Sequence record: NC_055708.1
Strand: one strand, 5' to 3'
DNA from: Enterobacteria phage ATK47
DNA length: 64,000 nucleotides
Shown here: piece by piece, positions 1 to 64,000 of the stretch
Layout: each line of letters opens with the position of its first letter
Position numbering within the stretch: position 1 is the stretch's first letter
Made by a program: the position numbers and the translations under genes
Notes under the pieces: generated by a model
Seen by the model: only the letters and a program-made list of their open reading frames with translations
What the model was told of the DNA's origin: nothing
The model's database searches: none

Positions 1-14
1 TGCTCTTCCGATCT
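1..14. other. Illumina TruSeq-type adapter remnant (ends GCTCTTCCGATCT)
   Basis: Bases 2-14 are an exact 13-mer match to the 3' end of the Illumina universal adapter; lies at the very start of the window. Confidence 0.6.
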
Positions 15-734
15 GTTTCTGTTGCCTTTTTAGCTGCTTTAGTGGCAGCAGAAAAGGCTGCAGAAACTAAAGCAGCTAAAAAGGCAACTAAAGCTAAGGT
101 TCATAAGCATATTAAAGCTAACCAATGTGGTAAAGATGCAGATACGACATTGTTCTTAACAGAAGGTGATTCGGCAATTGGATATCTCATTGATGTTCGT
201 GACCGTGAACTACATGGTGGATTCCCATTACGTGGTAAGGTAATGAATAGCTGGGGTATGTCATATGCCGATATGATGAAGAACAAAGAGCTCTTTGATA
301 TCTGTGCTATCACAGGTCTTATTCTTGGTGAAAAAGCAGAGAATACGAACTATCGTAATATTGCAATTATGACCGATGCCGATCATGACGGCCTTGGAAG
401 TATTTATCCTGCTTTGCTTGCTTTCTTTAGTAATTGGCCTGAATTGTTTGAACAAGGACGTATTCGCTTTGTTAAAACGCCTGTAATTATTGCACAAATT
501 GGTAAAACTCAAAAATGGTTTTATACTGTAGCTGAGTATGAAGAAGCTAAAGATACGCTGCCTAAGCATAGTATTCGATACATCAAGGGATTGGGCTCCC
601 TTGAAAAGTCAGAGTATCGTGAAATGATTCAGAACCCTGTGTACGACGTAGTTAAACTTCCTGAAAATTGGAAAGAACTCTTTGAAATGTTGTTGGGTGA
701 TGATTCAGAACTTCGTAAAGAATGGATGTCCTAA
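15..734 (+). CDS. 39: DNA topoisomerase II large subunit, C-terminal part (Toprim region; gene-60-equivalent segment fused in frame); 5' end outside window
   Basis: Frame is open to the window start; Toprim motif IMTDADHDG; C-terminus ...LRKEWMS matches recalled T4 gp60; no interruption of the frame. Confidence 0.9.
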   Translation, partial: VSVAFLAALVAAEKAAETKAAKKATKAKVHKHIKANQCGKDADTTLFLTEGDSAIGYLIDVRDRELHGGFPLRGKVMNSWGMSYADMMKNKELFDICAITGLILGEKAENTNYRNIAIMTDADHDGLGSIYPALLAFFSNWPELFEQGRIRFVKTPVIIAQIGKTQKWFYTVAEYEEAKDTLPKHSIRYIKGLGSLEKSEYREMIQNPVYDVVKLPENWKELFEMLLGDDSELRKEWMS

Positions 735-749
735 GCTCCTTCGGGAGCT
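734..749 (+). terminator. UUCG-type stem-loop (agctccTTCGggagct) downstream of gene 39
   Basis: Perfect short inverted repeat with TTCG loop followed by T-rich tract. Confidence 0.45.
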
Positions 750-776
750 TCATTTTAATTTTAATAAGGCTTAATT

Positions 777-1877
777 ATGAAAGTTATGTTTATCCCATCT
801 CGCGCAGTCCCATTTAACCCAGAACGTGTACAAGGTGGTCTTGAAGCAGTACATTTAAATGTGTTGAAATATCTTGTGTCCATCGGTGCTGATATTGATT
901 ATATCGGCTTTGATAATGACACGTTTGGTGACTGGAAGGTTAATCATCATCCTGTTGGTCATCTGACTAAATTCAGTCTAGGTATGAGTTATACTATGGC
1001 TCGTAAGATTGTTGAACTAGCCGGCATTAATGAGTACGATTTCGTTGTTACAATGGAACCGACTAAACTAACCGTTCAGGCAATTAAAGACGCAGGTCTC
1101 TCTAAAGTTCATAAGAATTTTATGGCAACACCATTTGAACCGGTATCTCGTGGCATTGTTCAAATTTGGGACCAGACTATTCAAATTCATAAGAATGGTG
1201 GTAAGAGCTATGCTCCTACTAAAGCCTTCCGTGAATTTGAACGTAAATATTGTTATATGACTTCAGGTCTGACTGACAAAATTGATTATGATTATTGGCG
1301 AGCAAATCCGTTGTTTGAAGCCGAAGATTATCCGGTTATTTGTTTGAATGAGAAACCTGAAGTTCTTCCGGCGACTGATCTGATTATTAGTGCACAACGT
1401 TATGACACTAAAATGCGTCGTACTGATGTTGCTCTTGAAGCGATTAAAGCACTAGGCGAAAATGGTGTAGGATACTGTCCTAGTAAATGGGCACCACCGG
1501 CTAAGTATCCTGTTATTATTGATGCTCCACACAGTGAAATCATGGAACGTCTTAAAACAGCTAAAGCACTTATCAATACGTGTCCTGACACGGGTACGGT
1601 AGAGAATAGTTCTATTGAAGCCATCTCTAAAGGTGTCCCTGTGATTCAGTTAGTTTTTAAGGATTATCCGCACGCGACATTCGAATATGACCCAGATACT
1701 GTGCGTGTAGAAATTGATTCCTCTACTCCTAAGAAAGAAGTAGTTGCGCTTTACACAAAAGCTGTATTAGAATTCACTGACACATACGAAGCTCGAGTTA
1801 AACGTGCTGAAGCAGTATGGAAGAAGTATAACCGAGATGCGGTTGTTGCGATGTGGGATAAAATCTTCACAGCGTAA
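777..1877 (+). CDS. Putative GT-B fold glycosyltransferase (candidate DNA sugar-modification enzyme)
   Basis: N-terminal MKVMFIPSRAVPFNPERVQGGLEAVHLNVLKYL resembles GT-B/GT4 N-terminal donor-domain signature; C-terminal ENSSIEAISKGVPVI resembles the E-x7-E-like GT1/GT4 motif; RBS taagg upstream. Assignment by motif only. Confidence 0.45.
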   Translation: MKVMFIPSRAVPFNPERVQGGLEAVHLNVLKYLVSIGADIDYIGFDNDTFGDWKVNHHPVGHLTKFSLGMSYTMARKIVELAGINEYDFVVTMEPTKLTVQAIKDAGLSKVHKNFMATPFEPVSRGIVQIWDQTIQIHKNGGKSYAPTKAFREFERKYCYMTSGLTDKIDYDYWRANPLFEAEDYPVICLNEKPEVLPATDLIISAQRYDTKMRRTDVALEAIKALGENGVGYCPSKWAPPAKYPVIIDAPHSEIMERLKTAKALINTCPDTGTVENSSIEAISKGVPVIQLVFKDYPHATFEYDPDTVRVEIDSSTPKKEVVALYTKAVLEFTDTYEARVKRAEAVWKKYNRDAVVAMWDKIFTA

Positions 1878-1969
1878 ATCCTGAATCGCCTGAGGCACTA
1901 TTACACATAAGATGATAGATTATATGGTCTTTAGTAATAGTGCCCTAGGAATCTACTGAAGAGAATATT

Positions 1970-2170
1970 ATGAGAACATATAACGTGGACTTGGAACTTT
2001 TTGATAAAGCAGTGCTCCGGGAATTCCGGCTTATCCAAAGATTTTTTGATATCGAATCAGCAGAGTCCTTTAAAGAACGCTTTAAAGAAATTCGATATAA
2101 AATACAAACCGATACAGCTACTAAAGAAGAACTTCTTGAAGTAGCAGAAATTTTTAAACGTAACTTGTGA
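1970..2170 (+). CDS. Hypothetical small protein (rIIA-upstream)
   Basis: 66-aa ORF, same strand as neighbours, AT-rich RBS region; no recognisable motif. Confidence 0.4.
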   Translation: MRTYNVDLELFDKAVLREFRLIQRFFDIESAESFKERFKEIRYKIQTDTATKEELLEVAEIFKRNL

Positions 2171-2182
2171 TGAGAGAAAAAT

Positions 2183-4396
2183 ATGATTATTGAAACGGCT
2201 AAAGAAACGATTATTGGTTCAGGCGGTAAGAGCACAGCATTCACTATTCAAGGCAATAGCAAAGTTTATAAGATTTTGTCTAATGACCTTTATACAAACA
2301 AAGAATTGGCTTGTGTACGTGAATTAATCACAAACTGTATTGATGGACAAATTCTTAATGGTTGCACTGATAAGTTTATTGTTCAGGCTCCAGGTCGTTT
2401 AGACCCACGTTTTGTAGTTCGAGACTTTGGTCCTGGTATGAGTGATTTCACCATTAGAGGTAATGACGAAGAGCCGGGAATCTATAACTCATATTTTGCT
2501 TCAACTAAAACATCGAGTAACGATTTCATTGGTGGATTCGGACTCGGCTCTAAAGCTCCGCTAGCATATACCGATACATTTAACCTTACGTCTTATCACA
2601 ACGGTGAAGTTCGTGGTTACGTAATCTACCAAGATGACACAGGTCCACAAATTAAGCCGACCTTTGTAGATAAGATGGGTCCTGATGACCGTACGGGTGT
2701 AGAAGTAGTCGTACCGGTTAACCCGGAAGATTTTGAAAAGTTCGCATCCGAAATTGCATATGTTATGCGTCCTCTAGGTGATATTGCAGAAGTTCGTGGT
2801 GTTAAAGATATTAAATACTTCCCTGAATTTGACGATGTATATTTGGCCAAGGAAGCTCCATGGGGTGAACGCGGTAATATCATGGCTGTTTACGGTGGTA
2901 TTGTATATCCAATCGGAAGTGTTATTAAAGAACAAACATGGATGATGACTCGATGCACCACAGCTTATATTAAATTCCCTATGGGTGAACTAGACGTAGC
3001 TCCGTCTCGTGAAGCATTGTCATTTGATAAACGTACAGTAGCAAATATCCATAAACGCGTTGCAGAAATCGATGCTAAATTGTTCGCTGAAGATTCTAAG
3101 AAATGGATTGATTGTAAATACCCACGTCATGTGTTCCGTGAAATTGATTCTCTTGGTTATACCGCTCGTAAATACATGGAAAAGGCCGGGTCTAATATTG
3201 AATCACTGAAATACTCTAAAGAACAACTAACTTATTCTGAGTTGTACAAACGTTTTAAAATGGGGCCCGGATGGTGTAATCTTGGCGTTGTATACGATAT
3301 CGTTGAATCCCCTCGTCTTCGTCGTATTCGTGAAAGTGGTAGCTCATCGGCAACTATTTCAATTAACAGTCTGATTGGCATTAACATTAAAAACGTTGAA
3401 ATTGTTATTGACGACGTTAAGGGACGCGTTCCATTAATGCGAGCTCTTAATTCAATTGAAATGTCTAAAGACGAGGTTAAATTAACTGGTAAAGTTCCAC
3501 GCGGTTTTGGTAAAAGCGTACTATTCGTTGACCCTACAGACGAAGATGCAATGAAACTTCTGGAACGCCTTAAAGTTATCTTTGATGGCGACAACATTAA
3601 CATGTACAAGACTTCAGAGCTTTTACAAATCGTTAAGCCATGGATTGAAGTCAGGAAACGAACTAATGAGCCTCGTCCTAAATCGCCAAGTGCTCATCGA
3701 TTCTTTAAGAATGAAAACGATGTTTGGGTATCAGAAGACCTCTTTATTCCGGCAAGTGAAGCAGATGAAATCCAAGGTTATGCTATAGTTCGTAATCGTT
3801 CTAATGCTGAATGTCTTGACGCAGATAAAGGTTGGTTGAACTATGACTCCAATTTCTTGACCCGTATTGCTGATTTGTCAGGTATTAAAGAGTTCACTGT
3901 AGTTCGTCCACAGATTGCTAAGAAAGTTCGTAAACTTGGTGAAGTAGAATGCTTGTTCGAAAAATCTATTAACGACTATATTACGCTAATCGATAAAGTG
4001 GATTATGATGAGTATGTATCACCAAGTCGTAGAGCACAACCTTATTTGAATCATATTACTCGTAATGAAGAGCTTAACTTCCTTAGTAAGTATTTTAGCT
4101 CTAAAAACAAAGAAATCAGTAAAGATTTTGCAAAACTCTCAACAGTAAATAATCGTTGGGGATGGAATCGATTCTCAGGTGCTACTAACAGAGAACTGAA
4201 TAAAAAGTTAGAATTGTGTGCTAAAATTTTCGATAAGCTTAAAGATAATGCTTACGATAATGATGATAAAATGGTTATTGAATTCGAAACCAATTATCAT
4301 ATTGTGTCAGACTACATGGGACGACGTGGTACTCTTTCTAAAGAACAAGTCGCTCAAATCGTTAAATTCATGAAGGCCGTGGAAGCGGCCAAATAA
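2183..4396 (+). CDS. rIIA: rIIA protein (GHKL-type ATPase-like N-terminus)
   Basis: 737 aa; N-terminal ...NKELACVRELITNCIDG... and GGFGLGSK glycine motifs typical of GHKL ATPase fold; size and position (after gene 39, before rIIB) as in T4. Confidence 0.85.
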   Translation: MIIETAKETIIGSGGKSTAFTIQGNSKVYKILSNDLYTNKELACVRELITNCIDGQILNGCTDKFIVQAPGRLDPRFVVRDFGPGMSDFTIRGNDEEPGIYNSYFASTKTSSNDFIGGFGLGSKAPLAYTDTFNLTSYHNGEVRGYVIYQDDTGPQIKPTFVDKMGPDDRTGVEVVVPVNPEDFEKFASEIAYVMRPLGDIAEVRGVKDIKYFPEFDDVYLAKEAPWGERGNIMAVYGGIVYPIGSVIKEQTWMMTRCTTAYIKFPMGELDVAPSREALSFDKRTVANIHKRVAEIDAKLFAEDSKKWIDCKYPRHVFREIDSLGYTARKYMEKAGSNIESLKYSKEQLTYSELYKRFKMGPGWCNLGVVYDIVESPRLRRIRESGSSSATISINSLIGINIKNVEIVIDDVKGRVPLMRALNSIEMSKDEVKLTGKVPRGFGKSVLFVDPTDEDAMKLLERLKVIFDGDNINMYKTSELLQIVKPWIEVRKRTNEPRPKSPSAHRFFKNENDVWVSEDLFIPASEADEIQGYAIVRNRSNAECLDADKGWLNYDSNFLTRIADLSGIKEFTVVRPQIAKKVRKLGEVECLFEKSINDYITLIDKVDYDEYVSPSRRAQPYLNHITRNEELNFLSKYFSSKNKEISKDFAKLSTVNNRWGWNRFSGATNRELNKKLELCAKIFDKLKDNAYDNDDKMVIEFETNYHIVSDYMGRRGTLSKEQVAQIVKFMKAVEAAK

Positions 4397-4405
4397 GGAA
4401 ACATT

Positions 4406-5353
4406 ATGTACAATATCAAATGCTTGTCCCAAGAAGAACAGTTAGAAGCTTACGGCCTGGTTGAATCAGGCAAATGGACTCGTAAAGAAATTGCCGATTA
4501 CTTCGACATTTCAACAGATACTCTTCGTAAGATTGTTAAGAATTTTAAAGCAGAAGGCGTTGTCCCTGAAGCAAACGATGCCTCTTATGTAATCGAAGAA
4601 GTTCCAGAAAATGATGAACCTATTATCGGCGGACATCGTCCTGAAATCGTATGGAACGCGTCATCTAAATTTATTTCAATTATTGAAGGACGCGTAGCAT
4701 ACAATGCGACTCCATCAAGTCATGCAAATTTTGAAGAAATTAAAGCTAATCTGGTCGCAGGAAACCTTAGTAAAGCTGTCGAACTTATTAACATCAAGAA
4801 AGCTATTAGTAAGTTTGTTGATGGTAATGTTACTATTGAAGGTGGTAGTTTATTTTATCAAGGTATAGAAATTCGTTCAGGACTGGTTAATCGTATTATT
4901 GATTCCATGGAAAAAGGCGAAGACTTTAAATTCTATCTGCCGTTCCTTGAAAACCTGTTAGAAAACCCAAGCGAAAAAGCTGTACAACGTTTATTCGACT
5001 TCTTGGTTGCAAATGATATTGAAATCACTGAAGATGGGTATTTCTATGCGTGGAAAGTAGTTCGTAAAGACTATTTAGATTGTTATAGCGGTACATTTGA
5101 TAACTCACCAGGTAAAGTTGTTTCAATGCCTCGTACTCGTGTTAACGATGATGATACACAAACCTGCTCCCGTGGTTTACATGTTTGTGCTAAATCATAT
5201 ATTCGTTACTTTGGTTCTAGCTCAGATAAAGTTGTTAAGGTTAAAGTTCATCCACGCGATGTTGTATCCATCCCGGTTGACTACGGTGATGCTAAGATGC
5301 GTACTTGTCGTTATGAAGTAATTTCAGACGTTACTGAATTATTTGCAGAATAA
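4406..5353 (+). CDS. rIIB: rIIB protein
   Basis: 315 aa immediately downstream of rIIA, same strand; size and synteny as T4 rIIB (approx 312 aa). Confidence 0.7.
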   Translation: MYNIKCLSQEEQLEAYGLVESGKWTRKEIADYFDISTDTLRKIVKNFKAEGVVPEANDASYVIEEVPENDEPIIGGHRPEIVWNASSKFISIIEGRVAYNATPSSHANFEEIKANLVAGNLSKAVELINIKKAISKFVDGNVTIEGGSLFYQGIEIRSGLVNRIIDSMEKGEDFKFYLPFLENLLENPSEKAVQRLFDFLVANDIEITEDGYFYAWKVVRKDYLDCYSGTFDNSPGKVVSMPRTRVNDDDTQTCSRGLHVCAKSYIRYFGSSSDKVVKVKVHPRDVVSIPVDYGDAKMRTCRYEVISDVTELFAE

Positions 5354-5358
5354 TAATT

Positions 5359-5380
5359 GGGGACTTCGGTCCCCTTTTTT
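5359..5380 (+). terminator. Intrinsic terminator ggggacTTCGgtcccc + T6
   Basis: Perfect 6-bp stem, UUCG tetraloop, followed by tttttt. Confidence 0.7.
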
Positions 5381-5394
5381 CTTTAGGGGTAATT

Positions 5395-5682
5395 ATGATT
5401 CATCCATTTGACGTATCAGAATCCAAAATTGCTAATCTTCGTGGTCATCATAAGTGTAAATCAGTTTATTGTGCTAAATTGGTAAAACATCCTGGTGATG
5501 CACACTACGGCTGGTTAGAATGCGACGAAGTTGTTAATGAAATTCCACCTGTAGATGCTAACTATCTTGAAGAAGGAGACCGCATTTATTTTGGCGAACT
5601 ACACATCAGAGGTATCTATGGTAAAGACGAACTTGGGATTGTTGAGACTGAAGAGTCTTCCGACATTTATCCTGTCGAATGA
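5395..5682 (+). CDS. Hypothetical protein
   Basis: 95-aa ORF with RBS aggggt 7 nt upstream of ATG. Confidence 0.45.
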   Translation: MIHPFDVSESKIANLRGHHKCKSVYCAKLVKHPGDAHYGWLECDEVVNEIPPVDANYLEEGDRIYFGELHIRGIYGKDELGIVETEESSDIYPVE

Positions 5683-5698
5683 GTTTTTGACTAGTGAA

Positions 5699-6175
5699 AT
5701 GAAGGTGAAGATTGCTGACACTGCTCGATATTCGTTGAGCCAAAATCCTGACCAAAACAAAGAAGATGTAGTTCGACGTTGTAAGGTTGCAGTCTTTGCA
5801 GAGTATGTAGTAGCAAATTGGCTAGACGGATATGTTAATAAAGGTAACGAAGATGTAGAAGACCCGTATACGTATGCATGGGACGTGTTAGCTCATCCCA
5901 AATATTGTGGAATTCGTGTAGAAGTCAAGACACATCAGATGGATTCTAAATGGATTTCTGTTACCACAGGATACAGCGGTGATTATCCGGGTGGCAACGG
6001 AATCAACATAGGGCCCTTCCTTAATCATCGAGTCGCTGACTGTATTATTATATTGAATGTCAAAGAAACCTCACCTGACGTCTTCTCTTATTTTATAAAG
6101 TTCGTGGGAGACCATGAAGACCTAAAGAAAATCGTCCGCAAGAGCAACTACAACGGCTGGTATCTTCATCTTTAA
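5699..6175 (+). CDS. Hypothetical protein (occupies the position of denB in T4; identity unverified)
   Basis: In-frame internal ATG at 5699 chosen just after stop of upstream ORF; the longer 5555 start would overlap the previous ORF out of frame. Confidence 0.4.
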   Translation: MKVKIADTARYSLSQNPDQNKEDVVRRCKVAVFAEYVVANWLDGYVNKGNEDVEDPYTYAWDVLAHPKYCGIRVEVKTHQMDSKWISVTTGYSGDYPGGNGINIGPFLNHRVADCIIILNVKETSPDVFSYFIKFVGDHEDLKKIVRKSNYNGWYLHL

Positions 6176-6187
6176 TTTCATAAAAGT

Positions 6188-6224
6188 GTTTACAACTAAG
6201 TAGGACTATGATATAGTAGTCCTA
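6188..6224 (+). promoter_or_regulatory. T4-type early promoter (GTTTAC -35, TATAGT -10) with inverted repeat taggacta/tagtccta bracketing the -10
   Basis: GTTTAC 6188-6193, 18-nt spacer, TATAGT 6212-6217; arms 6201-6208 and 6217-6224 are exact reverse complements. Confidence 0.55.
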
Positions 6225-6243
6225 TCTAAAAGAGGATAACATT

Positions 6244-6507
6244 ATGAAATTTAAATTTTTCTACGCAAAACATAAAGTAACAGGCGAATTTGTTTCAATG
6301 TACAACACCGCAGATGACGAAGGGATGATTTATACTCATTTAGGTCTATCTCATTGGGACTCGGACGTGCCTTATATGTCATCTGAAGCCGAAATAACTC
6401 GTCTGGTTAACGGGCATATGAACGACCATTTTAATGTTATTCTTTCTAAAGACCTTAAAGAGGTTATCAACAAAGGATATATGGAACTTGCGGAAGTTGA
6501 GATATGA
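6244..6507 (+). CDS. Hypothetical protein
   Basis: 87-aa ORF downstream of early promoter, RBS gagga. Confidence 0.5.
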   Translation: MKFKFFYAKHKVTGEFVSMYNTADDEGMIYTHLGLSHWDSDVPYMSSEAEITRLVNGHMNDHFNVILSKDLKEVINKGYMELAEVEI

Positions 6508-6699
6508 GCTCTAAAATGTGGATAGGAATATGGTTGCTTAGTATCCCAATGATTTGTATAATATTTTCAATTGTGTTGAGGTACTTATGAAAAATGCACT
6601 TCTTATTGTACTAAGAACAATTTGTGATACGGGTTTTTACATTGCATGTTCGTTCACTGGAACATGGTTGGCTTTAACATATTTTAATGTAATTTAATT

Positions 6700-6736
6700 G
6701 TTTACAACATAGTAGGATTATGGTATAGTAGTCCTA
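6700..6736 (+). promoter_or_regulatory. T4-type early promoter with near-palindrome around -10
   Basis: GTTTAC 6700-6705, TATAGT 6724-6729, flanking taggatta/tagtccta. Confidence 0.55.
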
Positions 6737-6757
6737 TCAAAACATGAGGAACACAAA

Positions 6758-6958
6758 ATGGCTAAGCTTTTTAAAGATGTTGAAATTGGTGAAAAATTTG
6801 TTCTGAATAATGGTCAGCAGCTTATTCGTGTAGCTTCTATCGCCGGACAAACTCATAACTGTATCGCCCCAACGTGTTGGACTCGATTCTTTATTGAGGA
6901 TGACACTGAATGTTTAACTGTTGAAGAGCTTTTTGAACGTTCTGATATAGCCGAATAA
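6758..6958 (+). CDS. Hypothetical protein
   Basis: 66-aa ORF preceded by catgaggaac RBS. Confidence 0.5.
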   Translation: MAKLFKDVEIGEKFVLNNGQQLIRVASIAGQTHNCIAPTCWTRFFIEDDTECLTVEELFERSDIAE

Positions 6959-6960
6959 AA

Positions 6961-6997
6961 TTGTACAAACTCTTGAGAGCAGAGTATAATGCTCTCA
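6961..6997 (+). promoter_or_regulatory. Early-type promoter (TTGTAC -35 variant, TATAAT -10) with 8-bp inverted repeat tgagagca/tgctctca
   Basis: TATAAT 6985-6990 flanked by exact inverted repeat. Confidence 0.5.
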
Positions 6998-7034
6998 TGG
7001 ATTACAAAAACATTAATCAATTGAGGAAATTAGC

Positions 7035-7481
7035 ATGTCCAAATATTTAACTCGTAAAGACCTTCTGGCAGTTGGCGGTGAAGTTGTTGCAGTAGTTCGT
7101 AATGGCGAATACGGTTCTGAAGTTTCTAAAGAGTTTCGTTCTCGTGAAGGTTTTTACTTCTTTGTTAAAGGTTCATCTGATTGGCGACAAGTAGCAGCAC
7201 GATTCTTTGTAGGACGTCAACGTTCTAAACAAGGGTTGGATGCAATTCTTTCTCACATTCGTCAAGGCCGCTCACAACTCGCCCGTACCATGGGCACTAA
7301 TAATATTGAATATGATGTAATCTTTGTTTCAGCTAAGAACATGAAACCCCTAACTACCGGTTATGGTAAAGGACAATTGGCTCTAGCGTTCACTCGCAAC
7401 CATACATCAGAATATCAAACACTCACTGAAATGAACCGTCTTCTGGCCGATAATTTCAAATTTATTCTGCAGAGTTACTAA
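7035..7481 (+). CDS. ndd: Nucleoid disruption protein Ndd
   Basis: 148 aa; position between rIIB and gene 52; sequence resembles my recollection of T4 Ndd (approx 151 aa). Confidence 0.55.
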
Positions 7482-7533
7482 TTTATACAGGCCTATTAAG
7501 TTAGGCCTTTAATTTATTTTTGAGGTAATTAAA

Positions 7534-7680
7534 ATGGTAGCATGGATTATTGCATTGCTGTGTTGGTCGTTTTTATTCGTTAACACTTTAGTTACAGGCG
7601 AAACAACAGTATTTCAACAGGCTGTATCACAAGGTACCTTAGCGGTCTTAGCTCTTCTTAACGTATTAAAAGGCGAGTAA
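7534..7680 (+). CDS. Small hydrophobic (membrane) protein, 48 aa
   Basis: ATG 7534 after RBS tgaggtaa; translation MVAWIIALLCWSFLFVNTLVTG... is predicted TM; below ORF-track size cutoff. Confidence 0.35.
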   Translation: MVAWIIALLCWSFLFVNTLVTGETTVFQQAVSQGTLAVLALLNVLKGE

Positions 7681-7820
7681 TGATTAAGAAAATCTTAGCA
7701 GGAGCCTTCGGGCTCTTGTTGTTGCTTACGGTTCTGTACTATGGTGTGATGTTTGGACTAATCCAAGTAGTGCTTTTCATTTCAGATGTTATAATGGTTA
7801 TTCGTTCATTAATATGGTGA
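7680..7820 (+). CDS. Small hydrophobic (membrane) protein, 46 aa
   Basis: TAATG stop-start overlap with previous ORF; translation MIKKILAGAFGLLLLLTVLYYGVMFGLIQ...; ends 4 nt before gene 52 start. Confidence 0.35.
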   Translation: MIKKILAGAFGLLLLLTVLYYGVMFGLIQVVLFISDVIMVIRSLIW

Positions 7821-7824
7821 AAAT

Positions 7825-9150
7825 ATGCAATTGAATTCTCGTAATCTAAAAAGTATTATTGATAACGAAGCCTTAGCATATGCTATGTACACCGTTGAAA
7901 ACCGTGCAATCCCAAACATGATTGATGGATTTAAGCCGGTTCAACGTTTTGTGGTTCATCGTGCATTAGATTTGGCTCGTGGTAATAAAGAAAAATTTCA
8001 TAAACTTGCGTCAATTGCAGGCGGTGTTGCAGATTTAGGTTATCACCATGGTGAATCTTCTGCACAAGATGCAGGTGCATTGATGGCTAACACATGGAAT
8101 AACAACTATCCACTATTAGATGGTCAAGGCAACTTTGGTTCTCGAACAGTCCAAAAAGCTGCAGCATCTCGTTATATTTTTGCTCGTGTAAGCAAAAATT
8201 TCTATAACGTATATAAAGATACTGAATATGCTCCAGCTCATGAAGATAAAGAACACGTTCCACCAAAATTCTATCTTCCTATTATTCCGACAGTTCTTTT
8301 GAATGGCGTCTCTGGTATTGCAACCGGTTACGCAACAAATATTCTGCCTCATAGTTTTAAATCGGTCAAAAAGGCTGTATTACAAGCTCTTCAAGGTAAA
8401 AATGTCACTAAGCCAAAAGTTGAATTCCCGGAATTCCGTGGTGAAGTACATGAAGTTGATGGGCGTTATGAGATTCACGGAACATATAAGTTCACATCTC
8501 GCACTCAAATGCAAATAACTGAAATCCCATATAAATTCGACCGTGAAACGTATGTGAGTAAGGTTCTTGACCCGTTGGAAGACAAAGGTCTAATCTCATG
8601 GGAAGATGATTGCGGTGAACACGGCTTTGGGTTTAAGGTGAAGTTCCGTAAAGAGTACTCGCTTCCTGATGATGAAGAGCTACGTCATGAAAAAATCATG
8701 AAAGATTTTAGTCTCATCGAACGTCGTTCACAAAACATCACAGTGATTAATGAAAAGGGTAAATTAGCAGTCTACGATAACGTAGTGGACTTAATCAAAG
8801 ATTTTGTTGAAGTCCGTAAGACTTACGTTCAGAAACGTATTGACAACAAAATCCTTGAATCTGAAAAAGCATTTAAACTTGCTTTTGCTAAGGCTCACTT
8901 CATCAAAAAAGTTATCAACGGTGAAATTGTGATTCAGGGCAAGACTCGTAAAGCTTTGACTGAAGAGCTAGCACAAATCGAAATGTATAAAGAACATGTC
9001 GATAAACTGGTAGGTCTTAACATCTTCCATATCACTTCCGACGAAGCACGTAAACTAGCAGAAGAAGCTAAAGCTAAGAAAGAAGAAAATGAGTATTGGA
9101 AGTCTACTGATGTTGTGACAGAGTACACTAAAGACTTGGAGGCACTTTGA
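7825..9150 (+). CDS. 52: DNA topoisomerase II medium subunit (GyrA-like)
   Basis: 441 aa; N-terminal AMYTVENRAIPNMIDGFKPVQR matches GyrA/ParC DNA-breakage-reunion domain signature; size as T4 gp52. Confidence 0.9.
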   Translation: MQLNSRNLKSIIDNEALAYAMYTVENRAIPNMIDGFKPVQRFVVHRALDLARGNKEKFHKLASIAGGVADLGYHHGESSAQDAGALMANTWNNNYPLLDGQGNFGSRTVQKAAASRYIFARVSKNFYNVYKDTEYAPAHEDKEHVPPKFYLPIIPTVLLNGVSGIATGYATNILPHSFKSVKKAVLQALQGKNVTKPKVEFPEFRGEVHEVDGRYEIHGTYKFTSRTQMQITEIPYKFDRETYVSKVLDPLEDKGLISWEDDCGEHGFGFKVKFRKEYSLPDDEELRHEKIMKDFSLIERRSQNITVINEKGKLAVYDNVVDLIKDFVEVRKTYVQKRIDNKILESEKAFKLAFAKAHFIKKVINGEIVIQGKTRKALTEELAQIEMYKEHVDKLVGLNIFHITSDEARKLAEEAKAKKEENEYWKSTDVVTEYTKDLEAL

Positions 9151-9226
9151 GTGCCCTAGCCTTAGGATTTCTCGGTGCAATAGCTGTACTAGTGATTTGG
9201 CTGTATTGGTTGGACAAACATGATTA

Positions 9227-9247
9227 GGGAGCTTCGGCTCCCTTTTG
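9227..9247 (+). terminator. Intrinsic terminator gggagcTTCGgctccc + TTTTG
   Basis: Perfect stem with UUCG loop and T-run. Confidence 0.7.
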
Positions 9248-9269
9248 TGCATTTTTTTCTCACAAAACA

Positions 9270-9298
9270 GTTTACACGTGCTTCAAACGTGATATTAT
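9270..9298 (+). promoter_or_regulatory. T4-type early promoter
   Basis: GTTTAC 9270-9275, 17-nt spacer, TATTAT 9293-9298, followed by conserved atagacctatcaaaacaaa box. Confidence 0.55.
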
Positions 9299-9337
9299 AG
9301 ACCTATCAAAACAAAACAACCAAATTGGAGAAATAAA

Positions 9338-9553
9338 ATGTCTAAAATGAAATTAACCCAAAACACAACTACTCGTTTCGGTAAAGTTAAACCTGGTATG
9401 AATGCTCCCCGTAAAGCACTTGTTGAAGAATTAAATTTCTTAGAAGTTGAAATCAATTCTTTAGTGGTTCGCGGTTCAAATGGACGTCATTTAGAAAAGC
9501 TTCGTTCTAAAAAGGCAAAACTTATTGGCCTTATTAAAGAAATGAGTTTGTAA
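9338..9553 (+). CDS. Hypothetical protein
   Basis: 71-aa ORF with ggag RBS between two early promoters. Confidence 0.5.
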   Translation: MSKMKLTQNTTTRFGKVKPGMNAPRKALVEELNFLEVEINSLVVRGSNGRHLEKLRSKKAKLIGLIKEMSL

Positions 9554-9590
9554 ATTTTACCAGGGCTTTTGAAAAAGAGCCCAAAATAAA

Positions 9591-9619
9591 GTTTACTTTT
9601 GCTTCAAACATGATATTAT
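9591..9619 (+). promoter_or_regulatory. T4-type early promoter
   Basis: GTTTAC 9591-9596, TATTAT 9614-9619, same downstream box as promoter at 9270. Confidence 0.55.
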
Positions 9620-9656
9620 AGACCTATCAAAACAAATACTAATTTGGAGAAATAAA

Positions 9657-10289
9657 ATGTCTAAAGTTACTTACATCATCAAAGCTTCTGAAAACGCTCT
9701 GAATGAAAAAACTGCTGCAATAATGGTTTATATCATTAAGAACAACTTCACCACTGCTGCCAATGTCCGTGAAGCTCTGGAATCGGAATACAATGCATCG
9801 GTTGTTAACTCTAACATTGGTGTATTGATTAAGAAAGGTTTAGTCGAAAAATCTGGCGATGGGCTTGTGGCAACAGGCGAAGCAATGGATATTATCCAAA
9901 AAGCTGCAGACCTATTTGCCCAAGAAAATGCTCCAGAACTTCTTCAGAAACGTAACACTAGAAAAGCACGTGGAGTTACTCCTGAAATGCATGAATTAGC
10001 AAACTTTGTTTTTGAAAATATTAAAGATAAAGTTGAAGTTAAAGAAATTGGTGAAAACCGTAGTAACTTAGAAGTTCGATTTGCAAAACGAGTTCTAGGC
10101 ATTCGCCAAATTGAAATTCGTCGAGATGGCGCTCTTAGAATCTTTGCATACAACATGTCAGAAACTGAATCAAAGCTGTTTACTTCTCTTGAAAATGATG
10201 TTAAGATTAAGATCGGTGGTAAATATACTTACATTGACTTCCCTAATGTGTCTAAAGAAATCATTACCCTTGTAACTAACGTACTGTGA
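9657..10289 (+). CDS. motA: Middle transcription activator MotA
   Basis: 210 aa (T4 MotA approx 211 aa); position downstream of gene 52 as in T4. Confidence 0.6.
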   Translation: MSKVTYIIKASENALNEKTAAIMVYIIKNNFTTAANVREALESEYNASVVNSNIGVLIKKGLVEKSGDGLVATGEAMDIIQKAADLFAQENAPELLQKRNTRKARGVTPEMHELANFVFENIKDKVEVKEIGENRSNLEVRFAKRVLGIRQIEIRRDGALRIFAYNMSETESKLFTSLENDVKIKIGGKYTYIDFPNVSKEIITLVTNVL

Positions 10290-10299
10290 GGAATACATA

Positions 10300-10629
10300 A
10301 TGAATAAGCTGAATATTATTAACGAACTTCGTAAATGTGCAGAACCTACTCAGGAAGGATGGGATATTTGGTACCACGGGGCTTATTTAGGGACAATTGT
10401 AAAGATTAAAGCAGGCCAATATACGGTTATTCGTGAAAATAATGACGCGCCATTTGGCCTTCGTAAAAACTACATGGCAGCGATCAGTTCATTTGTTGAT
10501 GCAGCTTACGAAATCTATAAAGAAGATTATAAAGAATATCAGCAGTCACAACCAGTTATTCGTTCGATTGGTGTAAATAAACAAGCACAAAAATCTATTT
10601 GGCAACGTATTAAGGAATGGTTTAAATGA
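10300..10629 (+). CDS. Hypothetical protein
   Basis: 109-aa ORF, RBS gagga. Confidence 0.5.
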
Positions 10630-11087
10630 AATCATTTAAAGAACGTTTAGAGCTATTAGATTTGGCCTTGTCTCGTGAGACTCCTGAAAGTCTAGCAGAA
10701 AAATTCCAGTCCTACGGTTATAATTATTCTGCTGATGATATAATGAATGAAGTTCCTGAAATCTGTTGGCAAACATGCTATTGGAATAATGACCAAAAAG
10801 TTCAACGTGTTATAGTATGTGCAGCTAATAGGTTTAAATTGAAGAGCGGTGGAACTCTGGTTATTCCTGGAGTTCGTCATTACTCTAAAGATATGGCTGA
10901 AGTACTTGATATAGTTGGTCCTCAATTAGTCTCGCAACAAGTTTGTGGTGACGACCAAGGCTTTATTGACCAATACTCTAATTACTGGACACGTGAAGAA
11001 GCAATGATTATTGCAACGTATGCTGGACAGGTACGTATTGAACGTGGCGGAAGTGAGAAAGAACTTTATTCAGAGGACCTGTATTAA
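10626..11087 (+). CDS. Hypothetical protein
   Basis: 153-aa ORF, ATGA overlap with upstream gene (translational coupling). Confidence 0.5.
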
Positions 11088-11368
11088 TGAATATTAAACA
11101 ACTCCAGAAAGATGCTATTGAATCACGTATCCAAGATATCAAACGTCTTAATCATATGATGGAAGAAAACTATGGTATGTATGCTAATCAGCCTGGTTGG
11201 GATGCTTTAGACCATCCTTATTTGGTTAATTTATGTAAAGGTGATACGTTAGCAATTATTCGTGATGGGTTAAAACCTTTCTTGCGTGACATGTATATTA
11301 AAATGAACGAAGAAATTATTAGCTCGTTGCAATATCAATTAAGGAAATTAGATGATGAGAATAATTGA
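11087..11368 (+). CDS. Hypothetical protein (size and position compatible with T4 Arn; unverified)
   Basis: 93-aa ORF, stop-start overlap with upstream ORF. Confidence 0.45.
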   Translation: MNIKQLQKDAIESRIQDIKRLNHMMEENYGMYANQPGWDALDHPYLVNLCKGDTLAIIRDGLKPFLRDMYIKMNEEIISSLQYQLRKLDDENN

Positions 11369-11570
11369 TTCTAAAGCGGATTATTTTAATTCTGTTAATG
11401 ATAAGAATAAAGCTTTAATTCGCCACTTTATTACTGAGATGGGATATACCGACTCTAAAGATTTGAAAGAGCACATTATCGAATGTTCTGTGGCTAAAAA
11501 GTTTTCTTTCACAGACAAATGTTTAAACGAGGTTATAAATCATTATGAACAATCTTGTAGCAAAACATGA
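11352..11570 (+). CDS. Hypothetical protein
   Basis: 72-aa ORF overlapping neighbours by a few codons. Confidence 0.4.
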   Translation: MMRIIDSKADYFNSVNDKNKALIRHFITEMGYTDSKDLKEHIIECSVAKKFSFTDKCLNEVINHYEQSCSKT

Positions 11571-11653
11571 TTTCAATAAGGCTTCTGTCCATAAGGACAA
11601 GAAGAAATCAGAACTTCAATCTAAACGCAAACAAAAACATAAGGGTAAAGACT

Positions 11654-11953
11654 ATGCTTACTAAAATCAAAGAAAATCCTGCCACTGAACTTGTTATTCG
11701 ATGTGAAGAACTTGCAGAGCTTTATCAGGTTAACCGAGAAGTGTGTCGTAGTGTTATCGTAGATATGGAAGATGAAGTATGTTCTCGTATTCCTTTTAGT
11801 GTCGATTTCAATCATATGAAGCCTGGTGAAATCACTATCGTCTTTGGTTCTGACTATACTGAAGAACGGGCTCTTAATGCCCTAGAATATGAAATGTCAT
11901 TCTTCGACATACAGGACTACATTGATAGTTATAAGGAACAATATGAGTCATAA
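11654..11953 (+). CDS. Hypothetical protein
   Basis: Internal ATG 11654 preceded by aagggtaaag RBS preferred over the 11567 start. Confidence 0.45.
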   Translation: MLTKIKENPATELVIRCEELAELYQVNREVCRSVIVDMEDEVCSRIPFSVDFNHMKPGEITIVFGSDYTEERALNALEYEMSFFDIQDYIDSYKEQYES

Positions 11954-12104
11954 TCTTCAGAACGTAGTAGAGGCCGAACGTGAGCGTGAGGCTTTAGTCT
12001 ATAATGAACTATTGGCCTCGTTCTTAGCCTTAAACTCGTACGAACAGGAAGACTACATTGATTACGTTAAAAGCGTAGAAAAAGCCGTTTACAATCAACA
12101 CTGA
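11942..12104 (+). CDS. Hypothetical small protein
   Basis: ATG 11942 overlapping stop of previous ORF; 53 aa. Confidence 0.35.
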
Positions 12105-12150
12105 TAATGGTACTATATCCATATCAACTAAGTGGAATGAATAAAACGTT

Positions 12151-12423
12151 ATGAATAAAGACATTGAAATCGTACGTGAAATTATTACTATTGCTTCTAT
12201 TTTGATTAAATTCTCTAGGGAAGATATTGTTGAAGACCGAGCAAGTTTCATCGGATTCTTGAATGAGATTGGAATTAAAAAAGATGGTCGGCAGCTAAAT
12301 CAGAATTCGTTCAGAAAACTAATTACAAATTTAACTGCCGAAGAAAAGAAAACACTGATTAGTGAATTCAATGAAGGTTTTGAAAATATTTATCGTCATT
12401 TAGCGATGTATTCTAACAACTAA
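12151..12423 (+). CDS. asiA: Anti-sigma70 factor AsiA
   Basis: 90 aa; MNKDIEIVREIITIASILIKFSREDIVE... closely matches recalled T4 AsiA. Confidence 0.85.
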   Translation: MNKDIEIVREIITIASILIKFSREDIVEDRASFIGFLNEIGIKKDGRQLNQNSFRKLITNLTAEEKKTLISEFNEGFENIYRHLAMYSNN

Positions 12424-13083
12424 TTATTTAGCCCTTCCTAGTATTCGGACCGCTTGGTTGCATATAGCTGCTAAGCGATCTTCCTCAAGTATATTACTCC
12501 CCTTATACCAATACATCGTCACAGTTCCAGCGTAGATGTTATCCAAATTAAAGTATGGACAACTATACATATAAGAAAGTTCGGCAGTCTTAGATTTTGT
12601 AGGCAAAAATGCAAATTCTGATTTAGATGAGAAATGACGGCCACTTAAATGAATTATATATTCATTGGCCGTTTTATCCACCGGGAATCCGCCAAGGGAC
12701 TTTTCAGAAATTGTGCTAGGTAGTTTGCCTTCATAAGCTATAAGGTCGACGAAATAATTTAAGTTTTTAGGTCTGAAAGAATACACAGCACTAAAATCTG
12801 CACCAGACGAGATATGAACTATTTGCAGTTGTTCTAGAGCCGCAGATTCAAAACGTAAAGCTCGTTCTTTTTGGATTATTTCAGTATAAGTATCATACTT
12901 AGCTCTTACATAATAATCCAGCAAAATACTTCCTTTGTACCATATTAGTGCCATTAGGAACAAAAGAATAATTACCGCTACTCGGGACATTAAAACCTTT
13001 CCAGTAGCGTTATCTTTGAAAATACGATCTAGCAACCCAAATAGAATATCACTAAGCGAAAATGATACTTTTGGTGTTGCCAT
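12424..13083 (-). CDS. t: Holin (lysis inhibition protein T)
   Basis: 219 aa; single N-terminal TM segment then large periplasmic domain; near-identical to recalled T4 holin T. Confidence 0.85.
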   Translation of the reverse strand: MATPKVSFSLSDILFGLLDRIFKDNATGKVLMSRVAVIILLFLMALIWYKGSILLDYYVRAKYDTYTEIIQKERALRFESAALEQLQIVHISSGADFSAVYSFRPKNLNYFVDLIAYEGKLPSTISEKSLGGFPVDKTANEYIIHLSGRHFSSKSEFAFLPTKSKTAELSYMYSCPYFNLDNIYAGTVTMYWYKGSNILEEDRLAAICNQAVRILGRAK

Positions 13084-13092
13084 AACACCTCC

Positions 13093-13644
13093 TTACTTAA
13101 AGATATTTATAATCGCTTTGATAATAGATTTGTTTTCAAGGTCAGGGAATTTAGGGAATTCGCCGCCAAGATGTTCATGTTTTTCTAAAAGGGCAAAGAA
13201 TTTTTTGAGCTCTTTAAATTTTCGTTTTTCTTCTCTATTAGCAACCTCTGCGTCAATAAGAGAACTTAAAACACTGAATAATTTATAGAGTTCATGAATT
13301 TTCTTATCACGTTGAACTACGCGTTTATATGCTTCATCTTCCTTCCACCCGTCGTCGGTCCAAAGGTCAAATTCACCAGGTTCTTCTGTAGTAACATTTT
13401 GAAGAGCACCTGGAGTGTCAATAACAATTTTTTGCTTATCATATGTCCATACTGTTTTTCCTCGATGGTCTTCAACATATACCCATTCTTGCTCGCGTTC
13501 GTCAAATATAACAGCATAGCCTTCTTTAGGGTCTAAAGGTTTTTTTGGTGTTGAATGAGCCGGAAATCCTACGCCTTTTAATGGTTTATAATTTTCTTCT
13601 TTGTAAAATTCTTTAGTGTCAAAATAATAGTGATAGAGTTTCAT
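13093..13644 (-). CDS. 38: Long tail fiber assembly protein gp38
   Basis: 183 aa; MKLYHYYFDTKEFYKEENYKP... matches recalled T4 gp38 N-terminus; located 3' of gene 37. Confidence 0.8.
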   Translation of the reverse strand: MKLYHYYFDTKEFYKEENYKPLKGVGFPAHSTPKKPLDPKEGYAVIFDEREQEWVYVEDHRGKTVWTYDKQKIVIDTPGALQNVTTEEPGEFDLWTDDGWKEDEAYKRVVQRDKKIHELYKLFSVLSSLIDAEVANREEKRKFKELKKFFALLEKHEHLGGEFPKFPDLENKSIIKAIINIFK

Positions 13645-13674
13645 ATTATAAAAAGGGACCGAAGCCCCTTCTCC

Positions 13675-16600
13675 TTATGCTAAACGAACGATATAGTTAA
13701 AAGCAACGTTTTTAACTGTGTTTTCTGTATTTCCTGTGGCATTTACAGTTATTGTATGTCCATGGGAACCAATTGCAACAGTATGAGAATGAGCACCAAT
13801 ACCTACCGAATGGGTATGAGCACCAATACCTACCGTATGAGCATGGTTACCCGTAGAGCTAGTAGTTCCTGACCAACTATGGGTGTGGGCACCGTCATTT
13901 GATGTTTTACCGACCTTAGTTGCTAAAGTCGAACCAGTGATACCTGAGTTAATTTTAGCATATGAGTTTGCACCTATCGTAGTAACCCCGTCTCTAAACA
14001 AATCGTCTGCCCATGCAGCAGTGACCTGAGGACCTGAACGCGCGTGTTGGTGCGCACCAGCGGAACTAGTATTACCACTCACTGTATGGTTATGGTTACC
14101 AGTGGTATTACTGGTCTTAGTACCATAATCAAAGCTTGAAGTCGTTTTGCTTCCGTAATCAAAACTAGAAGTGGTCTTAGTACCCAAATCTGTGCTTGAT
14201 GCACTTGCACTATGGCTATGTGACTTAACACCATCTGCTTCTGTACTTAATACAGCACGCCCAGATGGTTTACCTTTAATCGTCTGACCACGCATATCAG
14301 GCAGAGCGCCGGAAGGATACACTGCAGCTAACTTAGGATACAAGTCAGCATCAAATGTTTGACCTTCCATTATGGCATAGCCTTCAGGAGGTGTATCAGT
14401 AGGCCAAGGAATCGGAGCACCAATTGGATAACTTGAGACAATATCAGTTTTAAGTGATTCAATTGTACTATTTAAGTTGGCAAAATTACCAGAACCACCA
14501 GTAATGTTACCGTCTGTACCTAAATAAACTGAACCCCCAGCAGAAATGCGCTTAGGAGATATAAAATCACCAGAACGTGTAAATTCCCAGCCTAAATCTT
14601 TTATAGTTGCGCCTGTTGAACTTCCGTCTCCACCTTCATGATAATGAACTCTGAAGTTACCGCCATTTATTAAAGTACCTAAAGAATAACAGCTATTTCC
14701 TTGAACATAACGTTGTTTTAAAATAGGAACGTAAGTACTTGTATCTGTGCGATTAATATTCATATAGAACGGAGCACGAACGTTTTCATTATTTTGTGAA
14801 GCAAAAGACCCTGCACCAGCCGGGCGAACGGTGTCAGTACATTCAGCATCAATATAAGCTGCTTGTCCTACCTGCATACGGTAATTAGGAGAAATACGAC
14901 TATGACTAGTAACAACAACAAGTTTGTTATCATTGTCCACAGTAATCATATTACCGCCAGCGCCATCATCGCCTAACGTGACAGAATGGCGCATTTGTAC
15001 CATACCATTATTAAGACTAATACTTAATGGACGGAGATTGCTTATTCCACCTGATTCTCCAGCATCTTTAGGAGTCGGGATAATATGCAATGCCGCTTCA
15101 GAACGACGGAAAATAGCACCGTATTCGGCATTCCAAATTCTTAATGCATCAGCTGTTCCACCGAATTTAGCTTGGCCGTTTACAGATAATCCATTATTTG
15201 CAACTAAACTTGATTCGCTAACAATAGAACCAGCCGATATAATACCACCACCCACACGTAAAGCGCCGGAAATTCTGAATTGAAGAGCACCGACAGTTTC
15301 AGAACCCGTCGGTGCTAAACGTTGAGAATAAAAATGATAGCCCTGGCCATCATACAATTCAAATACGGTTTCACGATTACCGGCGGTGGAGTCGAATGCA
15401 TTACCCCAGGCTTTCATAGTCAGATAACTTTTATTTTGTCCTGAACGGGTCCCTGCGTTCCACTGGATAGTTCTCGAGCCATCAACTTTGCTAGGGGCGC
15501 CAAATTTAAGGCCTTCGGTATTATTAGAACTATTTAAAAATAATTCGTTGTCTAATTTAATAGGTTGGATAGAAGAAATAGTGCCGTCAGCATAAAACTG
15601 TACGTTATTAGAGCCAGTTACCAATTTCAATACACCTGGGTTAACTTCCATGCCTTCTTGGGTATTAATATTAGTTTTGCCTTTACCACGGAAGTAGTGG
15701 TTCATTTTTCCGCCTGAGTTATAGCCAATATGTGTCTGGCCGTCTCCAGCAGTGTTTTCATCAGCCTGTGTTTGAACAGACAAGAGAGCAGCGTTCGTTC
15801 CAGGCATTGTCCAGGTTCCGCCTTGGTCTTCTGAACGTCCAAATAATGCTTTACGAGTACTACGGAAACTGTCAGGAGTAATAGAAGCAACAGAATTCCA
15901 ATTACCTACTAAATCATAAACACCCTGCTTAATGTATTTTAAACCTGTGGCAGCATCACCCAAAGCAATATATCTTTCTCCCATTGGAGTAGGAGAGCCG
16001 TAGTTATTGGTATTTTCATCAGTGGTAATTGTGCCAATAGCAAGTGAACGACGTAATACCATTGCGCCATCATTACGAAGACCCATTAATTTAGTAGTAA
16101 GTGTATTTCCGGACCACCAAGAAATTTCATCATTCTTACCAGTTTGAGCTGAAGCGATTTCATGGTAAATAGTTCCGCCTGATTTAGCTCGAACTTTACG
16201 AAGATAGTTTATACCATTTTCTTCACCTGTTCCAGGATAAACATAGTTAACCAAAGATTGTGAATCGTATTGTCCGAATGCCTTTGTATCTAAAATAATA
16301 TTTTTAGTATTAATCTGAGGCGAAGTAATATTTCCGAGAGCTGCAATATTTCCAGATGTAGTTATACTACCTCCTGATACTGCTAAACCTCCACCATCAA
16401 CAGTAAATCCACCGTCACGTCGAAACGTCCAATATTTCGAATCGCCCGATTCATTGATATAATGAATCTTCAACGAACCTTCAGAAACTAAAGTACCTAA
16501 TGAAAAAGTTCCATCTTTAAAGCGTTGTTTAATTATAGGATTATATTCCGAAGTAGCGGTTGATGCGGAAATATCCATGAAAATAGGGGCTTTTGCCGTG

Positions 16601-16911
16601 TGTTGACCTGCCCAAGAACCAACTCCGGTGGCCTTATAAGCAAATTCGATATATCCACCAGATGCAACATTTTGTGAGCCTATTAAATTAAATGTACCTG
16701 TCTGAGTATAGTTACCTACGTGAGTTACATTACCGTTAATATCCCCGCCCTTAGCAAAGCCTAGGCTAATAATATTACCGAGGTCATCTTTAGTAAAAAG
16801 AGTTCGATCTTTTAAGTTTATCGCTAATTCGCCTTCGGCTAATTGTGCTGCAGTAGGATTAACTCCTGCTACTTTGCTTCTTTTAAATTGTATCTGTTTT
16901 AATGTAGCCAT
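13675..16911 (-). CDS. 37: Long tail fiber distal subunit gp37 (receptor-binding tip with His-rich HxH repeats)
   Basis: 1078 aa; C-terminal GAHTHS/GNHAHT/GAHSHT/GSHGHT repeats typical of T4 gp37 iron-binding needle domain; synteny 34-35-36-37-38. Confidence 0.85.
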
Positions 16912-16919
16912 AAGTCCTC

Positions 16920-17582
16920 TTAATAATAGCCGAAATCTTGAACAGAATCTTTAATTACAATCTGGTCGAAACGAGGAACATGATTAGCCTCAGACGCCGG
17001 ATTCTGTGAGAAAAAGTTTGGTGCTGTTAAAGTACCAGTCATGGTATCGCCAGAACGCAATACACGGGAATTTGCGTTATCCATAACAGTATTTATTCGT
17101 CCATCAACATAATCTTTTCTTGTGAGATCATTAACTGCAACTGGAGCAACTGCATTACTTCTTATTTGACCTACTGCTGTCACAACGCCTTTTGTACTAA
17201 TATCACCATTACGTGCATTAATTACAACAGTTCGGTCTGCCGAACCTTGTGATGATTTAAAACCAATACCATTCCACGAAACGATGTCAATATTTGCCAT
17301 AGCAAAAGTAGCTGCATCACCGTTACCTGGATAAACACCGCACTGTTGACTACTACCTACAGTAGGAACATGTACGCCTCCATTAAATCGAACAGTTGCA
17401 GCGTAAGTACCACCATTTGCTTTAGAAACGAAATCGTTATCAGCAGCTTGTGGTTTATTATATTCTGAATAGAGTTTAAACGTTTTATACAGGACGTCAT
17501 CACCTGCTGGCATTAAAGGGAAATTACCTTGGTGCCATATAACGGCACCGCCAGTTGTACTACCAGCTTTTAAATCGGCCAT
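16920..17582 (-). CDS. 36: Long tail fiber proximal-distal connector gp36
   Basis: 220 aa, between 35 and 37 as in T4. Confidence 0.65.
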
Positions 17583-17606
17583 AGTTGTCTCCTTATATGT
17601 ATACCA

Positions 17607-17614
17607 TATTTATA
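17607..17614 (-). promoter_or_regulatory. Late promoter TATAAATA (minus strand) upstream of gene 36
   Basis: Plus strand reads TATTTATA, i.e. TATAAATA on the coding strand, about 25 nt upstream of the gene 36 start. Confidence 0.5.
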
Positions 17615-17621
17615 CAAAAAT

Positions 17622-17639
17622 GGGAGACCGAAGTCTCCC
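17622..17639 (-). terminator. Stem-loop gggagacTTCGgtctccc (minus-strand sense) after gene 35
   Basis: Perfect 7-bp stem with UUCG loop, followed by T-run on the minus strand. Confidence 0.6.
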
Positions 17640-17644
17640 TAAAT

Positions 17645-18772
17645 TTATTCTGATGCTTCTTTAAATTCTTGTCCAAATACCTTACCAGTATCAGTTGAAG
17701 ATTGAGTAGGTAATGTCATTATGTCTGGAGCACTTAAAGATTCTGAAACATAATTTACACGAATACCATTTATACCAAACTCAGCAGGTTTTGAAACGCT
17801 TCCATTACATGATACTTCAGTGAATATAACGTTTCTTAATCCACCTTGCCCGGCTGGAGCTGTACGATAACAATAAATTGTGAACCCGTCAGCACCAGTA
17901 GGAATTTCTACGTAGTCTTCATATATCTTCCATTCACCTGCAGCCCCATCAAAGTTTGTATCCTTAAATGAAATAGGTGAAGTAGAAGGAGATTTAAAGA
18001 AACGAATAGAAAGTCGTGTCGTCCCTTGTGCTAACAAATCGGCATCAGCCATTAGTTGGAATTTCATATAAAGGAAATCTCCAGGCTTCAATTTATACCC
18101 AGCGAGAGGTGTAATAATGGACGTTGTAGGCATCCTTTTAATTTCGTTATTAGTACCTCCAACAGCAGATAAAAATGTGTCTGACGATTCATACGTACGT
18201 CTAGGGAAGCCGGTCGCACCAATATCATCGATCGTGTCGTACACAACATCAAGTGGTGTACTATAGTCGGTTGAAGTTTTCTTATTACTATACTTAATAT
18301 GTTCTAGCGCTATAGCATTCTTACCAGAAATATAAAATGCCGAATAAGAAATGTCCACTATATTTAAAACTTGTTGAGCTAATGGAATAGCAGAACTTCC
18401 GGCTTTATTAAACCATGCAAGAACTTCTGGTGGAAAGTTTGTTTTAGCGTTAGTAACAAGAGCAAATATAAAATTTGAAGCATACGTGTCCATGAAAGTA
18501 ACAAATGCACTTGACGTGGCGTCGTTTTCAGTAGAGAAATTATATGACTTAGATTCAATTACTGCACCTGTTGTAGGATTTATTACACGAACGTTTAATC
18601 CAACAGAAAAAACCTGGGACCCAAGTGGATTATCTTGGAACTTAATATAAGCAGGAGATGTTGATAGCGGACAAGAGCCCGCTATGCTTAATTTAAATCG
18701 TACTGAATTGCTTTCCGATAAAAATGGCGTTTGGACGTATCCTTGTCCAAACTTAGCCATAAATTTTTCCAT
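17645..18772 (-). CDS. 35: Long tail fiber hinge protein gp35
   Basis: 375 aa, between 34 and 36 as in T4. Confidence 0.65.
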   Translation of the reverse strand: MEKFMAKFGQGYVQTPFLSESNSVRFKLSIAGSCPLSTSPAYIKFQDNPLGSQVFSVGLNVRVINPTTGAVIESKSYNFSTENDATSSAFVTFMDTYASNFIFALVTNAKTNFPPEVLAWFNKAGSSAIPLAQQVLNIVDISYSAFYISGKNAIALEHIKYSNKKTSTDYSTPLDVVYDTIDDIGATGFPRRTYESSDTFLSAVGGTNNEIKRMPTTSIITPLAGYKLKPGDFLYMKFQLMADADLLAQGTTRLSIRFFKSPSTSPISFKDTNFDGAAGEWKIYEDYVEIPTGADGFTIYCYRTAPAGQGGLRNVIFTEVSCNGSVSKPAEFGINGIRVNYVSESLSAPDIMTLPTQSSTDTGKVFGQEFKEASE

Positions 18773-18780
18773 AATACCTC

Positions 18781-21700
18781 TTATTCAATCCACTCGAATT
18801 TAACAGATTTATTCACAGGGTCTGGAATAATGCGGACATTACCAATCCTTAAGAAATCCCTTATTGTCAAGTTTCCGATTGTTGCATTATCAGAAGGTAA
18901 AGCACCAATATCAGATGGCTGAGGAGGGTTTCCACCATCAAATACTTGAACAAAACTTGACCAAGAATTTTTAGTTTTCTGCCATGTACGAGTCCAACGG
19001 GTTGTACGTGCTTCTGGGGTTGTTGGATAAGTAATCCAATCTTGGTAAAGTGAATCAAGTGTGTTACCAAACTGAGTCAGTGTACCAGGAGATTTAACTT
19101 CTTCGCCACGTTCTAAGTATGGAAGCCCAGTCACTTCATTAGTTTTTTCAACCATTTTAAAATAACCTGGGAACTGGTTATAAGTGGCTGAATCGTTAAT
19201 ATCAATTGACCAGAATCCTACATTATCAGATGTTGGCGCACGGGTATATAAATCGGATGTTTTAGTACCTTGAGAACGAATTCTCGAGTTAACAGTTAAA
19301 CCACCTGAATTTATAGTAGCACCTTTGGCAATGATTAAGCCTTCACCAATCGTTACTTGGCCAGATGCATTATTAATAGCCAAAGGACGTAATCCATTAA
19401 ATCCACCGGTCTGATCACCGGATGCAGTGAGCATAAAATAGGTATTAGCAGCATCATTACGAATAAAGAATCCGTAATCACCACTAATTGCTCTGAAAGC
19501 ATTTGCTGACTTGCTGATGAATTCACCATTAGCAGTAACTGAACTACCAAATGTTGCAACGCCGTTCGCGTTCAAAGAACCCGAAGCGTTAACATTTATC
19601 GGCATCACAGTACCGTTAATGCTAAACGTTATATTCCCGGCTTTATTACGTTGAGAATAAAAGTGATTAGATGTTTCATCACCAACTTCAAATACAGTAG
19701 AACGTGTTGTATCTGAACCACCACCAAATTCATTTCCACAAACTCTGATAGTCATCGTCTGTGCTGGGTTAGTTCCAGTTTGAGGTCCTTTCTCAAAAAT
19801 AAGACGAGTTGCCGTTCCAGTATTAGAAATAGTTAATGTACTATTTGCCGAAACTGAACCACCAAACGTAGCAGTACTAGATGATACAAGAGGGGCACTC
19901 AGATTCGTTTGTTGGGTTAAGGTTAGTGAACCATTAACCGTCTGTGCAATGTCCCTACGAATGAACTGAGATGAATCTAGACCATCTAATAAATTTGCGT
20001 CAGCAGCTTTTGCTTTTAATGGCAAGTAATTTGCTAATACACGGTTTAATTCATACGGTGATACTGCATAGCTATTTTTCTCGTATAGCTCTAAGTTTTG
20101 TGTTGAACCAACTGTATCATTACCAACGAATGTAATAGAACCGGATGAAGTTTTAACGAATCCACGAATTGCTGTAGTAGCAGCCCATGTTGGTTCATTC
20201 TGGACAATCCATTTTAAATTCTTAGGAGATACAGCAGTATTAGCAGAAGTTCCTGTTATAGTTTCAGCCTGAGTAGCAACCTTAATTACGCCTTCAGACG
20301 TTTCAGTGGACTTAGTCCCTAAAAGCTTTTTAGGAGTAATAAGAACATCATCTAAAGTTCCTGCATTAGATTCTGCCTGAGTCGCTACGCGAAGTGTACC
20401 ACGTTGTGTTTCATTTGCTTTAGAAATATCAAGAGTATAATGGTTCCACAAGGTTCCTTCTTCAATAAGTCCGGAATCAGAATTAACACTGGTACGGTCA
20501 GAAGAATCAAAATGAGTTTTAATTTTCAGTGGAGTCGAGATACGAGTATCATCAGTTCCAGTATCAAATTCAACTTGCGTAGCAATTTCGGCTATGCCGG
20601 ATAATCCTTCCGTAGCTTTCCTATCATTTAATGTCTTAGGCGTTACTGCTCTAGTATAATCAGTCCCAGCATTAGTTTCTGCTTGCGTAGCAATTTCAAT
20701 TAAGCCAATACGTCCATCAGTAGAAGTTTTCTTATGTAGTGTTTCAGGAGTTACTACAGCATGAGAATAACCTGCTTGAGATTGACCAGCAATTACTTCA
20801 CTATCAACAGCTAAAATTACTGCACCTTGTTGAGCATAAGTTGCTTTATATTGGTCAAGGGCTTTAGGAGAAATAGTTAAATTATTTACGGTTTTATTAT
20901 AAACGTTAGTGCCTGCGGCCCCACGAGTTTCAGCAGGAGTAGCAGAAGTAGTTGATACATATTTAACTATACCAGATAGTGTTTCAGAACCCTGACGTGC
21001 CTGCAATTTCTTAGGTGTAATAATCGTTGTGTCATCAAGACCGGCGTCAGTTTCAGCCTGAGTAGCAATTTCAGCAAGACCACGACGAGTTTCAGTTGCT
21101 GTACGCTCATTTAATTTTTTAGGCGTAACAATAGTATCGTCCACAAATGTTGCTGTGGAATTCTGGTTAACTTGTGCTGTTGTAGCAATTTTAGCGATAC
21201 CACGTCGAGCTTCAGTTGCTGTACGATTTGCCAACGTTTCAGGAGTAATAGCCACTTCTTTAGCTGGAGTATTCTCTAAATCAACATTTGCTTGCGCTTG
21301 AGTAGCAAGAGCAATAACACCTAAACGAGCTCGTGTAGCATCAGTTCCAGCATCGACACGTTCTACAGTTGGGACGTTTTGTTGAACAACCCAATAACGT
21401 GTACCAGCAACGGTGTCTTCGATATACGCTAATTCTAATACAGGAACATATGAAGTAGTGCCATTGAATTCTAGTTCAGTAACAGAGACCCATTGAGCAT
21501 CAGGTGGATATTCAGAACGTTTAGGGAACTGAAGCAATGCAACAGTGGAAGCAATTGTATCACCTTCGGCAGCTTTAATTTTTACTGTTTGGCCTTTACG
21601 CATGTAGTTCATTGAAATTTTAACAGTGTCACCACTCAAAATTCCGGTAGGCAGCGTAAGATTAATAGTTCCGGTTGTAGCGTTATTTGTGCCAAAGATA

Positions 21701-22656
21701 AGAACTTCTTCATTTGGACGAATATTTGAATCCGCACGGATAATACGAAGACGCGATTTCTGGTCGCCTTCCCATATACGCCATAAACTATTTGCAGCAT
21801 CAAAAACAAAAAACGCGTCAGAGTCATTTCTGCCTTCGGCAATATGAGTCCCGACTTCACCAATAGACGTTGTATCATCAAATGTTTTAACAATTGTATG
21901 ATACAGTGGGTTTAATTTATCTAAATCGACTAGGCTGATTATATCACCATTGTTAGCATTACGTGGAAGTGTAATGTTGATTGGTGCTGCACTAGTAAAA
22001 CGACGAACGATAAAATCATTTGCTTGTGCTTGATATGGTGTCGCAGGTGTAACAGTGATTGATTCTTTACCATAATCGGTAATATACATCTGCCACAAAC
22101 GATTACTAAACACAAACAATAGTTGTGAACGTGGGCGCGTCATTAAAACTGTACGAACTTGTTCACCTCTAAAGTTTAAAATACTCTGCACAGACGCGTT
22201 AATCTGTACTTTAACTGTCCCAGTTCTTCCACCAATATCAGCCAAAACAACAGTATCACCATCAACCGGCGCATTTGGCAACGTGAAAACCATATCATTA
22301 CCGGCACCAGTGTTAACCGAAATCGATTCACCTGAAGAAAGTTGATAAGTCCCAGAAGCGACAGTTATCCATTGTGCGTCAGTACGAACTGCACGCCATT
22401 GTAAAAGGTTAAATGCCCCGGAAGGAGACACGATATCATTTATTGCTTGATATAAACGATTGTCATAAAGAACAACAAATCCTTTGTTATATCCACGCGT
22501 AGAATCATATACTTGAACGGTGTTTTCTTGTACCAGGAAGTCAACGTTTACGCCATCAGTACCTACTGTACGGTCGGCTAATGCTACGTTAACAATCTTG
22601 TCGCCACCGGCGTCCAGACCGTCTTCGGCTCTGAACTTACGTTTGATGTCGGCCAT
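18781..22656 (-). CDS. 34: Long tail fiber proximal subunit gp34
   Basis: 1291 aa; repeated ...RRGLAEIATQAET... fibre-repeat motifs; size as T4 gp34. Confidence 0.85.
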   Translation of the reverse strand: MADIKRKFRAEDGLDAGGDKIVNVALADRTVGTDGVNVDFLVQENTVQVYDSTRGYNKGFVVLYDNRLYQAINDIVSPSGAFNLLQWRAVRTDAQWITVASGTYQLSSGESISVNTGAGNDMVFTLPNAPVDGDTVVLADIGGRTGTVKVQINASVQSILNFRGEQVRTVLMTRPRSQLLFVFSNRLWQMYITDYGKESITVTPATPYQAQANDFIVRRFTSAAPINITLPRNANNGDIISLVDLDKLNPLYHTIVKTFDDTTSIGEVGTHIAEGRNDSDAFFVFDAANSLWRIWEGDQKSRLRIIRADSNIRPNEEVLIFGTNNATTGTINLTLPTGILSGDTVKISMNYMRKGQTVKIKAAEGDTIASTVALLQFPKRSEYPPDAQWVSVTELEFNGTTSYVPVLELAYIEDTVAGTRYWVVQQNVPTVERVDAGTDATRARLGVIALATQAQANVDLENTPAKEVAITPETLANRTATEARRGIAKIATTAQVNQNSTATFVDDTIVTPKKLNERTATETRRGLAEIATQAETDAGLDDTTIITPKKLQARQGSETLSGIVKYVSTTSATPAETRGAAGTNVYNKTVNNLTISPKALDQYKATYAQQGAVILAVDSEVIAGQSQAGYSHAVVTPETLHKKTSTDGRIGLIEIATQAETNAGTDYTRAVTPKTLNDRKATEGLSGIAEIATQVEFDTGTDDTRISTPLKIKTHFDSSDRTSVNSDSGLIEEGTLWNHYTLDISKANETQRGTLRVATQAESNAGTLDDVLITPKKLLGTKSTETSEGVIKVATQAETITGTSANTAVSPKNLKWIVQNEPTWAATTAIRGFVKTSSGSITFVGNDTVGSTQNLELYEKNSYAVSPYELNRVLANYLPLKAKAADANLLDGLDSSQFIRRDIAQTVNGSLTLTQQTNLSAPLVSSSTATFGGSVSANSTLTISNTGTATRLIFEKGPQTGTNPAQTMTIRVCGNEFGGGSDTTRSTVFEVGDETSNHFYSQRNKAGNITFSINGTVMPINVNASGSLNANGVATFGSSVTANGEFISKSANAFRAISGDYGFFIRNDAANTYFMLTASGDQTGGFNGLRPLAINNASGQVTIGEGLIIAKGATINSGGLTVNSRIRSQGTKTSDLYTRAPTSDNVGFWSIDINDSATYNQFPGYFKMVEKTNEVTGLPYLERGEEVKSPGTLTQFGNTLDSLYQDWITYPTTPEARTTRWTRTWQKTKNSWSSFVQVFDGGNPPQPSDIGALPSDNATIGNLTIRDFLRIGNVRIIPDPVNKSVKFEWIE

Positions 22657-22686
22657 TCGTTTTTCCTTTATTGTTTCAATAATACT

Positions 22687-22694
22687 TATTTATA
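22687..22694 (-). promoter_or_regulatory. Late promoter TATAAATA (minus strand) upstream of gene 34
   Basis: TATTTATA on plus strand about 30 nt upstream of the gene 34 start. Confidence 0.5.
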
Positions 22695-22697
22695 CCA

Positions 22698-22727
22698 GTT
22701 TACGCTTTCAAATGAGTGTGTTACTAT
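22698..22727 (+). promoter_or_regulatory. T4-type early promoter for rnh
   Basis: GTTTAC 22698-22703, TACTAT 22722-22727. Confidence 0.5.
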
Positions 22728-22759
22728 AGTCAAGTTGACTAACTGAACAAGAGGTTCAT

Positions 22760-23677
22760 ATGGATTTAGAAATGATGTTGGATGAAGATTACAAAGAAGG
22801 TATTGCACTTGCTGACTTTAGTAACATTGCATTGGCAGCCGCACTAAACAACTTTGAAGACGGCGATAAAATTACTGTTCCGATGGTTCGCCATGTAATC
22901 TTGAATTCAATTCGTAAAAACGTAGTGATGTTCCGTAAGCAAGGCTATACAAAATTTGTATTGTGTATGGATAATGCTACTTCAGGTTATTGGCGACGTG
23001 ATTTTGCTTACTATTACAAGAAAAATCGTAAAACCGATCGTGAAGCTTCAAAGTGGGATTGGGAAGGATATTTTACTGCACTCCATCAAGTTGTTTATGA
23101 GATTAAGAAATACATGCCATACGTTGTAATGGATATTGACAAGTATGAAGCGGATGACCATATCGGTGTATTAACTAAATATTTGTCATTAGCTGGACAT
23201 AAAGTATGTATTGTTGCATCAGATGGTGACTTTACACAATTACACAAATATCCTAACGTTAAACAGTGGTCGCCACCACAGAAAAAATGGGTTAAAATTA
23301 AGAACGGTTCTGCTGAAATTGATTGCATGACTAAAATTCTTAAAGGTGACCGTAAAGACGGCGTTGCATCTGTTCGAGTTCGTGGCGACTTCTGGTTTAC
23401 CAGAGTTGATGGTGAACGAACTCCAAGCATGAAAACATCAATTATTGAAGCAATTGCTAATGACCGTTCTCAAGCTGAAGTATTATTAAGTGCAGAAGAA
23501 TATAAACGGTATCAAGAAAATTTGGTTCTCATTGATTTTGATTATATCCCTGATAATATTGCTTCAACCATTATAGAGTATTATAACTCATATAAACAAC
23601 AACCTAAAGGCAAGATTTATTCATACTTTGTAAAATCTGGTCTTTCTAAATTAACAAGTGTAATTAATGAATTCTGA
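22760..23677 (+). CDS. rnh: RNase H (5'-3' exonuclease, FEN family)
   Basis: 305 aa; MDLEMMLDEDYKEG... and internal segments match recalled T4 RNase H almost residue-for-residue. Confidence 0.9.
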   Translation: MDLEMMLDEDYKEGIALADFSNIALAAALNNFEDGDKITVPMVRHVILNSIRKNVVMFRKQGYTKFVLCMDNATSGYWRRDFAYYYKKNRKTDREASKWDWEGYFTALHQVVYEIKKYMPYVVMDIDKYEADDHIGVLTKYLSLAGHKVCIVASDGDFTQLHKYPNVKQWSPPQKKWVKIKNGSAEIDCMTKILKGDRKDGVASVRVRGDFWFTRVDGERTPSMKTSIIEAIANDRSQAEVLLSAEEYKRYQENLVLIDFDYIPDNIASTIIEYYNSYKQQPKGKIYSYFVKSGLSKLTSVINEF

Positions 23678-23954
23678 GGTAAACATGGCTAAGAAAGAAG
23701 CAGTTGAATTTAATCAAGATGTGCATGGTGAAGAACTGGCTAAACTAGTCAAGGAAGCTTCCGATAACAAACTTAAAATTTCTGGTTATAATGAACTGAT
23801 TAAAGACATTCGTACTCGTGCTAAAGAAGAGCTTGGCGTCGATGGAAAAATGTTTAATCGTTTGTTAGCTCTTTATCATAAAGACGCTCGTGACCAATTT
23901 GAAGCTGAAAACGAAGAGGTAGTCGAGCTTTATGACACAGTTTTCACTAAGTGA
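23667..23954 (+). CDS. dsbA: dsDNA-binding protein DsbA (late transcription enhancer)
   Basis: 95 aa between rnh and 33 as in T4. Confidence 0.55.
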   Translation: MNSEVNMAKKEAVEFNQDVHGEELAKLVKEASDNKLKISGYNELIKDIRTRAKEELGVDGKMFNRLLALYHKDARDQFEAENEEVVELYDTVFTK

Positions 23955-24270
23955 TATTAAACCGGTTGATGAGGCCGGTTTATCTGAACAAGAATTAGCA
24001 GTAAAACATGATAAAGATGATATCGCTAAATTGCTTGACCGCCAAGAAAACGGATTCATTATCGAATCTATGGTTGAACAATTTGGTATGTCTTATTTAG
24101 AAGCAACAACTGCTTTCTTAGAAGAAAATTCTATTCCAGAAACACAATTTGCTAAATTTATTCCTACAGGAATTGTTGAAAAAATTACAAGCGAAGCAAT
24201 TGACGAAAACATGCTTCGCCCATCAGTTGCTCGTGGTGAAAAAACTAATACGTTAGATTTCTTATTATGA
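23932..24270 (+). CDS. 33: Late transcription accessory protein gp33
   Basis: 112 aa (T4 gp33 112 aa), synteny. Confidence 0.65.
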   Translation: MTQFSLSDIKPVDEAGLSEQELAVKHDKDDIAKLLDRQENGFIIESMVEQFGMSYLEATTAFLEENSIPETQFAKFIPTGIVEKITSEAIDENMLRPSVARGEKTNTLDFLL

Positions 24271-24920
24271 TTAAAATACGCATGCCTCCTGATGGAGAAC
24301 GTTATATTAACGGAAAATCGGTATACAAACTATACTTGATGTGCAAACAACATTTTAATGGTCGGTATGACGTAATCAAATATAACTGGTGCATGCGTGT
24401 TTCGGATAATGCGTATCAAAAACGCCGAGATAAATATTTCTTTGAGAAACTAGCAGAGAAATATAAGTTAAAGGAACTCACCTTGATATTCATCAGTAAC
24501 TTAGTTGCTAACCAAGATGCGTGGATTGGTGAGATATCAGACGCTGATGCATTAGTTTTCTATAGGGAATATATTGGACGTCTCAAACAAGCCAAGGAGA
24601 CGTTTGCTGAAGATGTACGTAACATCTACTATTTCAGCAAGAAAGTGGAAGTTAGTGCGCTTCAAGAGATATTTGATTATAATAATAAAGTTCAGTCGAG
24701 CTACATATTTAAATTGCTACAAAGCAATATAATTTCATTTGAAACCTTCTTGTTGTTGGATTCATTCTTGAATATTATAGATAAGCATGACGAACTTACC
24801 GACAATTTAGTCTGGCAAAATTATTCTACCAAATTAAAGGCATATCGAAAAATACTTCAAATCGATGGAAATGCTGCTAAGAAATTGTTCATAGAAACAA
24901 TCAAATCATGTAAGTATTAA
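24267..24920 (+). CDS. 59: Helicase loader gp59
   Basis: 217 aa (T4 gp59 217 aa), immediately upstream of gene 32. Confidence 0.7.
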   Translation: MIKIRMPPDGERYINGKSVYKLYLMCKQHFNGRYDVIKYNWCMRVSDNAYQKRRDKYFFEKLAEKYKLKELTLIFISNLVANQDAWIGEISDADALVFYREYIGRLKQAKETFAEDVRNIYYFSKKVEVSALQEIFDYNNKVQSSYIFKLLQSNIISFETFLLLDSFLNIIDKHDELTDNLVWQNYSTKLKAYRKILQIDGNAAKKLFIETIKSCKY

Positions 24921-24949
24921 GCTTTATTTCTTGTGTGTTAAAATTACTT

Positions 24950-25036
24950 TATAAATAAATCATACCAGCTACGAGGTATAAGTGTCGTAGCAACCAACTG
25001 TAAATAAATTAAATAATCTAAATAAAGGTAAATATA
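24950..25036 (+). promoter_or_regulatory. Gene 32 late promoter (TATAAATA 24950-24957) and A/U-rich translational operator
   Basis: TATAAATA followed by structured segment and repeated UAAAUAA tract immediately 5' of the gene 32 ATG, as in T4 gene 32 autoregulation. Confidence 0.6.
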
Positions 25037-25936
25037 ATGTTTAAACGTAAATCTACTGCTGACCTCGCTGCTCAAATGGCTAAACTGAATGGTAACAAAG
25101 GTTTCTCTTCAGAAGATAAAGGCGAATGGAAGCTGAAGCTAGATGCATCAGGTAATGGTCAAGCGGTAATTCGTTTCTTGCCAGCAAAAACTGATGATGC
25201 ACTACCATTTGCAATTCTTGTTAACCACGGTTTCAAGAAAAATGGTAAATGGTATATTGAAAATTGCTCTTCTACACACGGTGATTATGACTCTTGTCCT
25301 GTATGTCAGTACATTATTAAAAATGACCTGTACAATACCAACAAAACTGAATATTCTCAACTGAAACGTAAAACTTCTTATTGGGCTAATATTCTGGTTG
25401 TTAAAGACCCTCAAGCTCCAGATAACGAAGGTAAAGTATTTAAATATCGTTTCGGTAAAAAGATTTGGGACAAAATCAATGCAATGATTGCTGTTGATAC
25501 CGAAATGGGTGAAACTCCAGTTGATGTTACTTGTCCGTTTGAAGGTGCTAACTTCGTTCTGAAAGCTAAGCAGGTTTCCGGTTTTAGCAACTATGACGAA
25601 TCTAAATTCTTGGGTCAATCTGAAATTCCTCGTATTAATGACGAAGCATTCCAGAAAGAACTATATGACCAGATGGTAGACCTTACTACTTTGACGGCTA
25701 AAGACCAGTTCAAATCCTTTGAAAAATTAAATGAATCTTTCGCTAAGGTTCTTGGTACTGCCGCTCTGGGTGGTGCAGCAGCTGCCGCAGCTTCTGTTGC
25801 AGATAAAGTTGCTTCTGACCTCGACGATTTTGATAAAGACATGGAAGCCTTTAGTTCTGCAAAAACTGAAGATGACTTCATGAGTTCCTCGTCTTCTGAC
25901 GATGGCGACCTCGATGACCTGTTAGCTGGCCTATAA
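25037..25936 (+). CDS. 32: ssDNA-binding protein gp32
   Basis: 299 aa; zinc site C-x-H...C-x2-C ([14 protein letters not shown]); acidic C-terminus [16 protein letters not shown]. Confidence 0.9.
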
Positions 25937-25942
25937 TAAATT

Positions 25943-25964
25943 GGGAGACTTCGGTCTCCCTTTT
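25943..25964 (+). terminator. Intrinsic terminator gggagacTTCGgtctccc + TTTT
   Basis: Perfect 7-bp stem, UUCG loop, T-run. Confidence 0.7.
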
Positions 25965-25991
25965 GAGTATCTGTAAATTGCCGAAAAAGTT

Positions 25992-26020
25992 GTTTACTTC
26001 TTCCCTGGATGTGTTAGTAT
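25992..26020 (+). promoter_or_regulatory. T4-type early promoter
   Basis: GTTTAC 25992-25997, TAGTAT 26015-26020, downstream atagacctatcaaaacaaa box then ATGAGGAAAT RBS. Confidence 0.55.
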
Positions 26021-26050
26021 AGACCTATCAAAACAAATGAGGAAATCATA

Positions 26051-26413
26051 ATGGAAATCGGAAAATCTTATATCATTAACCCTGCATTTAAAGCTACCTT
26101 CGCTAACGAATGCCCACAAAATGCTGAAATGCTGTCTTTGATTGAGCTTCATGGCCCTAGTTTTGTTGTAAAAGACATGAACACAGAGTACGACGATGAT
26201 AAATGTGTAACACGTGTAACTATGCGAGACGGCACTGAATTGGGTTTTGACGGTAAGCCGGGTTCATATTTTGAGCTTTATGACGATGAGTTCAAATACT
26301 TCATCGAGGTATCCCCAGAGTCTATTTCTAAACAGTCACTCATCTTTGAAGTCACTGAAGATAACGCCCGTGATGTGATTGCAGAAATTAAAGAAATTTT
26401 TGGAATAAAATAA
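26051..26413 (+). CDS. Hypothetical protein, paralog A of tandem pair
   Basis: 120 aa; shares MEIGKSYIINP...LIELHGPSFVV...DEFKYF with the downstream ORF. Confidence 0.55.
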   Translation: MEIGKSYIINPAFKATFANECPQNAEMLSLIELHGPSFVVKDMNTEYDDDKCVTRVTMRDGTELGFDGKPGSYFELYDDEFKYFIEVSPESISKQSLIFEVTEDNARDVIAEIKEIFGIK

Positions 26414-26438
26414 GTACAGCACAAATGAGGAAATCAAA

Positions 26439-26831
26439 ATGGAAATCGGAAAATCTTATATCATTAACCCTTTATTTAAAGATGACTTTGTTCAAGAAGC
26501 ACCACACAATAATGCTAAGATGTTAAAATTGATTGAACTCCACGGGCCTAGTTTTGTTGTAAACGGAATGGAACCTGATTATGATAGCGATACGTCAAAC
26601 GTAGTAAGTGTAACTATGGAAGATGGTACGGTATGTTCTGCCGGTGGTGAAATTGAAACTTATTTTGAGATTTATCCTGACGAGTTCAAATACTTTACTG
26701 AGGTAGATTTAGTAAAGCCTCAACCTACTAACGAAGGTATAACTTTAGGTGTAACAAAAATCCATTGTATCGTAGATGAAACCAACGTCGACGAAATCAT
26801 CAAACTTTTGCAAAAAACTTTTAAAAAGTAG
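26439..26831 (+). CDS. Hypothetical protein, paralog B of tandem pair
   Basis: 130 aa; 5' approx 50 nt including the RBS nearly identical to paralog A. Confidence 0.55.
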   Translation: MEIGKSYIINPLFKDDFVQEAPHNNAKMLKLIELHGPSFVVNGMEPDYDSDTSNVVSVTMEDGTVCSAGGEIETYFEIYPDEFKYFTEVDLVKPQPTNEGITLGVTKIHCIVDETNVDEIIKLLQKTFKK

Positions 26832-26862
26832 TTTATAACAAGATAGGGCTATGTTATAGTAG
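26831..26862 (+). promoter_or_regulatory. Early-type promoter with near-palindrome around -10
   Basis: GTTTAT 26831-26836, TATAGT 26855-26860, flanking tagggcta/tagtccta. Confidence 0.5.
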
Positions 26863-26894
26863 TCCTATCAAATAAAAGTGAAGAGGAGAATAAA

Positions 26895-27137
26895 ATGAGA
26901 TTGCAACGTCAGAGCATCAAAGATTCAGAAGTTAGAGGTAAATGGTACTTCAACATCGTTGGTAAAGATGCTGAACTCCTTGAACAAGCTGAAGAAGCTT
27001 TACGTGAAATGGGTTGGAACGAAGAATGTGATGGATGTCCACTCTACGAAGATGGTATATCATCCGGATTCTGGATTTATCACTCGGATGTCGACCAATT
27101 TAAAGCTGATTGGAAAATTGTGAAAAAGTCTGTTTGA
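26895..27137 (+). CDS. Hypothetical protein
   Basis: 80-aa ORF with ggag RBS. Confidence 0.5.
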   Translation: MRLQRQSIKDSEVRGKWYFNIVGKDAELLEQAEEALREMGWNEECDGCPLYEDGISSGFWIYHSDVDQFKADWKIVKKSV

Positions 27138-27146
27138 GGAAATACA

Positions 27147-27398
27147 ATGAAAACACTAAATTTACTTAAGGTTGGGGAAGACATAGATATTGCTGATATC
27201 TACAAAAATCTAACTTATTATGATAATTTATTTGTCGTTCAAACCTTAAATGGCGATTATTACACGGTTTCTTTAGTGCGAAATAAATTTAAAAACAAAT
27301 TTTACTTTTGTATTTATAATTATCATGGCCAACGCTCTAGCAATTATATTGAACCGTCTGACATATTTTATATTGAGGAATTAAAATGCTTAAATTAG
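27147..27398 (+). CDS. Hypothetical protein
   Basis: 83-aa ORF, RBS gagga. Confidence 0.45.
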   Translation: MKTLNLLKVGEDIDIADIYKNLTYYDNLFVVQTLNGDYYTVSLVRNKFKNKFYFCIYNYHGQRSSNYIEPSDIFYIEELKCLN

Positions 27399-27973
27399 TA
27401 TTCGCATGCGCACCATCTAAAACAGTTGATGATAAACTGGAATATGCTTTTGGATTAGGTGATGGACTTCCATGGAAGCATATCAAACAAGATATGAGTA
27501 ACTTTGTTGCTCGCACTAAAAACACTGTAATGGTTATGGGTGCTAAGACTTTTGCATCATTACCTCGTCTACTCCCAGATCGTACTCATGTAGTTGTCAC
27601 CGATATGTCTAGAAAACTGCCTAGGACTAAAAGCGACGAACTTGCACGGTTCTATATCACCCAAGCAGAATTTATTACCCTGGTGACTGGTAGTGAAATT
27701 AACTTGTTCGGCCCTTCAACAGACGTACCATTTAAACTTTCTACTGAACATGTTGATGTATCTGTTATCGGTGGCCCGGCTCTATTAAAACAAGCACTGC
27801 CTTATGCTGATGAAATTGTGATGACTAAAATCATTAAGAAATGTCGTGTTAATTCAGACGTTCAACTTGATAAAGATTTCATCCAAGATATTATGCTTCA
27901 ACGTTCTATGGTAGAATCTCATTACTACAGAATCGATGAACTCACCGAAATTACTGAGAGCGTATATAAATGA
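27386..27973 (+). CDS. frd: Dihydrofolate reductase
   Basis: 195 aa; immediately upstream of td with ATGA overlap; GLGDGLPW region consistent with DHFR. Confidence 0.75.
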   Translation: MLKLVFACAPSKTVDDKLEYAFGLGDGLPWKHIKQDMSNFVARTKNTVMVMGAKTFASLPRLLPDRTHVVVTDMSRKLPRTKSDELARFYITQAEFITLVTGSEINLFGPSTDVPFKLSTEHVDVSVIGGPALLKQALPYADEIVMTKIIKKCRVNSDVQLDKDFIQDIMLQRSMVESHYYRIDELTEITESVYK

Positions 27974-28830
27974 AACAATACCAATACCTGATTAATGATA
28001 TCCTAGAAAATGGCTACGAAACAGACGACCGTACAGGCACAGGAACAATTGCCCTGTTCGGAACTAAATTACGTTGGGACCTGACTAAAGGATTCCCTGC
28101 AGTAACAACTAAGAAATTAGCATGGAAAGCTTGTATTGCCGAGTTACTGTGGTTCATGTCTGGTTCTACCAATGTTAATGATTTACGTATTCGTACTCAC
28201 GGTAGTCTTATTCAAGGTAAAACTATTTGGGACGACAACTATGAAAATCAGGCAAAAGACCTTGGATATCATAGCGGCGAACTTGGTCCTATTTATGGTA
28301 AGCAATGGCGTGATTTTGGCGGTGTAGACCAATTGGTCAAAACTATCGACCGCATTAAAGCTCTTCCTAATGATCGTCGTCAAATAGTTTCTGCATGGAA
28401 TCCGGCCGAAATAAATCAAATGGCTCTTCCTCCTTGCCATATGTTCTATCAGTTCAATGTGCGTAATGGTCATCTTGATTTACAATGGTACCAGAGAAGT
28501 GTTGATGTTTTCTTGGGTTTGCCATTCAACATTGCCTCGTACGCTGCCTTGACTCATATTGTAGCTAAGATGTGTAATCTTATCCCGGGTGATTTAGTGT
28601 TCTCAGGCGGCAACACGCATATCTACAGCAATCATGTAGAACAATGCAAAGAAGTTCTTCGTCGTGAGCCTAAAGAACTGTGTGAACTTAAAATTGATTG
28701 GCCTGAAGGATTCTCTGATTGGAGCACGACATTACAGCTTCATTGGGTAACAGAGCATATGAATCCGAGTGATTTCATTCTTAAAAATTACGAATCACAT
28801 CCAGCTATCAAAGCTAAAATGGCGGTATAA
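27970..28830 (+). CDS. td: Thymidylate synthase (uninterrupted, no intron)
   Basis: 286 aa; TDDRTGTGT...FG, catalytic Cys in LPPCH, DLQWYQRS motifs of ThyA family. Confidence 0.9.
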   Translation: MKQYQYLINDILENGYETDDRTGTGTIALFGTKLRWDLTKGFPAVTTKKLAWKACIAELLWFMSGSTNVNDLRIRTHGSLIQGKTIWDDNYENQAKDLGYHSGELGPIYGKQWRDFGGVDQLVKTIDRIKALPNDRRQIVSAWNPAEINQMALPPCHMFYQFNVRNGHLDLQWYQRSVDVFLGLPFNIASYAALTHIVAKMCNLIPGDLVFSGGNTHIYSNHVEQCKEVLRREPKELCELKIDWPEGFSDWSTTLQLHWVTEHMNPSDFILKNYESHPAIKAKMAV

Positions 28831-28831
28831 A

Positions 28832-29086
28832 ATGATTTTACGTTTTATTAATTCATATGGCACCACAATTTTTGAAATGAAAAATCCAAGTGAACTGGAT
28901 ATCCCTTCACCGAATAGTGAAATCACAGTTAAAGGTGAACGATTCATTTGCCATTCACATGAACGAATTTATGAATATCGTGAATTCTGTGGTGGATTCG
29001 GTATGGAAAAAGAGCCTCTGGTTTATTTCGATATTACAGTCTTGACTCCTAAAGAATATGAAGAAATTATTGCTGAGGATAATTAA
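28832..29086 (+). CDS. Hypothetical protein
   Basis: ATG 28832 overlapping td stop (TAAAATG) preferred over upstream in-gene start. Confidence 0.45.
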   Translation: MILRFINSYGTTIFEMKNPSELDIPSPNSEITVKGERFICHSHERIYEYREFCGGFGMEKEPLVYFDITVLTPKEYEEIIAEDN

Positions 29087-29173
29087 CGCTTCAGTTTAAA
29101 AGTGTATAATAAATTAACGGGATAAATACTATCCCGTTTGGAGTAATGTCTATCAACCTATACTGAGGAATAT

Positions 29174-31429
29174 ATGCAAGTAACTAAGAGCAGTGGTGTA
29201 TCCCAAAATTTTGATGCACAGAAAATTATTCAAGTCTTAACTTGGCAGTGTGAAGGAACACAAATCGACCCATACGAATTGTATGAAGAAATTAAGACTC
29301 ATCTGGTTGATGGGATGAGTACCAAAGATATCCAGAAGATTTGTATTAAAGTTGCAGCTAACTTGATTTCTGTCGAAGAACCTGACTATCAATATGTTGC
29401 CGCTAAAGGATTAATGTTTGCACTTCGTAAAGATGTATATGGGCAGTTTGAACCGCCTGCTTTTATCGACCATATTTCTTATTGTGTTAATGAAGGCAAA
29501 TACGACCCTGAGCTGTTGTCTCAATATTCAGCAGAAGAAATCATTTATCTCGATTCACAGATTAAACATGAACGAGACTTTGACCTGACTTATGCTGGTG
29601 CTATGCAGCTTAAAGAAAAATATCTAGTTAAAGATAAAACAACTGGGAAGATTTATGAAACTCCACAGTTTGCTATCATGGCTATTGGCATGGCCTTACA
29701 TCAAGACGAAACTCATGACCGTTTGAAACATATTATTCGTTTTTATGATGCCGTTTCTACTCATCAAGTTTCATTGCCAACCCCAATTATGGCAGGTGCT
29801 CGTACTCCAACTCGCCAGTTCTCTAGTTGTGTAGTTATTGAAGCCGGTGATTCGTTAAAATCTATTAACAAAACTTCAGCATCAATTATTGAATATATTT
29901 CTAAACGAGCTGGTATTGGTATCAACGTTGGTATGCTTCGTGCAGAAGGTTCTAAGATTGGTATGGGTGAAGTTCGACATACAGGTGTTATTCCATTCTG
30001 GAAACATTTCCAAACTGCAGTAAAATCTTGTTCTCAAGGTGGTATTCGTGGTGGTGCTGCTACAGCGTATTATCCGATGTGGCACTTAGAAGTAGAGAAC
30101 CTATTAGTTCTGAAAAATAACAAAGGTGTGGATGAAAACCGTATTCGACATATGGACTACGGAATTCAGATTAATGACCTTATGATGGAACGCCTTGGTA
30201 AAAATGATTATATTACTTTATTTAGCCCTCACGAAATGTCAGGCGAACTATACTACTCGTTCTTTGAAGATCAAGATAAATTCCGTGAGCTTTATGAGAA
30301 AGCTGAAAAAGACCCAACAATCAGAAAGAAAAGAATCAAAGCACTAGAACTCTTTGAATTGTTCATGACTGAACGTTCTGGCACTGCTCGAATTTATCCA
30401 CAGTTTGTTGATAACACGAATAACTACACCCCGTTTATTCGTGAAAAAGCTCCTATTCGTCAGAGCAATCTATGTTGTGAAATAGCTATTCCAACTAATG
30501 ATGTTAATAGTCCTGATGCTGAAATTGGTTTATGTACGTTATCTGCTTTTGTATTAGATAAATTTGATTGGCAAGACCAAGATAAAATTAATGAACTGGC
30601 CGAAGTACAAGTACGTGCACTTGATAACTTGTTAGACTATCAAGATTATCCGGTTCCAGAAGCTTTAAAAGCTAAAAAGCGTCGAAATCTCGGTGTTGGT
30701 GTGACGAACTATGCCGCATGGTTAGCTTCTAACTTTGCTTCATATGAAGACGCTAACGATTTGACTCATGAATTGTTTGAGAGATTGCAATATGGCCTTA
30801 TCAAAGCTTCAATCAAACTCGCCAAAGAAAAAGGACCTTGTGAGTATTATTCAGACACTAAATGGTCTAGAGGCGAATTACCTATCGACTGGTACAATAA
30901 AAAGATTGACCAAATCGCAGCCCCGAACTACGTCTGTGACTGGGAAGAACTTCGAGCTGAACTCAAAGAACATGGAATTCGTAACAGCACACTTAGTGCT
31001 CTCATGCCATGCGAATCAAGCAGTCAAGTCTCAAATAGCACAAACGGTATAGAGCCACCTCGTGGACCTGTAAGTATTAAAGAATCTAAAGAAGGCAACT
31101 TCCGACAGGTTGTTCCTAATATTGAACACAACATGGGTCTTTATGACTATGCGTGGAAACTCGCTAAGAAAGGTAATAAGCCTTATCTGACACAAGTTGT
31201 TATCATGTTAAAATGGGTGTGCCAATCTGCTTCTGCTAATACATACTACGACCCTTCAGTCTTTGAGAAAGGCAAAGTGCCAATGTCTGTAATGCTTGAT
31301 GACTTGCTTTACTTCTGGTACTTTGGTGGTAAGAACCTTTACTATCATAACACTCGAGATGGTTCTGGTACAGATGACTATGAGTTAGAAACGCCTAAAG
31401 CTGAAGATTGCTCCGCTTGTAAGCTTTAA
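29174..31429 (+). CDS. nrdA: Ribonucleoside-diphosphate reductase alpha subunit
   Basis: 751 aa; class Ia RNR large-subunit architecture (ATP-cone N-terminus, active-site NLCCEI, C-terminal CSAC). Confidence 0.9.
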   Translation: MQVTKSSGVSQNFDAQKIIQVLTWQCEGTQIDPYELYEEIKTHLVDGMSTKDIQKICIKVAANLISVEEPDYQYVAAKGLMFALRKDVYGQFEPPAFIDHISYCVNEGKYDPELLSQYSAEEIIYLDSQIKHERDFDLTYAGAMQLKEKYLVKDKTTGKIYETPQFAIMAIGMALHQDETHDRLKHIIRFYDAVSTHQVSLPTPIMAGARTPTRQFSSCVVIEAGDSLKSINKTSASIIEYISKRAGIGINVGMLRAEGSKIGMGEVRHTGVIPFWKHFQTAVKSCSQGGIRGGAATAYYPMWHLEVENLLVLKNNKGVDENRIRHMDYGIQINDLMMERLGKNDYITLFSPHEMSGELYYSFFEDQDKFRELYEKAEKDPTIRKKRIKALELFELFMTERSGTARIYPQFVDNTNNYTPFIREKAPIRQSNLCCEIAIPTNDVNSPDAEIGLCTLSAFVLDKFDWQDQDKINELAEVQVRALDNLLDYQDYPVPEALKAKKRRNLGVGVTNYAAWLASNFASYEDANDLTHELFERLQYGLIKASIKLAKEKGPCEYYSDTKWSRGELPIDWYNKKIDQIAAPNYVCDWEELRAELKEHGIRNSTLSALMPCESSSQVSNSTNGIEPPRGPVSIKESKEGNFRQVVPNIEHNMGLYDYAWKLAKKGNKPYLTQVVIMLKWVCQSASANTYYDPSVFEKGKVPMSVMLDDLLYFWYFGGKNLYYHNTRDGSGTDDYELETPKAEDCSACKL

Positions 31430-31479
31430 GAATTTTGTTTATAATTGACTCATGGATGAGTCACTATTGAGAGAATATA

Positions 31480-32658
31480 ATGAGTACAGTTTTTAATACC
31501 CAAAAAGTTGATGTTTTGAATGAACCAATGTTCTTTGGTTCCGGTCTTGGCCTTGCGCGTTACGATATTCAACGCCATAAAGTTTTTGAAGAGCTTATTG
31601 AAAAGCAATTGTCGTTTTTTTGGCGCCCTGAAGAGGTAAACTTGATGTTGGACTCTGCGCAGTTCAATAAGCTTCCACAGTTCCAACAGAACATCTTTAC
31701 GAACAACCTTAAGTATCAATCATTATTGGATTCTATCCAAGGCAGGGCACCATCTGCGGTACTTATGGCATTGCTTTCCGACCCTTCATTAGATACATGG
31801 GTTGCTACATGGACATTCAGTGAAACCATTCACTCTCGTTCATATACTCATATCATGCGAAATCTTTATACTGATCCATCGAAGGTATTTGATGAGATTG
31901 TATTAGATGAAGCAATTATGAAACGTGCGGAATCAATCGGCAAATATTATGATGATGTTCTAGTTAAAACACGTGAATGGGAAAATGCTAAAGAAATTTT
32001 TAAATGTTTTTCCGAAAATGAATATGATTTGGATGCATATTCAAATAGTCTTATGCATGTGGAAGAATGTAAACGTGCATTAATGAAGTCTCTTTATCTC
32101 TGCTTACACGTTATTAACGCCTTAGAAGCTATTCGTTTTTACGTATCATTTGCATGTACTTTCAACTTCCATAAGAACATGGAAATTATGGAAGGTAATG
32201 CAAAGATTATGAAGTTCATTGCTCGTGACGAACAACTCCACCTCAAGGGTACTCAGTACATTATCCGTCAACTTCAATCTGGTACTGATGGTGATGAGTG
32301 GGTTCAAATTGCTAAAGAATGCGAACAAGAAGCAGTTGATATTTTTATGGAAGTAAATAGACAAGAGAAGGAATGGGCTGCACACCTCTTTAAAGACGGT
32401 ACATGTCCAGGTATCAATACGCAGAGTATGTGTGCTTTTGTCGATTACTTGACTGTGTCTCGTATGAAACAGTGTGGTTTGCCATGCCCAATCACTGATG
32501 CTCCGACCAAGCATCCGTATCCTTGGATTCGTGAATATCTGAACTCTGATTTAGTTCAAGCAGCTCCTCAGGAAGTTGAAATCAGTTCTTATCTTGTCGC
32601 ACAAATTGATAATGATGTAGACCAAAATGTAATCAATTCATACAAAAAATATTTCTAA
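31480..32658 (+). CDS. nrdB: Ribonucleoside-diphosphate reductase beta subunit (uninterrupted)
   Basis: 392 aa directly downstream of nrdA; di-iron/tyrosyl radical family features; continuous ORF. Confidence 0.85.
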   Translation: MSTVFNTQKVDVLNEPMFFGSGLGLARYDIQRHKVFEELIEKQLSFFWRPEEVNLMLDSAQFNKLPQFQQNIFTNNLKYQSLLDSIQGRAPSAVLMALLSDPSLDTWVATWTFSETIHSRSYTHIMRNLYTDPSKVFDEIVLDEAIMKRAESIGKYYDDVLVKTREWENAKEIFKCFSENEYDLDAYSNSLMHVEECKRALMKSLYLCLHVINALEAIRFYVSFACTFNFHKNMEIMEGNAKIMKFIARDEQLHLKGTQYIIRQLQSGTDGDEWVQIAKECEQEAVDIFMEVNRQEKEWAAHLFKDGTCPGINTQSMCAFVDYLTVSRMKQCGLPCPITDAPTKHPYPWIREYLNSDLVQAAPQEVEISSYLVAQIDNDVDQNVINSYKKYF

Positions 32659-32662
32659 GGAC

Positions 32663-32676
32663 GGGACTTCGGTCCC
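32663..32676 (+). terminator. Stem-loop gggacTTCGgtccc
   Basis: Perfect 5-bp stem with UUCG loop after nrdB. Confidence 0.5.
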
Positions 32677-32684
32677 ACTTTATT

Positions 32685-33095
32685 ATGAAAGATATTGCCG
32701 CCGAATATTCCTTTATTAAATATACAGAATTGGAGCTATTAGAAGATGCAACAATTAAAACAGTTGATGTCCCTAATAAGAAAAATGTCATATACGCTAT
32801 TGCTATAGATGACGAACTTGTGTATATTGGTAAAACCAAGAATTTAAAGAAACGCATTAACTATTATCGAACAGCCATAAATCGAAAAGACCAGACTTCA
32901 GATTCAAGAAAATCACTTATGATTTTGGATGCCTTAATGCAAGGCAAAAAGGTTGAATTCTGGGCCCGCCAATGTTTTGACCTTTCAGTCACCAACGAAC
33001 TTGGTTCAATGACCATCGCAACAATGGACCTTGAAGAACCGCTTTTTATCAAAAAGTTCAACCCGCCTTGGAATATCCAACATAAGAAAAAGTAG
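32685..33095 (+). CDS. denA: Endonuclease II (GIY-YIG family)
   Basis: 136 aa; GIY-YIG-like motif IYAIAIDDELVYIGKTKNLKKRINYYR; size and position (between nrdB and rnlA) as T4 denA. Confidence 0.6.
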   Translation: MKDIAAEYSFIKYTELELLEDATIKTVDVPNKKNVIYAIAIDDELVYIGKTKNLKKRINYYRTAINRKDQTSDSRKSLMILDALMQGKKVEFWARQCFDLSVTNELGSMTIATMDLEEPLFIKKFNPPWNIQHKKK

Positions 33096-33124
33096 TTTAC
33101 ACACCACAAGGATTGTGGTACAAT
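33095..33124 (+). promoter_or_regulatory. T4-type early promoter with spacer palindrome ccacaa/ttgtgg
   Basis: GTTTAC 33095-33100, TACAAT 33119-33124. Confidence 0.5.
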
Positions 33125-33142
33125 TTAAAAAAAACTAACTGA

Positions 33143-34276
<1,134 letters not shown>

Positions 34277-34278
34277 TG

Positions 34279-34308
34279 GTTTACAAACACCAAGGAAGGT
34301 GTTACTAT
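34279..34308 (+). promoter_or_regulatory. T4-type early promoter with spacer palindrome aacacc/ggtgtt
   Basis: GTTTAC 34279-34284, TACTAT 34303-34308. Confidence 0.5.
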
Positions 34309-34338
34309 GGCTTTTATCAATAACACGAGGAGAAAATT

Positions 34339-34839
34339 ATGAATATGCAATTGATTACTAATGATATGGTCGTAACCGCTTTTGGAGACACAACTGACGG
34401 AATCCGAGTCTTTAAGAAAGGACGTCCAGTTGGTTATCTTACCGACCTACGTGTTACACTGGCCAAAAATCTTAAAAAGAAAGTAAAACAAAAAGAGTAT
34501 TCCACCCGATACGCTGAAGAGAAACGCGAAGCGATGCCGGAAGCAGTTAATGCCATGGTAGAATTTCTTCAAAACAATTTGACTAAATATGACGCTAATG
34601 TTTTCGTTAATATTAGTCAACCAAACGTACATATCGCAGGTATAAAATTCTACATTATTTGCGACCCTCTTACCGACAAATTCAACCGCCTCGGAATTTC
34701 AAGTCCGTATCATACAGCAGAAGAGTTGTGTGTATTGTTTGAATCATACAAAATCCAGTGTGATGGTTTGAAAACCGTTCTTATCAATGGATTATCCCGA
34801 GATGAAATCATTGAGATTATTAAAACATGCTTAAAGTAA
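34339..34839 (+). CDS. alc: Alc (transcription terminator of C-containing DNA) candidate
   Basis: 166 aa (T4 Alc approx 167 aa), position after rnlA as in T4. Confidence 0.5.
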   Translation: MNMQLITNDMVVTAFGDTTDGIRVFKKGRPVGYLTDLRVTLAKNLKKKVKQKEYSTRYAEEKREAMPEAVNAMVEFLQNNLTKYDANVFVNISQPNVHIAGIKFYIICDPLTDKFNRLGISSPYHTAEELCVLFESYKIQCDGLKTVLINGLSRDEIIEIIKTCLK

Positions 34840-35183
34840 ATCCGATTTATGCTATAGTAGCAGCTTTTGCTCTAGTTTCTACGGTAACAATAGTTGTCTT
34901 AAACAACAAAGTTGATTCGTTGAATACTGAATTAGCTTCTGTTAAAAAGACCGCTAAAAACAATGCTAAAGTATTAGACGACTTCAAAGCTCAATATCAG
35001 TCAATCGAAGAAATGACTTATAAGAATCGTGTTTTAGTTGACCAACTTAAGGCCGAAAATGAAAAGCTCCGTCAGGATTCGAAGAAGAAGAACGTGGTGG
35101 CAAGTAAGCCAGGATTGGTCGAAAAACAAATCAACAAGTCCTTCGATTCCTTTGCAGAAGACCTCAGGAAGCTCTCAGAATGA
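34827..35183 (+). CDS. Inner-membrane spanin (i-spanin)
   Basis: 118 aa; N-terminal TM helix followed by long charged coiled-coil-like region; overlaps downstream lipoprotein gene. Confidence 0.6.
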   Translation: MLKVNPIYAIVAAFALVSTVTIVVLNNKVDSLNTELASVKKTAKNNAKVLDDFKAQYQSIEEMTYKNRVLVDQLKAENEKLRQDSKKKNVVASKPGLVEKQINKSFDSFAEDLRKLSE

Positions 35184-35470
35184 TTAAATTAACCGCAGTT
35201 GTATTATCTATTGGTATTTTGGCTGGATGTGCCCAGGATGTGCCCTTAAGCCCTAAAGAAACTTTACATCCGCCATGGCCTGAATCTATTGTTGAATATA
35301 ACCAGAAATGGCAAGTAAAGGTTATTGATGGTAATCCGTGGGTTGGAATGCCGTTTGAAGACTCTCAAGAATTTCGTATCTGGTTAAACGACGTAAAAAG
35401 ATATGTACATGACCAGAAGACTATGATATGTTATTATCGTAGTGGTTTAAAAGAGGAAAAATGCCAATGA
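35180..35470 (+). CDS. Outer-membrane spanin (o-spanin lipoprotein)
   Basis: 96 aa; signal peptide with lipobox LAGC; ATGA overlap with i-spanin. Confidence 0.65.
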   Translation: MIKLTAVVLSIGILAGCAQDVPLSPKETLHPPWPESIVEYNQKWQVKVIDGNPWVGMPFEDSQEFRIWLNDVKRYVHDQKTMICYYRSGLKEEKCQ

Positions 35471-35685
35471 CTAAAGAACAGCATGAATACATTAAAGGGC
35501 TTATCTATGAATCTGAAATGGCGGCTATGATTTATGGGCGCCAGATTCAACGATTAGAATCTTTGCCTCCGACTAATGACCGATTGTTAGTTCAGTCTCG
35601 TGCTAATCTGAAAAATGAATATCAGAATAAGTGGGCAGTAGCGACTAAAGCTCTTCACGAGTATATTGAATCTTTAGTAAAATAG
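35461..35685 (+). CDS. Hypothetical protein
   Basis: 74-aa ORF overlapping o-spanin end. Confidence 0.45.
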   Translation: MPMTKEQHEYIKGLIYESEMAAMIYGRQIQRLESLPPTNDRLLVQSRANLKNEYQNKWAVATKALHEYIESLVK

Positions 35686-35719
35686 TTTACAAACTCTCAG
35701 GAGCAGAGTATAATGCTCC
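35685..35719 (+). promoter_or_regulatory. T4-type early promoter with inverted repeat ggagca/tgctcc bracketing TATAAT
   Basis: GTTTAC 35685-35690, TATAAT 35709-35714, arms 35700-35705 and 35714-35719. Confidence 0.55.
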
Positions 35720-35742
35720 TATGGATAATTGAGGAAATCTAA

Positions 35743-36041
35743 ATGAAAACATTACTAGAGAATTACATCAAACGGTCTGATGAGTATATTGATATCTGTC
35801 GTGGAATGTCACTTGGCAATTATGACAAAGATGCAGCAAAGGCACTAGATGAAGCAGGTAAAGCTCTTCGTAAAGCTGCTAAAGAAAAAGGGTTGGATTT
35901 GCAACAACTCAAAAGTCATATGATTAAATTTATTTCTTCAAACGTTAGAAGTACGTCAATTAATAAAAACGTTGCTGAAATTAATAAAGACCGGCGCGAG
36001 CATAACATTCGTATTCTTGAAATTTTCTTAGGAATAAAATA

Positions 36042-36042
<1 letters not shown>
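35743..36042 (+). CDS. Hypothetical protein
   Basis: 99-aa ORF, RBS ttgaggaaat. Confidence 0.5.
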
Positions 36043-37128
<1,086 letters not shown>

Positions 37129-37129
<1 letters not shown>

Positions 37130-37320
37130 TGAAACGATTATATGAAGTGATTGAGGCCATCGAACAGCATAAAGAATATTTGTTTGTAGCCTGGCCTTTA
37201 GTAAATGGACAGTTCGGTATTGATGTGCTGGACTATGAGCATGAAGAACGTTTGGACGGCGGTATATTTGATAACGTCGACCAGGCAATTGAATGGTTAA
37301 ATGAAAACTATGTACGATAA
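37129..37320 (+). CDS. Hypothetical protein
   Basis: 63-aa ORF. Confidence 0.4.
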
Positions 37321-37525
37321 ACATCATGAAATCGAAGATGAAGCATACAAAATGCTTCGTAAACTAGTGGGACTTAGTATGAGTCCTACATTAATCAACA
37401 AACTCGCCGGAATTCGTAATGACCTGAATACTCGATACAAAGGCGAATATCATGTAGAGTTTGTTCCTGTAGGTGAACCAACCGAGCGATTTGTTGTTCG
37501 AGTTAAAGTAAATACTGTGCACTGA
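37301..37525 (+). CDS. Hypothetical protein
   Basis: 74-aa ORF. Confidence 0.4.
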   Translation: MKTMYDKHHEIEDEAYKMLRKLVGLSMSPTLINKLAGIRNDLNTRYKGEYHVEFVPVGEPTERFVVRVKVNTVH

Positions 37526-37532
37526 GGTAATT

Positions 37533-37808
37533 ATGTTCCCTAAATATTCTGAAATTGTAAAGGTAGTCTTCAGTCAGATTATTGCTAATAATATGTTTGA
37601 AGTGCTTGATAATGCAGCCGAACTCAGAGTTCATGCTCAACTAACTCATGTACTCAATGCTTTGCTCCCAGACCAAGTAGATTCTATTGCTATTACTCTT
37701 CTCCCTGGGTCTGCGCACGTCATAGTGGTATTTGATCTTGATGGTGATTTAGTTATCCAGTGTGATATCAATTTCGGTACACAAAAAATTGAATGCAAAG
37801 CAATTTAA
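37533..37808 (+). CDS. Hypothetical protein
   Basis: 91-aa ORF. Confidence 0.45.
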   Translation: MFPKYSEIVKVVFSQIIANNMFEVLDNAAELRVHAQLTHVLNALLPDQVDSIAITLLPGSAHVIVVFDLDGDLVIQCDINFGTQKIECKAI

Positions 37809-37810
37809 TG

Positions 37811-37840
37811 GTTTACAACATGGCGGAGTTGTGATACTAT
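37811..37840 (+). promoter_or_regulatory. T4-type early promoter
   Basis: GTTTAC 37811-37816, TACTAT 37835-37840, then ATGAGGAAAT RBS. Confidence 0.5.
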
Positions 37841-37868
37841 AACTCTACCAACAAATGAGGAAATAGAA

Positions 37869-38105
37869 ATGCTAAGTGAAAACCCAATTACAGTACACGA
37901 ATTTCAGATTAAAGTAAAAGAATTTGCTCAAGCACTCATCAATAAAGTGTCTGAACGTTTCCAGGATGCAACATTACGAGTTATTCAAGAATCTCCACGT
38001 TCTTTTCTCATAATCGTTAATCCTAAAGATGGTGACCAAATTACTAATCTTAAATTAGGCAGTGATGGTCTTGTTGAAGCAACTCGAGTATATGGAACAC
38101 TATAA
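37869..38105 (+). CDS. Hypothetical protein
   Basis: 78-aa ORF. Confidence 0.45.
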   Translation: MLSENPITVHEFQIKVKEFAQALINKVSERFQDATLRVIQESPRSFLIIVNPKDGDQITNLKLGSDGLVEATRVYGTL

Positions 38106-38225
38106 TGAGAGCTATCTCATTACTATCGAGAATGGTCATAAATCTGAGCACTACCAACTTAGCCTGTCTAATCCGGTTAAAGGTATTGTTGAATCAGAAT
38201 CTGTTTATATCTCCTAAGGATTGTT

Positions 38226-39218
38226 ATGTTACCTGTCGTCGGAAAACTTATTTCTCCAAAAGAACTGGCTGAGATTATTCCTTTGTCGGAAGCTTACGCA
38301 TCACAAGTGGCTTCTCATCGCGAACAAGTTAATTCGATTATGAACGGTGAAGACCCACGCAAACTTATTGTTGTAGGTCCTTGTTCAATTCATGACCCTA
38401 TTGCTGCTGTTGAATACGGCAAACGTCTGGCTGAACTTCAAACTCGTCTTCCTAATGTTCTGTTAGTGATGCGCGTTTATTTTGAAAAGCCTCGAACTAC
38501 CGTAGGTTGGAAAGGTCTTGTAAATGATCCATATCTTGACGGAAGTTTTGATATGAACCACGGTCTTATAGTTGCACGAACATTGTGTCGTAAACTTCTA
38601 CGTATGGGACTTCCATTAGCAACTGAAGTATTAGACCCATTCACGATTAAGTATCTTTCTGGTATTTTCTCATGGGTTGCTATTGGCGCACGTACGACTG
38701 AAAGTCAGACACATCGTGAAATTGCTTCAGGTCTACCGATGTGCGTAGGCTTCAAGAACGCAACCAATGGTTCTATTAAAGTAGCTACAGACGCGATGTA
38801 TAGTGCCGCCTGGCCTCATCGGTATATGGGTATGGACGTCGATGGTACTGTAGGCATTGTTGAAGCTGAAGGTAATCAGAATACGCATATCGTATTGCGT
38901 GGCGGGACCAACGGCCCGAACTATCATTCTTCTGATATTCAAGAAGCTTCTAACAAAGCAAGGGCAGTAGGTCTGAATCATTATGTAATGGTTGACTGTA
39001 GCCATGCAAACGCTGATGGGCATTATAGCAATCAAATTGGTATTGGTAAAAAATTAGCAGCTAATGATTTGGTCAAAGGAATTATGATAGAATCGTTCCT
39101 ACATGAAGGAAATCAAAAAATTTCTGATAATATGTCCTATGGCGTTTCCGTTACCGATGCGTGCATCAGTTGGGAACAAACTAAAGAGCTGTTAACTTAT
39201 ATTAATAAGGTTCAATAA
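38226..39218 (+). CDS. 3-deoxy-D-arabino-heptulosonate-7-phosphate (DAHP) synthase, class I (AroG-like)
   Basis: 330 aa; LIVVGPCSIHDP, VMRVYFEKPRTTVGWKGLVNDP, GARTTESQTHREIASGL, GFKN, ILRGG, CSHAN, IESFLHEGNQ, VTDACISW align with recalled E. coli AroG including metal ligands (Cys, His, Glu, Asp) and PEP-binding residues. Confidence 0.85.
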   Translation: MLPVVGKLISPKELAEIIPLSEAYASQVASHREQVNSIMNGEDPRKLIVVGPCSIHDPIAAVEYGKRLAELQTRLPNVLLVMRVYFEKPRTTVGWKGLVNDPYLDGSFDMNHGLIVARTLCRKLLRMGLPLATEVLDPFTIKYLSGIFSWVAIGARTTESQTHREIASGLPMCVGFKNATNGSIKVATDAMYSAAWPHRYMGMDVDGTVGIVEAEGNQNTHIVLRGGTNGPNYHSSDIQEASNKARAVGLNHYVMVDCSHANADGHYSNQIGIGKKLAANDLVKGIMIESFLHEGNQKISDNMSYGVSVTDACISWEQTKELLTYINKVQ

Positions 39219-39799
39219 TGAAAGCTAGCACATACCTTCAGATTGCATATCTGATTTCTCAAGAATCAAAATGTTGTTCATGGAAAGTTGGTGCCGTCAT
39301 TGAAAAAGATGGACGCATTATCTCTACTGGATATAACGGTTCACCTGCAGGTGGCGTTAACTGTTGCGAACATGCATCTGAAAATGGTTGGTTGAAGAAT
39401 AAACCAATCCCAGTCATCGTTGCTGGACATAAAGAAGGCACTACAGCATTTGGACGGGTAGATAATTTTGTTTTAGCCAAAGAACATCGAGCTGCTCATA
39501 GTGCATGGTCTGCTAATAATGAAATCCATGCAGAATTGAATGCAATTTTGTTTGCCGCTCGTAAAGGTAATTCTATTGAAGGTGCTACGTTATATACGAC
39601 GCTTTCTCCATGTCCTGATTGTACTAAAGCTATTACGCAGTCAGGTATTAAAAAGGTTGTATATGCAGAATTATATGACCGATCTCCTGAAAACTGGGCA
39701 GACATTCTTAAACAAGCTGGTATTGAAGTAATTCAGTACTCTCGTAATAATCTTCGTTCTCTGAATTGGGAACAAATCCGAAACTTTTGTGGTGAATAA
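39218..39799 (+). CDS. cd: dCMP deaminase
   Basis: 193 aa; cytidine/deoxycytidylate deaminase zinc motifs HAELNA and SPCPDC. Confidence 0.85.
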   Translation: MKASTYLQIAYLISQESKCCSWKVGAVIEKDGRIISTGYNGSPAGGVNCCEHASENGWLKNKPIPVIVAGHKEGTTAFGRVDNFVLAKEHRAAHSAWSANNEIHAELNAILFAARKGNSIEGATLYTTLSPCPDCTKAITQSGIKKVVYAELYDRSPENWADILKQAGIEVIQYSRNNLRSLNWEQIRNFCGE

Positions 39800-40097
39800 T
39801 ATGATTTTAACTGAACGAGAAACTATGGTTCTTCGTGAACGTATTAAAACTATTCTGTCTGTAGGCGTTCATTGTGTTGTATTTGAAAAGGCTAACGGTG
39901 ATGTACGCACTATGTTTGCTTCGCGCGATGAACTTGAAGTCAAATATGAAAATAACAATCCGGCAACAGAAGTTCGTTATGAACCTCGTGAATCAGTTCG
40001 AGCATTCGATACCAAGTTAGGCCAGTGGCGTTCTTTCCGCCTTGATAAAGTAATTTCGGTTGATGGTACTCCGGTAGAACGTTTGCTTCTTATGTAA
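39789..40097 (+). CDS. Hypothetical protein
   Basis: About 100-aa ORF between cd and 31. Confidence 0.45.
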   Translation: MVNNMILTERETMVLRERIKTILSVGVHCVVFEKANGDVRTMFASRDELEVKYENNNPATEVRYEPRESVRAFDTKLGQWRSFRLDKVISVDGTPVERLLLM

Positions 40098-40154
40098 TAT
40101 GCTTTACGAATAGTATGGTATTATTAATCTATCGTCAAACAACAAGGAAATAAG

Positions 40155-40487
40155 ATGTCTGAAGTACAACTCCCAATTCGTGCTGTTGGTGAATATGTCA
40201 TTCTGGTTTCTGAACCCGCTCAAGCAGGTGATGAAGAAGTTACCGAATCAGGACTTGTGATTGGTAAACGTGTTCAAGGTGAAGTTCCTGAACTATGCGT
40301 AGTTCATTCTGTAGGTCCTGATGTTCCTGAAGGTTTTGTTGAAGTCGGTGATTTGACTCCACTACCAGTTGGACAAATTCGAAATGTTCCACATCCATTT
40401 GTGGCTTTGGGACTTAAACAACCTAAAGAAATTAAACAGAAATTCGTAACATGCCACTATAAAGCTATTCCGTGTCTTTATAAGTGA
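40155..40487 (+). CDS. 31: Head assembly co-chaperonin gp31 (GroES-like)
   Basis: 110 aa (T4 gp31 111 aa), position after cd. Confidence 0.7.
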
Positions 40488-40611
40488 TATAAATAACTAT
40501 ATGAAGAGAACACTCTTCTAAGCGGTAGCCTACAACTGAGAGACTTGTCGAAAGAAGGTGAAATTCAGACGAACGTGGCTACTAAATATTATCTCGAATT
40601 GAGAATTTAAA

Positions 40612-40860
40612 ATGATTAAACAATTACAACACGCTCTTGAACTGCAACGCAACGCATGGAATAACGGTCACGAAAACTACGGCGCTTCAATTGATGTTGA
40701 AGCCGAAGCACTGGAAATCCTGCGATATTTCAAACATCTGAATCCTGCTCAGGCTACTCTGGCTTCTGAACTGGAAGCTAAAGATGAATTGAAATATGCT
40801 AAGCCTCTGGCTTCTGCAGCACGCAAAGCAGTTCGTCATTTTGTTATTACCCTTAAATAA
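40612..40860 (+). CDS. Hypothetical protein (82 aa; size and position compatible with rIII, unverified)
   Basis: 82-aa ORF with RBS ttgagaa; T4 rIII is 82 aa and lies between 31 and 30. Confidence 0.4.
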   Translation: MIKQLQHALELQRNAWNNGHENYGASIDVEAEALEILRYFKHLNPAQATLASELEAKDELKYAKPLASAARKAVRHFVITLK

Positions 40861-41154
40861 GTTTTAGGTGATTCGCTACCTTAGTGCGGCTAGAAAATCG
40901 AGGAGCCGTCGAACTGTCTGATTAATGATTTGCGAATCATTATAGTTTTAAGACCCCGGCAGTTTTACGGTGTACCTCTTGAATGTATTTTATACTATCA
41001 CGCGTCAGAAAAAGGTTATCTGTCTAAGTCGTGGTTGGTATGATGACGGGTTTATGGTTATCCTGTCGTTAAATATCCAAAACCTATGTTCCCCTTGAGG
41101 GCTTGCGCAGGCAATGTCAATAAGTCCTGCATTTTCATTTAAAGAGAATTTATA

Positions 41155-41334
41155 ATGGCAAAACAAGCTAAAGCAAAGAAAGCAGTTGAAAAGAAAGTTG
41201 ATGGTACCTCTAAACGCGCTGGATACAAGCGTGGGTCGAACTCTCGTATTAATCAAACAGTTGAGAAGATCATGCGCAGAGCACGTGCAGTTCTTCGAGA
41301 TGATGCTTCTCGTTTTGGAAAGGTTGTTGCATAA
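41155..41334 (+). CDS. Small highly basic protein (59 aa)
   Basis: ATG 41155 after aaagagaa; Lys/Arg-rich translation MAKQAKAKKAVEKKVDGTSKRAGYKRGS...; followed directly by a UUCG terminator; below ORF-track cutoff. Confidence 0.4.
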   Translation: MAKQAKAKKAVEKKVDGTSKRAGYKRGSNSRINQTVEKIMRRARAVLRDDASRFGKVVA

Positions 41335-41339
41335 TTTTA

Positions 41340-41361
41340 GGGAGACTTCGGTCTCCCTTTT
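41340..41361 (+). terminator. Intrinsic terminator gggagacTTCGgtctccc + TTTTG
   Basis: Perfect 7-bp stem, UUCG loop, T-run. Confidence 0.7.
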
Positions 41362-41393
41362 GTGCGTTTAGGGCAGAAAAAGTTTAAAAAGAT

Positions 41394-41422
41394 GTTTACT
41401 CTCCTGTAGGATGTGTTACTAT
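41394..41422 (+). promoter_or_regulatory. T4-type early promoter
   Basis: GTTTAC 41394-41399, 17-nt spacer, TACTAT 41417-41422. Confidence 0.5.
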
Positions 41423-41464
41423 AGACTTGTACCATCTAATCAATAAAACAACCTGGAGAACAAA

Positions 41465-41833
41465 ATGAAAATCAATCTGAACTCATACATCAAATGTAAA
41501 GACCATGACGGTTATAAAGCTATCGAAATTAAAGAATTCCAGTGGATGTTATACAAAGAGCAATTTGAGTTCGTAGGTTGTATGACCCCTGAAGGTCCTT
41601 CTGATGATTTCTCTTGGAAAATTGTGTTAGCAAACTTTTTCACAGGTGACACATACGAATTAAAAACTATTATTACCGGTAAAATTCGTTCAGAAACATA
41701 TGTTGACGAAGAAACTGGTTACTCTGAAGATGTTACATGGTATCAAAATGGACGCATTACAGCAGATAACCTGATCGAAAAAATGAAAGCCAAAGGTGTT
41801 TTAAATTTAGACAATTGGATTAAAGTTGCATAA
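41465..41833 (+). CDS. Hypothetical protein
   Basis: 122-aa ORF with ggag RBS downstream of early promoter. Confidence 0.5.
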   Translation: MKINLNSYIKCKDHDGYKAIEIKEFQWMLYKEQFEFVGCMTPEGPSDDFSWKIVLANFFTGDTYELKTIITGKIRSETYVDEETGYSEDVTWYQNGRITADNLIEKMKAKGVLNLDNWIKVA

Positions 41834-41837
41834 AACA

Positions 41838-41877
41838 GTTTACTTTGGTACAGGTTATGTTATTATAGACCTGTACC
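41838..41877 (+). promoter_or_regulatory. T4-type early promoter with 8-bp inverted repeat ggtacagg/cctgtacc bracketing TATTAT
   Basis: GTTTAC 41838-41843, TATTAT 41861-41866. Confidence 0.55.
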
Positions 41878-41907
41878 AACAAACAACTTAAACATCCGGA
41901 GAATAAA

Positions 41908-42273
41908 ATGAACTACACCAACTTCGAACGCAAATATGTTTCTAACGGTATCGCTGGTTCTTCTGAAGTTATTTGCTTATGGAAACACGAAAACGGTACA
42001 GTTTGTGAAATCGAACAGTGCATGACTCCTAATTATGTTTATATGCGATTTGAAAATGGCATCACGGTTTCAATCACGATGGAAGGTTCAAATTTTAAAA
42101 TTGCATTAGATGATGATTTCCGTCAGCGCGATTTAGGTACTCATCCTTGCTGGAATGGTGTTAATCGTAAACTTCTGGTTAAAACCTGGATTCGTCATAT
42201 CCTGAGTAACCGAGCTAAACCTGAACATCTCGAAGCAATCTTTGATGTAGTTCTTAACGAATTTGATATCTAA
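41908..42273 (+). CDS. Hypothetical protein
   Basis: 121-aa ORF with ggag RBS. Confidence 0.5.
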   Translation: MNYTNFERKYVSNGIAGSSEVICLWKHENGTVCEIEQCMTPNYVYMRFENGITVSITMEGSNFKIALDDDFRQRDLGTHPCWNGVNRKLLVKTWIRHILSNRAKPEHLEAIFDVVLNEFDI

Positions 42274-42280
42274 TTTAACT

Positions 42281-42296
42281 GGGAGCTTCGGCTCCC
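42281..42296 (+). terminator. Stem-loop gggagcTTCGgctccc
   Basis: Perfect stem with UUCG loop; weak T-run. Confidence 0.5.
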
Positions 42297-42308
42297 ACTG
42301 AGGAAATT

Positions 42309-42923
42309 ATGTTTAAAGTTAATACTTTTTATAAAATGAATTTTAAAAATGGGGATATTACTCCACGCCTTAAAAACATGTTCTCATATGACCTTATCGA
42401 GCCTTTTGAAGTTTTAGAAGTTACTGATGCCGGCTCAGTTTGTGAAATTAGAACTTCTGAAGGTAAAATTTATCAGGCAGGTGTTGGTAAATTCAGTAAT
42501 TGTTTTACTTTAATATTCTCGACCGATTTAGATGAGCATTTTATTGAATGTCCTAACCCTAAGGTCCATGAAGTTCCATGGAAAGAAACTAAGAAAAATG
42601 GACCGCATGAATACACGAAGGTTGAAACTCCTCACGGCGATATGTGGCGTCATAACTCTCCTTTTGGAAGTAAAGGAACATTTGCTCAACTGCCTAAACC
42701 GTATGACGATGAAAAATACATCGTCGCCTTTTTATCTGAACAGGGTACTCAAGACCGTGGATGCCAAAGAAGTGGTTTACTAAGTGAACTTGAAGCTCAT
42801 AACCAAGCACGTGAATTCGTTGAGAAAAATCCTGGTTCTGAAGCTCTAGTCATGAAAGCAGTTACTCAATATATCACTGCTCAACCTATTGTTCATCCGG
42901 TAGAAATTAATTTCATTAAGTAG
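42309..42923 (+). CDS. Hypothetical protein
   Basis: 204-aa ORF, RBS gagga. Confidence 0.5.
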   Translation: MFKVNTFYKMNFKNGDITPRLKNMFSYDLIEPFEVLEVTDAGSVCEIRTSEGKIYQAGVGKFSNCFTLIFSTDLDEHFIECPNPKVHEVPWKETKKNGPHEYTKVETPHGDMWRHNSPFGSKGTFAQLPKPYDDEKYIVAFLSEQGTQDRGCQRSGLLSELEAHNQAREFVEKNPGSEALVMKAVTQYITAQPIVHPVEINFIK

Positions 42924-42953
42924 TTTACATCCAAGGACGGATTAGAGTATAAT
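42923..42953 (+). promoter_or_regulatory. T4-type early promoter
   Basis: GTTTAC 42923-42928, TATAAT 42948-42953 (spacer about 19). Confidence 0.45.
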
Positions 42954-42977
42954 GATTTCTTTAGTAAGTGGAAAAAT

Positions 42978-43175
42978 ATGAAATTTTTAATAGCACAAAC
43001 AGTCCAATTAAAAGGTGTTGGAATTCCTGGGGTGATTTTTAAAGTTCTCCCTGAATTTAAAACCGCCGCTGGAATTATCAATGAAGCGTATGCTGTTCAA
43101 TGGGTTGATTGGACTTCTGACATACGTATGGGTAAAGAGTTATCTCCTATTAAAGGGTTGAAACATGTTGAATAA
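42978..43175 (+). CDS. Hypothetical protein
   Basis: 65-aa ORF. Confidence 0.4.
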   Translation: MKFLIAQTVQLKGVGIPGVIFKVLPEFKTAAGIINEAYAVQWVDWTSDIRMGKELSPIKGLKHVE

Positions 43176-43377
43176 ATTAATCCAGAAATTGTTAGGTACA
43201 GAAATGATCGAAGTTACTTATCGTGTAACTGACTGCTCGCCTATTCATCCACAGGATGAACCATTTATCAAGACAATTAAAATGCTTAAAAATGACGGTG
43301 GTTTATCTATTGAAGACCGTCTGCCTAGTTACGGCCATTGGGCTGATGTTGAAATTATAAGTGTTAAAGATGTCTGA
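43165..43377 (+). CDS. Hypothetical protein
   Basis: 70-aa ORF. Confidence 0.4.
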   Translation: MLNKLIQKLLGTEMIEVTYRVTDCSPIHPQDEPFIKTIKMLKNDGGLSIEDRLPSYGHWADVEIISVKDV

Positions 43378-43828
43378 ATTAGAAATAAGAAGTAATTTCA
43401 AGTGGCCGTCATGTGCATTAAGTAACTTTGCTCAATGGCCTTTTGTTATGGATGGTATTCAATTCGGAGGTCTTGAAGGATTTCTCCAAGGATGTAAGGT
43501 GAAAAATGTTGAACAACAAAGACGTATATTTGGGTTGTCTGGATTGGCTGCACAGCAAGCTGGAAGGTCTTATGCAAGAGCTCAGGACCGTGGAACTCTC
43601 TTCTGGTTAGGAGTTCCGTTTTCAAGATACTCCGAAGCGTGGAAAGAATTATACACAAATGCATATTTTGAAGCCGCGATCCAAAATAAGGGGTTTCGTG
43701 ATGCCTTACAAGCCTCTAAAGGAAAAATTTTGAAGCACAGCATGGCTAGCCACCTAACAAAAGATGATACAATACTAACTGAAGCTGAATTTATTGATGT
43801 GTTAAACCTATTAAGAGACTCTTTATGA
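43361..43828 (+). CDS. NADAR-like (YbiA/DUF1768 family) protein
   Basis: 155 aa; ALSNFAQWPFVMDG closely matches the SNFAAWP...DG core of E. coli YbiA / NADAR domain (recalled). Confidence 0.5.
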   Translation: MLKMSELEIRSNFKWPSCALSNFAQWPFVMDGIQFGGLEGFLQGCKVKNVEQQRRIFGLSGLAAQQAGRSYARAQDRGTLFWLGVPFSRYSEAWKELYTNAYFEAAIQNKGFRDALQASKGKILKHSMASHLTKDDTILTEAEFIDVLNLLRDSL

Positions 43829-44640
43829 AGCCTACTATTTTGACTGATATTGATGGTGTATGTTTAAGTTGGCAATCTGGACTTCCTTATTTTGCCCAAA
43901 AATATAATCTTCCATTAGAACATATTTTAAAAATGATTCAGGACGAAAAATTTATTTCTCCTGGTAAACTATTCAATACCGACGATAACCTTGGTAAACA
44001 ATTAATAGAAAAATATAATAGCTCTGATTTTATTCGTTACTTAGCGCCTTATTCAGATGCTCTTCGAGTTATCAATAAACTAAAAGAAGACTATAATTTT
44101 GTAGCCGTGACGGCGCTAGGTGATTCAATTGATGCTCGATTGAATAGACAATTTAATTTGAATGCTTTGTTCCCAGGCGCTTTCTCTGAAGTAATGATGT
44201 GTGGTCATGATTCTTCAAAGGAACAATTATTCGAACTAGCTAAAACAAAATATAACGTGATTTGTTACGTTGACGATTTAGCTCATCACTGTGACCATGC
44301 GGCAGAAATTCTTAATGTACCGATTTATTGGTTGGCTCGTGGTGAACGTGATGATATTCCTCGCACTGCACAACGTGTACACACGTGGGATGATATTGAA
44401 TCTCGATTGGTTCCGCCAGAGCATAATTCAAATTCAGATCGTGAAGACCTTTTAAAACGATTGGCCGATTTGCTTAAAGAATCTGGTGCAACAAGTCCAG
44501 GTGCATGGCCTAATCAAATTGGCGCTCCGTCGAATCCGTATACCTGGCGAACCCCAGGACCAACTGATATGCGGCCATGGTGGACGATTCAAAACTTTCC
44601 TTTAGATTCGTCTAAATGGACTTGGTCTATAAATTGTTAA
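43825..44640 (+). CDS. HAD-superfamily hydrolase-like protein
   Basis: 271 aa; N-terminal HAD motif I ILTDIDGV; ATGA overlap with upstream NADAR-like gene. Confidence 0.5.
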   Translation: MKPTILTDIDGVCLSWQSGLPYFAQKYNLPLEHILKMIQDEKFISPGKLFNTDDNLGKQLIEKYNSSDFIRYLAPYSDALRVINKLKEDYNFVAVTALGDSIDARLNRQFNLNALFPGAFSEVMMCGHDSSKEQLFELAKTKYNVICYVDDLAHHCDHAAEILNVPIYWLARGERDDIPRTAQRVHTWDDIESRLVPPEHNSNSDREDLLKRLADLLKESGATSPGAWPNQIGAPSNPYTWRTPGPTDMRPWWTIQNFPLDSSKWTWSINC

Positions 44641-44649
44641 GGGATACTT

Positions 44650-44919
44650 ATGTTTGTAGTTCATGATATTACAGATGGCAAAAACACCACACGTGACTAC
44701 GGTCACGTTAACATGTTCTTTCGAGACTGGCCATTGTTTCGTTCAGTAAAAGACGCAGAAATATTTAAAGAGTGTGTTGAACAAGGGTTCATCTACATTT
44801 CAGAATACTATGTTGAAGGACTCGGTAAATGGATTACCACTTATCAGAAAACGCTGAAATCGCTTCTAGATGAAGTGGCTTATAATAGAACCGTAACCAA
44901 AATCGAGGACATCAAATGA
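44650..44919 (+). CDS. Hypothetical protein
   Basis: 89-aa ORF coupled to ligase gene. Confidence 0.45.
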   Translation: MFVVHDITDGKNTTRDYGHVNMFFRDWPLFRSVKDAEIFKECVEQGFIYISEYYVEGLGKWITTYQKTLKSLLDEVAYNRTVTKIEDIK

Positions 44920-46409
44920 TTTTAGATATTTTAAACCAAATAGCTGCGATCGGTTCTACTAAAACAAAACAAGAAATCCTTAAGAAAAATAAGGACAACA
45001 AATTACTTGAACGTGTGTATCGTTTAACATATGCACGTGGTATCCAGTATTATATTAAGAAATGGCCAGGACCAGGTGAAAGGTCTCAAGCGTATGGTCT
45101 TCTTGAATTAGATGACATGTTGGATTTTATTGAGTTCACATTAGCCACTCGTAAACTCACTGGTAATGCTGCAATTAAAGAGCTCATGGGTTATATCGCT
45201 GACGGTAAACCTGATGATGTAGAAGTCCTTCGTCGTGTAATGATGCGAGACCTTGAAGTAGGTGCTTCAGTGTCTATCGCGAATAAGGTGTGGCCTGGAC
45301 TTATTCAATTGCAGCCACAGATGTTAGCATCTGCATATGATGAGAAATTGATTACTAAAAATATTAAATGGCCTGCATTTGTCCAATTAAAGGCAGATGG
45401 TGCTCGTTGTTTCGCTGAAGTTCGCGATGATGGCGTTCAATTCTTTTCTCGTGCCGGTAACGAATACCATGGTCTTACTCTATTAGCAGATGAACTAATG
45501 GAAATGACTAAAGAAGCTCGTGAAAGACACCCTAATGGGGTTTTAATCGACGGTGAATTAGTTTATCATTCATTTGATATTAAAAAGGCTGTGAGCTCAG
45601 GAAATGACCTGTCGTTCTTATTTGGCGATAATGAAGAATCCGAAGAAGTACAAGTTGCAGACCGTAGCACTTCAAATGGTTTAGCAAATAAATCTCTTCA
45701 AGGGACTATTTCTCCTAAAGAAGCGGAAGGTATGGTTCTTCAAGCCTGGGACTATGTTCCTTTAGATGAAGTCTACTCTGATGGCAAAATTAAAGGCCAG
45801 AAATACGATGTTCGTTTTGCTGCTCTTGAAAATATGGCTGAAGGCTTTAAGCGAATTGAGCCAATTGAAAATCAGTTAGTTCGTAATCTTGACGAAGCTA
45901 AAGTGGTTTATAAAAAATATGTTGACCAAGGTCTTGAAGGTATTATCCTTAAAAACCGTGATTCATATTGGGAAAACAAACGCTCTAAGAATCTAATTAA
46001 ATTTAAAGAAGTTATTGATATCGCTTTAGAAGTTGTAGGATACTACGAACACTCTAAAGACCCTAACAAATTAGGTGGTGTCGAACTCGTATCACGTTGT
46101 CGTCGTATTACAACCGATTGTGGTTCAGGTTTTAAAGATACAACTCATAAAACAGTTGACGGTGTAAAGGTTCTTATTCCTTTAGATGAGCGTCATGATT
46201 TAGACCGTGAACGATTAATGGCTGAAGCTCGTGAAGGTAAATTGATTGGACGTATTGCTGATTGCGAATGTAATGGTTGGGTTCATTCTAAAGGCCGTGA
46301 AGGTACTGTAGGTATTTTCCTTCCAATTATTAAAGGGTTCCGTTTTGATAAAACAGAAGCGGATTCGTTTGAAGACGTATTTGGACCGTGGTCCCAGACA
46401 GGTTTATAA
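44916..46409 (+). CDS. 30: ATP-dependent DNA ligase
   Basis: 497 aa; adenylation motif I KADGAR (active-site Lys); position before alt as in T4. Confidence 0.85.
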   Translation: MILDILNQIAAIGSTKTKQEILKKNKDNKLLERVYRLTYARGIQYYIKKWPGPGERSQAYGLLELDDMLDFIEFTLATRKLTGNAAIKELMGYIADGKPDDVEVLRRVMMRDLEVGASVSIANKVWPGLIQLQPQMLASAYDEKLITKNIKWPAFVQLKADGARCFAEVRDDGVQFFSRAGNEYHGLTLLADELMEMTKEARERHPNGVLIDGELVYHSFDIKKAVSSGNDLSFLFGDNEESEEVQVADRSTSNGLANKSLQGTISPKEAEGMVLQAWDYVPLDEVYSDGKIKGQKYDVRFAALENMAEGFKRIEPIENQLVRNLDEAKVVYKKYVDQGLEGIILKNRDSYWENKRSKNLIKFKEVIDIALEVVGYYEHSKDPNKLGGVELVSRCRRITTDCGSGFKDTTHKTVDGVKVLIPLDERHDLDRERLMAEAREGKLIGRIADCECNGWVHSKGREGTVGIFLPIIKGFRFDKTEADSFEDVFGPWSQTGL

Positions 46410-46597
46410 TGAAAGCTTATTTAGAAACAGTTATTGTAGCTAAGAAGGATGGTGGAGATGTTTCCACCTCTTGCTCTCAGATTATATTAGATTTTCCTAA
46501 TGAAAATTCGTATCGGGTTTTCGTAGATAACGTTAATGGGTACGAAAAAGGCCCTAATTTTGAAGTTTATCGTACTTTGCTCCCGATTGTGGATTAA
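46388..46597 (+). CDS. Hypothetical protein
   Basis: 69-aa ORF overlapping ligase 3' end. Confidence 0.4.
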   Translation: MVPDRFIMKAYLETVIVAKKDGGDVSTSCSQIILDFPNENSYRVFVDNVNGYEKGPNFEVYRTLLPIVD

Positions 46598-46617
46598 GAG
46601 CCTTCGGGCTCTTTTTG
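46597..46617 (+). terminator. Intrinsic terminator agagccTTCGggctct + TTTTT
   Basis: Perfect stem, UUCG loop, T-run. Confidence 0.65.
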
Positions 46618-46652
46618 GCATAAATATAAATTATTACTAAAAGGAAAACACT

Positions 46653-48740
46653 ATGTCTGAACAAATAAACGAAGTGTTTGAATCTGAAGGCAGTCTTCCT
46701 GTCGTCAATTTGAACCCTAAAGCTAAAGTTCCACAAGTCTGGAAAATTGGTGATATCGATACAAACATCGTAGTTCGCTTATTCTCTTATCTTTCTGAAG
46801 GCGATGCCGTAAAACAAGTTAAACTTGGCGACAAATACGCTCATGTTGTTATTATGAGTCTATCTGAAAAGGGTAATCTCGCTGAATTGAAAAATGGCCT
46901 TGGTCCTGCTCCTATTGATGCAATCAACACTATTTTCAATACAGTATATGAACAGGTTAAAGCTCTTCGTATGGATGCAGTTCTGTTCCGATTCCCTACC
47001 AAGAAATTGAAAGGACGTGGACAACAGCTTCAAACTCTTCTTGCTCGTTTAGTTTCTACTAAAACCGGTGGTCGTTTTAAAGTATTGTCGGCAATGTATC
47101 AATTCACAGGTAAACACACCTATGTGATGATGGTTCGTAAAAATGCCAACATTGAAGATATTAAAGGCATCCCTAACATTAACACAGAGTTGTATACGAA
47201 AGTAGATTCTGATGTTGGCGAAGTTTATGTGAGTAAAAAGACCGGCGAAAAGGTCACCAAAGAAACGGCTATCGCTGGTTCTATTGCTGCTGTAGAAGAA
47301 AAACGTAAAGATAAGCCTGTTATTGCTCGTACTAAAATTTCTCGTCGTGCTATTGCAGCAAGTCAATCTTTAGAAGCTGACCGACAAGAAGGTGAGTTAT
47401 TCCAGAAATACGAAAATTCTGCTAAAGAAGTTAGTGGCCCAGCTACGGCCGAATTACTTCCTGAAGCATATGAAATCGTACTAGCCCAAGCATCGTCCAC
47501 AGCAAAAGGCACTTTAGTTGCTGATATCGAAAATAAGATTTATAATCGTATTGATGAATCCTTTAAATTTGCCGATGAAGTTTCTTATGGTAGTGTTATT
47601 AAGCCGACTTTAGAAAAGTTTGCTAAGAAAATTAAAACTGAAAAAACAACATCTGTTAAAGCATTAGCTGCTTTTGTTGAAGCTGCAAATGAAATTGCAG
47701 ACTCTATTAAAGACGAATGGTTTGAAGATTTTAGACGTGATAATTTCCAACTGCCTGACGACGTTTTAGCTGAAGTATCTGAAAGAACTTGGAAACAACG
47801 TAAATCAGCGTTCTTGTCTAATGTGATGTATACTTATGCCCGAGAATCGGCTAGAGGCACCTTTAATATAACAATGAATCGGGACCCTAAACAATACTCT
47901 GTTGCTGAAAAACGAGCTATTCGTGAATATGCCTCTTCTGCGTATACCGATATCAATAATATGTTGTTAGGTCGTTATAAACCGGATTTTTATGATGTTG
48001 CAGATGAAGATGAAGTTAAACGCGCTATTGATGGTCTTGATTCGGCGTTTTTAAATGGAGACCGTTTACCTGAAGGACTAACGTTATATAGAGCTCAGTC
48101 TATCAGAATGCCTATTTACGAAGCAATGGTTAAAAATAAGGTATTCTACTTCAGAAACTATGTTTCCACTTCACTAGCTCCTATTATTTTCGGTGGGTTT
48201 AAAGAGAACGTTGCCCTTGGACTTGCTCCTGAAGAAGTTCGCAAAGAGCTTAACATTGACAATAATGACGAAGGTGTTACTATTTCTCCTAGTCAAGTAA
48301 GAACAGCTATGCATGCACCAGAACAAATCCGTGTTAACGTTGGATGGGCTATCGATGGCGCCCATAAAGTTAACGTGATTTATCCAGGACAGTTGAGTAA
48401 CCACCCTAATGAGCAAGAAATTATTTTGCCTAGAGGCATTCTCTTGCAGATAAATAAAATTACAGATGCGTCATCTGACACCGGTGCAGGTTTAGAATCC
48501 AACCTTAAATTTATTCAAGCTGAAGTCATGTCCTCAGACCAGTTGGATGAAGCCGTCATTTATGATGGTGATGTTCTCATGGAAACAGGCGAGGTGGTTG
48601 CTATGACGGGTGAAATCGAATCGGATGAGCCGGTATCGTTCTCCTCATTTGTAGAAAAAACTAGTGCACCTAAAGGTTTGAAATTGTTAGCATCTTTAAT
48701 GGATTTAGAATCAGTTCCGTTTAAATTTGTCCAAGGATAG
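46653..48740 (+). CDS. alt: ADP-ribosyltransferase Alt (virion-packaged)
   Basis: 695 aa; R-S-E type ART signature elements YRAQS (Arg), YVSTSL (STS), EQEIILPRG (catalytic Glu) in C-terminal half; position between 30 and 54. Confidence 0.7.
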   Translation: MSEQINEVFESEGSLPVVNLNPKAKVPQVWKIGDIDTNIVVRLFSYLSEGDAVKQVKLGDKYAHVVIMSLSEKGNLAELKNGLGPAPIDAINTIFNTVYEQVKALRMDAVLFRFPTKKLKGRGQQLQTLLARLVSTKTGGRFKVLSAMYQFTGKHTYVMMVRKNANIEDIKGIPNINTELYTKVDSDVGEVYVSKKTGEKVTKETAIAGSIAAVEEKRKDKPVIARTKISRRAIAASQSLEADRQEGELFQKYENSAKEVSGPATAELLPEAYEIVLAQASSTAKGTLVADIENKIYNRIDESFKFADEVSYGSVIKPTLEKFAKKIKTEKTTSVKALAAFVEAANEIADSIKDEWFEDFRRDNFQLPDDVLAEVSERTWKQRKSAFLSNVMYTYARESARGTFNITMNRDPKQYSVAEKRAIREYASSAYTDINNMLLGRYKPDFYDVADEDEVKRAIDGLDSAFLNGDRLPEGLTLYRAQSIRMPIYEAMVKNKVFYFRNYVSTSLAPIIFGGFKENVALGLAPEEVRKELNIDNNDEGVTISPSQVRTAMHAPEQIRVNVGWAIDGAHKVNVIYPGQLSNHPNEQEIILPRGILLQINKITDASSDTGAGLESNLKFIQAEVMSSDQLDEAVIYDGDVLMETGEVVAMTGEIESDEPVSFSSFVEKTSAPKGLKLLASLMDLESVPFKFVQG

Positions 48741-48769
48741 TTTACAAACACATGGATGTGTGATACTAT
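48740..48769 (+). promoter_or_regulatory. T4-type early promoter
   Basis: GTTTAC 48740-48745, TACTAT 48764-48769, followed by ATGAGGAAAA RBS. Confidence 0.5.
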
Positions 48770-48798
48770 CATCCCATCAACAACATGAGGAAAACGTT

Positions 48799-49092
48799 AT
48801 GAAATCTATGCTTCGCTTTAATGGTCAAGAACTAGTAGTTGAAGATGTTATCCCGGCAGATGATGTTTTTAACGAAGCTGTGATTGACGAATTGAATCGA
48901 GTATTCCCAGGTGCATTCCATATTGCTATGGAACCTCTTAAAAACTTTCGTGACCCTGAGCACACTGATCAAATTTTTGTCGGTGTAGTGACAGGTCATT
49001 TAGAAACAGAGGTACCAATGGTCGTATTAGTTAAATACTCTAAAGATGATACTCCATTCCGAGCACCAGCATTCCTTTCATTCCGTAAATAA
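48799..49092 (+). CDS. Hypothetical protein
   Basis: ATG 48799 downstream of the promoter and RBS preferred over in-frame upstream start at 48727. Confidence 0.5.
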   Translation: MKSMLRFNGQELVVEDVIPADDVFNEAVIDELNRVFPGAFHIAMEPLKNFRDPEHTDQIFVGVVTGHLETEVPMVVLVKYSKDDTPFRAPAFLSFRK

Positions 49093-49100
49093 ACCCCTAA

Positions 49101-49123
49101 AGGGAGACGTTGTCTCCCTTTTT
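49101..49123. terminator. Bidirectional stem-loop agggagacgttgtctccct between convergent genes
   Basis: Perfect 8-bp stem flanked by A-run and T-run, between + ORF end (49092) and gene 54 end (49125). Confidence 0.6.
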
Positions 49124-49124
49124 C

Positions 49125-50087
49125 TTATAGTCCTAAAACTCTTGACGCAGAATTCACCACACCTGTCAATGTGTTTATATTAGACACACCTCCAGCAGTC
49201 CCACCTAATCTAGAAAGTCTTGATACTGCACTTCCTAGACCAGAATCATTCTGATTATTTCCAAACATTCCTGAAACACTACTAATAAGTCCTGATTCTA
49301 ACCATTCTAAAGCAGCCTGTCTATTTACAGCACCTGATTGCATAACGCGATAAGCAAATGTTACGTCAAAAACTGTTATTTGATTATCACCATCATATGT
49401 TAACTCAGGAGAAGAGACACTAACAGGAATACATCCAGTGAACATGACAGCGGTATGTGGTAAACCATTTCGTGCATGTAAATTAACCTGAATATCTGCT
49501 TCGACGTCTTGTGGTAAAGCACGAAGACCTGTTACAGGGTCTTGGACCGAGTTTACCCAGTCTTGCATTGCTCTAAAGTTAGATGCTTCGGAATCCATTC
49601 TAAAGCTTATTACTAATGGGTCCATTTCTCGGCCGGTAATTCGGATGTTCGGTGAGTTATAATTGAAATCCGTTTCATAAGATAATCGGTTCTCAGGCAT
49701 TTTTACAGAATAAATCATTAAACCTGTATTATTATATGCCATATTGAAGAAGTCTATCAGATAAGCTCCTACTGTGAACTCACCTAACAAGCTTTGCACC
49801 GTACGTTGACTCATTGCTCCAATCAGATATTTACTTATACCTGATTTTCGAATTAATTTCTGTGTTCCTGCTGTAATCAGGGTTGTTACGCCCTGATTGA
49901 TATCACCTTGAGTTAATCCTAGCCAATCGGAATCCAACCCTAAGTTATTATAAGCAAAACTACCAATTGACGAAATTAGTGAAGATGATTTGGTCGATGG
50001 TGTAGTAGCAAATACACAACTAAACATATTGTTTCGTTGGAAATCTGCATTTATAGCTTGGTTATTAAATTCTTCTAAAGAGTACAT
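49125..50087 (-). CDS. 54: Baseplate tail-tube initiator gp54
   Basis: 320 aa (T4 gp54 320 aa), synteny with 48-29-28-27-51. Confidence 0.7.
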   Translation of the reverse strand: MYSLEEFNNQAINADFQRNNMFSCVFATTPSTKSSSLISSIGSFAYNNLGLDSDWLGLTQGDINQGVTTLITAGTQKLIRKSGISKYLIGAMSQRTVQSLLGEFTVGAYLIDFFNMAYNNTGLMIYSVKMPENRLSYETDFNYNSPNIRITGREMDPLVISFRMDSEASNFRAMQDWVNSVQDPVTGLRALPQDVEADIQVNLHARNGLPHTAVMFTGCIPVSVSSPELTYDGDNQITVFDVTFAYRVMQSGAVNRQAALEWLESGLISSVSGMFGNNQNDSGLGSAVSRLSRLGGTAGGVSNINTLTGVVNSASRVLGL

Positions 50088-51196
50088 TAGAAAGTCCCCG
50101 CATAAAGTGAAGAACGGTTTAATGTAATAATTTCTCGCATTGTTATCTCTAACGTAAATGTTGATGGTAAGTTAGGAGCAACAGCGAGACCATTAAATTG
50201 TCCATTTGGAGTTTTATCAAAACGTACGCTTTGAATTTGACATGGGCCAAATACGTCAGTTAACCCGTCAAATTTAGACGTGTATCCAAAGTTTTTAACC
50301 ATCCAAATTGTAGGGTTACTTACAACTAATACATTTGTTAATGACGCAGTAATCTTTTCAAACAATGTCTTATTTTTTACTGCATCATCTGGCGTCATAG
50401 GCTCAATAAACGTTGAACGGTACCATTCGTCTAAATAACTTTTAATCTCTTGGGCGTACTGTGATTTACCGGTCTCACCATATGAGAAATAGTTAAAATA
50501 CTGGTAAATGTTTATAATAGCCATAAGGTCTTCAGTTGAACGTGGAGTTAAATCCCATGTAAAGACTTTAGTACGGTTCTCAGCACCACCATACATACTA
50601 CGAGAAGTCGTATAAATCTGTTCGTTATTATCAGCCATAAGCCCTTGAGTAATAGAATCTAATGCACCAAAAACTGCAGTAGAAGCAATGTTACTTAAAA
50701 CACCTGTAGCAGTACCTCCACCTTTAGTAATAAGACTATCACCGATATCATTAAAACGATGTGAAGTTGTATCAACGTCAGATTTGGAACGTGGCAAAAG
50801 TATATTAGCAACAGGAGTTTTATTTATAGTAGATTTATTAGCTCCGGCAGGAAGCAACCCATTAGAGAATTTAGTCACTGCATCTTTCACATTATCAGTT
50901 AAATCTGATATGATACCATTAGATGAAGTCCCGGCGTACGCCGGACGTAAATTCCTGAGGGATCCTGAATCGCGTGCAGACATATTGTACGCGGTAAATA
51001 ATAATCCATTCTTATAAAGGTCTGTTACCTGGAAGTCTCCTGTGGAGTCATTTCCGGCTGCTCTTCCTGTAGGAAATTGAGCAACATAAGTTTTAGTAGT
51101 TGTTTCGGTTTTAGTGCTTTGCCCAGCACTTTCTGAGACTGGGATTGCTTTATTTAAATCCTTTGCATCTACTACTATTTCTTTTACACTAATCAT
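50087..51196 (-). CDS. 48: Baseplate tail-tube cap gp48
   Basis: 369 aa, synteny. Confidence 0.7.
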   Translation of the reverse strand: MISVKEIVVDAKDLNKAIPVSESAGQSTKTETTTKTYVAQFPTGRAAGNDSTGDFQVTDLYKNGLLFTAYNMSARDSGSLRNLRPAYAGTSSNGIISDLTDNVKDAVTKFSNGLLPAGANKSTINKTPVANILLPRSKSDVDTTSHRFNDIGDSLITKGGGTATGVLSNIASTAVFGALDSITQGLMADNNEQIYTTSRSMYGGAENRTKVFTWDLTPRSTEDLMAIINIYQYFNYFSYGETGKSQYAQEIKSYLDEWYRSTFIEPMTPDDAVKNKTLFEKITASLTNVLVVSNPTIWMVKNFGYTSKFDGLTDVFGPCQIQSVRFDKTPNGQFNGLAVAPNLPSTFTLEITMREIITLNRSSLYAGTF

Positions 51197-51204
51197 AATA
51201 ATCC

Positions 51205-52977
51205 TTAATTAACACCGGTGGCATGGAAAATTCCAGGAGCCGTTGTACTTGTTACAGGGGTCATATTCTGGACTACGGTATTCTTTTTGACGACATTATT
51301 TGTGTTACTAATCGACGCTACCGGTTGCTGTTGTTTAGATTCAGAAGCACGCCCTTTCTCTATTGACTGAACTTGTTTTGCTTCTGGAGATTTAGACGAA
51401 GATTCAGGCTTAACTGTTGTCTGAGCCTTTTTGGCTTCAGCCATTTTATTATTTAGCTTTTCAAATCTAGCATCTATTTCCTTTTTAACAACAGGAGTTT
51501 TATTAAGTTCAGGGTCTTTAATAAGTTTACTTAAATCAGCATAAGACTTCTCGACGTTTTTAGCATTTTCCGGATTAGTCATATCGATTTTATCGATATA
51601 ATCCTCAAATCTAACCAGTGCCGCACGAGTTTCATTAGCTTTTATATATGCCTCTTTACGCTCCTCTTCAGGTAGCTCTTTTAATTTTGCTGATTCCGCT
51701 GCACGCTCATCGCTTGTACTAAACTCTTCTTTATTGTCATTACCACGAACCCAGTTAGTAACGAATGTTTTGCCGCGTTGTAACATATCAAGACCTTTAG
51801 AAACGGTTCCTAATTCCCCATCGTCACGCTTCATTTGATATTTAGCGACTTTCTCTTGGTCTTCTTTCTTTAATTTGTTCCCGGTAGTTTCTTGGAATCC
51901 TTCTAAAGCACGTCCTTCTATTTCGTCCGCGGTATCACCAAAACCTATAGCACGCAATATAGACGCGGAGAGTTTAGCCATTCCTAATTGAATTAGTTCA
52001 CCTAAGTTCATTAATGCTGTTCCTACACCTTTGACAATAGCAACGGTTAAACCACCCCAGTCTCCAGCTTCCCACAATTGTTTTATCGAGTCAATAGAAG
52101 TGAATATATCACTTAAGAATTTACCCCACTCTTTAGCTTCGTCGGAGAATTTAGTAAAGTTTTCATCAAATAAATCCCAGGCAGAAGTGAACTTGTCTGT
52201 CCAATATTTGAAATGGACTATCAATAAATCAATACCGATAACAATACCAAGAATAAGTGCGGCCATTTTTGCTGCTTCAATAGCAGCCGTTATAGTGTAT
52301 TTGAAAAGCATTCCAGCAATTCTGTCTGAAATTGATATTGATTTATTAAACCCGGCTTGAACTGTTTTGGTGAGCATTGCAATTTTATCGCTCAATTTAA
52401 AGCTAATCCCGCCTTTAGAATCGGAAGTAGAATTAGCACTTTCTTGAACCGGTGCTGGGAAGAAATCTTCATCTGGCTTATTATCAATCTTTTCAGGTGT
52501 AGGTAATGCTTTAAACAACTCATCAGAAGTTTCGTTCTCAACCACTTTAACAGGTATTGCGTTCTCAATTACTTCAAGAGAGGTGCCTCCTGTATTTTGA
52601 ATAGCGGTAGATGTTTGTAATTTTTGCTCTAATAATGTAGCTAATCGGTCTAACTTAGAGCTTATTGCACTAGAAACTTCGTTTATACTTTTAGTGACTT
52701 CAGTTTGTTTTTCAATAACTTCTGCGATAAGCTCTGTGCCTTCAGCAGTATTATCTGTCGAATTCTTTAAGTCTCCAATTGATTCAATAATTCCATTGCC
52801 TTTATCTTCTACACTTTGCGATGTGAGTTCAGACGCGGCTTGGACATCGTCTAGTTTTGATGAAATGTTATTCAATGCTTCTAATGAATCGGTAGCTGCG
52901 GTTGCAGCTACTTTTTGTGGTTTATTATCGGCAATGACCTTATTTCTACGCATGGATTTCATTTCTTCAGGTTTCAT
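51205..52977 (-). CDS. 29: Baseplate hub / tail length determinator gp29
   Basis: 590 aa (T4 gp29 590 aa), synteny. Confidence 0.7.
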   Translation of the reverse strand: MKPEEMKSMRRNKVIADNKPQKVAATAATDSLEALNNISSKLDDVQAASELTSQSVEDKGNGIIESIGDLKNSTDNTAEGTELIAEVIEKQTEVTKSINEVSSAISSKLDRLATLLEQKLQTSTAIQNTGGTSLEVIENAIPVKVVENETSDELFKALPTPEKIDNKPDEDFFPAPVQESANSTSDSKGGISFKLSDKIAMLTKTVQAGFNKSISISDRIAGMLFKYTITAAIEAAKMAALILGIVIGIDLLIVHFKYWTDKFTSAWDLFDENFTKFSDEAKEWGKFLSDIFTSIDSIKQLWEAGDWGGLTVAIVKGVGTALMNLGELIQLGMAKLSASILRAIGFGDTADEIEGRALEGFQETTGNKLKKEDQEKVAKYQMKRDDGELGTVSKGLDMLQRGKTFVTNWVRGNDNKEEFSTSDERAAESAKLKELPEEERKEAYIKANETRAALVRFEDYIDKIDMTNPENAKNVEKSYADLSKLIKDPELNKTPVVKKEIDARFEKLNNKMAEAKKAQTTVKPESSSKSPEAKQVQSIEKGRASESKQQQPVASISNTNNVVKKNTVVQNMTPVTSTTAPGIFHATGVN

Positions 52978-53507
52978 TCAAGCAATCCAATAATTTCTGC
53001 TATACCCTTAATAGGGCCATTAGGGCCTGGAATAGCAATAGTTGTCGAAAGGTCTTCTGCCCATTTGATTACAAAAGCAGGCATCTCAAGGAAAGAAATT
53101 TCTTTCTCTTCGTCATTAACTTTTATTAAGCAATTTGATAGCATTTCACTGATTGTAGCGAATTGTTCAAATTTGCCTGGGGGTCTAAAATAAAAAGTAT
53201 TACCTTGAAATTGGAATTCTGTTCGTTGGCATACATAGACGTCATCTAGTTTATAAGTGAATCCATCTTTTTCAACTTCAGACTTAAGTTTGTTATTAAA
53301 TTCCAATATGTGTAGACATGCAAAATCAAAATCTGCGGGACTCATATTTTTACAAATAGAATCAGCTAAGATTTTCATGTTTTCGTCAGGGCCTTTAACG
53401 TCCTTTAAAAGATTATAATGTTTGAGCCCTAATTTGGGAATCATTACCTTTTTATTAGACTGTGGTAGAATTATTTTCTTTAGAGGTAGAATCAGATTTA
53501 AGTTCAT
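52974..53507 (-). CDS. 28: Baseplate hub distal subunit gp28
   Basis: 177 aa (T4 gp28 177 aa), synteny. Confidence 0.65.
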
Positions 53508-54627
53508 TTTTAACCTTAACTGGGTTAACAGGTTCTAACACCATTGAGTTGGTAAACATGTACAGATGAGTTTGTGAGTTGTTATTTGATAACTCATGAA
53601 TAACTTCATCCACGTAAAATTCGGATTTGAATTGGTTCTTTTGGTCAACAAATATAATTTTAGTAGCAGGCGTTATGTTAAAATTACCTGTAGTAGTGCA
53701 TTTAGCATAACCGTCGTATTGAGCCATTGTCTGAAGACGACTTGCTTCTTCAAATCCATTACGATAGGTCATTTCGGAATATCCGCCGGATCTTGACACA
53801 AGAATAGCATTATCACCATCACCTGTAACAATAACCGGAATAGATGTATCTAAAAATGAATGGGCGAATATTGTGGCGTTTTTAATAGGGTCTCTTGTAA
53901 ATTGGTTGGCTTTAGTCATCCAGGTAAAATCCCATACTAATGGATACTCAAGCTCTTGAATATACTGACCTACAGTATTTGGCTCGCCTACAATCATCTT
54001 AATGCCTTCCTGACCAATAAGAGTATCGTAGTCAATCATGTTTACGCCTAAAATATCTTGCCATACGAATACGAACTTATCACTCGCTGTAGCAAGTCCT
54101 AATTCTCTGACATATGCCAAATAATCATCAAATGTGCTTGTCCAAGGAATATCAGGAACATAAGCATTAATAGTGTTTATTGGCGGAGTAATTAACGTAC
54201 GGTCTTTGTATATGACACCTAACATTTCACGTATAGATTCTCCTGCGTCTGGAAAGAACGGTCGCCCAAATTTAAGGTTCTCTATAGAATGTATTGTTCC
54301 AAGCTCAATTGCAATAATATTGTCACCTTTTGAGTCCACAGACACAGAATAATGTCTACATCCGTAAATTCGAGTTCTAACTTGGAGAGGTGTGTTTGAA
54401 TTTGAAACAGAGATTTGGACTATCTGTCTACCATCCATTTTAGTGTGGATGTTTTTAGTGTCATAAAATTGAAGAATCCCTTCATTTCTTCCATATAGCG
54501 AATCTCGCATGGTTAAAGTTGTTATTGTTGCTGCGAGTTCAACGTATCTATTTTCTTGCCAAGCCGAATAATCTTGGTATAATTTAACGCTTAAGTTAGG
54601 ATATCCTGGACGTTGGAATACTGTCAT
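53455..54627 (-). CDS. 27: Baseplate hub subunit gp27
   Basis: 390 aa (T4 gp27 391 aa), synteny. Confidence 0.7.
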
Positions 54628-55376
54628 TTTTTATGGTCCTTTTCTACTAATGTTAAAGCAATACCACGTTCAACAGGAATCATTTGCATAATAGAATCCA
54701 ATGTGTATTGACTCTTTACTAGTGAATGGTTTATCTGATAGAATGTAAAAATCTCATCAGGGTTAACTAACAATTTAAAAACCTCTAAGATATCAGTATA
54801 TGTTTTAACATGATGTTCACAACAACCTAATCTAAGGGTCAAATTAATAGGGTTCATAGAAGCAATAACCTTCTCGAGCGAGTCAATGTCTATTGCTTCT
54901 ATTACTTGGATTTGGTTCTCTTCAGTCAAATCATTCCATGGGTACCATTCATCGTTATAATATATTTCTTTTATGTTTTCACTTATCATTAATGCTTTGT
55001 TGTCATAAAACTTTTCAGGGAAAGAAAAACGTATTTTTATACCAGCAACATCAAGTTCAGGTTCGACTAGTTCTTTTTGATATATCTCAAATGGTGCAGT
55101 TTTTTCTTTAGAGCATTTAGGGCAAGTGAAAATAACGGGAACTTTTGTTTTGCCTATAGAGCCTGCGAAAACTTGCAGGAATATAAATGGTTGCCATGTT
55201 TTAGGGTACTCGCCAAAATAATCATCAATCAGATCGGCAATTATTTCTTTTTGTTCTTGTGGCGAACGATGTTCGATATCATTTCTAACTAGTAAAAAGT
55301 CTCTATAATCCGCCACAGTGAACGGCTTAAAACGATGAACACCATCCGGTAATTTACAACGAATTATATTAGCCAT
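54624..55376 (-). CDS. 51: Baseplate hub assembly catalyst gp51
   Basis: 250 aa (T4 gp51 249 aa), divergent from gene 26. Confidence 0.6.
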
Positions 55377-55423
55377 AATTACTCCTTTTCTATTATTTAT
55401 AAATACACAATAAAGGAGTTAAC

Positions 55424-56050
55424 ATGTACAAATATACGTTTACCGTACGTTTAGGCGATAAAGAAGTGAATTGTAGAGCCTTTACTTTAAAAGAATATTT
55501 AGGACTCATAGGTGCTCGGGCTACCGGTACTATTGAATCAGCAGTAAACAATATTATCACTAATTGCTCTAACGCTAAAAACTTGACTAAACAAGAAGCC
55601 GAGTTATTGTTGGTAAATCTGTGGGCACATTCATTAGGTGAAGTGAATCAAGAACACACCTGGAATTGTTCCTGTGGGCATTCATTTCAAGTCTATATGA
55701 ATTTATTGCACACTCAATTAGATGAACAGGCCGATCCCTGGTATTCGTTCAGCGGTATTAAAATTAAGTTCCGTCAACCTAAATTATTTGATGATAAAAA
55801 TATCGCATTAATGATTGCTTCATGTATTGAGGCTGTTTTTGTCAATGGAGAGTCCATCCCTGTTGAAGATTTAACTGAAGCAGAAATAAACGACCTTTAC
55901 GGCCTTATAACAGAAGATGACATGATCAATATTAAAAATCTTTTGGTGTCGCCATCAATTTATCTGGCAACCCCTATTAAATGTCCCAAATGTGGGGCGT
56001 CACACGTTCACACAATACGAGGCCTCAAAGAATTCTTTGAGTTACTATAA
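55424..56050 (+). CDS. 26: Baseplate hub subunit gp26
   Basis: 208 aa (T4 gp26 208 aa), synteny. Confidence 0.6.
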   Translation: MYKYTFTVRLGDKEVNCRAFTLKEYLGLIGARATGTIESAVNNIITNCSNAKNLTKQEAELLLVNLWAHSLGEVNQEHTWNCSCGHSFQVYMNLLHTQLDEQADPWYSFSGIKIKFRQPKLFDDKNIALMIASCIEAVFVNGESIPVEDLTEAEINDLYGLITEDDMINIKNLLVSPSIYLATPIKCPKCGASHVHTIRGLKEFFELL

Positions 56051-56051
56051 T

Positions 56052-56450
56052 ATGTCTAATATCAATAAACTTTATTCAGATATCGACCCAGAAATGCGTA
56101 TGGATTGGAACAAGGACGTTGCTCGTTCTGTAGGACTTCGTTCTATTAAAAATAGTCTTCTTGGCATAGTGACAACTAGAAAAGGCTCACGCCCCTTCGA
56201 CCCTGAATTTGGATGCGATTTGGTTGATGAACTTTTCGAGAACATGACACCACTTACAGCCGATACGATTGAGCGTAATATCCAGGCAGCTGTTCGTAAC
56301 TATGAGCCACGCATCGACAAACTTTCTGTAAGTGTAACACCAGTATATGATGACTATACGGTTATAGTAGAGATTAGATTTTCGGTTGTAGACAACCCTG
56401 ACGATATTGAACAAATTAAACTTCAGTTAGCGTCAAGCAATAGAGTGTAA
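56052..56450 (+). CDS. 25: Baseplate wedge protein gp25
   Basis: In-frame ATG 56052 just after gene 26 stop gives 132 aa (T4 gp25 132 aa). Confidence 0.6.
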   Translation: MSNINKLYSDIDPEMRMDWNKDVARSVGLRSIKNSLLGIVTTRKGSRPFDPEFGCDLVDELFENMTPLTADTIERNIQAAVRNYEPRIDKLSVSVTPVYDDYTVIVEIRFSVVDNPDDIEQIKLQLASSNRV

Positions 56451-56530
56451 TGCTTCAAGGCAACCTATGTATAATGGTTTTAGGTCCTTCCGATACAGCC
56501 GGGAGATTATTAGTTAAAAGAGAGAATATT

Positions 56531-56944
56531 ATGAAGCTGGAAGATTTACAGGAAGAGTTAGACGCAGACTTAGCTATTGATACGACAAAGTTGCAATACG
56601 AGACGGCGAATAATGTTAAGTTATACAGCAAATGGCTACGTAAGCACTCATTTATTCGTAAAGAAATGTTGCGTATAGAGACTCAGAAGAAAACTGCTCT
56701 AAAAGCAAGATTAGACTACTACTCGGGACGAGGTGATGGTGATGAATTCAGTATGGACCGATACGAGAAATCTGAAATGAAAACTGTCTTGGCCGCAGAT
56801 AAAGATGTGCTTAAAATAGAGACTACTTTACAATACTGGGGAATTTTACTTGAGTTCTGTAGTGGGGCACTTGACGCAGTTAAGTCTCGTAGTTTTGCAC
56901 TTAAACATATTCAAGATATGCGAGAATTTGAAGCGGGGCAATAA
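56531..56944 (+). CDS. uvsY: Recombination mediator UvsY
   Basis: ATG 56531 gives 137 aa; MKLEDLQEEL...LQYETANNV...YYSGRGDGDEFSMDRYEKSEMKTV matches recalled T4 UvsY. Confidence 0.85.
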   Translation: MKLEDLQEELDADLAIDTTKLQYETANNVKLYSKWLRKHSFIRKEMLRIETQKKTALKARLDYYSGRGDGDEFSMDRYEKSEMKTVLAADKDVLKIETTLQYWGILLEFCSGALDAVKSRSFALKHIQDMREFEAGQ

Positions 56945-57168
56945 TGCGTTATTCAATTGAAGATGCCTTTAATAATGATGAAGAATTTGAAACCGAAATT
57001 AAATTCTTAATGGAAAAGTATCGTCTACGACGTCAGGATATTCGTATCCTGGCAGACCATCCTTGCGGCGAAGACGTCCTTTATATTAAAGGGAAGTTTG
57101 CCGGGTACATCGACGAGTATTTTTATACAAAAGATATGGGTATTGATATGTGCATGCGAGTAGTATAA
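56944..57168 (+). CDS. Hypothetical protein
   Basis: 74-aa ORF, ATAATG overlap with uvsY stop. Confidence 0.45.
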   Translation: MRYSIEDAFNNDEEFETEIKFLMEKYRLRRQDIRILADHPCGEDVLYIKGKFAGYIDEYFYTKDMGIDMCMRVV

Positions 57169-57200
57169 ATAGATATGTAATTTCAACTTAGGAGGCAATC

Positions 57201-57368
57201 ATGTCAGATAAGATTTGTGTTGTCTGTAAAACTCCAATCGATTCTGCATTGGTTGTTGAAACAGACAAAGGTCCAGCACATCCTGGTCCTTGTTATAATT
57301 ATGTACAACAATTGCCGGTTTCAGAAAGTTCAGAAGAGCAATTGAACGAAACCCAACTTTTACTATAG
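57201..57368 (+). CDS. Small Cys-containing protein (55 aa)
   Basis: Strong RBS aggagg 7 nt upstream of ATG; CVVCKT...GPCYNY; below ORF-track cutoff. Confidence 0.4.
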   Translation: MSDKICVVCKTPIDSALVVETDKGPAHPGPCYNYVQQLPVSESSEEQLNETQLLL

Positions 57369-57425
57369 TGTTACCTTTTTGCCTATGGTTTTTGGCCCTT
57401 CCAAAAAGGTCGGGCCTTTTTTTAA
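57369..57425. terminator. Bidirectional terminator region between convergent genes
   Basis: Overlapping hairpins (tttttgg...ccaaaaa; aaaaagg tcggg ccttttt) with flanking T-runs. Confidence 0.5.
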
Positions 57426-57659
57426 TTAGAAGTCTTCTTCCTCATCCTCATCATCGTCGCCTTCAAGTTCGGCACGCTTACCTGCTAAGGCATCCCTGAC
57501 AGAAATATCATCTGTATCTTTTAATTCCGTTTCTTTTATACGTTTCTTATAATAAGCTTCCAATTCTTCAAGCCCTTCTAAGGTATGACAACTAGCAATT
57601 TTACCCATGAATTCGTCAATAGATGCTTCGTATAAAAATTGTTTAAATTCAAGTACCAT
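57426..57659 (-). CDS. Hypothetical acidic protein
   Basis: 77 aa, C-terminal DDDEDEEEDF; immediately downstream of uvsW on the same strand. Confidence 0.5.
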   Translation of the reverse strand: MVLEFKQFLYEASIDEFMGKIASCHTLEGLEELEAYYKKRIKETELKDTDDISVRDALAGKRAELEGDDDEDEEEDF

Positions 57660-57684
57660 TTTTATCTCCTAAGGGCCGAAGCCC

Positions 57685-59199
57685 TTATAAATTAATTGTT
57701 TTCATTACATAGTTAAATTTCTCATCAGCGTAACGTTGGATACGATCAATACCGTGTTTTAACAAGTAATTAAGATGAGTATACTTCTTTTTAGTATTTA
57801 ATGATTTAGGTTTTACACCTGCGTCATCGATGAGATCCCAAACTGTAGCAACAGCTTTAGAACCATGCTTACGAAGCACACGACCTACTGTTTGAAGTAC
57901 GATAATTTTTGATTTAACACCATGGGCAAAAATAACATGATGAAGATTCTTGACTGAAATACCAGTAGAGAATACTCCATATGATGCGACAATAATAATG
58001 CCTTTACCATTTTCTGCCATGACTTTAAGCGCGTTACGTGTTTCAGTATCAACTTCACCTGATACGTAATAAACTTTTTCGTATCCAAGCTCTTTAATAG
58101 CTTCAAATATTTCTTTACCATGTGTAACGTGTTTAAACATTACAAAGGCGTTCTCGTCTTTCTTAGCCAATTTGACTGAAAGTTGAGCAATCCACTTTGT
58201 ACGTCGTTTTAGTCCGGTAATAATTTTAACTTCTTCTTGGTATGTTTTACCTTTTAATTTAATGGCGAATTCGTCCGGATAACGAAGGAAAATACTATTA
58301 ATCTTAAGCTCAGTTACCTGTCCGTCTTCCATTAATTTAGACGTGCTAACAGGACGGAAGATTTCACCGAACATTCCTACGTACTGCATTACATTGGCTT
58401 TTCCGTCTCTTAATGAGCCGGATAAACCGAATTTAAACATGCAATTATTTAATCCTGAGATGATTGAAGAAATACTTTTGCCTGTTGCTAAGTGGCATTC
58501 ATCGTTCATCATCATACCGAACTGAGAGAACCATTCTTTAGGCTGCTTAACTACCGTTTGCCATGTGCCAACAATAATTGGAGCGTCGTTTTTAGATTTG
58601 TCTGCTTTATCAGCACCACCGCCAATTTTCTTAATCATCGAATGACTAAACAAGCGATAATCAACAAAATCATTAGCCATTTGGGTTGTCAATGCTGTTG
58701 TAGGGACGATAATGAGAATTTTACCTTCATAGTTCTCTAGATAATATCGAGCTAAAAGTGCTTGGATTAGTGATTTACCTGCTGATGTCGGAAGGTTTAA
58801 AATTCGACGACGATTAACTAGTCCTTCATATACTGCATCTTTTTGATACCAATGTGGTTCGATTTTGGTGTTGCCCGAATAAATTTCTTGTTTAGAAAGC
58901 CATGCGTCAAAATCTTCCCTAGTAAGGTCTTCGGTCTCAAAGATTTTAGGGTCAATCCATACAGAATAACTCATATTGTTACAGAACTTTTTTATTTGTC
59001 CTACAAGTCCATATGGTAACAAACGATTGTAATCTAAAAGTCGAATTCTACCATCCCATTGCCCATAGCGATATTTTGGGTTAAATTTATACCCGTCAGC
59101 TTCAAAGCTAAAAAAGTCACGAAGTTCGTAAAACGTACTTTCGTCGCATTCAATGCGCACGTGACTAAAATCATAAAAATGTACTTTAATGTCAGTCAT
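57685..59199 (-). CDS. uvsW: DNA helicase UvsW (SF2)
   Basis: 504 aa; Walker A PTSAGKS, DEAH-like box MMNDECH. Confidence 0.85.
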   Translation of the reverse strand: MTDIKVHFYDFSHVRIECDESTFYELRDFFSFEADGYKFNPKYRYGQWDGRIRLLDYNRLLPYGLVGQIKKFCNNMSYSVWIDPKIFETEDLTREDFDAWLSKQEIYSGNTKIEPHWYQKDAVYEGLVNRRRILNLPTSAGKSLIQALLARYYLENYEGKILIIVPTTALTTQMANDFVDYRLFSHSMIKKIGGGADKADKSKNDAPIIVGTWQTVVKQPKEWFSQFGMMMNDECHLATGKSISSIISGLNNCMFKFGLSGSLRDGKANVMQYVGMFGEIFRPVSTSKLMEDGQVTELKINSIFLRYPDEFAIKLKGKTYQEEVKIITGLKRRTKWIAQLSVKLAKKDENAFVMFKHVTHGKEIFEAIKELGYEKVYYVSGEVDTETRNALKVMAENGKGIIIVASYGVFSTGISVKNLHHVIFAHGVKSKIIVLQTVGRVLRKHGSKAVATVWDLIDDAGVKPKSLNTKKKYTHLNYLLKHGIDRIQRYADEKFNYVMKTINL

Positions 59200-59249
59200 G
59201 TCAAATTACCATGTAATAAATATAGTTATATTTATAATGAGGAAATATC

Positions 59250-59918
59250 ATGATCGATAAAGACTATATTGAAGAGTTACGTGCTCTTTCTGATAAAAAG
59301 GAAGCCAAAGCTAAACTGTTTGAATATGCGGAACAATTTGGTATTAGTGTTAAGAAAACAAAATCATTCGATAATATTGTTATTGATATCGAAGAAGCTC
59401 TTAACGCGCTGGCTGATGAACCATTACCTGAAACTGATGGATTATCTATCACTGATTTAATTACTGCCGCAGATGATGTAGACGGTGTTAATTTCACCAA
59501 CGAAGAAGTTAAAGAAGAAGCTATTCTGTTGTTTGATTCTCCAACAGAACAAGTTGAAGTATTAGAAGTTGTCGAACAAGAAATAGAATTCGACCATGAT
59601 AAATTTGAAGAAGCAATTACTCAGGTTGTTGAATCTGAAAAAGAGCCTGAGCCAGAAGTAAATAAAGAAGTAAAATTTGTTCTGCCTGAAAATTTTAGTC
59701 CTACACTCATTAAATTAGGCAAAGGCCCAGGATATGTTACTGTTCCTTGGTGGATTTATCAATGGATAGCCGAAACACCTGATTGGAAATCTCGCCCAAC
59801 CAGTTTTGTGCACGCTTCTGCTCACCAAACATTATTTAGCTTAATTTATTATATTAATCGCGATGGATCAGTTCTAATTCGCGAAACTCGTAATTCTTCT
59901 TTCGTAACATTAAAATAA
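59250..59918 (+). CDS. inh: Prohead protease inhibitor Inh candidate
   Basis: 222 aa (T4 Inh approx 226 aa), acidic, adjacent to hoc. Confidence 0.5.
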   Translation: MIDKDYIEELRALSDKKEAKAKLFEYAEQFGISVKKTKSFDNIVIDIEEALNALADEPLPETDGLSITDLITAADDVDGVNFTNEEVKEEAILLFDSPTEQVEVLEVVEQEIEFDHDKFEEAITQVVESEKEPEPEVNKEVKFVLPENFSPTLIKLGKGPGYVTVPWWIYQWIAETPDWKSRPTSFVHASAHQTLFSLIYYINRDGSVLIRETRNSSFVTLK

Positions 59919-59927
59919 GGATAACTT

Positions 59928-61058
59928 ATGGCTTTTACAGTTGATATAACTCCTAAAACGCCTACTGGAGTTATAGATGAGACTAAGCAGTTTACTGCTA
60001 CTCCCAGTGGTGAAACTGGAGGTGGAACTATTACCTATGCATGGAGTGTAGACGATGCTCCTCAAGTAGGATCGGCAGAAACTTTTGATTATGTGTTAAA
60101 GGGTCCTGCTGGAACAAAAACAATTAAAGTTGTTGCAACAAACACAGTCCCAGATACTGATGCTGAAACAGCAGAAGCTACTACAACTATTACAGTCAAA
60201 AACAAAACTCAGACGACTACCTTAGCCGTATCTCCCAATAGTCCTCCAGCAGGAGTAATTGGAACAGCTGTTAAATTTACCGCTGCTTTGGCTTCACAGC
60301 CATCAGGTGCATCTGCTACATATCAATGGCATGTTGACGGTTCTCCTGTAAGCGAAGCGACTAGCGCTACATTCAATTACACTCCTACCACAAGCGGAGT
60401 TAAAAAAATCAAGTGTGTAGCTCAAGTAACTGCGGCAAATTATGATGCAAAAACCGTTACTTCTAATGAAGTATCACTGACTGTTAATAAGAAGACAATG
60501 AATCCACAGGTTACATTGACTCCTCCTTCTATTAATGTCCAGCAAGATGCTTCGGCTACATTTACTGCTAATGTGACTGGTGCTCCAGAAGAAGCACAAA
60601 TTACCTATTCATGGAAGAAAGATTCTTCTCCTGTAGAAGGATCGACTAATGTGTATACAGTTGATACTTCTACTGTTGGAAGTCAAACTATTGAAGTGAC
60701 TGCAACTGTTACTGCAACTGATTATGATAGCAAAACTGTTACATCAGAAGGTCAAGTTCAGGTAACTGATAAAGTTGCTCCAGAACCAGAAGGTGAACTA
60801 CCTTATGTTCATCCTCTTCCACATCGTACTTCAGCTTACATCTGGTGCGGATGGTGGGTTATGGATGAAATCCAAAAAATGACTGAAGAAGGTAAAGATT
60901 GGAAAACTGAAGATCCAGATAGTAAATACTACCTGCATCGTTACACTCTTCAGAAGATGATGAAAGACTACCCAGAAGTTGATGTTCAAGAATCACGTAA
61001 TGGATACATCATCCATAAAACTGCTTTGGAAACTGGTATCATCTATACATATCCATAA
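59928..61058 (+). CDS. hoc: Outer capsid protein Hoc (Ig-like repeats)
   Basis: 376 aa (T4 Hoc 376 aa); three or more Thr/Val-rich Ig-like repeats (TYAWSVD..., TYQWHVD..., TYSWKKD...). Confidence 0.7.
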   Translation: MAFTVDITPKTPTGVIDETKQFTATPSGETGGGTITYAWSVDDAPQVGSAETFDYVLKGPAGTKTIKVVATNTVPDTDAETAEATTTITVKNKTQTTTLAVSPNSPPAGVIGTAVKFTAALASQPSGASATYQWHVDGSPVSEATSATFNYTPTTSGVKKIKCVAQVTAANYDAKTVTSNEVSLTVNKKTMNPQVTLTPPSINVQQDASATFTANVTGAPEEAQITYSWKKDSSPVEGSTNVYTVDTSTVGSQTIEVTATVTATDYDSKTVTSEGQVQVTDKVAPEPEGELPYVHPLPHRTSAYIWCGWWVMDEIQKMTEEGKDWKTEDPDSKYYLHRYTLQKMMKDYPEVDVQESRNGYIIHKTALETGIIYTYP

Positions 61059-61062
61059 TCGT

Positions 61063-61080
61063 AAGGGGCTTCGGCCCCTT
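61063..61080 (+). terminator. Stem-loop aaggggcTTCGgcccctt
   Basis: Perfect stem with UUCG loop followed by T-rich tract. Confidence 0.6.
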
Positions 61081-61146
61081 TCTTCGTTTTTAAAGCATAA
61101 AAACACAACTTGAGATTGATGTATATAATGGCACCAACTCGATAAC

Positions 61147-61353
61147 ATGAGATTGATTATGAGAACTGAGGTTGAAGTTTATACATTACATGAGGCGGGA
61201 TTTTCATTCGTAGAAATTGCTCAAAAAATCGGTTTACAACCTAAAGAAGTTGGATTACTATGGACTAAAGCCGAGACAGCTCGGTCAAAGTTTAAAGCAA
61301 AAGAAAAAGTTGTATACCGTAAACGTCTGATTAATAAAAAGGTGAAGAAATGA
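61147..61353 (+). CDS. Hypothetical protein
   Basis: 68-aa ORF. Confidence 0.45.
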   Translation: MRLIMRTEVEVYTLHEAGFSFVEIAQKIGLQPKEVGLLWTKAETARSKFKAKEKVVYRKRLINKKVKK

Positions 61354-61601
61354 GTTTTGCACAGGAATTAAGAGAAAGGGCTCTGGCCACTAAAGCTAAT
61401 TTGTTGAGTGATTTTATTGCTAACTTCTCTGTGATGGCAGAGAAAGCTGCTGACAAAGGTCAGACACAATTCACGTACTATCCATCAAAGAATGATTTAA
61501 CTATCACTGAGCAAGTTGGGCAGTGGTTACGTGATAATGGCTTTCAGTATAAAATTAATCACGACCAACGTGATGGACATTGGATAGAAATCAAGTTCTA
61601 A
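61350..61601 (+). CDS. Hypothetical protein
   Basis: 83-aa ORF, ATGA overlap. Confidence 0.45.
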   Translation: MSFAQELRERALATKANLLSDFIANFSVMAEKAADKGQTQFTYYPSKNDLTITEQVGQWLRDNGFQYKINHDQRDGHWIEIKF

Positions 61602-61720
61602 TATGCTTTACATTTTTTGATGGTATAATGAATCTAGGTTCTATCCATTCAAATTAAACATCCGGCCAGAGACAGAGTCTCTGCTAATTATTTTGATATT
61701 ATTATTTATAATGGTGATTT

Positions 61721-62719
61721 ATGTTTAAGAAATACAGCAGTCTTGAAAACCACTACAACTCTAAGTTTATTGAAAAACTCTACACTAATGGTTTGACTAC
61801 TGGTGTTTGGGTAGCACGTGAGAAAATCCATGGGACTAACTTCTCGTTAATAATTGAACGTGACAACGTCACATGCGCCAAGCGCACAGGCCCTATTCTT
61901 CCAGCAGAAGATTTTTATGGTTATGAAATCGTACTCAAGAAGTATGATAAGGCTATTAAAGCCGTTCAAGATGTCATGTACACAGCTCGAGCCGTATCAT
62001 ATCAAGTATTCGGTGAATTCGCTGGTGGTGGAATCCAGAAAGGTGTTGACTACGGTGAAAAAGATTTTTATGTGTTCGATATCATTATCAATACAGAAAG
62101 TGGTGATAATACGTATTTGACCGATTACGAAATGCAAGATTTCTGTAATGAATTCGGTTTTAAAATGGCACCAATGCTTGGTCGTGGAACATTTGATGCT
62201 CTTATCACGATTCCAAATGACCTTGATTCCGTCTTAGCCGCTTATAATGCTACTGCGTCAGAAGACCTTGTAGAAGCAAATAATTGTGTATTTGATGCTA
62301 ATGTTATTGGCGATAATACGGCAGAAGGTTATGTTCTGAAGCCTTGTTTCCCTAAATGGCTGCCAAACGGTGCTCGTGTAGCGATTAAGTGCAAGAACTC
62401 TAAATTCAGTGAAAAGAAAAAGTCTGATAAGCCTATTAAAACTCAGGTTCCATTAACCGAAATTGACAAAAACTTGCTTGATGTTCTAGCTTGTTATGTT
62501 ACATTAAATCGTGTTAATAATGTTATTTCTAAGATTGGGACTGTAACGCCAAAAGATTTTGGCAAAGTGATGGGATTGACTGTTCAAGATATTCTGGAAG
62601 AAACTTCTCGCGAAGGTATTGTATTAACATCATCTGATAATCCAAATCTTGTTAAGAAAGAATTAGTCCGAATGGTGCAAGATGTTCTGCGTCCTGCATG
62701 GATTGAATTAGTATCATAA
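61721..62719 (+). CDS. rnlB: RNA ligase 2
   Basis: 332 aa (T4 Rnl2 334 aa); motif [10 protein letters not shown] (active-site Lys). Confidence 0.75.
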
Positions 62720-62727
62720 TGAAAAAA

Positions 62728-62750
62728 GGGACCGTAAGGTCCCTTTTTTT
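62728..62750. terminator. Bidirectional stem-loop gggaccGTAAggtccc + T8 between rnlB and gene 24
   Basis: Perfect 6-bp stem with GNRA-type loop flanked by A-run and T-run. Confidence 0.65.
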
Positions 62751-64000
62751 TATTCATCAATGATAATTTTTGGTAGCTTAACACCGAGTAAAACAGACAA
62801 GTCTGAACGTCCTGCCATTTTATCCATGTCCCCGCCATCAATTATTCTCGCTTCTTTTTCATCTTTTGCTACTGTGTAAGGATTTGCTGATAAAGCATAT
62901 CTAACCAATAATCCGATAGACGGTTGCAAGCTTTCTGGATCAACTACAACTTTAAATGCACCAACATGTTCTGGGTCATCTAAATCTACTCCTTCAGTGT
63001 ATGGAGCATAAAAGATGGACCCTACAATTTCTTTTTCACCGAGATTTTCTACAACACCCACAATAACATAATCTAGCGGGCTGTTGGTATCGCAGTAAAG
63101 AGGTAATCCATTTGCCAAGAATCCATAAGCATTTTGTGAAAGATACTTGTCATCTTCTGGCTTATGTTTTAACCAACCAGAAGCAGCAAGAATAGCAGCT
63201 GCACGAGCTGAGGCTACACAAAACGTTGCAGTATAAGTTGTCTCTTTTTGAATGTGTGATACCATTTCACACACCATTCGATATAATGAACGACCTGCTT
63301 CTGGAGCGGATGTATAGCTCAAGTCAATAAATCCGGTGTCAGTAATTCCAGTAACTTTATAACGTTTCGATACAGTAATTAAAGACTGAAGAATATCTTT
63401 ATTAATTTCATCTGCCATTTCAGTAGCAAGCAAATCTTCTAAGAAGTTAGGGGCATCAAATCCATTCGCTTCCAAATCTTGCGCTAATTCGACCGTGAGG
63501 CCAGTTTTAAGTTTACGAGATTTGACTGCAGTTTGCCATTTATTAATCTGGAATCTTGCATCAGAAATTTCGCTATCAGAGCTTTCAAATTTGCTTGTTA
63601 CCGCTGCATCTGAAAATAACCGTACCTTTAAATGAACGACTGCAATCTGAAGAGCTAATTCTAGATCACTTTCTTGAATATCTGCAAATGGTGTATCTTC
63701 TAACACCTTATAGACAATATTATTATATTTGAAAAAATCACCTTTATTTAGTGTGACTTTTGATTCTTCTGTGAGCTCGGTAATTTTTTCTCGGTCTACA
63801 TATCCAACTTCGCCTGCATAAGTAGCACCAGTTTTAAATGTGAATTCGTTATCTGGGTTAAGATATTTGATACCATAAAAAGCAGCAACAGGTTGATTAG
63901 TTCTTTGTGTTGCTACAATGTCAGAATATATTAATTTAGTCGTAGCGCGAGTCAAAGCAACGAGATTTGGGCGACCAATTGAGTTGCTAGTAGACGTTGT
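62750..64000 (-). CDS. 24: Head vertex protein gp24 (N-terminus extends beyond window end)
   Basis: Reverse-strand frame is open to position 64000 (reads ...TTSTSNSIGRPNLVALTRATTKLIYSDIV...), matching recalled T4 gp24 nearly exactly. Confidence 0.9.
   Translation of the reverse strand, partial: TTSTSNSIGRPNLVALTRATTKLIYSDIVATQRTNQPVAAFYGIKYLNPDNEFTFKTGATYAGEVGYVDREKITELTEESKVTLNKGDFFKYNNIVYKVLEDTPFADIQESDLELALQIAVVHLKVRLFSDAAVTSKFESSDSEISDARFQINKWQTAVKSRKLKTGLTVELAQDLEANGFDAPNFLEDLLATEMADEINKDILQSLITVSKRYKVTGITDTGFIDLSYTSAPEAGRSLYRMVCEMVSHIQKETTYTATFCVASARAAAILAASGWLKHKPEDDKYLSQNAYGFLANGLPLYCDTNSPLDYVIVGVVENLGEKEIVGSIFYAPYTEGVDLDDPEHVGAFKVVVDPESLQPSIGLLVRYALSANPYTVAKDEKEARIIDGGDMDKMAGRSDLSVLLGVKLPKIIIDE

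Follow-up and report, generated by a model that had tools for sequence, protein, structure and literature searches.

The window analysed here is a stretch of 64,000 nucleotides of Enterobacteria phage ATK47 (NC_055708.1). The open reading frame at positions 777..1877 on its plus strand (ATG start, 366 amino acids) is a real gene for a GT-B glycosyltransferase, which is likely to be the UDP-sugar-dependent, second-sugar arabinosyltransferase of the phage DNA hypermodification pathway. Its orthologs are RB69 ORF003c/gp3 and the HY126 glycosyltransferase (PDB 9IQZ/9IR0). The fold, the orthology, the genome context and the phyletic pattern were established in this analysis. The work of others supplied the chemistry of RB69 DNA, the extension of the sugar chain by co-orthologs from Acinetobacter phages and, through a PDB title, the binding of UDP. 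That the 366-aa protein carries out the second step is inferred. Publications already describe the gene and its fold as well as the role proposed for it, and a crystal structure has been deposited.

Results

Locus and reality of the gene

Positions 43..5400 and 40000..64000 of the window were 100% identical, with a single consistent offset, to ATK48 (KT184310.1), a Mosigvirus (RB69-like group). The first 42 bases of the window are not of phage origin: an Illumina adapter tail (TGCTCTTCCGATCT) comes first, and after it positions 67..94 are repeated as a fold-back copy. The 3' part of gene 39, coding for the unsplit topoisomerase II large subunit of the '60plus39' type, lies upstream at 42..734 on the plus strand according to the ORF list and the annotations of ATK48 and RB69. 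An AAGG Shine-Dalgarno-like sequence (766..769, plus strand) was found in the sequence 7 nt ahead of the ATG. Downstream are located rIIA.1 (66 aa, 1970..2170, plus strand; ORF list and ATK48 annotation) and then rIIA (2183..4396), which is followed by rIIB at 4406..5353.

The 366-aa ORF is a real gene, because the match to PHROG 8302 ('unknown function') spans residues 1-366 with an E value of 7.6e-223, 154 phage records carry the protein at an identity of at least 95%, and the codon changes between the gene copies are mostly synonymous. The synonymous and nonsynonymous changes were 60:11 for ESCO47, 54:18 for AV114, 25:4 for RB69, 29:1 for phiC120 and 25:3 for HX01, respectively, and third codon positions accounted for 65 of the 79 nucleotide differences in the ESCO47 copy. 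The ORF had been described in an earlier sequence-only reading of this DNA, and was present exactly at 777-1877 with the N- and C-termini quoted there.

Protein family and fold

The 366-aa protein was 98.9% identical to RB69 ORF003c/gp3 (NP_861693.1). Its identity over the full length to the protein in PDB 9IQZ (apo form) and 9IR0 (UDP complex), both described as 'phage HY126 glycosyltransferase' and released on 2025-07-16, was about 98%. A literature search on the codes 9IQZ and 9IR0 returned no relevant paper, only unrelated text matches. Binding of a nucleotide-sugar donor was taken from the title of the 98%-identical entry 9IR0.

The Pfam scan of the protein gave 0 families at E ≤ 10 and the NCBIfam scan gave no match, and when PDB sequences were searched by phmmer and with the family profile, 9IQZ and 9IR0 were the only matches. 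The family is small and isolated, with 10 clusters among 5.8 billion proteins and 12 representatives (10 of them at E ≤ 1e-10) among 1.84 billion proteins. Sequence searches by themselves left the family unplaced, and its assignment needed fold comparison together with a single hhalign bridge. The AlphaFold2 model, built from the 11-sequence family alignment, was confident (pLDDT 90.7, pTM 0.87), and the protein conformed to the GT-B architecture, in which a cleft that separates two Rossmann-like beta/alpha/beta domains holds the active site. The best structural matches outside the family were BshA, PimA, MshA, WaaG and tetrahydrobiopterin glucosyltransferase, all with small-molecule, lipid or LPS acceptors. 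The protein is a GT-B glycosyltransferase, because the 98%-identical UDP-bound structure, the model and the fold searches agree. The GT-B assignment made in the sequence-only reading was confirmed in this way, and the check by structure prediction recommended there returned the expected two-Rossmann fold.

The bridge was a marginal homolog (P0016), which passed Pfam Glyco_transf_4 at 31.9 bits against a cut-off of 28.5 and was aligned with the family profile by hhalign over the full length at a probability of 97.9%; the link of the family to Glyco_transf_4 is therefore indirect, through this homolog only. In this alignment the C-terminal segment ENSSIEAISKGVPVI fell on the GT4 donor-binding motif, as had been proposed from the letters of the sequence. 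P0016 carries the canonical E-T-F-G-I-S-N-F-E (E-x7-E), and the family motif reads T272-G-T-V-E276-N-x-S-x-E281-A-I-S-x-G-x-P288-V. The second glutamate (E281) and the donor-binding helix A-I-S-x-G-x-P-V are conserved in the family. The canonical first glutamate of E-x7-E is absent from it, with T or G at that position, and the invariant E276 lies three positions further on, 5 residues before E281, so that the spacing becomes E-x4-E. Towards the N-terminus, the GG loop after strand 1 (G20-G21-L22) was invariant in 11 of 11 family members, in support of the N-terminal half of the proposed signature, and Q207-R208...R214 were invariant or nearly so. Strict GT4 membership was not established by these comparisons: the GG loop is present, the profile threshold was not reached and E-x7-E is not conserved.

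Pathway genes and phyletic pattern

An intact arabinosylation cluster is located at 72418..78971 of ATK48, which puts it some 21-27 kb ahead of the first position of the window. It comprises the genes for an A5P isomerase, a 561-aa nucleotidyltransferase/kinase, a HAD phosphatase, a gp50-like protein, a ThyA homolog, a 299-aa transferase and a nucleotide kinase. The ThyA homolog bears the RSQN (D169N) signature and is 99% identical to RB69 gp48, the experimentally confirmed 5-hydroxy-dCMP synthase. The 5-hydroxy-dCMP synthase, the UDP-Araf pathway and the first transferase are all encoded in the ATK48 genome.

The 299-aa transferase family was found in 347 phage records of many genera, essentially always adjoining the ThyA homolog. 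The hosts of these phages include Escherichia, Klebsiella, Enterobacter, Serratia, Proteus, Yersinia, Edwardsiella, Pectobacterium, Erwinia, Pseudomonas, Shewanella (phage Thanatos) and Acinetobacter. The 366-aa family was found in 210 phage records only. The 154 records at an identity of at least 95% are Mosigviruses with one copy each, to be compared with 152 Mosigvirus records with the 299-aa transferase. The remaining 56, at about 42% identity, are 55 Acinetobacter phages, with two copies in every one listed, and one record listed under the name Tegunavirus. The 366-aa family is a nested subset of the phages carrying the first transferase of the cluster, and its copy number of 0, 1 or 2 tracks the reported one, two or three arabinoses, with phage Thanatos reported as mono-arabinosylated by a single transferase.

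In the Acinetobacter phages DLP1 and DLP3, both homologs lie directly after the kinase, the first transferase and the ThyA homolog. An unrelated metagenomic contig (L013) carries a homolog (41% identity) that overlaps the beginning of a gene for a first-transferase homolog (48%), after which comes a kinase (48%). Another metagenomic homolog (P0009) lies at the end of its contig, which shows just a T4-like phage (DNA ligase, DsbA). The 366-aa protein was 43% identical to DLP3 gp77 and 40% identical to gp76 over the full length, and its comparison with the 299-aa transferase gave no detectable similarity.

Gene content of the 39-rIIA.1 interval

The slot that separates gene 39 from rIIA.1 varies in content from one T4-like phage to another. 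T4 has the order 39 - mobA - 60.1 - 60 - rIIA.1 - rIIA with gene 60 split off, and in the ATK48/RB69 lineage gene 39 includes the gene 60 part as a fusion (annotated as '60plus39' in RB69). The sequence-only reading, which had placed gene 60, mobA and rIIA.1 in the T4 interval, was correct as to T4 and was amended for the present phage, where rIIA.1 is also found and gene 60 is part of gene 39. In RB51, GiZh and other Tequatroviruses the slot is reduced to 54 nt with an early-type promoter (TTTACT...TATAAT); in JS98 it holds a hairpin and two small unannotated ORFs; and in the Mosigviruses phiC120, AV114 and p000v a homing endonuclease gene is inserted between gene 39 and the hairpin. Homology with the phages lacking the transferase breaks off at the stop codon of gene 39 and sets in again near the ribosome-binding site of rIIA.1. 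The GC content of the gene equals that of its flanks, with no compositional sign of recent horizontal acquisition. From the variable slot, the homology breakpoints and the flank-like GC content, it follows that the transferase module together with both stem-loops was inserted long ago into a plastic region, apart from the pathway cluster, and has since become fully ameliorated.

Flanking hairpins and expression

The UUCG hairpin upstream of the gene and the 11-bp inverted repeat downstream of it, on which a cassette-like nature of the gene had been based, were both present. The upstream C(UUCG)G hairpin (AAGCTCC-TTCG-GGAGCTT, 733..750, plus strand) was found by terminator scan and folding; it has a T-rich tail, overlaps the gene 39 stop codon, corresponds to an ARNold terminator in ATK48 and is kept in six Mosigviruses. 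In the 64-kb window, 15 hairpins have a TTCG loop and a stem of 5 bp or more; 11 are of the C(TTCG)G type, most of these with T-rich tails. The upstream hairpin reads as an ordinary T4-type, intrinsic-terminator-like terminator of gene 39, and is probably leaky. The promoter scan of the plus strand from 629 to 888 gave nothing. As the stretch from the hairpin to the ATG thus has no promoter-like site, transcription probably reads through from gene 39 into the transferase gene. The cassette-like description is thus weak: the variable slot bears out part of it; the hairpin, being one of about 15 and the gene 39 terminator, and the flank-like GC content do not.

The downstream stem-loop (1889..1949, plus strand) lies in the 92-nt spacer ahead of rIIA.1 and is composed of 16-nt arms (1889..1904 and 1934..1949), with an 11-bp perfect core, around a 29-nt loop. 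Its RNA fold was calculated at -29.5 kcal/mol (z = -3.8), and 0 of 200 shuffled sequences were as stable. It is kept in six Mosigviruses with little variation, two changes improving the pairing, one giving a G-U pair and one breaking a pair. No T tract follows it, and it is probably an mRNA-level element. Inspection of the downstream spacer by eye showed no convincing sigma-70, MotA-box or late-promoter sequence; the stem-loop sits where RB51 has its early-type promoter.

Discussion

Chemistry of RB69-type DNA and the proposed second step

Arabinose in place of glucose was reported for RB69 DNA by Thomas et al. 2018 (PMC6024577). According to Lee et al. 2026 (PMC13326640), the modified base of RB69 is 5-hydroxycytosine, 5-hydroxy-dCMP being made by the flavin-containing ThyA homolog gp48, and mono- and di-arabinosylated forms are both present in RB69 DNA, with the disaccharide beta-D-Araf-(1->3)-alpha-D-Araf-O5-dC; the Acinetobacter phage DLP3 adds a third Araf in beta-(1->5) linkage. 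In the pathway proposed by these authors, RB69 gp46:47 is the first transferase and gp3 is 'beta-arabinosyltransferase 2'. The latter is given there as putative, and experimental confirmation is marked for DLP3 gp76/77 and the ThyA homologs only. DLP3 gp76 and gp77 together added a third arabinose to RB69 DNA in vitro with UDP-Araf, and neither was active alone. The same two modifications were reported for Mosigvirus NP in the Durham Collection paper (PMC13390438), in which, as in Lee et al. 2026, the second-sugar role was proposed for the gene between rIIA and the topoisomerase gene. As cited in other papers, Mahler et al. 2025 described double arabinosylation in the Mosigviruses Bas46/Bas47 and a deletion of the 'Aat' arabinosyltransferase in Bas46, and He et al. 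2026 described the HY126 'Afh' pathway and structures. With respect to the sequence-only reading, this literature selects arabinosyl from the two sugars it had considered (glucosyl or arabinosyl), and 5-hydroxycytosine replaces the hydroxymethylcytosine assumed there, consistent with the 99%-identical ThyA homolog.

In the proposed mechanism, the flavin-dependent ThyA homolog would hydroxylate dCMP to 5-hydroxy-dCMP, which would then be incorporated into DNA. The 299-aa first transferase, whose gene belongs to the cluster that lies between gene 43 and uvsX, would place alpha-D-arabinofuranose on the 5-hydroxyl, and the 366-aa protein would then use UDP-Araf to attach another arabinofuranose at O3 of that sugar, with beta-D-Araf-(1->3)-alpha-D-Araf-O5-deoxycytidine as the predicted end product on DNA. 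The bulkier disaccharide may shield the DNA further from nucleases and alter its visibility to host defences.

Alternative functions

The second-sugar role is preferred to a first-sugar role because the full pathway is present in the genome, the family is nested within the phages carrying the first transferase, its members belong to the cluster elsewhere, and the protein is related to the DLP3 transferases. Thomas et al. 2018 had nominated ORF003c (366 aa, GT-B fold) as the arabinosyltransferase from HMM/HHpred similarity to glycosyltransferases, which would make it the base-proximal enzyme that attaches arabinose directly to the modified cytosine. This role is unlikely, although no individual DLP3 transferase, the presumed first one included, acted on 5hoC DNA in vitro and the first step is therefore not biochemically assigned. 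Pathway phages that do without the 366-aa family are common (347 against 210 records) and include the mono-arabinosylated Thanatos; the transferase that essentially always adjoins the ThyA homolog is the 299-aa one; the copy number of the 366-aa family follows the number of extra arabinoses reported; and the co-orthologs lengthen sugar chains on DNA that is already arabinosylated. The joint requirement for DLP3 gp76 and gp77 leaves residual doubt on the second-sugar role, since these paralogs work only as a pair and the single Mosigvirus family member is assumed to act alone. The same finding speaks for a subunit of a complex, for example with the 299-aa transferase, or for an accessory or scaffold protein with no independent catalytic step. 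Such a role is very unlikely in view of the GG loop, R208, R214, E276 and E281, which as donor-binding or catalytic-site residues are invariant across the family, the binding of UDP by the solved structure, and the presence of only one family member in Mosigvirus.

An acceptor other than DNA, such as a host or phage protein, a lipid or a small molecule, would agree with the acceptors of the best structural matches outside the family and with the distance of about 21 kb between the Mosigvirus gene and the modification cluster. It is nevertheless highly improbable, considering that the family lies inside the DNA arabinosylation cluster in two other lineages, is confined to phages with the arabinosylation pathway and has co-orthologs that act on DNA in vitro. 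The function of T4 a-gt, under whose name of DNA alpha-glucosyltransferase the gene is labelled in RefSeq, in several GenBank entries including NC_018855 (HX01) and in many Acinetobacter phage records, has a practically negligible probability. It is refuted for practical purposes, the test for sequence homology to T4 a-gt with glucose as the transferred sugar having come out negative.

Stereochemistry and relation to known enzymes

The two linkages reported for RB69 have opposite anomeric configurations, alpha for the first sugar and beta for the second, and the nearest structural relatives of the 366-aa protein are retaining GT4 enzymes. Because the anomers are opposite and UDP-Araf is presumably the one donor of both, one of the two GT4-like phage transferases must invert. 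A UDP-alpha-D-Araf donor is suggested by the AmgK/MurU-like kinase-uridylyltransferase that produces the donor, and if UDP-alpha-D-Araf is used, the 366-aa enzyme would be the one that inverts. That it is an inverting beta-arabinofuranosyltransferase on a GT4-like, normally retaining, scaffold is put forward tentatively, as a possibility held with less than even confidence; the displaced invariant Glu276 would be a candidate for the catalytic base.

The closest known counterparts of the gene are RB69 ORF003c/gp3 and the HY126 glycosyltransferase gene, which have the same length, the same position between 39 and rIIA.1, and the same flanking hairpin and stem-loop; the encoded proteins differ from the present one by 4-8 substitutions, none of which suggests another function. 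DLP3 gp77 and gp76 belong to the same family, share its invariant motifs and act on arabinosylated 5hoC DNA with UDP-Araf, but they are two paralogs active only together, add the third arabinose (beta-1,5) and are encoded inside the modification cluster. The GT4-type enzymes BshA, PimA/PimB', MshA, WaaG and sucrose-phosphate synthase share with the 366-aa protein the GT-B fold, the GG loop, the Arg/Arg-Lys pair and the 'E-A-x-x-x-G-x-P-V-I' donor-binding helix. Their identity to it is only 10-15%, the first Glu of E-x7-E is displaced in the 366-aa protein, and in its proposed role the acceptor is a sugar on DNA and the product linkage is beta. T4 a-gt and b-gt are likewise phage GT-B enzymes that use a UDP-sugar for the post-replication decoration of hydroxylated cytosine in DNA.

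Implications

The practical value of the assignment is mainly corrective for database annotation. The gene is labelled 'hypothetical protein', 'DNA alpha-glucosyltransferase', 'ATP-binding protein' or phosphatidylinositol mannosyltransferase in the databases, and the ThyA homolog of the ATK48 genome is mislabelled as a dCMP hydroxymethyltransferase. The proposal of a DNA sugar transferase that sets the restriction-evasion phenotype was broadly right as to function. Since the enzyme most likely adds a sugar to a sugar and not the first sugar to the base, the gene would tune the modification and not set it alone. Sugar decorations on phage cytosines determine which restriction, CRISPR and glycosylase defences can attack a phage, and bear on the choice and engineering of therapeutic phages. 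The gene separates the di-arabinosylated Mosigviruses from many relatives that apparently carry the first transferase only.

Variable interval between gene 39 and rIIA.1

The interval between gene 39 and rIIA.1, which holds the transferase gene (window 777..1877, + strand) in ATK47, is a variable slot among T4-like phages. In RB51-type Tequatroviruses the slot measures 54 nt and contains an early-type promoter (RB51 segment L005, local coordinates 738..793), and in JS98 (segment L006, 735..1324) a hairpin is found there along with two small ORFs that lack annotation, a further hairpin of terminator type and a sequence resembling a promoter. In some Mosigviruses (phiC120, AV114 and p000v) an inserted gene for a 265-aa homing endonuclease separates gene 39 from the C(UUCG)G hairpin, which in the window overlaps the gene 39 stop codon; this insertion lies at 638..1435 of the phiC120 segment (L011) and at 1..658 of the AV114 segment (L009). 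At its 3' end the homing endonuclease gene duplicates the final bases of gene 39 (TGGATGTCCTAA), and gene 39 has a new C-terminus (…DWMLG*) in the phages with this insertion, both as expected for an insertion at the extreme end of gene 39.

Downstream of the transferase gene, a conserved stem-loop of unusual stability was located before rIIA.1 (window 1889..1949), at the place where RB51 has its early promoter instead; neither a T tract nor a recognisable promoter was detected at this stem-loop. Across the whole window, 15 hairpins with a TTCG loop and a stem of 5-8 bp were found (for example at 5359..5374, 9226..9243, 25943..25960, 41339..41358, 46596..46613 and 61063..61080), 11 of them of the C(TTCG)G type, and most of these 11 are followed by T-rich tails. 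Hairpins of this kind are the usual form of terminator in this phage.

Sequence and annotation of the public records

Bases 1..42 of the window are non-phage sequence, and ATK48 differs there. An Illumina adapter tail (TGCTCTTCCGATCT) comes first; behind it, window 67..94 is copied in reverse complement as a fold-back in which 25 of 28 bases match. These 42 bases are an assembly artefact at a contig end.

Two intact arabinosylation genes lack annotation in the ATK48 record, those of the 561-aa nucleotidyltransferase/kinase and the 299-aa first transferase (17236..18921 and 21523..22422, respectively, of L002, which is ATK48 56000-104000), and the homolog of 5-hydroxy-dCMP synthase is labelled there as 'deoxycytidylate 5-hydroxymethyltransferase'. 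Orthologs of the transferase gene are labelled inconsistently, as 'hypothetical protein' in most public records, 'DNA alpha-glucosyltransferase' in RefSeq HX01 and many Acinetobacter phages, 'ATP-binding protein' in JQD51, 'GDP-mannose-dependent alpha-(1-2)-phosphatidylinositol mannosyltransferase' in 308Ecol101PP, and 'glycosyltransferase' in only a few records.

Viral structural neighbours of the transferase and an additional family member

By fold search of the viral structure set BFVD, the nearest viral neighbours outside the transferase family were glycosyltransferases of the Rhizobium/Sinorhizobium T4-like phages RL2RES and phiM9 (ranks 4-7, TM 0.66-0.76). Glycosylation of 5-hydroxycytosine with hexoses has been described in Rhizobium phage RL38J1 (Lee et al. 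2026, PMC13326640). Among the phage database matches, a family member of less than 60% identity was found in one record with an organism name starting 'Tegunavirus', and its presence there suggests that poly-arabinosylation may extend beyond Mosigvirus and the Acinetobacter phages.

Follow-up and report, generated by a model that had tools for sequence, protein, structure and literature searches.

Results

A repeated early promoter cassette in an RB69-type phage

The window, by which we mean the whole 64-kb stretch of DNA analyzed here, matches phage ATK48, a T4-like phage of E. coli and an RB69-like Mosigvirus, at 100% identity and is syntenic with T4 (rIIA-denB-ndd-52-motA-asiA ... rnh-32-frd-nrd-rnlA-alc-pseT-cd-31-30-alt). 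It carries repeated modules that are strong T4-type early promoters, many of them with a small built-in hairpin (Table 1). This composite of promoter and hairpin is the PeSL (promoter-early stem-loop), previously known from other T4-like phages. Arbiol 2010 (PMC2839356) and Comeau 2014 (PMC4122927) described PeSLs, among them some whose stem is placed in the spacer or over the -10 box, and suggested that the cassettes recombine with one another. In the ATK48 record none of these promoters is annotated, and several small ORFs behind the cassettes, for example 9338-9553, 26051-26413, 35743-36042 and 41465-41833, are absent.

The initial annotation had listed 16 start sites, and we found the module at all 16, with three small deviations: the -35 element is TTGTAC at 6961 and GTTTAT at 26831, and at 42923 a 19-nt gap follows GTTTAC. 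A 17th site, absent from that list, lies at 12087 upstream of asiA. In its strict form (GTTTAC-N17/18-TAnnnT) the pattern occurs 19 times on the + strand of the window and never on the - strand, while 200 dinucleotide shuffles gave a mean of 2.1 occurrences on both strands together and a maximum of 8. The 17 sites correspond to the T4-type early promoter, with GTTTAC(A/T) and a TAnnnT box 17 +/- 1 bp from TTTACA. An extended -10 (TGn) is present in 14 of the 17, and the 22 nt upstream of the -35 are A/T-rich, as in UP elements (75% A+T, compared with 62% for the window). Also conserved in the consensus are a GGA within the spacer and a CCTATC that follows the -10. These features match the T4 early promoters (Pe) as reviewed by Hinton 2010 (PMC2988021), which share GTTTAC, the TGn extended -10, TAnnAT, the A/T-rich UP region and extra conserved positions; that review speaks of "additional regions of consensus" and contains no match for dyad, inverted repeat or palindrome.

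Each cassette consists of the promoter, a short A-rich leader and a ribosome-binding site, with the start codon 24-44 nt downstream of the -10. At 12 of the 17 sites the -35 begins 0-13 nt after the upstream stop codon, the intergenic position characteristic of PeSLs. The two conserved downstream boxes were located exactly, ATAGACCTATCAAAACAAA at 9297, 9618 and 26019, and TAGTCCTATC at 6217, 6729 and 26860. The proposed ribosome-binding sequence ATGAGGAAAT has exact matches only at 26037, 26425 and 37855 (and at 59237), with TGAGGAAA present at nine sites. The statement that the cassettes precede most small hypothetical genes was too broad: about 11 small ORFs stand behind a cassette and many others do not.

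In T4 the same motif occupies the syntenic junctions at motA, asiA, rnh, frd.2, alc, cd.3, 30.8, 30.7 and alt.-3, and site 37811 corresponds to the junction (cd.3) at which the T4 GenBank record names the early promoter Pe133295. By homology to T4, the predicted early promoters would be active and also read through from upstream, and host sigma-70 RNA polymerase would recognize them immediately after infection.

Table 1. Early promoter cassettes of the window and their hairpins (z, RNA-fold z-score)
Feature	Position	Strand	Hairpin and remarks
Early promoter cassette, ORF 6244-6507 downstream	6188..6246	+	TAGGACTA 6201-6208 / TAGTCCTA 6217-6224, -10 TATAGT in loop; RNA fold -13.2 kcal/mol, z -4.2; base-pair probability 0.96 in 170-nt read-through context
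Early promoter cassette, ndd.1-like ORF 6758-6958 downstream	6700..6760	+	6713-6720/6729-6736, one T.G pair, z -3.9
Early promoter cassette, ndd downstream	6961..7037	+	TGAGAGCA 6974-6981 / TGCTCTCA 6990-6997, z -3.5
Upstream copy of ~86-bp cassette direct repeat (promoter, leader, RBS, ATGTCTAAA)	9261..9346	+	Partner copy 9582-9667
Canonical terminator (9226-9243 + T-run), then early promoter 9270 and leader, ORF 9338-9553 downstream	9226..9340	+	Embedded hairpin not significant, z -0.3
Hairpin GGGCTTTT/AAGAGCCC (9563-9582), then early promoter 9591 and leader, motA downstream	9563..9659	+	No embedded hairpin, z -0.2
Early promoter cassette, asiA downstream	12087..12153	+	Bulged, TGATAATGG 12102-12110 / CCATATCA 12119-12126 around -10, z -2.7
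Early promoter cassette, rnh downstream; divergent intergenic region facing late gene 34	22698..22762	+	No embedded hairpin, z -0.4
Canonical terminator (25943-25960 + TTTT), then early promoter 25992 and leader, ORF 26051-26413 downstream	25943..26053	+	No embedded hairpin, z +0.35
Early promoter cassette, ORF 26895-27137 downstream	26831..26897	+	GATAGGGCTA 26842-26851 / TAGTCCTATC 26860-26869, one G.T pair, -16 kcal/mol, z -6.4
Early promoter cassette, rnlA downstream; -35 overlaps denA stop codon	33095..33154	+	Spacer hairpin ACCACAA 33103-33109 / TTGTGGT 33113-33119, loop GGA, z -2.0
Early promoter cassette, alc downstream	34279..34341	+	Spacer hairpin AACACC 34286-34291 / GGTGTT 34298-34303, loop AAGGAA, z -1.5
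Early promoter cassette, ORF 35743-36042 downstream	35685..35745	+	AGGAGCA 35699-35705 / TGCTCCT 35714-35720 around TATAAT, z -2.8
Early promoter cassette, ORF 37869-38105 downstream; counterpart of T4 Pe133295 by synteny	37811..37871	+	GGAGTT 37825-37830 / AACTCT 37841-37846 and outer TGG/CCA, z -4.2
Canonical terminator (41341-41359 + T-run), then early promoter 41394, ORF 41465-41833 downstream	41340..41467	+	No embedded hairpin, z +0.1
Early promoter cassette, 30.7 homologue downstream	41838..41910	+	11 bp, TTGGTACAGGT 41845-41855 / ACCTGTACCAA 41869-41879, -17.9 kcal/mol, z -5.2
Early promoter cassette, ORF 42978-43175 downstream; right edge of the module replaced in phage PHB12	42923..42980	+	4-bp spacer dyad only (ATCC/GGAT), not significant, z +0.3
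Early promoter cassette, alt.-3 downstream	48740..48801	+	Weak dyads GGATG/CATCC and ACACA/TGTGT, not significant, z 0.0

Hairpins within the promoters share one axis and covary

The dyads quoted in the initial annotation are present (6201-6208/6217-6224, 35700-35705/35714-35719, 6974-6981/6990-6997 and 41845-41855/41869-41879). A strong embedded hairpin with the -10 box in its loop was found in 8 of the 17 promoters (6188, 6700, 6961, 12087, 26831, 35685, 37811 and 41838, all with z at or below -2.7), and two more, 33095 and 34279, have a weaker spacer hairpin. By RNA-fold z, no significant embedded hairpin was found at 9270, 9591, 22698, 25992, 41394, 42923 and 48740, about 40% of the promoters in the window. 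Four of the sites have a strong hairpin directly upstream instead, a canonical terminator at 9270, 25992 and 41394 and a hairpin without a T-run at 9591, which leaves three with none.

As a check on its own proposal, the initial annotation had suggested comparing the dyads with shuffled promoter sequences, and they stood far above both shuffled and slid controls. Pairing of a spacer with its own downstream flank exceeded pairing across promoters (mean best stem 5.2 compared with 3.8 bp, permutation p ~1e-4), and in read-through context the base-pair probabilities of the hairpins were 0.5-1.0. When 193 unique T-even promoters were compared, runs of at least 6 bp on a single axis, between the first and second base of the -10, were present in 31; the next best axis has 9, and the rest 0-4. 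The left arm is usually placed within the spacer (about -25 to -16), and the right arm begins at the last base of the -10 and extends to about +4; in a smaller number of cases the spacer holds both. In 102 unselected promoters with an 18-nt spacer, the helix on this axis was paired at 58.1%, compared with 50.6 +/- 0.9 after shuffling (reached in 0 of 500 shuffles) and 31-46% after sliding, and its covariation was 0.311, compared with 0.210 shuffled and 0.10-0.21 slid. Orthologous stems show G-C / G.T / A-T series and swaps of G-C to C-G, and the paralogues 6961 and 35685 differ by two compensatory pair changes.

One could argue that the dyads have no function of their own and arose as side effects of templated (quasi-palindrome) mutation, gene conversion between paralogous promoters, or chance complementarity of conserved positions (GG near -22, CC near -3). 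The consensus GGA and CCTATC do seed partial complementarity, the column-shuffled controls are already 50.6% paired, many dyads fall within paralogous families, and the T4 record on loop inversion, described below, indicates that intrastrand events occur at such sites. We consider this explanation unlikely. Pairing exceeds both kinds of control, and at least 15 unrelated arm sequences adopt one common geometry. The stem of the 30.7 promoter (41838) retains 8-12 bp in T4, ATK48 and other T-even contigs, including some whose RnlA is only about 50% identical. Nor would a purely mutational origin predict the dependence on upstream context reported in the next section.

The initial annotation had also suggested an operator-like protein site. 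As the operator of a dimeric phage or host protein, the dyad would shut off the early promoters, and the fixed position of its axis, the -12/-11 step within the -10, is where a bound protein would block melting; moreover, neither AsiA nor ModA explains early shut-off in T4 (Hinton 2010, PMC2988021). However, the arms (TAGGACTA, TGAGAGCA, TTGGTACAGGT, GGAGTT, TGATAATGG and others) share no half-site or common recognition sequence, and that they differ and covary on a fixed axis argues against an operator. A dyad is present in only about 40-60% of promoters, and a strong one in only 38% of the predicted ATK48 and T4 early promoters, with none behind terminators. Sequence constraints account for the fixed axis itself, as the -35, TGn and the -10 are closed to the arms. 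We therefore regard an operator as very improbable.

That one arm lies upstream of the transcription start had been taken to mark the dyad as a DNA-level feature. This does not follow, since the promoters start 0-12 nt past the stop codon of a co-directional gene and no terminator-like site was detected at the embedded dyads, and read-through transcripts would thus hold both arms. A strand-specific RNA signature, with G.U tolerated and A.C not, is only suggestive: the ratio was 8:2 under strict criteria (p=0.055) and 11:6 under permissive criteria, no different from unselected flanking positions (12:8). Rfam covariance models gave no match at gathering thresholds across the whole window.

Embedded hairpins depend on the upstream context

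We then compared upstream contexts in a set of 85 early promoters predicted in ATK48 and T4. Of the 12 promoters behind a canonical terminator none had a strong embedded hairpin, compared with 32 of the 73 others (p=0.0028). Conversely, such a hairpin was present in 28 of 53 promoters abutting an upstream stop codon and in 4 of 32 others (p=0.0002), although false positives may be among the predicted non-abutting "promoters". The effect persisted after similar promoters were collapsed (13/31 versus 2/24, p=0.0065). In a larger IMG/VR promoter set the association was significant per promoter (p=0.001) and not per family. Sites 42923 and 48740 are exceptions, as they abut the upstream gene yet have no significant embedded hairpin.

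The tails behind the embedded hairpins are A-rich, with 0.9 T in 6 nt compared with 4.5 for true terminators, and a terminator scan called none of these hairpins terminator-like. Thus, they are not canonical intrinsic terminators, which combine a G+C-rich stem with a U-run. Because they are found at stop-abutting promoters and are absent behind terminators, the embedded hairpins look like the intercistronic hairpin of a read-through RNA, fitted into those promoter positions that are free. REP-type intercistronic stabilizer hairpins and intrinsic terminators both place a stable stem-loop just past the stop codon in a polycistronic transcript. The cassettes share this post-stop position, and here the embedded hairpin and a canonical terminator are mutually exclusive at the same junction.

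Comparison with known stem-loops

The cassettes resemble the PeSLs described in passages on RB49 and phi1 (PMC2839356) in their order (upstream stop, AT-rich tract, early promoter, stem-loop, SD, start codon), in stems that lie in the spacer or overlap the -10 (or stand upstream or downstream) and include G-T pairs, and in the many cassette repeats that flank small ORFs, with indels between copies. Those stems, drawn with G-T pairs, were proposed to attenuate upstream transcription, and one of them cut lacZ expression as strongly as rrnB T1. In contrast, the RB49/phi1 promoters are near-consensus sigma-70 (TTGACA) with stems that are typically GGGG...CCCC, while here the -35 is the T4-type GTTTAC and the stems vary in sequence and are richer in A/T. 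Experiments in RB49/phi1 have demonstrated minicircles and, for one stem only, attenuation; the present cassettes are predicted from sequence.

Further counterparts come from T4 and Yersinia phage PST, where the passages of Comeau 2014 (PMC4122927) give the same T-even promoter type, TTTACW-N17-TAYWAT. Their stem motif AGNA-loop-TCNT matches the AGGA...TCCT of the 6188/6700/26831 family, and the ndd-denB region, which carries cassettes here, is cited there as a site of PeSL-associated ORF exchange. In the figure legend of that work the stems stand immediately before the promoter; those of the window are mostly inside it. Mosigvirus (RB69-type) phages fall outside that analysis, and the passages of PMC2839356 and PMC4122927 considered here mention neither the context rule nor the fixed axis.

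The T4 hairpins of e, soc, 49 and I-TevI (Uzan and Miller 2010, PMC3014915) likewise contain a promoter, fold in read-through RNA and lose their 5' arm in internal transcripts. In those cases, however, it is a late promoter, and early translation is blocked because the ribosome-binding site is sequestered by the hairpin. The promoters of the window are early, and no such sequestration is predicted for them, since 15-40 nt separate the end of the hairpin from the ribosome-binding site downstream.

Proposed recombination between cassettes

A 321-bp promoter+ORF unit (9347-9667; ORF 9338-9553) lies between the cassette copies 9261-9346 and 9582-9667. The unit is missing in the relatives L003 and L005, in which the region is single-copy, as expected of an indel by recombination between PeSLs. 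Its unique 235 bp occur in 75 phage records, compared with about 150 close relatives with coverage there, or roughly half. The recombinational shuffling proposed in the initial annotation thus agrees with the PeSL model in the passages of PMC2839356 and PMC4122927 and with this one clean indel. The accompanying expectation that breakpoints in related genomes coincide with cassettes did not hold: in a crude tblastn adjacency test across T-even phages, 55% of junctions with a cassette were broken, compared with 51% of those without (Mann-Whitney p=0.37). A preferential association with variable (hyperplastic) junctions was therefore not seen in the window.

The stems themselves could act in DNA, as a hairpin or cruciform that is a preferred target or pause site for the recombination or replication machinery (e.g. 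endonuclease VII, template switching) and so shuffles early modules. According to passages of PMC2839356, the PeSL authors speculate that a recombination protein may target the stem, and minicircles between PeSLs were detected. The indel at 9270/9591, a paralogue duplication with an order swap at 26051-26831, and the weak asymmetry of G.T versus A.C pairs would fit such a role, as would the T4 GenBank record, in which the 14-nt loop between the Pe133295 arms was once reported as its inverted complement. Yet the cassettes with the clearest indel, 9270 and 9591, are those without an embedded dyad, and the crossover fell in the RBS and first codons, not in a stem. Besides the lack of enrichment at cassette junctions, several synteny breakpoints are homing-endonuclease insertions or plain gene boundaries. 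Weak hairpins with 8-14-nt loops disfavor cruciform extrusion, and the DNA hairpins here are of this kind (-5 to -10 kcal/mol). The loss of the dyad behind an upstream terminator is also left unexplained. We judge a DNA-level role for the stem to be improbable.

Discussion

We consider it reasonably probable that the cassettes are T4-type early promoters with stem-loops (PeSLs) whose dyad is a nucleic-acid hairpin, with a role in RNA, and whose repeats provide homology for recombination. The motif, its strand bias, the hairpin statistics, the covariation, the context dependence and one cassette-repeat indel were observed directly; from these we infer an action at the RNA level and the role of the hairpin. 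Our model suggests that, where a promoter starts a few bases past the upstream stop codon, the hairpin takes up the only promoter positions left unconstrained. It would form in transcripts reading through from upstream promoters, where it may act as an intercistronic attenuator or as a 3' stabilizer for the upstream cistron, whereas transcripts initiated at the cassette promoter itself would lack the 5' arm. The repeated 60-90-bp cassettes also supply homology for T4-type recombination, by which promoter+ORF units would occasionally be gained or lost. The view that T-even genome mosaicism has its main breakpoints at the cassettes is tempered by the absence of enrichment in the window.

A bolder version, which we think quite unlikely, would make the hairpin a general discriminator between two mRNA classes of each gene. 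Read-through (delayed-early) mRNA would then bear a stable hairpin just upstream of the leader, and promoter-initiated (immediate-early) mRNA would begin, unstructured, at the 3' edge of the hairpin, so that the two classes could differ in decay, processing (RNase E or RegB) or translation. The inverted repeat might even allow the -10 loop to be inverted now and then, an event once recorded for T4 Pe133295, and the promoter would thereby be switched off. The placement rule, with the axis fixed at the -12/-11 step and applied only to promoters abutting the upstream gene, would in that case be a compact, evolvable regulatory design common to all T-even phages.

Our analysis extends PeSL cassettes to the RB69-type phages and adds two modest regularities to what was known of them: the stem axis is fixed relative to the -10, and a stem is embedded in the promoter only where there is no separate terminator hairpin.

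Early promoter cassettes in a Mosigvirus genome

BLAST of positions 6000-12000 and 24001-49000 of the window found 100% identity to ATK48 (KT184310.1), an RB69-like Enterobacteria phage of the genus Mosigvirus, and direct comparison with that record gave 100% identity over positions 43-50000, so that no difference was seen through position 50000 apart from the first 42 bases. The window corresponds to positions 98235-162234 of the ATK48 record, + strand. Within bases 1-42, 24 positions differ from the record and the start, TGCTCTTCCGATCT, is an Illumina adapter remnant; thus, the window derives from a different assembly, in which adapter was left untrimmed at the end of a contig. The gene order matches the early and middle regions of T4, read along the direction of early transcription: 39, rIIA, rIIB, denB, ndd, 52, motA, arn and asiA come first, followed by a tail-fibre block on the opposite strand and, beyond it, rnh, 33, 59, 32, frd, td, nrdAB, denA, rnlA, alc, pseT, cd, 31, rIII, 30.x, 30 and alt. 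The ORFs absent from the GenBank annotation of ATK48 (Table) lie mostly just 3' of early promoter cassettes or have annotated homologues in relatives (e.g. LF82-3).

The initial annotation listed 16 cassettes composed of a -35, a spacer, a -10 and, frequently, a downstream box. All 16 carry the module, with deviations at three of them, and the quoted downstream boxes are exact; a 17th cassette was absent from that list (Table). The + strand holds 19 copies of the pattern GTTTAC-N17/18-TAnnnT and the - strand has none, compared with 2.1 for the two strands together in dinucleotide shuffles. A TGn extended -10 is found in 14 of the 17 sites, and the A+T content is 75% in the 22 nt that precede the -35, versus 62% for the window. 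T4 early promoters share the GTTTAC-type motif, the TGn extended -10 and the A/T-rich upstream region (PMC2988021), and T4 carries the same motif at syntenic junctions. Only this T4-type pattern was discriminating, as a generic sigma-70 scan of the window returned 72 sites against 62 expected. The RegB-like ribosome-binding sites (RBSs; Table) suggest that these early mRNAs may be inactivated by RegB, as in T4.

Table. Positions in the window of cassettes (start of the -35, + strand) and of associated features
Position	Feature	Observation
6188	Cassette	Embedded hairpin, z <= -2.7
6700	Cassette	Embedded hairpin, z <= -2.7
6961	Cassette	Embedded hairpin, z <= -2.7; -35 TTGTAC
9270	Cassette	Strong upstream hairpin, canonical terminator
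9591	Cassette	Strong upstream hairpin without T-run
12087	17th cassette, upstream of asiA	Embedded hairpin, z <= -2.7
25992	Cassette	Strong upstream hairpin, canonical terminator
26831	Cassette	Embedded hairpin, z <= -2.7; -35 GTTTAT
33095	Cassette	Weaker spacer hairpin
34279	Cassette	Weaker spacer hairpin
35685	Cassette	Embedded hairpin, z <= -2.7
37811	Cassette	Embedded hairpin, z <= -2.7; junction annotated in the T4 record with early promoter Pe133295
41394	Cassette	Strong upstream hairpin, canonical terminator; RBS GGAGAACAAAA
41838	Cassette	Embedded hairpin, z <= -2.7; RBS GGAGAATAAAA
42923	Cassette	One additional spacer base
9318-9337, 9637-9656, 41443-41464, 41886-41907	RBSs	Match or nearly match the strong RegB endoribonuclease consensus GGAGRAYARAA
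9338-9553, 26051-26413, 26895-27137, 27147-27398, 35743-36042, 37869-38105, 41465-41833, 42309-42923, 42978-44640	ORFs	Absent from ATK48 annotation
9261-9346, 9582-9667	Duplicated cassette	ORF 9338-9553 between copies
26051-26413, 26439-26831	Tandem paralogous ORFs	Common leader, RBS ATGAGGAAATCA and N-terminus MEIGKSYIINP; promoter before first copy only
24270	Insertion in close relatives, absent from window	Seg-like homing endonuclease between genes 33 and 59
31435-31478	Insertion in close relatives, absent from window	Homing endonuclease between nrdA and nrdB
32154	Insertion in close relatives, absent from window	1.1 kb with homing endonuclease gene inside nrdB, likely intron
27128-27380	Replacement relative to close relatives	Edges are plain gene boundaries
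40861-40994	134 bp, rIII to 30.9 homologue	Absent from LF82-3 and L006 (a relative's locus); no early-promoter cassette there
40864-40894	31-bp part of the preceding	Absent from three other Mosigviruses

Hairpins embedded in the promoters

The dyads noticed in the initial annotation are real, as judged by RNA folding and by a test of own against other flanks. Folding of the segment bounded by the -35 and about +8 revealed strong embedded hairpins (-6 to -18 kcal/mol), whose loop holds the -10 hexamer; apart from these and the two spacer hairpins, the other seven sites of the window gave no significant embedded hairpin. Base-pair probabilities were 0.5-1.0 within a 170-nt read-through context, and each spacer found a better pairing partner in its own downstream flank than in those of other promoters (p about 1e-4).

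That the dyads are DNA-level features, as first proposed, does not follow from their position. Extrusion of a cruciform is unlikely, given that the hairpins are weaker in DNA form (-5 to -10 kcal/mol, with 8-14-nt loops). Since the embedded stems extend no further than about +4, RNA initiated at the promoter itself would not contain them. We also considered intrinsic terminators and rejected them, because the sequence after the embedded stems is A-rich, not U-rich, and a terminator scan called none of these stems. An Rfam search of the window returned 0 matches.

Base-pairing around a fixed axis

The comparison set comprised T4, about 70 T-even loci taken from IMG/VR and four further Mosigvirus genomes; single-protein locus searches returned close relatives only, and alignment-based searches gave the wider set. 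In the 193 unique promoter sequences, one geometry recurs with at least 15 unrelated arm pairs, including CGGTAGGACT/AGTCCTACCG, GGTGAGGGTCT/AGACTCTCACC, GTCTGTAGGA/TCCTACAGAC, TGGTATAGGAGCAT/ATACTCCTATACCA and, in T4, GGTAGAG/CTCTACC. The symmetry axis separates the first base of the -10 from the second: stems of at least 6 bp occur on this axis in 31 of these promoters, on the next axis in 9, and on any other in 0-4.

In an ungapped alignment of 102 unselected promoters with an 18-nt spacer, the fixed-axis helix contains 58.1% standard pairs, compared with 50.6+/-0.9% after column shuffling (the observed value was reached in 0 of 500 shuffles) and 31-46% when slid. Its covariation score is 0.311, versus 0.210 shuffled and 0.10-0.21 slid, and both G-C/G.T/A-T series and G-C to C-G swaps are seen within orthologous families. 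An operator-like protein site, as proposed in the initial annotation, was rejected, since unrelated and covarying arms on a single geometry exclude a shared half-site. The maintained feature is base-pairing, not arm sequence. An asymmetry of G.U over A.C pairs (8:2, p=0.055 under strict rules), examined as a test of RNA against DNA pairing, was dropped as evidence, as the 11:6 obtained under permissive rules equals the flanking-position control (12:8).

T4 itself carries especially long embedded dyads at internal-protein loci (T4 record locus L079): the ipI promoter (record 73939) has arms GATGAGGTA/TACCTCATC, and the ipIII-ipII intergenic region (record 65799) has arms of about 15 bp around the -10. 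They agree with the early report of PeSL-like elements at these loci (Repoila 1994, as cited in PMC2839356). In addition, a T4 misc_feature (record 133300-133313; 13301-13314 of locus L002) reads 'inverted complement of previously reported sequence; corrects the early promoter Pe133295', and its extent is exactly that of the 14-nt loop enclosed by the 7-bp arms GGTAGAG/CTCTACC, which includes the -10. An inversion of this loop between its arms was once recorded, possibly in a clone.

Embedded hairpins depend on the upstream context

None of the four window promoters with a strong hairpin upstream has an embedded one, nor does the divergent rnh promoter, and an embedded hairpin is present in 10 of the 12 that abut an upstream gene. 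ATK48 and T4 have 85 predicted promoters in their complete early regions. Among these, strong embedded hairpins (z <= -2.5) occur in 0/12 terminator-preceded promoters versus 32/73 others (p=0.0028), and in 28/53 promoters within -20 to +12 nt of an upstream stop codon versus 4/32 others (p=0.0002; 13/31 versus 2/24, p=0.0065, with similar promoters collapsed). For the IMG/VR promoter set, the association reached p=0.001 per promoter and was not significant per family; it became convincing only once the early regions of ATK48 and T4 were taken in full.

The simplest reading would be one hairpin at each early intergenic junction. Where the intergenic space is the promoter alone, the hairpin would be written into the unconstrained promoter positions, and a fixed axis would follow from the arms having to leave the -35, the TGn and the -10 free. 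Since the presence of the hairpin depends on same-strand upstream context, we infer that it acts in read-through RNA, where it might be an attenuator or might stabilise the upstream cistron at its 3' end. A literature search for T4 3'-end mapping found no such study.

Cassettes and recombination

The initial annotation also proposed that a cruciform at the dyads could mediate shuffling of early gene modules by recombination. At the site of the duplicated cassette, only one, hybrid cassette is found in two relatives (loci L003 and L005), the crossover falling within the shared RBS plus ATGTCTAAA, and the unique segment of the 9270/9591 unit is found in 75 phage records versus about 150 covering the region. 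The duplication is a textbook case of cassette recombination. The tandem paralogue is single-copy in phi25-307, FL31 and PHB12, and LF82-3 has both copies in swapped order, with a separate intergenic spacer for each.

Gene adjacency in about 70 T-even loci showed no enrichment of breakpoints, cassette junctions being broken in 55% of cases versus 51% for others (p=0.37), and the breakpoints in close relatives are of mixed cause (Table). Thus, cassettes can mediate shuffling, as in the 9270/9591 case, but are not the dominant breakpoints in the window. What stands of the original interpretation is the promoter cassettes and a possible role in recombination, without the operator or the DNA-level conclusion.

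A PeSL set in a further genus

Early promoters with stem-loops have already been described as PeSLs (promoter-early stem-loops), and in the literature searched dyad symmetry in T4 early promoters is mentioned only in the PeSL papers. Arbiol et al. 2010 (PMC2839356) define PeSLs in RB49 and phi1, propose that the stem attenuates upstream transcription, which is demonstrated for one stem, and report recombination between cassettes with formation of minicircles. Comeau et al. 2014 (PMC4122927) extend them to T4/PST and KVP40/nt-1, give the T4/PST element as TTTACW-N17-TAYWAT with stems AGNA-loop-TCNT, and use the ndd-denB region as an example. The cassettes described here are a PeSL set in a genus not analysed before. 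To these accounts the present analysis makes two incremental additions, the fixed axis and the context rule.

Follow-up and report, generated by a model that had tools for sequence, protein, structure and literature searches.

Two anciently diverged FRD2-family genes side by side in an RB69-like phage, with a short gene-conversion patch at their common 5' end

The two adjacent small genes that follow gene 32 in Enterobacteria phage ATK48, here called A and B, represent two lineages of the FRD2 (T4 Frd.2) family that separated long ago and now lie side by side, and the near-identity of their 5' ends is a secondary homogenisation. The window, i.e. the whole stretch of 64,000 nucleotides that was analyzed, matches at 100% the record KT184310 of this phage (Straboviridae, Mosigvirus, RB69 group). 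A (26051-26413, 120 aa) and B (26439-26831, 130 aa) lie exactly where a first-pass annotation had placed them and have the lengths given there. That annotation had described them as diverged tandem paralogs with a common leader, which is confirmed, and had attributed them to a recent local duplication followed by divergence, which the data presented below contradict. An explanation that combines an ancient paralog pair, a shared cassette leader, a conversion patch, and shuffling is, taken as a whole, likely correct.

On the plus strand, the locus reads gene 32, terminator, promoter candidate, A, spacer, B, cassette, frd.1/DUF5417, an 83-aa ORF, frd, and td. Gene 32 (gp32 ORF, 25037-25936) ends with an intrinsic terminator hairpin (25943-25960), recovered by the terminator scan with a fold of -13.4 kcal/mol (z -2.8) and annotated in KT184310. 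Next come a T4-type early promoter candidate read from the sequence (25992-26020: GTTTAC, a 17-nt spacer, and TAGTAT) and A, an FRD2-family member of the A lineage by its Pfam and PHROG matches, with a type II C-terminal module (...FEVTEDNARDVIAEIKEIFGIK). A spacer of 25 nt (26414-26438) holds the SD of B, which is the canonical Mosigvirus Frd.2 with a type I C-terminal module (GVTKIHCIVDETNVDEIIKLLQKTFKK). The 3' side of B is occupied by a PeSL-like cassette identified in the promoter scan (26832-26872), made of an early promoter (TTTATA, a 17-nt spacer, and TATAGT) and then the frd.1 leader, with a hairpin of 10-11 bp spanning the -10 box (26842-26869; -16 kcal/mol, z -4.2). The frd.1/DUF5417 ORF (26895-27137) and frd (27386-27973) complete the arrangement. 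The A/B pair is placed between gene 32 and frd.1/frd, the position expected of FRD2 genes, in an order also found in T4 and JS10. GenBank record KT184310 annotates B as 'frd.2' and gives the intact copy A no CDS feature.

The 83-aa ORF (phrog_4308, 27147-27398) that separates frd.1 from frd is shared by ATK48 and p000y, and phage 55, LH01, FP43, and PECP20 have other small ORFs, or none, in its place. This site is another swap point of the same variable region, of which the A/B pair is itself an ordinary and well-explained feature in a T4-like genome.

The similarity between A and B extends beyond their leader. Pairwise alignment, a check that the first-pass annotation had proposed, gives 62% identity over residues 1-89 (BLASTP, E=4e-34), and at the nucleotide level the aligned genes show 124 mismatches in 354 nt (65% identity). 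Both proteins match Pfam FRD2 (PF03197, a model of 96 positions with a gathering threshold of 29 bits) over nearly its full length, A with 78.5 bits at model positions 1-95 and B with 121.3 bits at positions 1-96, and both match phrog_622. Homology thus reaches well past the leader, and the restriction to leader and first codons that would have spoken against the first-pass annotation is not observed. The blocks LIELHGPSFVV and DEFKYF, which had been singled out as shared by the two genes, are present, but these motifs are conserved throughout the family, which is a small one (41 clusters at 50% identity among 1.84 billion representatives).

The divergence of the two copies is old. Outside the first 12 codons, the comparison of A with B by the Nei-Gojobori method gives pS = 0.665, a dS of about 1.6 (saturated), and dN = 0.40, and the first 12 codons show zero synonymous differences. 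The same saturated values are found within the A/B pairs of phage 55, ESh15, LH01, and FP43. Each copy has orthologs of its own: A-type genes at ≥80% aa identity occur in 20 of 50,697 phage records, and B-type genes at ≥90% aa identity in 122 phage records, B being 98.5% identical in aa sequence to RB69 frd.2 and 100% to that of phage moskry. The N-terminal domain of A is 86-98% identical to that of the A genes of other phages and only 60% to that of its neighbour B. Consistently, A-type and B-type sequences form separate groups in identity tables and in neighbour-joining trees, which were built on short domains (about 35 aa for the C-terminal module) and carry no support values. These data show that B is the resident Mosigvirus allele and A a rare second lineage, and synonymous saturation together with the existence of orthologs for each copy leads us to reject a recent duplication.

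A orthologs compared with the A gene of ATK48 have a dN/dS of about 0.1, indicating purifying selection, and A is therefore a real, constrained gene. The dN/dS comparison suggested by the first-pass annotation for the two paralogs reveals synonymous saturation, and for this reason their own estimates are unreliable. Host-interaction selection, invoked by the first-pass annotation, is a conjecture. Positive selection was considered and rejected: pN/pS is below 1 in every segment, with a maximum between the paralogs of 0.68 in the acidic-loop segment, and the saturated dS makes the measure uninformative.

Comparison of copy number across related phages, also proposed at the outset, shows B alone in most Mosigvirus genomes, A+B pairs in some, and an A-type gene alone in L011, a T4-like contig from a metagenome with just 75% backbone identity, where this gene (68% to A) is the sole frd.2 between gp32 and frd.1. 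The order A-B is found in three records (ATK48, phage 55, and ESh15), and the order B-A in 17 (FP43, LH01, 13 LF82 phages, phiEC1, and Mizar), as well as in one IMG/VR contig detected with an A-specific 3' probe; the B-A phages have a full promoter/hairpin cassette ahead of each gene. A second contig, L012, has a single copy in which an A-like N-terminal domain is fused to the canonical C-terminal module. ATK48 itself is a mosaic, being 98.2% identical from B through td to the single-B phage p000y, with A closest to phage 55. No other A 5' end of the ATK48/phage 55 type was found in IMG/VR and the JGI metagenomes. Gene order and copy number fit recombination that stacks and shuffles diverged alleles, not a recent duplication in place. 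The tandem state would probably result from unequal or cassette recombination at the conserved leaders, i.e. the PeSL mechanism (Arbiol et al. 2010). An ancestral duplication, then differential loss and rearrangement, is an alternative origin of the tandem state.

The nearly identical 5' ends of about 50 nt reported by the first-pass annotation correspond to 51 nt (26033-26083 against 26421-26471), 50 of which are identical, the single mismatch being at 26049/26437. Each copy of this block comprises a leader (ACAAATGAGGAAATCAtAATG in the copy ahead of A), with an SD GAGG (26039-26042 ahead of A, 26427-26430 ahead of B), and codons 1-11 of the gene. Only 1 in 100,000 permutations of the mismatch positions reached the 33-nt identical 5' run of A and B (p about 1e-5); the tract of identity exceeds chance and is bounded by diverged sequence, as expected of gene conversion. 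It is also lacking in the ortholog of a close relative. The A genes of ATK48 and phage 55 have only six differences, at nt 8, 16, 18, 21, 27, and 303, and the five located in nt 8-27 all match B (binomial P=5.5e-5), the remaining 333 nt holding a single one. In ESh15, LH01, and FP43 the native A gene begins ATG AAA ATT GGA AAA ACG/ACT TAC/TAT ATC ATC AAT CCA GAA and differs there from B at synonymous sites; the 5' end of phage 55 A is intermediate, and in ATK48 alone A has the exact B sequence, through codon 11.

These comparisons show that the 51-nt near-identity has two layers, an early-gene cassette leader and a short gene-conversion patch that overwrote codons 3-9 of A (at most 1-11) with B sequence. 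The converted tract measures at least 20 nt (26058-26077) and at most 34 nt (26050-26083), the A/B mismatches at 26049 and 26084 marking its bounds. ATK48 and phage 55 also have B-like codons 10-11 and 13 in common, which suggests an earlier patch too. Parsimony across the five A alleles gives the direction of conversion, a back-conversion of phage 55 by a native A gene being an alternative. The patch itself may equally have come from B in the same genome or from the B allele of a co-infecting phage.

A recent tandem duplication in place, with fast divergence of everything except the leader, would agree with the adjacency and same orientation of the genes, with their 50/51 identical leader and 5' end, and with a family that is prone to tandem multiplication (Dhakavirus 2a/2b, three copies in phage W70, and fused double-domain proteins; see below). 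It is, however, very unlikely given that synonymous sites are saturated past the first 12 codons, that A is so much closer to A genes of other phages than to its neighbour (86-98% against 60% in the N-terminal domain), that 17 records have the opposite gene order, that an A-type gene is the only copy in a phage of just 75% backbone identity, and that phage 55 has the same arrangement with a non-identical 5' end. Even less credible is an assembly or annotation artefact, such as the misassembly of two allelic variants from a mixed phage stock. The absence of A from the GenBank annotation and of any further ATK48-type A 5' end from IMG/VR and the JGI metagenomes could be read in its favour, but the independently sequenced phages 55 and ESh15 have A-B with co-linear flanks, the identical block of 51 nt is shorter than a sequencing read and hence no repeat on which an assembly would fail, and both ORFs are intact.

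Selection at the nucleotide level on the initiation region, on a repressor operator, or on mRNA structure might also have kept the leader and first codons alike for co-regulation or equal amounts, conversion being only the means. Among four B alleles, pS is indeed 0.00 in codons 1-13, that is zero synonymous differences, against 0.5-0.84 further in and 0.16 in the C-terminal part; moreover, the leader motif recurs before other early genes, and one pair of cassettes elsewhere in the window, at 9270 and 9591, is identical into the first three codons. However, native A alleles use other synonymous codons in this region and are under purifying selection, so that there is no family-wide constraint, and with only about seven synonymous sites the zero differences weigh little and are equally expected of a recombination anchor. 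A structured RNA or known RNA family in the leader was likewise considered and discarded, folding giving an unstructured region and Rfam no match. Low pS at both ends of the B alleles is what would be expected of conserved recombination anchors flanking a variable core, for which selection on the initiation region is the weaker alternative, and we regard this rival as improbable.

A more far-reaching reading would have the leader and first ~11 codons, and the C-terminal module with the promoter/hairpin, act as recombination anchors, the Frd.2 barrel being swappable or stackable. One type II and one type I copy would then be kept as a complementary, possibly heteromeric, early module, with a variable acidic loop tracking a variable host target and identical initiation regions equalising translation. 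As a whole, this reading seems improbable to us, and we retain the ancient pair with a cassette leader, a conversion patch, and shuffling.

PeSL cassettes and modular shuffling are described in T4-type phages, with a crossover site between the -10 box and the ATG (Arbiol et al. 2010, PMC2839356; Comeau et al. 2014, PMC4122927); the portions of the T4-type literature consulted contain no description of this architecture for RB69-like phages. The locus resembles these systems in that an early promoter, a hairpin, and a conserved leader are repeated at many intergenic sites of the variable regions. The window contains four copies of the leader ACAAATGAGGAAATCAAAATG at ≤3 mismatches (0.01 expected) and five of the promoter-hairpin motif TATAGTAGTCCTATCAAA (0.08 expected), the latter in the post-B cassette and at 6212, 6724, 9293, and 9614. 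Early ORFs of the window are preceded by about 15 GTTTAC-N17-TAnnAT sites whose leaders are similar, and in ESh15 the leader also precedes an unrelated small ORF. Such dispersed repetition at intergenic sites is a defining feature of PeSL. A further likeness is that neighbouring small ORFs differ between close relatives, and that alternative gene orders and mosaic identity breaks fall at promoter/leader sites, i.e. at the published crossover site. The locus differs from these systems in the A-B spacer of ATK48, which has no cassette, and in the conversion patch, which reaches into coding sequence.

The individual elements conform to this architecture to different degrees. The post-B promoter (26832-26860, TTTATA-N17-TATAGT) fits the T4-group early form TTTACW-N17-TAYWAT and has a stable stem-loop (26842-26869). 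The A promoter candidate (25993-26020, TTTACT-N17-TAGTAT) has one mismatch in the -10 box, where relatives have TACTAT, and scores below the sigma-70 scan threshold; its position is kept in all relatives. It has no stable stem-loop (z +1.0) and follows the gene 32 terminator instead. The A-B spacer (26414-26438) gave no promoter or terminator match in the scans and is unstructured (-0.3 kcal/mol); comparison with the intergenic cassettes of LH01 and FP43 suggests that it may be the remnant of a promoter/stem-loop cassette deleted internally. By its consensus and by comparison with the T4 gene order, the early promoter candidate (25992-26020) would transcribe an A-B bicistron in which each cistron has its own GAGG SD.

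Elsewhere in the window, promoter candidates of the form GTTTAC-N17-TAnnAT are found on the plus strand at 6188, 6700, 9270, 9591, 22698, 34279, 35685, 37811, 41394, 41838, and 48740, and in many of these dispersed candidates a hairpin spans the -10 box and the leader is of a similar ..TCAAAACAAATGAGGAAA.. kind. The cassettes at 9270-9345 and 9591-9665, 321 nt apart, are nearly identical and extend through codon 3 (ATG TCT AAA) of two unrelated ORFs, one of 71 aa (9338-9553) and one of 210 aa (9657-10289). They represent a second case of identity reaching from a leader into a coding start.

A and B are both strongly acidic proteins of about 14 kDa with a pI of 4.4 and a net charge of -12. Structure prediction, which the first-pass annotation had recommended, returned one common topology for the two (AlphaFold2, pLDDT 86.8 for A and 84.3 for B): a small barrel of about residues 1-88, in which a strand and two helices precede four further strands, is followed by a linker of low confidence and then by a helix at the C-terminus. 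In the model of A the predicted strands span residues 6-9, 37-44, 52-58, 63-65, and 84-87, with equivalents in B, and would form the bent five-stranded antiparallel sheet expected of this fold. For each protein the prediction is thus a beta-barrel of the SH3/FeoA-like (LSm-like) type at the N-terminus, connected by a disordered linker to a strand-helix at the C-terminus, and the models predict that the two differ most in the C-terminal module and in the acidic loop. Sequence search recovered no solved structure, and NCBIfam and PADLOC (defence/anti-defence) gave no match. A net charge of -12 would argue against simple RNA binding and for a protein partner. At best guess, and as the least supported step of the proposed mechanism, A and B might be early host-takeover adaptors for a protein partner, with different partners or partner variants.

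The published fold hypothesis for T4 Frd.2 is RNA-related and does not concern protein binding (PMC12152347). T4 Frd.2 was reported with the same predicted barrel fold and was grouped with GoF and MotB.1 among early proteins with an 'LSm-like fold', and a T4 frd.2 amber mutant plated normally (Kim et al. 2025, PMC12152347). In CRISPRi-ART, frd.2 was the one T4 fitness gene of unknown function (PMC11879866). A and B match this family end to end and share with T4 Frd.2 the locus, a similar size and acidity, and the same predicted barrel and helix. However, T4 has a single copy, the N-terminal identity is 32-36%, and the C-terminal module of A is a shorter, divergent type II and not GVTKIHCIVDENNVDEIIELLRKTFKK. 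GoF and MotB.1, the published structural relatives of the Frd.2 N-terminal domain, are likewise early, non-essential, and small; an RNA-stability phenotype is a point of difference, being found in the GoF mutant only.

The closest parallel is found in Dhakavirus, where frd.2a and frd.2b (JS98/JS10, IME281, dhaeg) also form an adjacent FRD2 pair directly after gene 32. The short first gene ends in a C-terminus of the ...TFGI type and the second in the canonical ...KTFK, giving type II then type I, as in A-B of ATK48. However, the N-terminal domains are 35-44% identical to those of A and B, only 4 nt separate the two genes, and their 5' ends showed no identical block. Moreover, Mosigvirus A and B are sisters in trees of the N-terminal domain and not orthologs of 2a and 2b, which implies that the Mosigvirus and Dhakavirus pairs are independent or that domains were reshuffled.

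The FRD2 family, its locus and predicted fold, the tandem frd.2a/2b genes (annotated in JS10), and PeSL shuffling are already described, and Frd.2 is conserved across T4-like phages. Specific to the present locus are the Mosigvirus A lineage (unannotated in ATK48), the occurrence of both gene orders, and the short patch of conversion. To the known picture it adds this A lineage, two C-terminal module types paired in the tandem-bearing Mosigvirus and Dhakavirus phages examined, and, for an RB69-like phage, a clean and small case of gene conversion over a short tract and of shuffling mediated by leaders. Its main value lies in correcting the reading as a recent duplication and in providing natural A/B variants for studies of Frd.2 function; it is no new kind of system.

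The type I C-terminal module (GVTKIHCIVDENNVDEIIELLRKTFKK) is nearly invariant in T4, Dhakavirus 2b, and Mosigvirus B, the N-terminal domains of these proteins being only 30-40% identical. The type II module (..FEVxxxNAxxVIAEIKxxFG) is found in A, in the family member P0003, in Dhakavirus 2a, and in phage W70. Similar N-terminal domains are associated with either module type (P0027 compared with A, and P0026 with P0041), from which we infer that the modules recombine. All Mosigvirus and Dhakavirus tandem pairs examined have one type II and one type I copy.

Escherichia phage W70 (Vequintavirinae), which lies outside the Straboviridae, has three tandem FRD2-family paralogs (contig L017, 655-1875), one of them 44% identical end to end to A, and the family is therefore not confined to Tevenvirinae. 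One copy of each C-terminal type was considered as a general rule for tandem arrangements and rejected, the three W70 copies being all type II. In two other members, P0073 (225 aa) and P0076 (240 aa), two FRD2 N-terminal barrels are fused before a single C-terminal helix, in the manner of fused tandem duplicates.

B is itself variable in length among Mosigvirus. The common form of Frd.2 is 134 aa and carries a 12-nt tandem duplication (TACTTTATTGAG TACTTTACTGAG) that gives ..FKYFIEYFTEV..; it is seen in phage 55 (L005, 1704-2108) and p000y (L002, 1517-1921), and is absent from ATK48, RB69, and PECP20. The corresponding 4-aa YFIE insertion was considered as a footprint of A-to-B conversion and rejected, being a tandem duplication of B's own sequence.

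Finally, some phages have a tiny hydrophobic ORF with its own promoter/hairpin cassette in front, which is absent from ATK48. It lies between frd.2 and frd.1 in contigs L011 (about 2746-2814) and L012 (about 2966-3034), where it reads MFAPYIMAAVMLVCLYLLIKAC, and ESh15 (L006) has from about 2161 a tiny hydrophobic ORF that begins MLAPYIMAVV, the part that was read.

Follow-up and report, generated by a model that had tools for sequence, protein, structure and literature searches.

A phage clade of AroF-like DAHP synthases with a rebuilt inhibitor pocket and a predicted loss of feedback inhibition

Among described systems, the closest to the phage enzyme examined here are E. coli AroF (Tyr-sensitive, class I-alpha; PDB 6AGM/6AGL) and AroG (Phe-sensitive, with the same class and catalytic machinery), together with their engineered feedback-resistant versions (AroG P150L, S180F, D146N; AroF fbr; PMC9529685). 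Single substitutions in AroG, namely P150L, S180F and Gln151 variants, abolish inhibition (PMC9529685), and one deregulated first enzyme suffices to raise shikimate flux (PMC9529685; PMC8772962). Phenazine clusters encode PhzC, an additional DAHP synthase that escapes feedback inhibition, raises shikimate flux and carries the bulk of the flux behind a specialised demand (PMC8772962). Phage genes annotated as 'phospho-2-dehydro-3-deoxyheptonate aldolase' (phrog_5045) are recorded in JS09, Shf125875, Bas47 AlbertHofmann and Kanagawavirus KLB31, and a role as an auxiliary metabolic gene was already proposed for the last of these in 2025 (PMC11845039); in the searchable literature we found no enzymatic, genetic or expression study of any phage DAHP synthase.

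We analysed a 64,000-nucleotide stretch of Enterobacteria phage ATK47 (NC_055708.1; hereafter the window), in which an original prediction had recognised a 330-residue DAHP synthase ORF. This reading was borne out by Pfam, NCBIfam, PHROG and PDB comparisons and by a structure model (Table 1). The profile search that the prediction had proposed as a check placed the protein inside both Pfam DAHP_synth_1 (PF00793; 4.5e-75, 252.5 bits against a cut-off of 25.5, with ORF residues 36-323 covering profile positions 8-269 of 270) and the NCBIfam aroFGH equivalog TIGR00034 (427.9 bits against 173.2), and it also exceeded the cut-off of NCBIfam subfamily NF009395 (454.8 bits against 343). The match to phrog_5045 extended over the full length (4e-182), and the top PDB sequence match was E. 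coli AroF (6agm, 7e-105). An AlphaFold (AF2) model with a pLDDT of 90.8 gave TM scores of 0.93-0.95 against solved type I-alpha DAH7PS structures (1KFL, 4HSO, 8E0x) and showed the (beta/alpha)8 barrel with N-terminal extension that defines the class I-alpha fold; it includes the N-terminal helices and the beta6a/beta6b regulatory hairpin (E198-203, E209-214), with residues 1-10 unstructured. By family and by fold the product is a class I-alpha DAHP synthase, and it would be expected to form DAHP from phosphoenolpyruvate (PEP) and erythrose-4-P (E4P).

The four motifs quoted in the prediction and their assignment as metal ligands proved right (C53 in GPCSIHDP, H260 in CSHAN, E289 in ESFLHEGNQ and D311 in VTDACISW), the PEP-binding Arg and Lys residues are present (R83, K88, R156, K177, R225), and the E4P motif KPRT occupies residues 88-91 (K88-P89-R90-T91). 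All 12 catalytic positions are invariant across the 120 homologues examined (120/120), and in 24/24 members of the phage clade described below KPRT and all active-site residues are the same as in AroF/G/H. With metal, PEP and E4P residues all intact and no catalytic residue lost, the competent look noted earlier holds at the sequence level.

The label 'AroG-type' did not survive. The phage enzyme is 51% identical to AroF over the full length (354 bits) and 47% identical to AroG (309 bits), and it falls below the NCBIfam cut-offs of both the AroG equivalog NF006723 (362.6 bits against 568) and the AroH subfamily NF009396 (385.5 bits against 463). It has Gly at AroG position 211, as in Tyr-type enzymes, where Phe-type enzymes have Ser211, and it carries P150I, Q151K, D155G and S180P in the pocket, along with an altered N-terminal arm. 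By score and identity the enzyme reads as AroF-like, not AroG-type, a likeness that extends to the fold (model TM about 0.94 to I-alpha structures), to identical metal, PEP and E4P residues and to the retained hairpin. Membership of the Tyr-sensitive AroF group was defined by the Tyr-binding residues P148, Q152 and S181, an N-terminal arm and inhibition by Tyr; the phage enzyme retains the proline as P138, but the glutamine has become K142, the serine has become P171 and the arm is truncated. It further differs from AroF by D156 to G, P151 to I and F210 to Y, and by a C-terminal and two short internal deletions (330 vs 356 residues). The N-terminus is 9 residues shorter than that of AroF and 8 shorter than that of AroG, the latter as predicted, and an in-frame stop at 38190-38192 precludes a longer start. 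Unlike KdsA (KDO8P synthase), the enzyme keeps KPRT and not the arabinose-5-P-type motif, and no KdsA family appeared among the NCBIfam matches of the ORF at E<=0.001.

Nor was the implied novelty of the gene upheld. Mosigvirus ATK48 matches the window at 100% identity and has an annotated DAHP synthase with cd.2 and cd at its flanks, and tblastn found the gene in 211 phage records, 138 of them at an identity of at least 95% and 47 at 60-80%. The annotated phage aldolases belong to the same family and occupy the same locus beside cd, with no difference at the level of the gene. Already annotated, with its own PHROG family and an auxiliary metabolic role proposed, the gene itself is not new. 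It has the marks of an auxiliary metabolic gene, being a host-type enzyme in a phage genome with phage flanks and under purifying selection. A survey of the locus, as the prediction had suggested, showed the gene to be absent from RB69, moha and, by annotation and alignment, the pseT-cd interval of T4, so that its place outside the T4 set stands. Some 'Bacteriophage sp.' scaffolds of putative phage origin also carry a DAHP synthase. The 'Acinetobacter phage MD-2021a' contig was rejected as an independent phage example, its cobS flank and intact pocket marking it as probably bacterial.

Phage DAHP synthases were monophyletic in 30/30 neighbour-joining (NJ) bootstraps. The NJ tree set the clade beside enterobacterial AroF with weak bootstraps (7/40 and 19/40), and at 7/40 the sister relationship is not robust. 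Among bacterial homologues the closest reach only 52-55% identity and are spread over several phyla, pointing to no particular donor, and composition gave no signal of recent transfer (GC 0.42-0.44 for both the gene and pseT). The sequences point to a phage-specific clade related to Tyr-type (AroF-like) bacterial enzymes. Between genera dN/dS is 0.15-0.17, and the gene is under purifying selection in the phage clade; within Mosigvirus the ratio is uninformative, with just 8-11 substitutions per pair.

The predicted interval between pseT and cd was right, and the exact slot lies between cd.2 and cd, which in T4 holds cd.1. The gene is carried on a 1,113-bp segment that most Mosigvirus records have; in moha and RB69 the segment is missing and cd.2 directly adjoins cd. 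Two 19-nt repeat copies, 16/19 identical, lie 1,113 bp apart, the length of the indel; their position at the segment ends is suggestive, although two-copy short repeats can occur by chance. The cd start codon overlaps the DAHP synthase stop (TAATG). The same gene order, DAHP synthase followed by cd, is found in Kanagawavirus, Marfavirus and Gualtarvirus, cd.2-DAHP synthase-cd synteny extends over four genera, and in Bragavirus two small ORFs lie between the DAHP synthase gene and cd. The small candidate gene inside the segment is without annotation in ATK48, and positions 38106-38225 are 100% identical in nucleotide sequence among ATK48, AlbertHofmann and NHEP11. The early-promoter-like site upstream of cd.2 is conserved with moha and T4 and aligns with the annotated T4 early promoter Pe133295, and the scan found no terminator-like site on the + strand between it and the DAHP synthase gene. 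The counts in promoter and terminator scans of the region were not above shuffled expectation (promoter-like sites were below it), and only the positional homology to Pe133295 is informative; judged from consensus and positional homology, the site is likely the start of a cd.2-DAHP synthase-cd transcript.

Table 1 Features of the DAHP synthase locus in the ATK47 window.
Feature	Position	Strand	Basis and remarks
Early-promoter-like site, sigma-70 type (TTTACA-17 nt-TACTAT)	37812..37840	+	Consensus scan; between cd.3 and cd.2
cd.2 homologue, 78 aa	37869..38105	+	Pfam DUF7320 (1.5e-35), phrog_1504; aligns with T4 and moha cd.2
ORF of 41 aa within the segment, candidate gene	38091..38217	+	Hypothetical protein in AlbertHofmann and NHEP11
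Direct repeat, left copy, imperfect, 19 nt, ATAATGAGAGCTATCTCAT	38102..38120	.	Resembles the cd.2-stop/cd-start junction
1,113-bp segment carrying the DAHP synthase gene	38106..39217	+	Alignment with moha and T4; moha, RB69 and T4 annotation
Shine-Dalgarno AAGGA	38216..38220	+	Read off the sequence; 5 nt before the DAHP synthase ATG
Class I-alpha DAHP synthase gene	38226..39218	+	330 aa, ATG start; sequence, profile matches, structure model
Direct repeat, right copy, 19 nt, ATAATGAAAGCTAGCACAT	39215..39233	.	Spans the DAHP synthase stop and the cd start
cd (dCMP deaminase)	39218..39799	+	Pfam dCMP_cyt_deam_1 (1.6e-26); annotation

With the existence and annotation of the gene already public, what is added here is the observation on the regulatory site; we found no report of a clade-wide allosteric-pocket signature in the literature searched. 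The ATK47 enzyme has F139, I141, K142, G146, P171, Y200 and A214 (AroG position 223) in the pocket. In AroG numbering, 24/24 cluster representatives of the phage clade have Lys or Arg in place of Gln151, Pro in place of Ser180, Gly or Asn in place of Asp155, and Tyr at 209, and 23/24 have Ile in place of Pro150, while at the same positions the approximately 98 bacterial homologues have Gln (98/98), Asp (95/98), Ser/Thr, Phe and Pro; AroF, AroG and AroH all share Pro150, Gln151, Asp155 and Ser180. The N-terminal arm measures 6-10 residues in the 24 phage representatives vs 14-51 in the bacterial homologues. Only six positions separate the two groups (150, 151, 155, 180, 209 and 223), and five of the six fall among 15 inhibitor-site or feedback-resistance positions listed a priori from PMC9529685 (hypergeometric P = 5.6e-7), with no clade-discriminating substitution within the active site. 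Inside the phage clade, whose members are mutually only 53-63% identical, 12 of the 15 pocket positions are conserved, compared to 120 of 302 elsewhere (p = 0.003). The swaps bring in a positive charge and take out a negative. Asp155 has a salt-bridge partner numbered K127/128 in the paper; that numbering mismatched the sequence and the alignment column was uninformative. By these comparisons the pocket was specifically rebuilt in the phage clade and then varied less than the remainder of the sequence.

Because the pocket residues are replaced and the N-terminal arm is missing, the phage enzyme is probably insensitive to Tyr, Phe and Trp and would run unchecked in infection. The prediction had suggested feedback insensitivity from the short N-terminus, and the clade-wide pocket swaps strengthen that suggestion. 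The phage changes fall at positions 150, 151 and 180, which are also those altered in engineered feedback-resistant enzymes (PMC9529685), and the proposed phage role shares with these the logic of a single deregulated first enzyme. Unlike them, the phage enzyme arose in nature, brings together five or six changes and an N-terminal truncation, and has been kept by selection across genera. The likeness to PhzC lies in an additional, uninhibited copy; PhzC differs in being a bacterial, cluster-embedded type II enzyme that has no allosteric loop, whereas the phage enzyme is of type I-alpha, with the regulatory hairpin kept and the pocket changed.

On balance, we lean towards an early-expressed, feedback-insensitive entry enzyme that would keep shikimate flux open during infection. 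The original prediction had offered such a flux-boosting auxiliary metabolic gene as one of two hypotheses, and it is still the best reading, albeit one already published (PMC11845039). The gene is probably transcribed early, an upstream promoter of the T4 early type driving it along with cd.2 and cd. The polar side chains that grip the backbone of the inhibitor have been exchanged (Gln for Lys142, Ser for Pro171), a stabilising Asp has given way to Gly146, the bulkier Ile141, Phe139 and Tyr200 line the pocket, and the arm that closes it from the neighbouring subunit is missing. Host transcription is shut off in infection, with the host isozymes staying repressed or feedback-inhibited, and the phage enzyme would then give unregulated entry into the shikimate pathway, which would sustain the chorismate supply for aromatic amino acids and possibly for folate. 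Aromatic amino acid supply would matter because the phage proteome is Tyr-rich (4.1% Tyr in the phage ORFs of the window vs 2.5% in a sampled E. coli region). Against this reading, phages can do without the gene: it is missing from T4, RB69 and moha, whose genomes are similarly AT-rich and whose aromatic demand is presumably similar to that of the phages that have it. Moreover, the terminal branches through TyrA, PheA and TrpE remain host-regulated, so that a surplus of DAHP does not necessarily yield more amino acid.

If the predicted insensitivity holds, coliphages would go beyond copying a host enzyme and strip its feedback control through the very residues that metabolic engineers mutate, and the open-flux role, if true, would provide a testable case of a virus overriding host metabolic regulation after host transcription shut-off, as well as a ready feedback-resistant I-alpha DAHP synthase scaffold for the production of aromatic compounds. 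ATK48 on the one hand and RB69 and moha on the other form natural presence/absence pairs for fitness comparisons.

Strict conservation of the new pocket residues fits a locked pocket and fits equally well a pocket re-tuned to another ligand. We consider it unlikely, though the strongest of the alternatives, that the pocket is not dead and that Lys142, Tyr200, Gly146, Pro171 and Ile141 bind another effector, such as an anionic metabolite, chorismate or prephenate, or a nucleotide-pool signal. The enzyme would then answer to an infection-related signal in place of aromatic amino acids. It would represent an ancient natural lineage in which the aromatic site was rebuilt and not lost, was then frozen across genera and now senses a different metabolite, a switch that would tie entry into the shikimate pathway to the condition of the infected cell; we give this extended version a similarly low chance. 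The excess of conserved pocket positions in so diverged a clade speaks for a re-tuned site, as do the retained beta6a/beta6b hairpin and the charge changes noted above. In AroG structures, however, the inhibitor pocket lies at the subunit interface, and structural constraint alone could therefore account for the conservation. The bulky Ile, Phe and Tyr also resemble the pocket-filling substitutions of feedback-resistant P150L and S180F, the loss of the N-terminal arm takes away part of any binding site, and the gene neighbourhood points to no candidate ligand.

A less probable alternative retains the open-flux enzyme and shifts the benefit to chorismate for folate (pABA) or quinones, supporting the very high folate-dependent synthesis of dTMP and hmdCMP. 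Phages of the T4 type rely on folate enzymes and have folate built into their baseplate, which favours such a need, and the gene, whose translation is coupled to that of cd (dCMP deaminase), sits at the end of an early nucleotide-metabolism block whose frd-td-nrdA-nrdB genes lie about 10 kb upstream. Folate is required in catalytic amounts, however, the neighbouring genes include no pab or fol, and position within a hyperplastic region is a weak guide, given that T4 fills this slot with cd.1, a small, unrelated ORF.

We think it very doubtful that the enzyme serves as a sink for E4P and PEP, rewiring the pentose-phosphate pathway in favour of the pentose phosphates needed for nucleotides and arabinosyl DNA modification, which is a softened form of the second hypothesis in the prediction. 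Non-oxidative pentose synthesis passes through E4P, so by pathway stoichiometry draining it lowers pentose yield. The phage arabinose-5-P isomerase RB69p055 diverts ribulose-5-P (PMC13326640), and such an isomerase co-occurs with the DAHP synthase in Mosigvirus, EcS1, Serratia/Erwinia phages, Kanagawavirus and Proteus phiP4-3. This overlap is confounded by phylogeny, and it is partial, with the isomerase found without the synthase in 57 Acinetobacter phage records, RB69, mar005P1 and Kosakonia 305, and the synthase without the isomerase in about 22 Klebsiella Marfavirus records. An obligate link to an isomerase module was accordingly not supported, there being exceptions both ways.

The prediction's second hypothesis in its full form tied an unusual sugar acid to a glycosyltransferase at 777-1877. 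That ORF is a homologue of RB69 ORF003c, a putative arabinosyltransferase (PMC6024577), and is found in Mosigvirus and Acinetobacter phages. Homologues occur in RB69 and in mar005P1 phages (moha's assigned species), which are without the DAHP synthase, and tblastn gave no match in the DAHP synthase carriers Marfavirus, Kanagawavirus and Gualtarvirus, a decoupled distribution on which the link was rejected. Although DAHP and KDO8P synthases share a fold and PF00793, and related phage genomes encode an arabinose-5-P isomerase elsewhere, condensation of PEP with another aldose (e.g. arabinose-5-P, as in KDO8P synthase) is hardly credible given the AroF/G/H-identical KPRT and active site in all 24 clade members, where no substitution discriminates, the lack of a KdsA family among the NCBIfam matches and the decoupled glycosyltransferase. 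As a separate observation, the DAHP synthase of Aeromonas phage HJ05 also has an altered pocket.

The DAHP synthase (DAHPS) gene was read directly from the sequence as an ORF with an ATG start behind a Shine-Dalgarno motif, and an upstream in-frame stop makes a longer N-terminus impossible. The protein matched Pfam DAHP_synth_1 (4.5e-75), phrog_5045 'phospho-2-dehydro-3-deoxyheptonate aldolase' (4e-182), and the NCBIfam aroFGH equivalog TIGR00034 (428 bits, cut-off 173); a PDB search returned E. coli AroF, Neisseria DAH7PS, and AroG with E-values between 1e-105 and 1e-91, and an AlphaFold model (pLDDT 90.8) superposed on solved type Iα enzymes with TM values of 0.93-0.95. The presence of a DAHP synthase ORF, as proposed in the original prediction, is thus confirmed by sequence, profiles, PDB matches, and the structure model. 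Its designation as AroG-type did not hold: because identity was highest to AroF (51%, compared with 47% for AroG and 44% for AroH in alignment with the E. coli K-12 isozymes), the NCBIfam AroG and AroH cut-offs were both failed, and Gly occupies the AroG-211 specificity position as in Tyr-type enzymes, AroF-like is the better label on sequence grounds.

In the alignment with K-12 AroF, AroG, and AroH, every catalytic residue named beforehand was recovered, with C53, H260, E289, and D311 as metal ligands and R83, K88, R156, K177, and R225 as PEP ligands; the KPRT erythrose-4-P (E4P) motif is present at residues 88-91, and all 12 catalytic positions were invariant in 120/120 homologues. The sole low-confidence stretch of the model (pLDDT <50) is the KPRTTV loop, the E4P-binding beta2-alpha2 loop, which is likewise disordered in substrate-free crystal structures. 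Between genera, dN/dS was 0.15-0.17, with dS partly saturated. These analyses show that the class Iα DAHP synthase, which is predicted to be active, is intact and evolves under purifying selection.

A homologue search split the family sharply in two. The 24 phage-type cluster representatives have 319-343 aa and 55-98% identity, and several are encoded on ~170-kb contigs; the bacterial homologues have 341-388 aa and reach at most 55% identity. Monophyly of the phage group was recovered in 30/30 neighbor-joining bootstraps; no bacterial lineage was firmly supported as its sister. An unbiased scan for positions at least 90% conserved within each group and differing between them returned only six: AroG 150, 151, 155, 180, 209, and 223. 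Five of the six are among 15 positions listed a priori as lying in the inhibitor site or conferring feedback resistance (PMC9529685; hypergeometric P = 5.6e-7). Bacterial Gln151 (98/98), Ser180 (97/98), and Asp155 (95/98) are replaced in the phage clade by Lys (Arg in one), Pro in all, and Gly (Asn in one), respectively, along with Pro150 by Ile and Phe209 by Tyr. Gln151/152 and Ser180/181 bind the inhibitor main chain, Asp155/156 makes a stabilising salt bridge, and P150L, S180F, and Gln151 variants are feedback-resistant (PMC9529685). Within the phage clade, where pairwise identity falls to 53%, the former pocket was more conserved than the remaining protein (12/15 versus 120/302 positions, p = 0.003), a pattern indicative of a site rebuilt and then held fixed rather than decaying. 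The N-terminal arm is 6-10 aa in the phage clade and 14-51 aa in bacteria; as originally stated, the N-terminus of the ATK47 protein falls short of that of AroG by 8 aa (and of that of AroF by 9 aa). By these comparisons, the phage clade shows a clade-specific remodelled regulatory site, and the earlier guess of insensitivity from the short N-terminus becomes a specific prediction resting on this site. Separately, the unrelated 79-kb Aeromonas phage HJ05 (OQ594355.1, L010:3899-5062) encodes a 387-aa DAHP synthase (38% identity) with intact catalytic residues, a long N-terminus, and an altered pocket (Q151H, D155P, S180P, F209V), which may be an independent deregulated phage copy.

We infer that the phage enzyme is produced early and does not respond to Tyr, Phe, or Trp. 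Because host transcription is shut off in T4-type infection, aroF/G/H cannot be derepressed, and the host isozymes stay feedback-inhibited; an insensitive first enzyme would open shikimate flux in the infected cell. Deregulation of the first enzyme alone raises this flux in the case of PhzC and engineered fbr alleles (PMC8772962), which the phage enzyme would resemble if insensitive as predicted. Tyr usage is 4.1% in phage ORFs of the window and 2.5% in a sample region of E. coli, a modest demand-side argument. Weighing against this mechanism, T4 and RB69 thrive without the gene and terminal branch enzymes remain under host regulation. The strict conservation of the new pocket residues and the β6a/β6b hairpin retained in the model also allow an allosteric site re-tuned to a new effector. 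Alternatively, chorismate could be needed for folate rather than amino acids, for which the one supporting observation is that the gene lies next to cd and the frd-td-nrd block. The enzyme could also act as a sink for E4P and PEP, coupled to the supply of pentose for arabinosyl modification of DNA, given that it co-occurs with a phage arabinose-5-P isomerase (RB69p055, L021:5964-6599) in several genera (Mosigvirus, EcS1, Serratia/Erwinia phages, Kanagawavirus, and Proteus phiP4-3); however, the isomerase occurs alone in Acinetobacter phages, RB69, and Kosakonia 305, and DAHPS alone in ~22 Klebsiella Marfavirus records, and the partial co-occurrence may merely mirror shared ancestry. The initial hypothesis of a switch in substrate, with a link to the ORF at 777-1877, was rejected, given decoupled distributions, an intact E4P motif, and no discriminating substitution in the active site. 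That ORF does stand as a putative glycosyltransferase. It lacks a Pfam match, is 98.9% identical to RB69 ORF003c, which has been proposed as the arabinosyl transferase behind the modified cytosine that RB69-like phages carry, and has homologues only in ~154 Mosigvirus and ~55 Acinetobacter phage records.

The window and phage ATK48 (KT184310.1, genus Mosigvirus) share 100% identity. By tblastn, the protein was found in 211 phage records: 138 at ≥95% identity (Mosigvirus), 47 at 60-80% (Kanagawavirus, Marfavirus, Gualtarvirus, Serratia/Erwinia phages, and EcS1), and 26 below 60%, including Proteus Bragavirus at ~58%; ~138 of ~150 Mosigvirus records carry the gene. The gene is real and intact, and is already known at the level of annotation: its annotation is public, and an auxiliary metabolic role in aromatic amino acids was proposed in 2025 for the Kanagawavirus KLB31 homologue (PMC11845039). 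Searches of the accessible literature turned up no phage DAHPS that has been examined biochemically or genetically. The contribution of this analysis is to show, with sharp statistics, that the feedback site has been rebuilt across the whole clade.

The originally proposed location between pseT and cd was too coarse, the exact slot being cd.2 to cd; the absence of the gene from the T4 gene set there was borne out, and T4 has a small unrelated ORF, cd.1, in the slot. In moha and in RB69 (the type phage of Mosigvirus), cd directly adjoins cd.2. The segment that moha lacks is 1,113 bp long and has, at either end, a copy of an imperfect direct repeat of the stop/start junction; this placement, with matching spacing, suggests gain or loss through short-homology recombination. 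The cd.2-DAHPS-cd order is kept in Kanagawavirus, Marfavirus, and Gualtarvirus, with 61-77% identity at the protein level, which makes the gene a long-standing occupant of this slot. No terminator-like site was seen after the promoter-like sequence on the + strand, and the stop codon of DAHPS shares bases with the start codon of cd (TAATG); the two genes are probably transcribed together early.

Features of the DAHPS locus and other ORFs discussed
Feature	Position	Strand	Remark
Putative glycosyltransferase ORF	777-1877	+	366 aa
cd.3	37533-37808		
Promoter-like TTTACA-N17-TACTAT	37812-37840	+	in alignment with Pe133295, an annotated early promoter of T4
cd.2	37869-38105		upstream neighbour of DAHPS
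Small ORF	38091-38217	+	41 aa, between cd.2 and DAHPS
19-nt direct repeat	38102-38120 and 39215-39233		16/19 identical; spacing equals indel length
In-frame stop	38190-38192	+	upstream of DAHPS ATG, from sequence
Shine-Dalgarno AAGGA	38216-38220	+	upstream of DAHPS ATG, from sequence
DAHPS	38226-39218	+	330 aa
KPRTTV loop	38490-38507		residues 89-94
cd	39218-39799		downstream neighbour of DAHPS
31.1 homologue	39789-40097	+	
ORF without CDS in ATK48 record	42309-42923		204 aa

The small ORF, inside the segment missing from RB69 and moha, is labelled as a hypothetical protein in the annotations of AlbertHofmann and NHEP11 and is unannotated in ATK48; the stretch 38106-38225 has 100% nucleotide identity among the three Mosigviruses compared. 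At cd.3, ATK48 shares only 72-74% nucleotide identity with two other Mosigviruses, and at the adjoining cd.2 and DAHPS 99-100%, an abrupt allelic replacement of the kind usual in T4-like mosaicism. The T4 31.1 homologue carries a Pfam WYL_2 (Sm-like SH3) domain; its name in the ATK48 record, 'tail fibers protein', is probably a misannotation carried over from a weak PHROG tail-fibre match. That record also lacks CDS at ~42297-44649, corresponding to the RB69 30.x gene area, despite clear ORFs.
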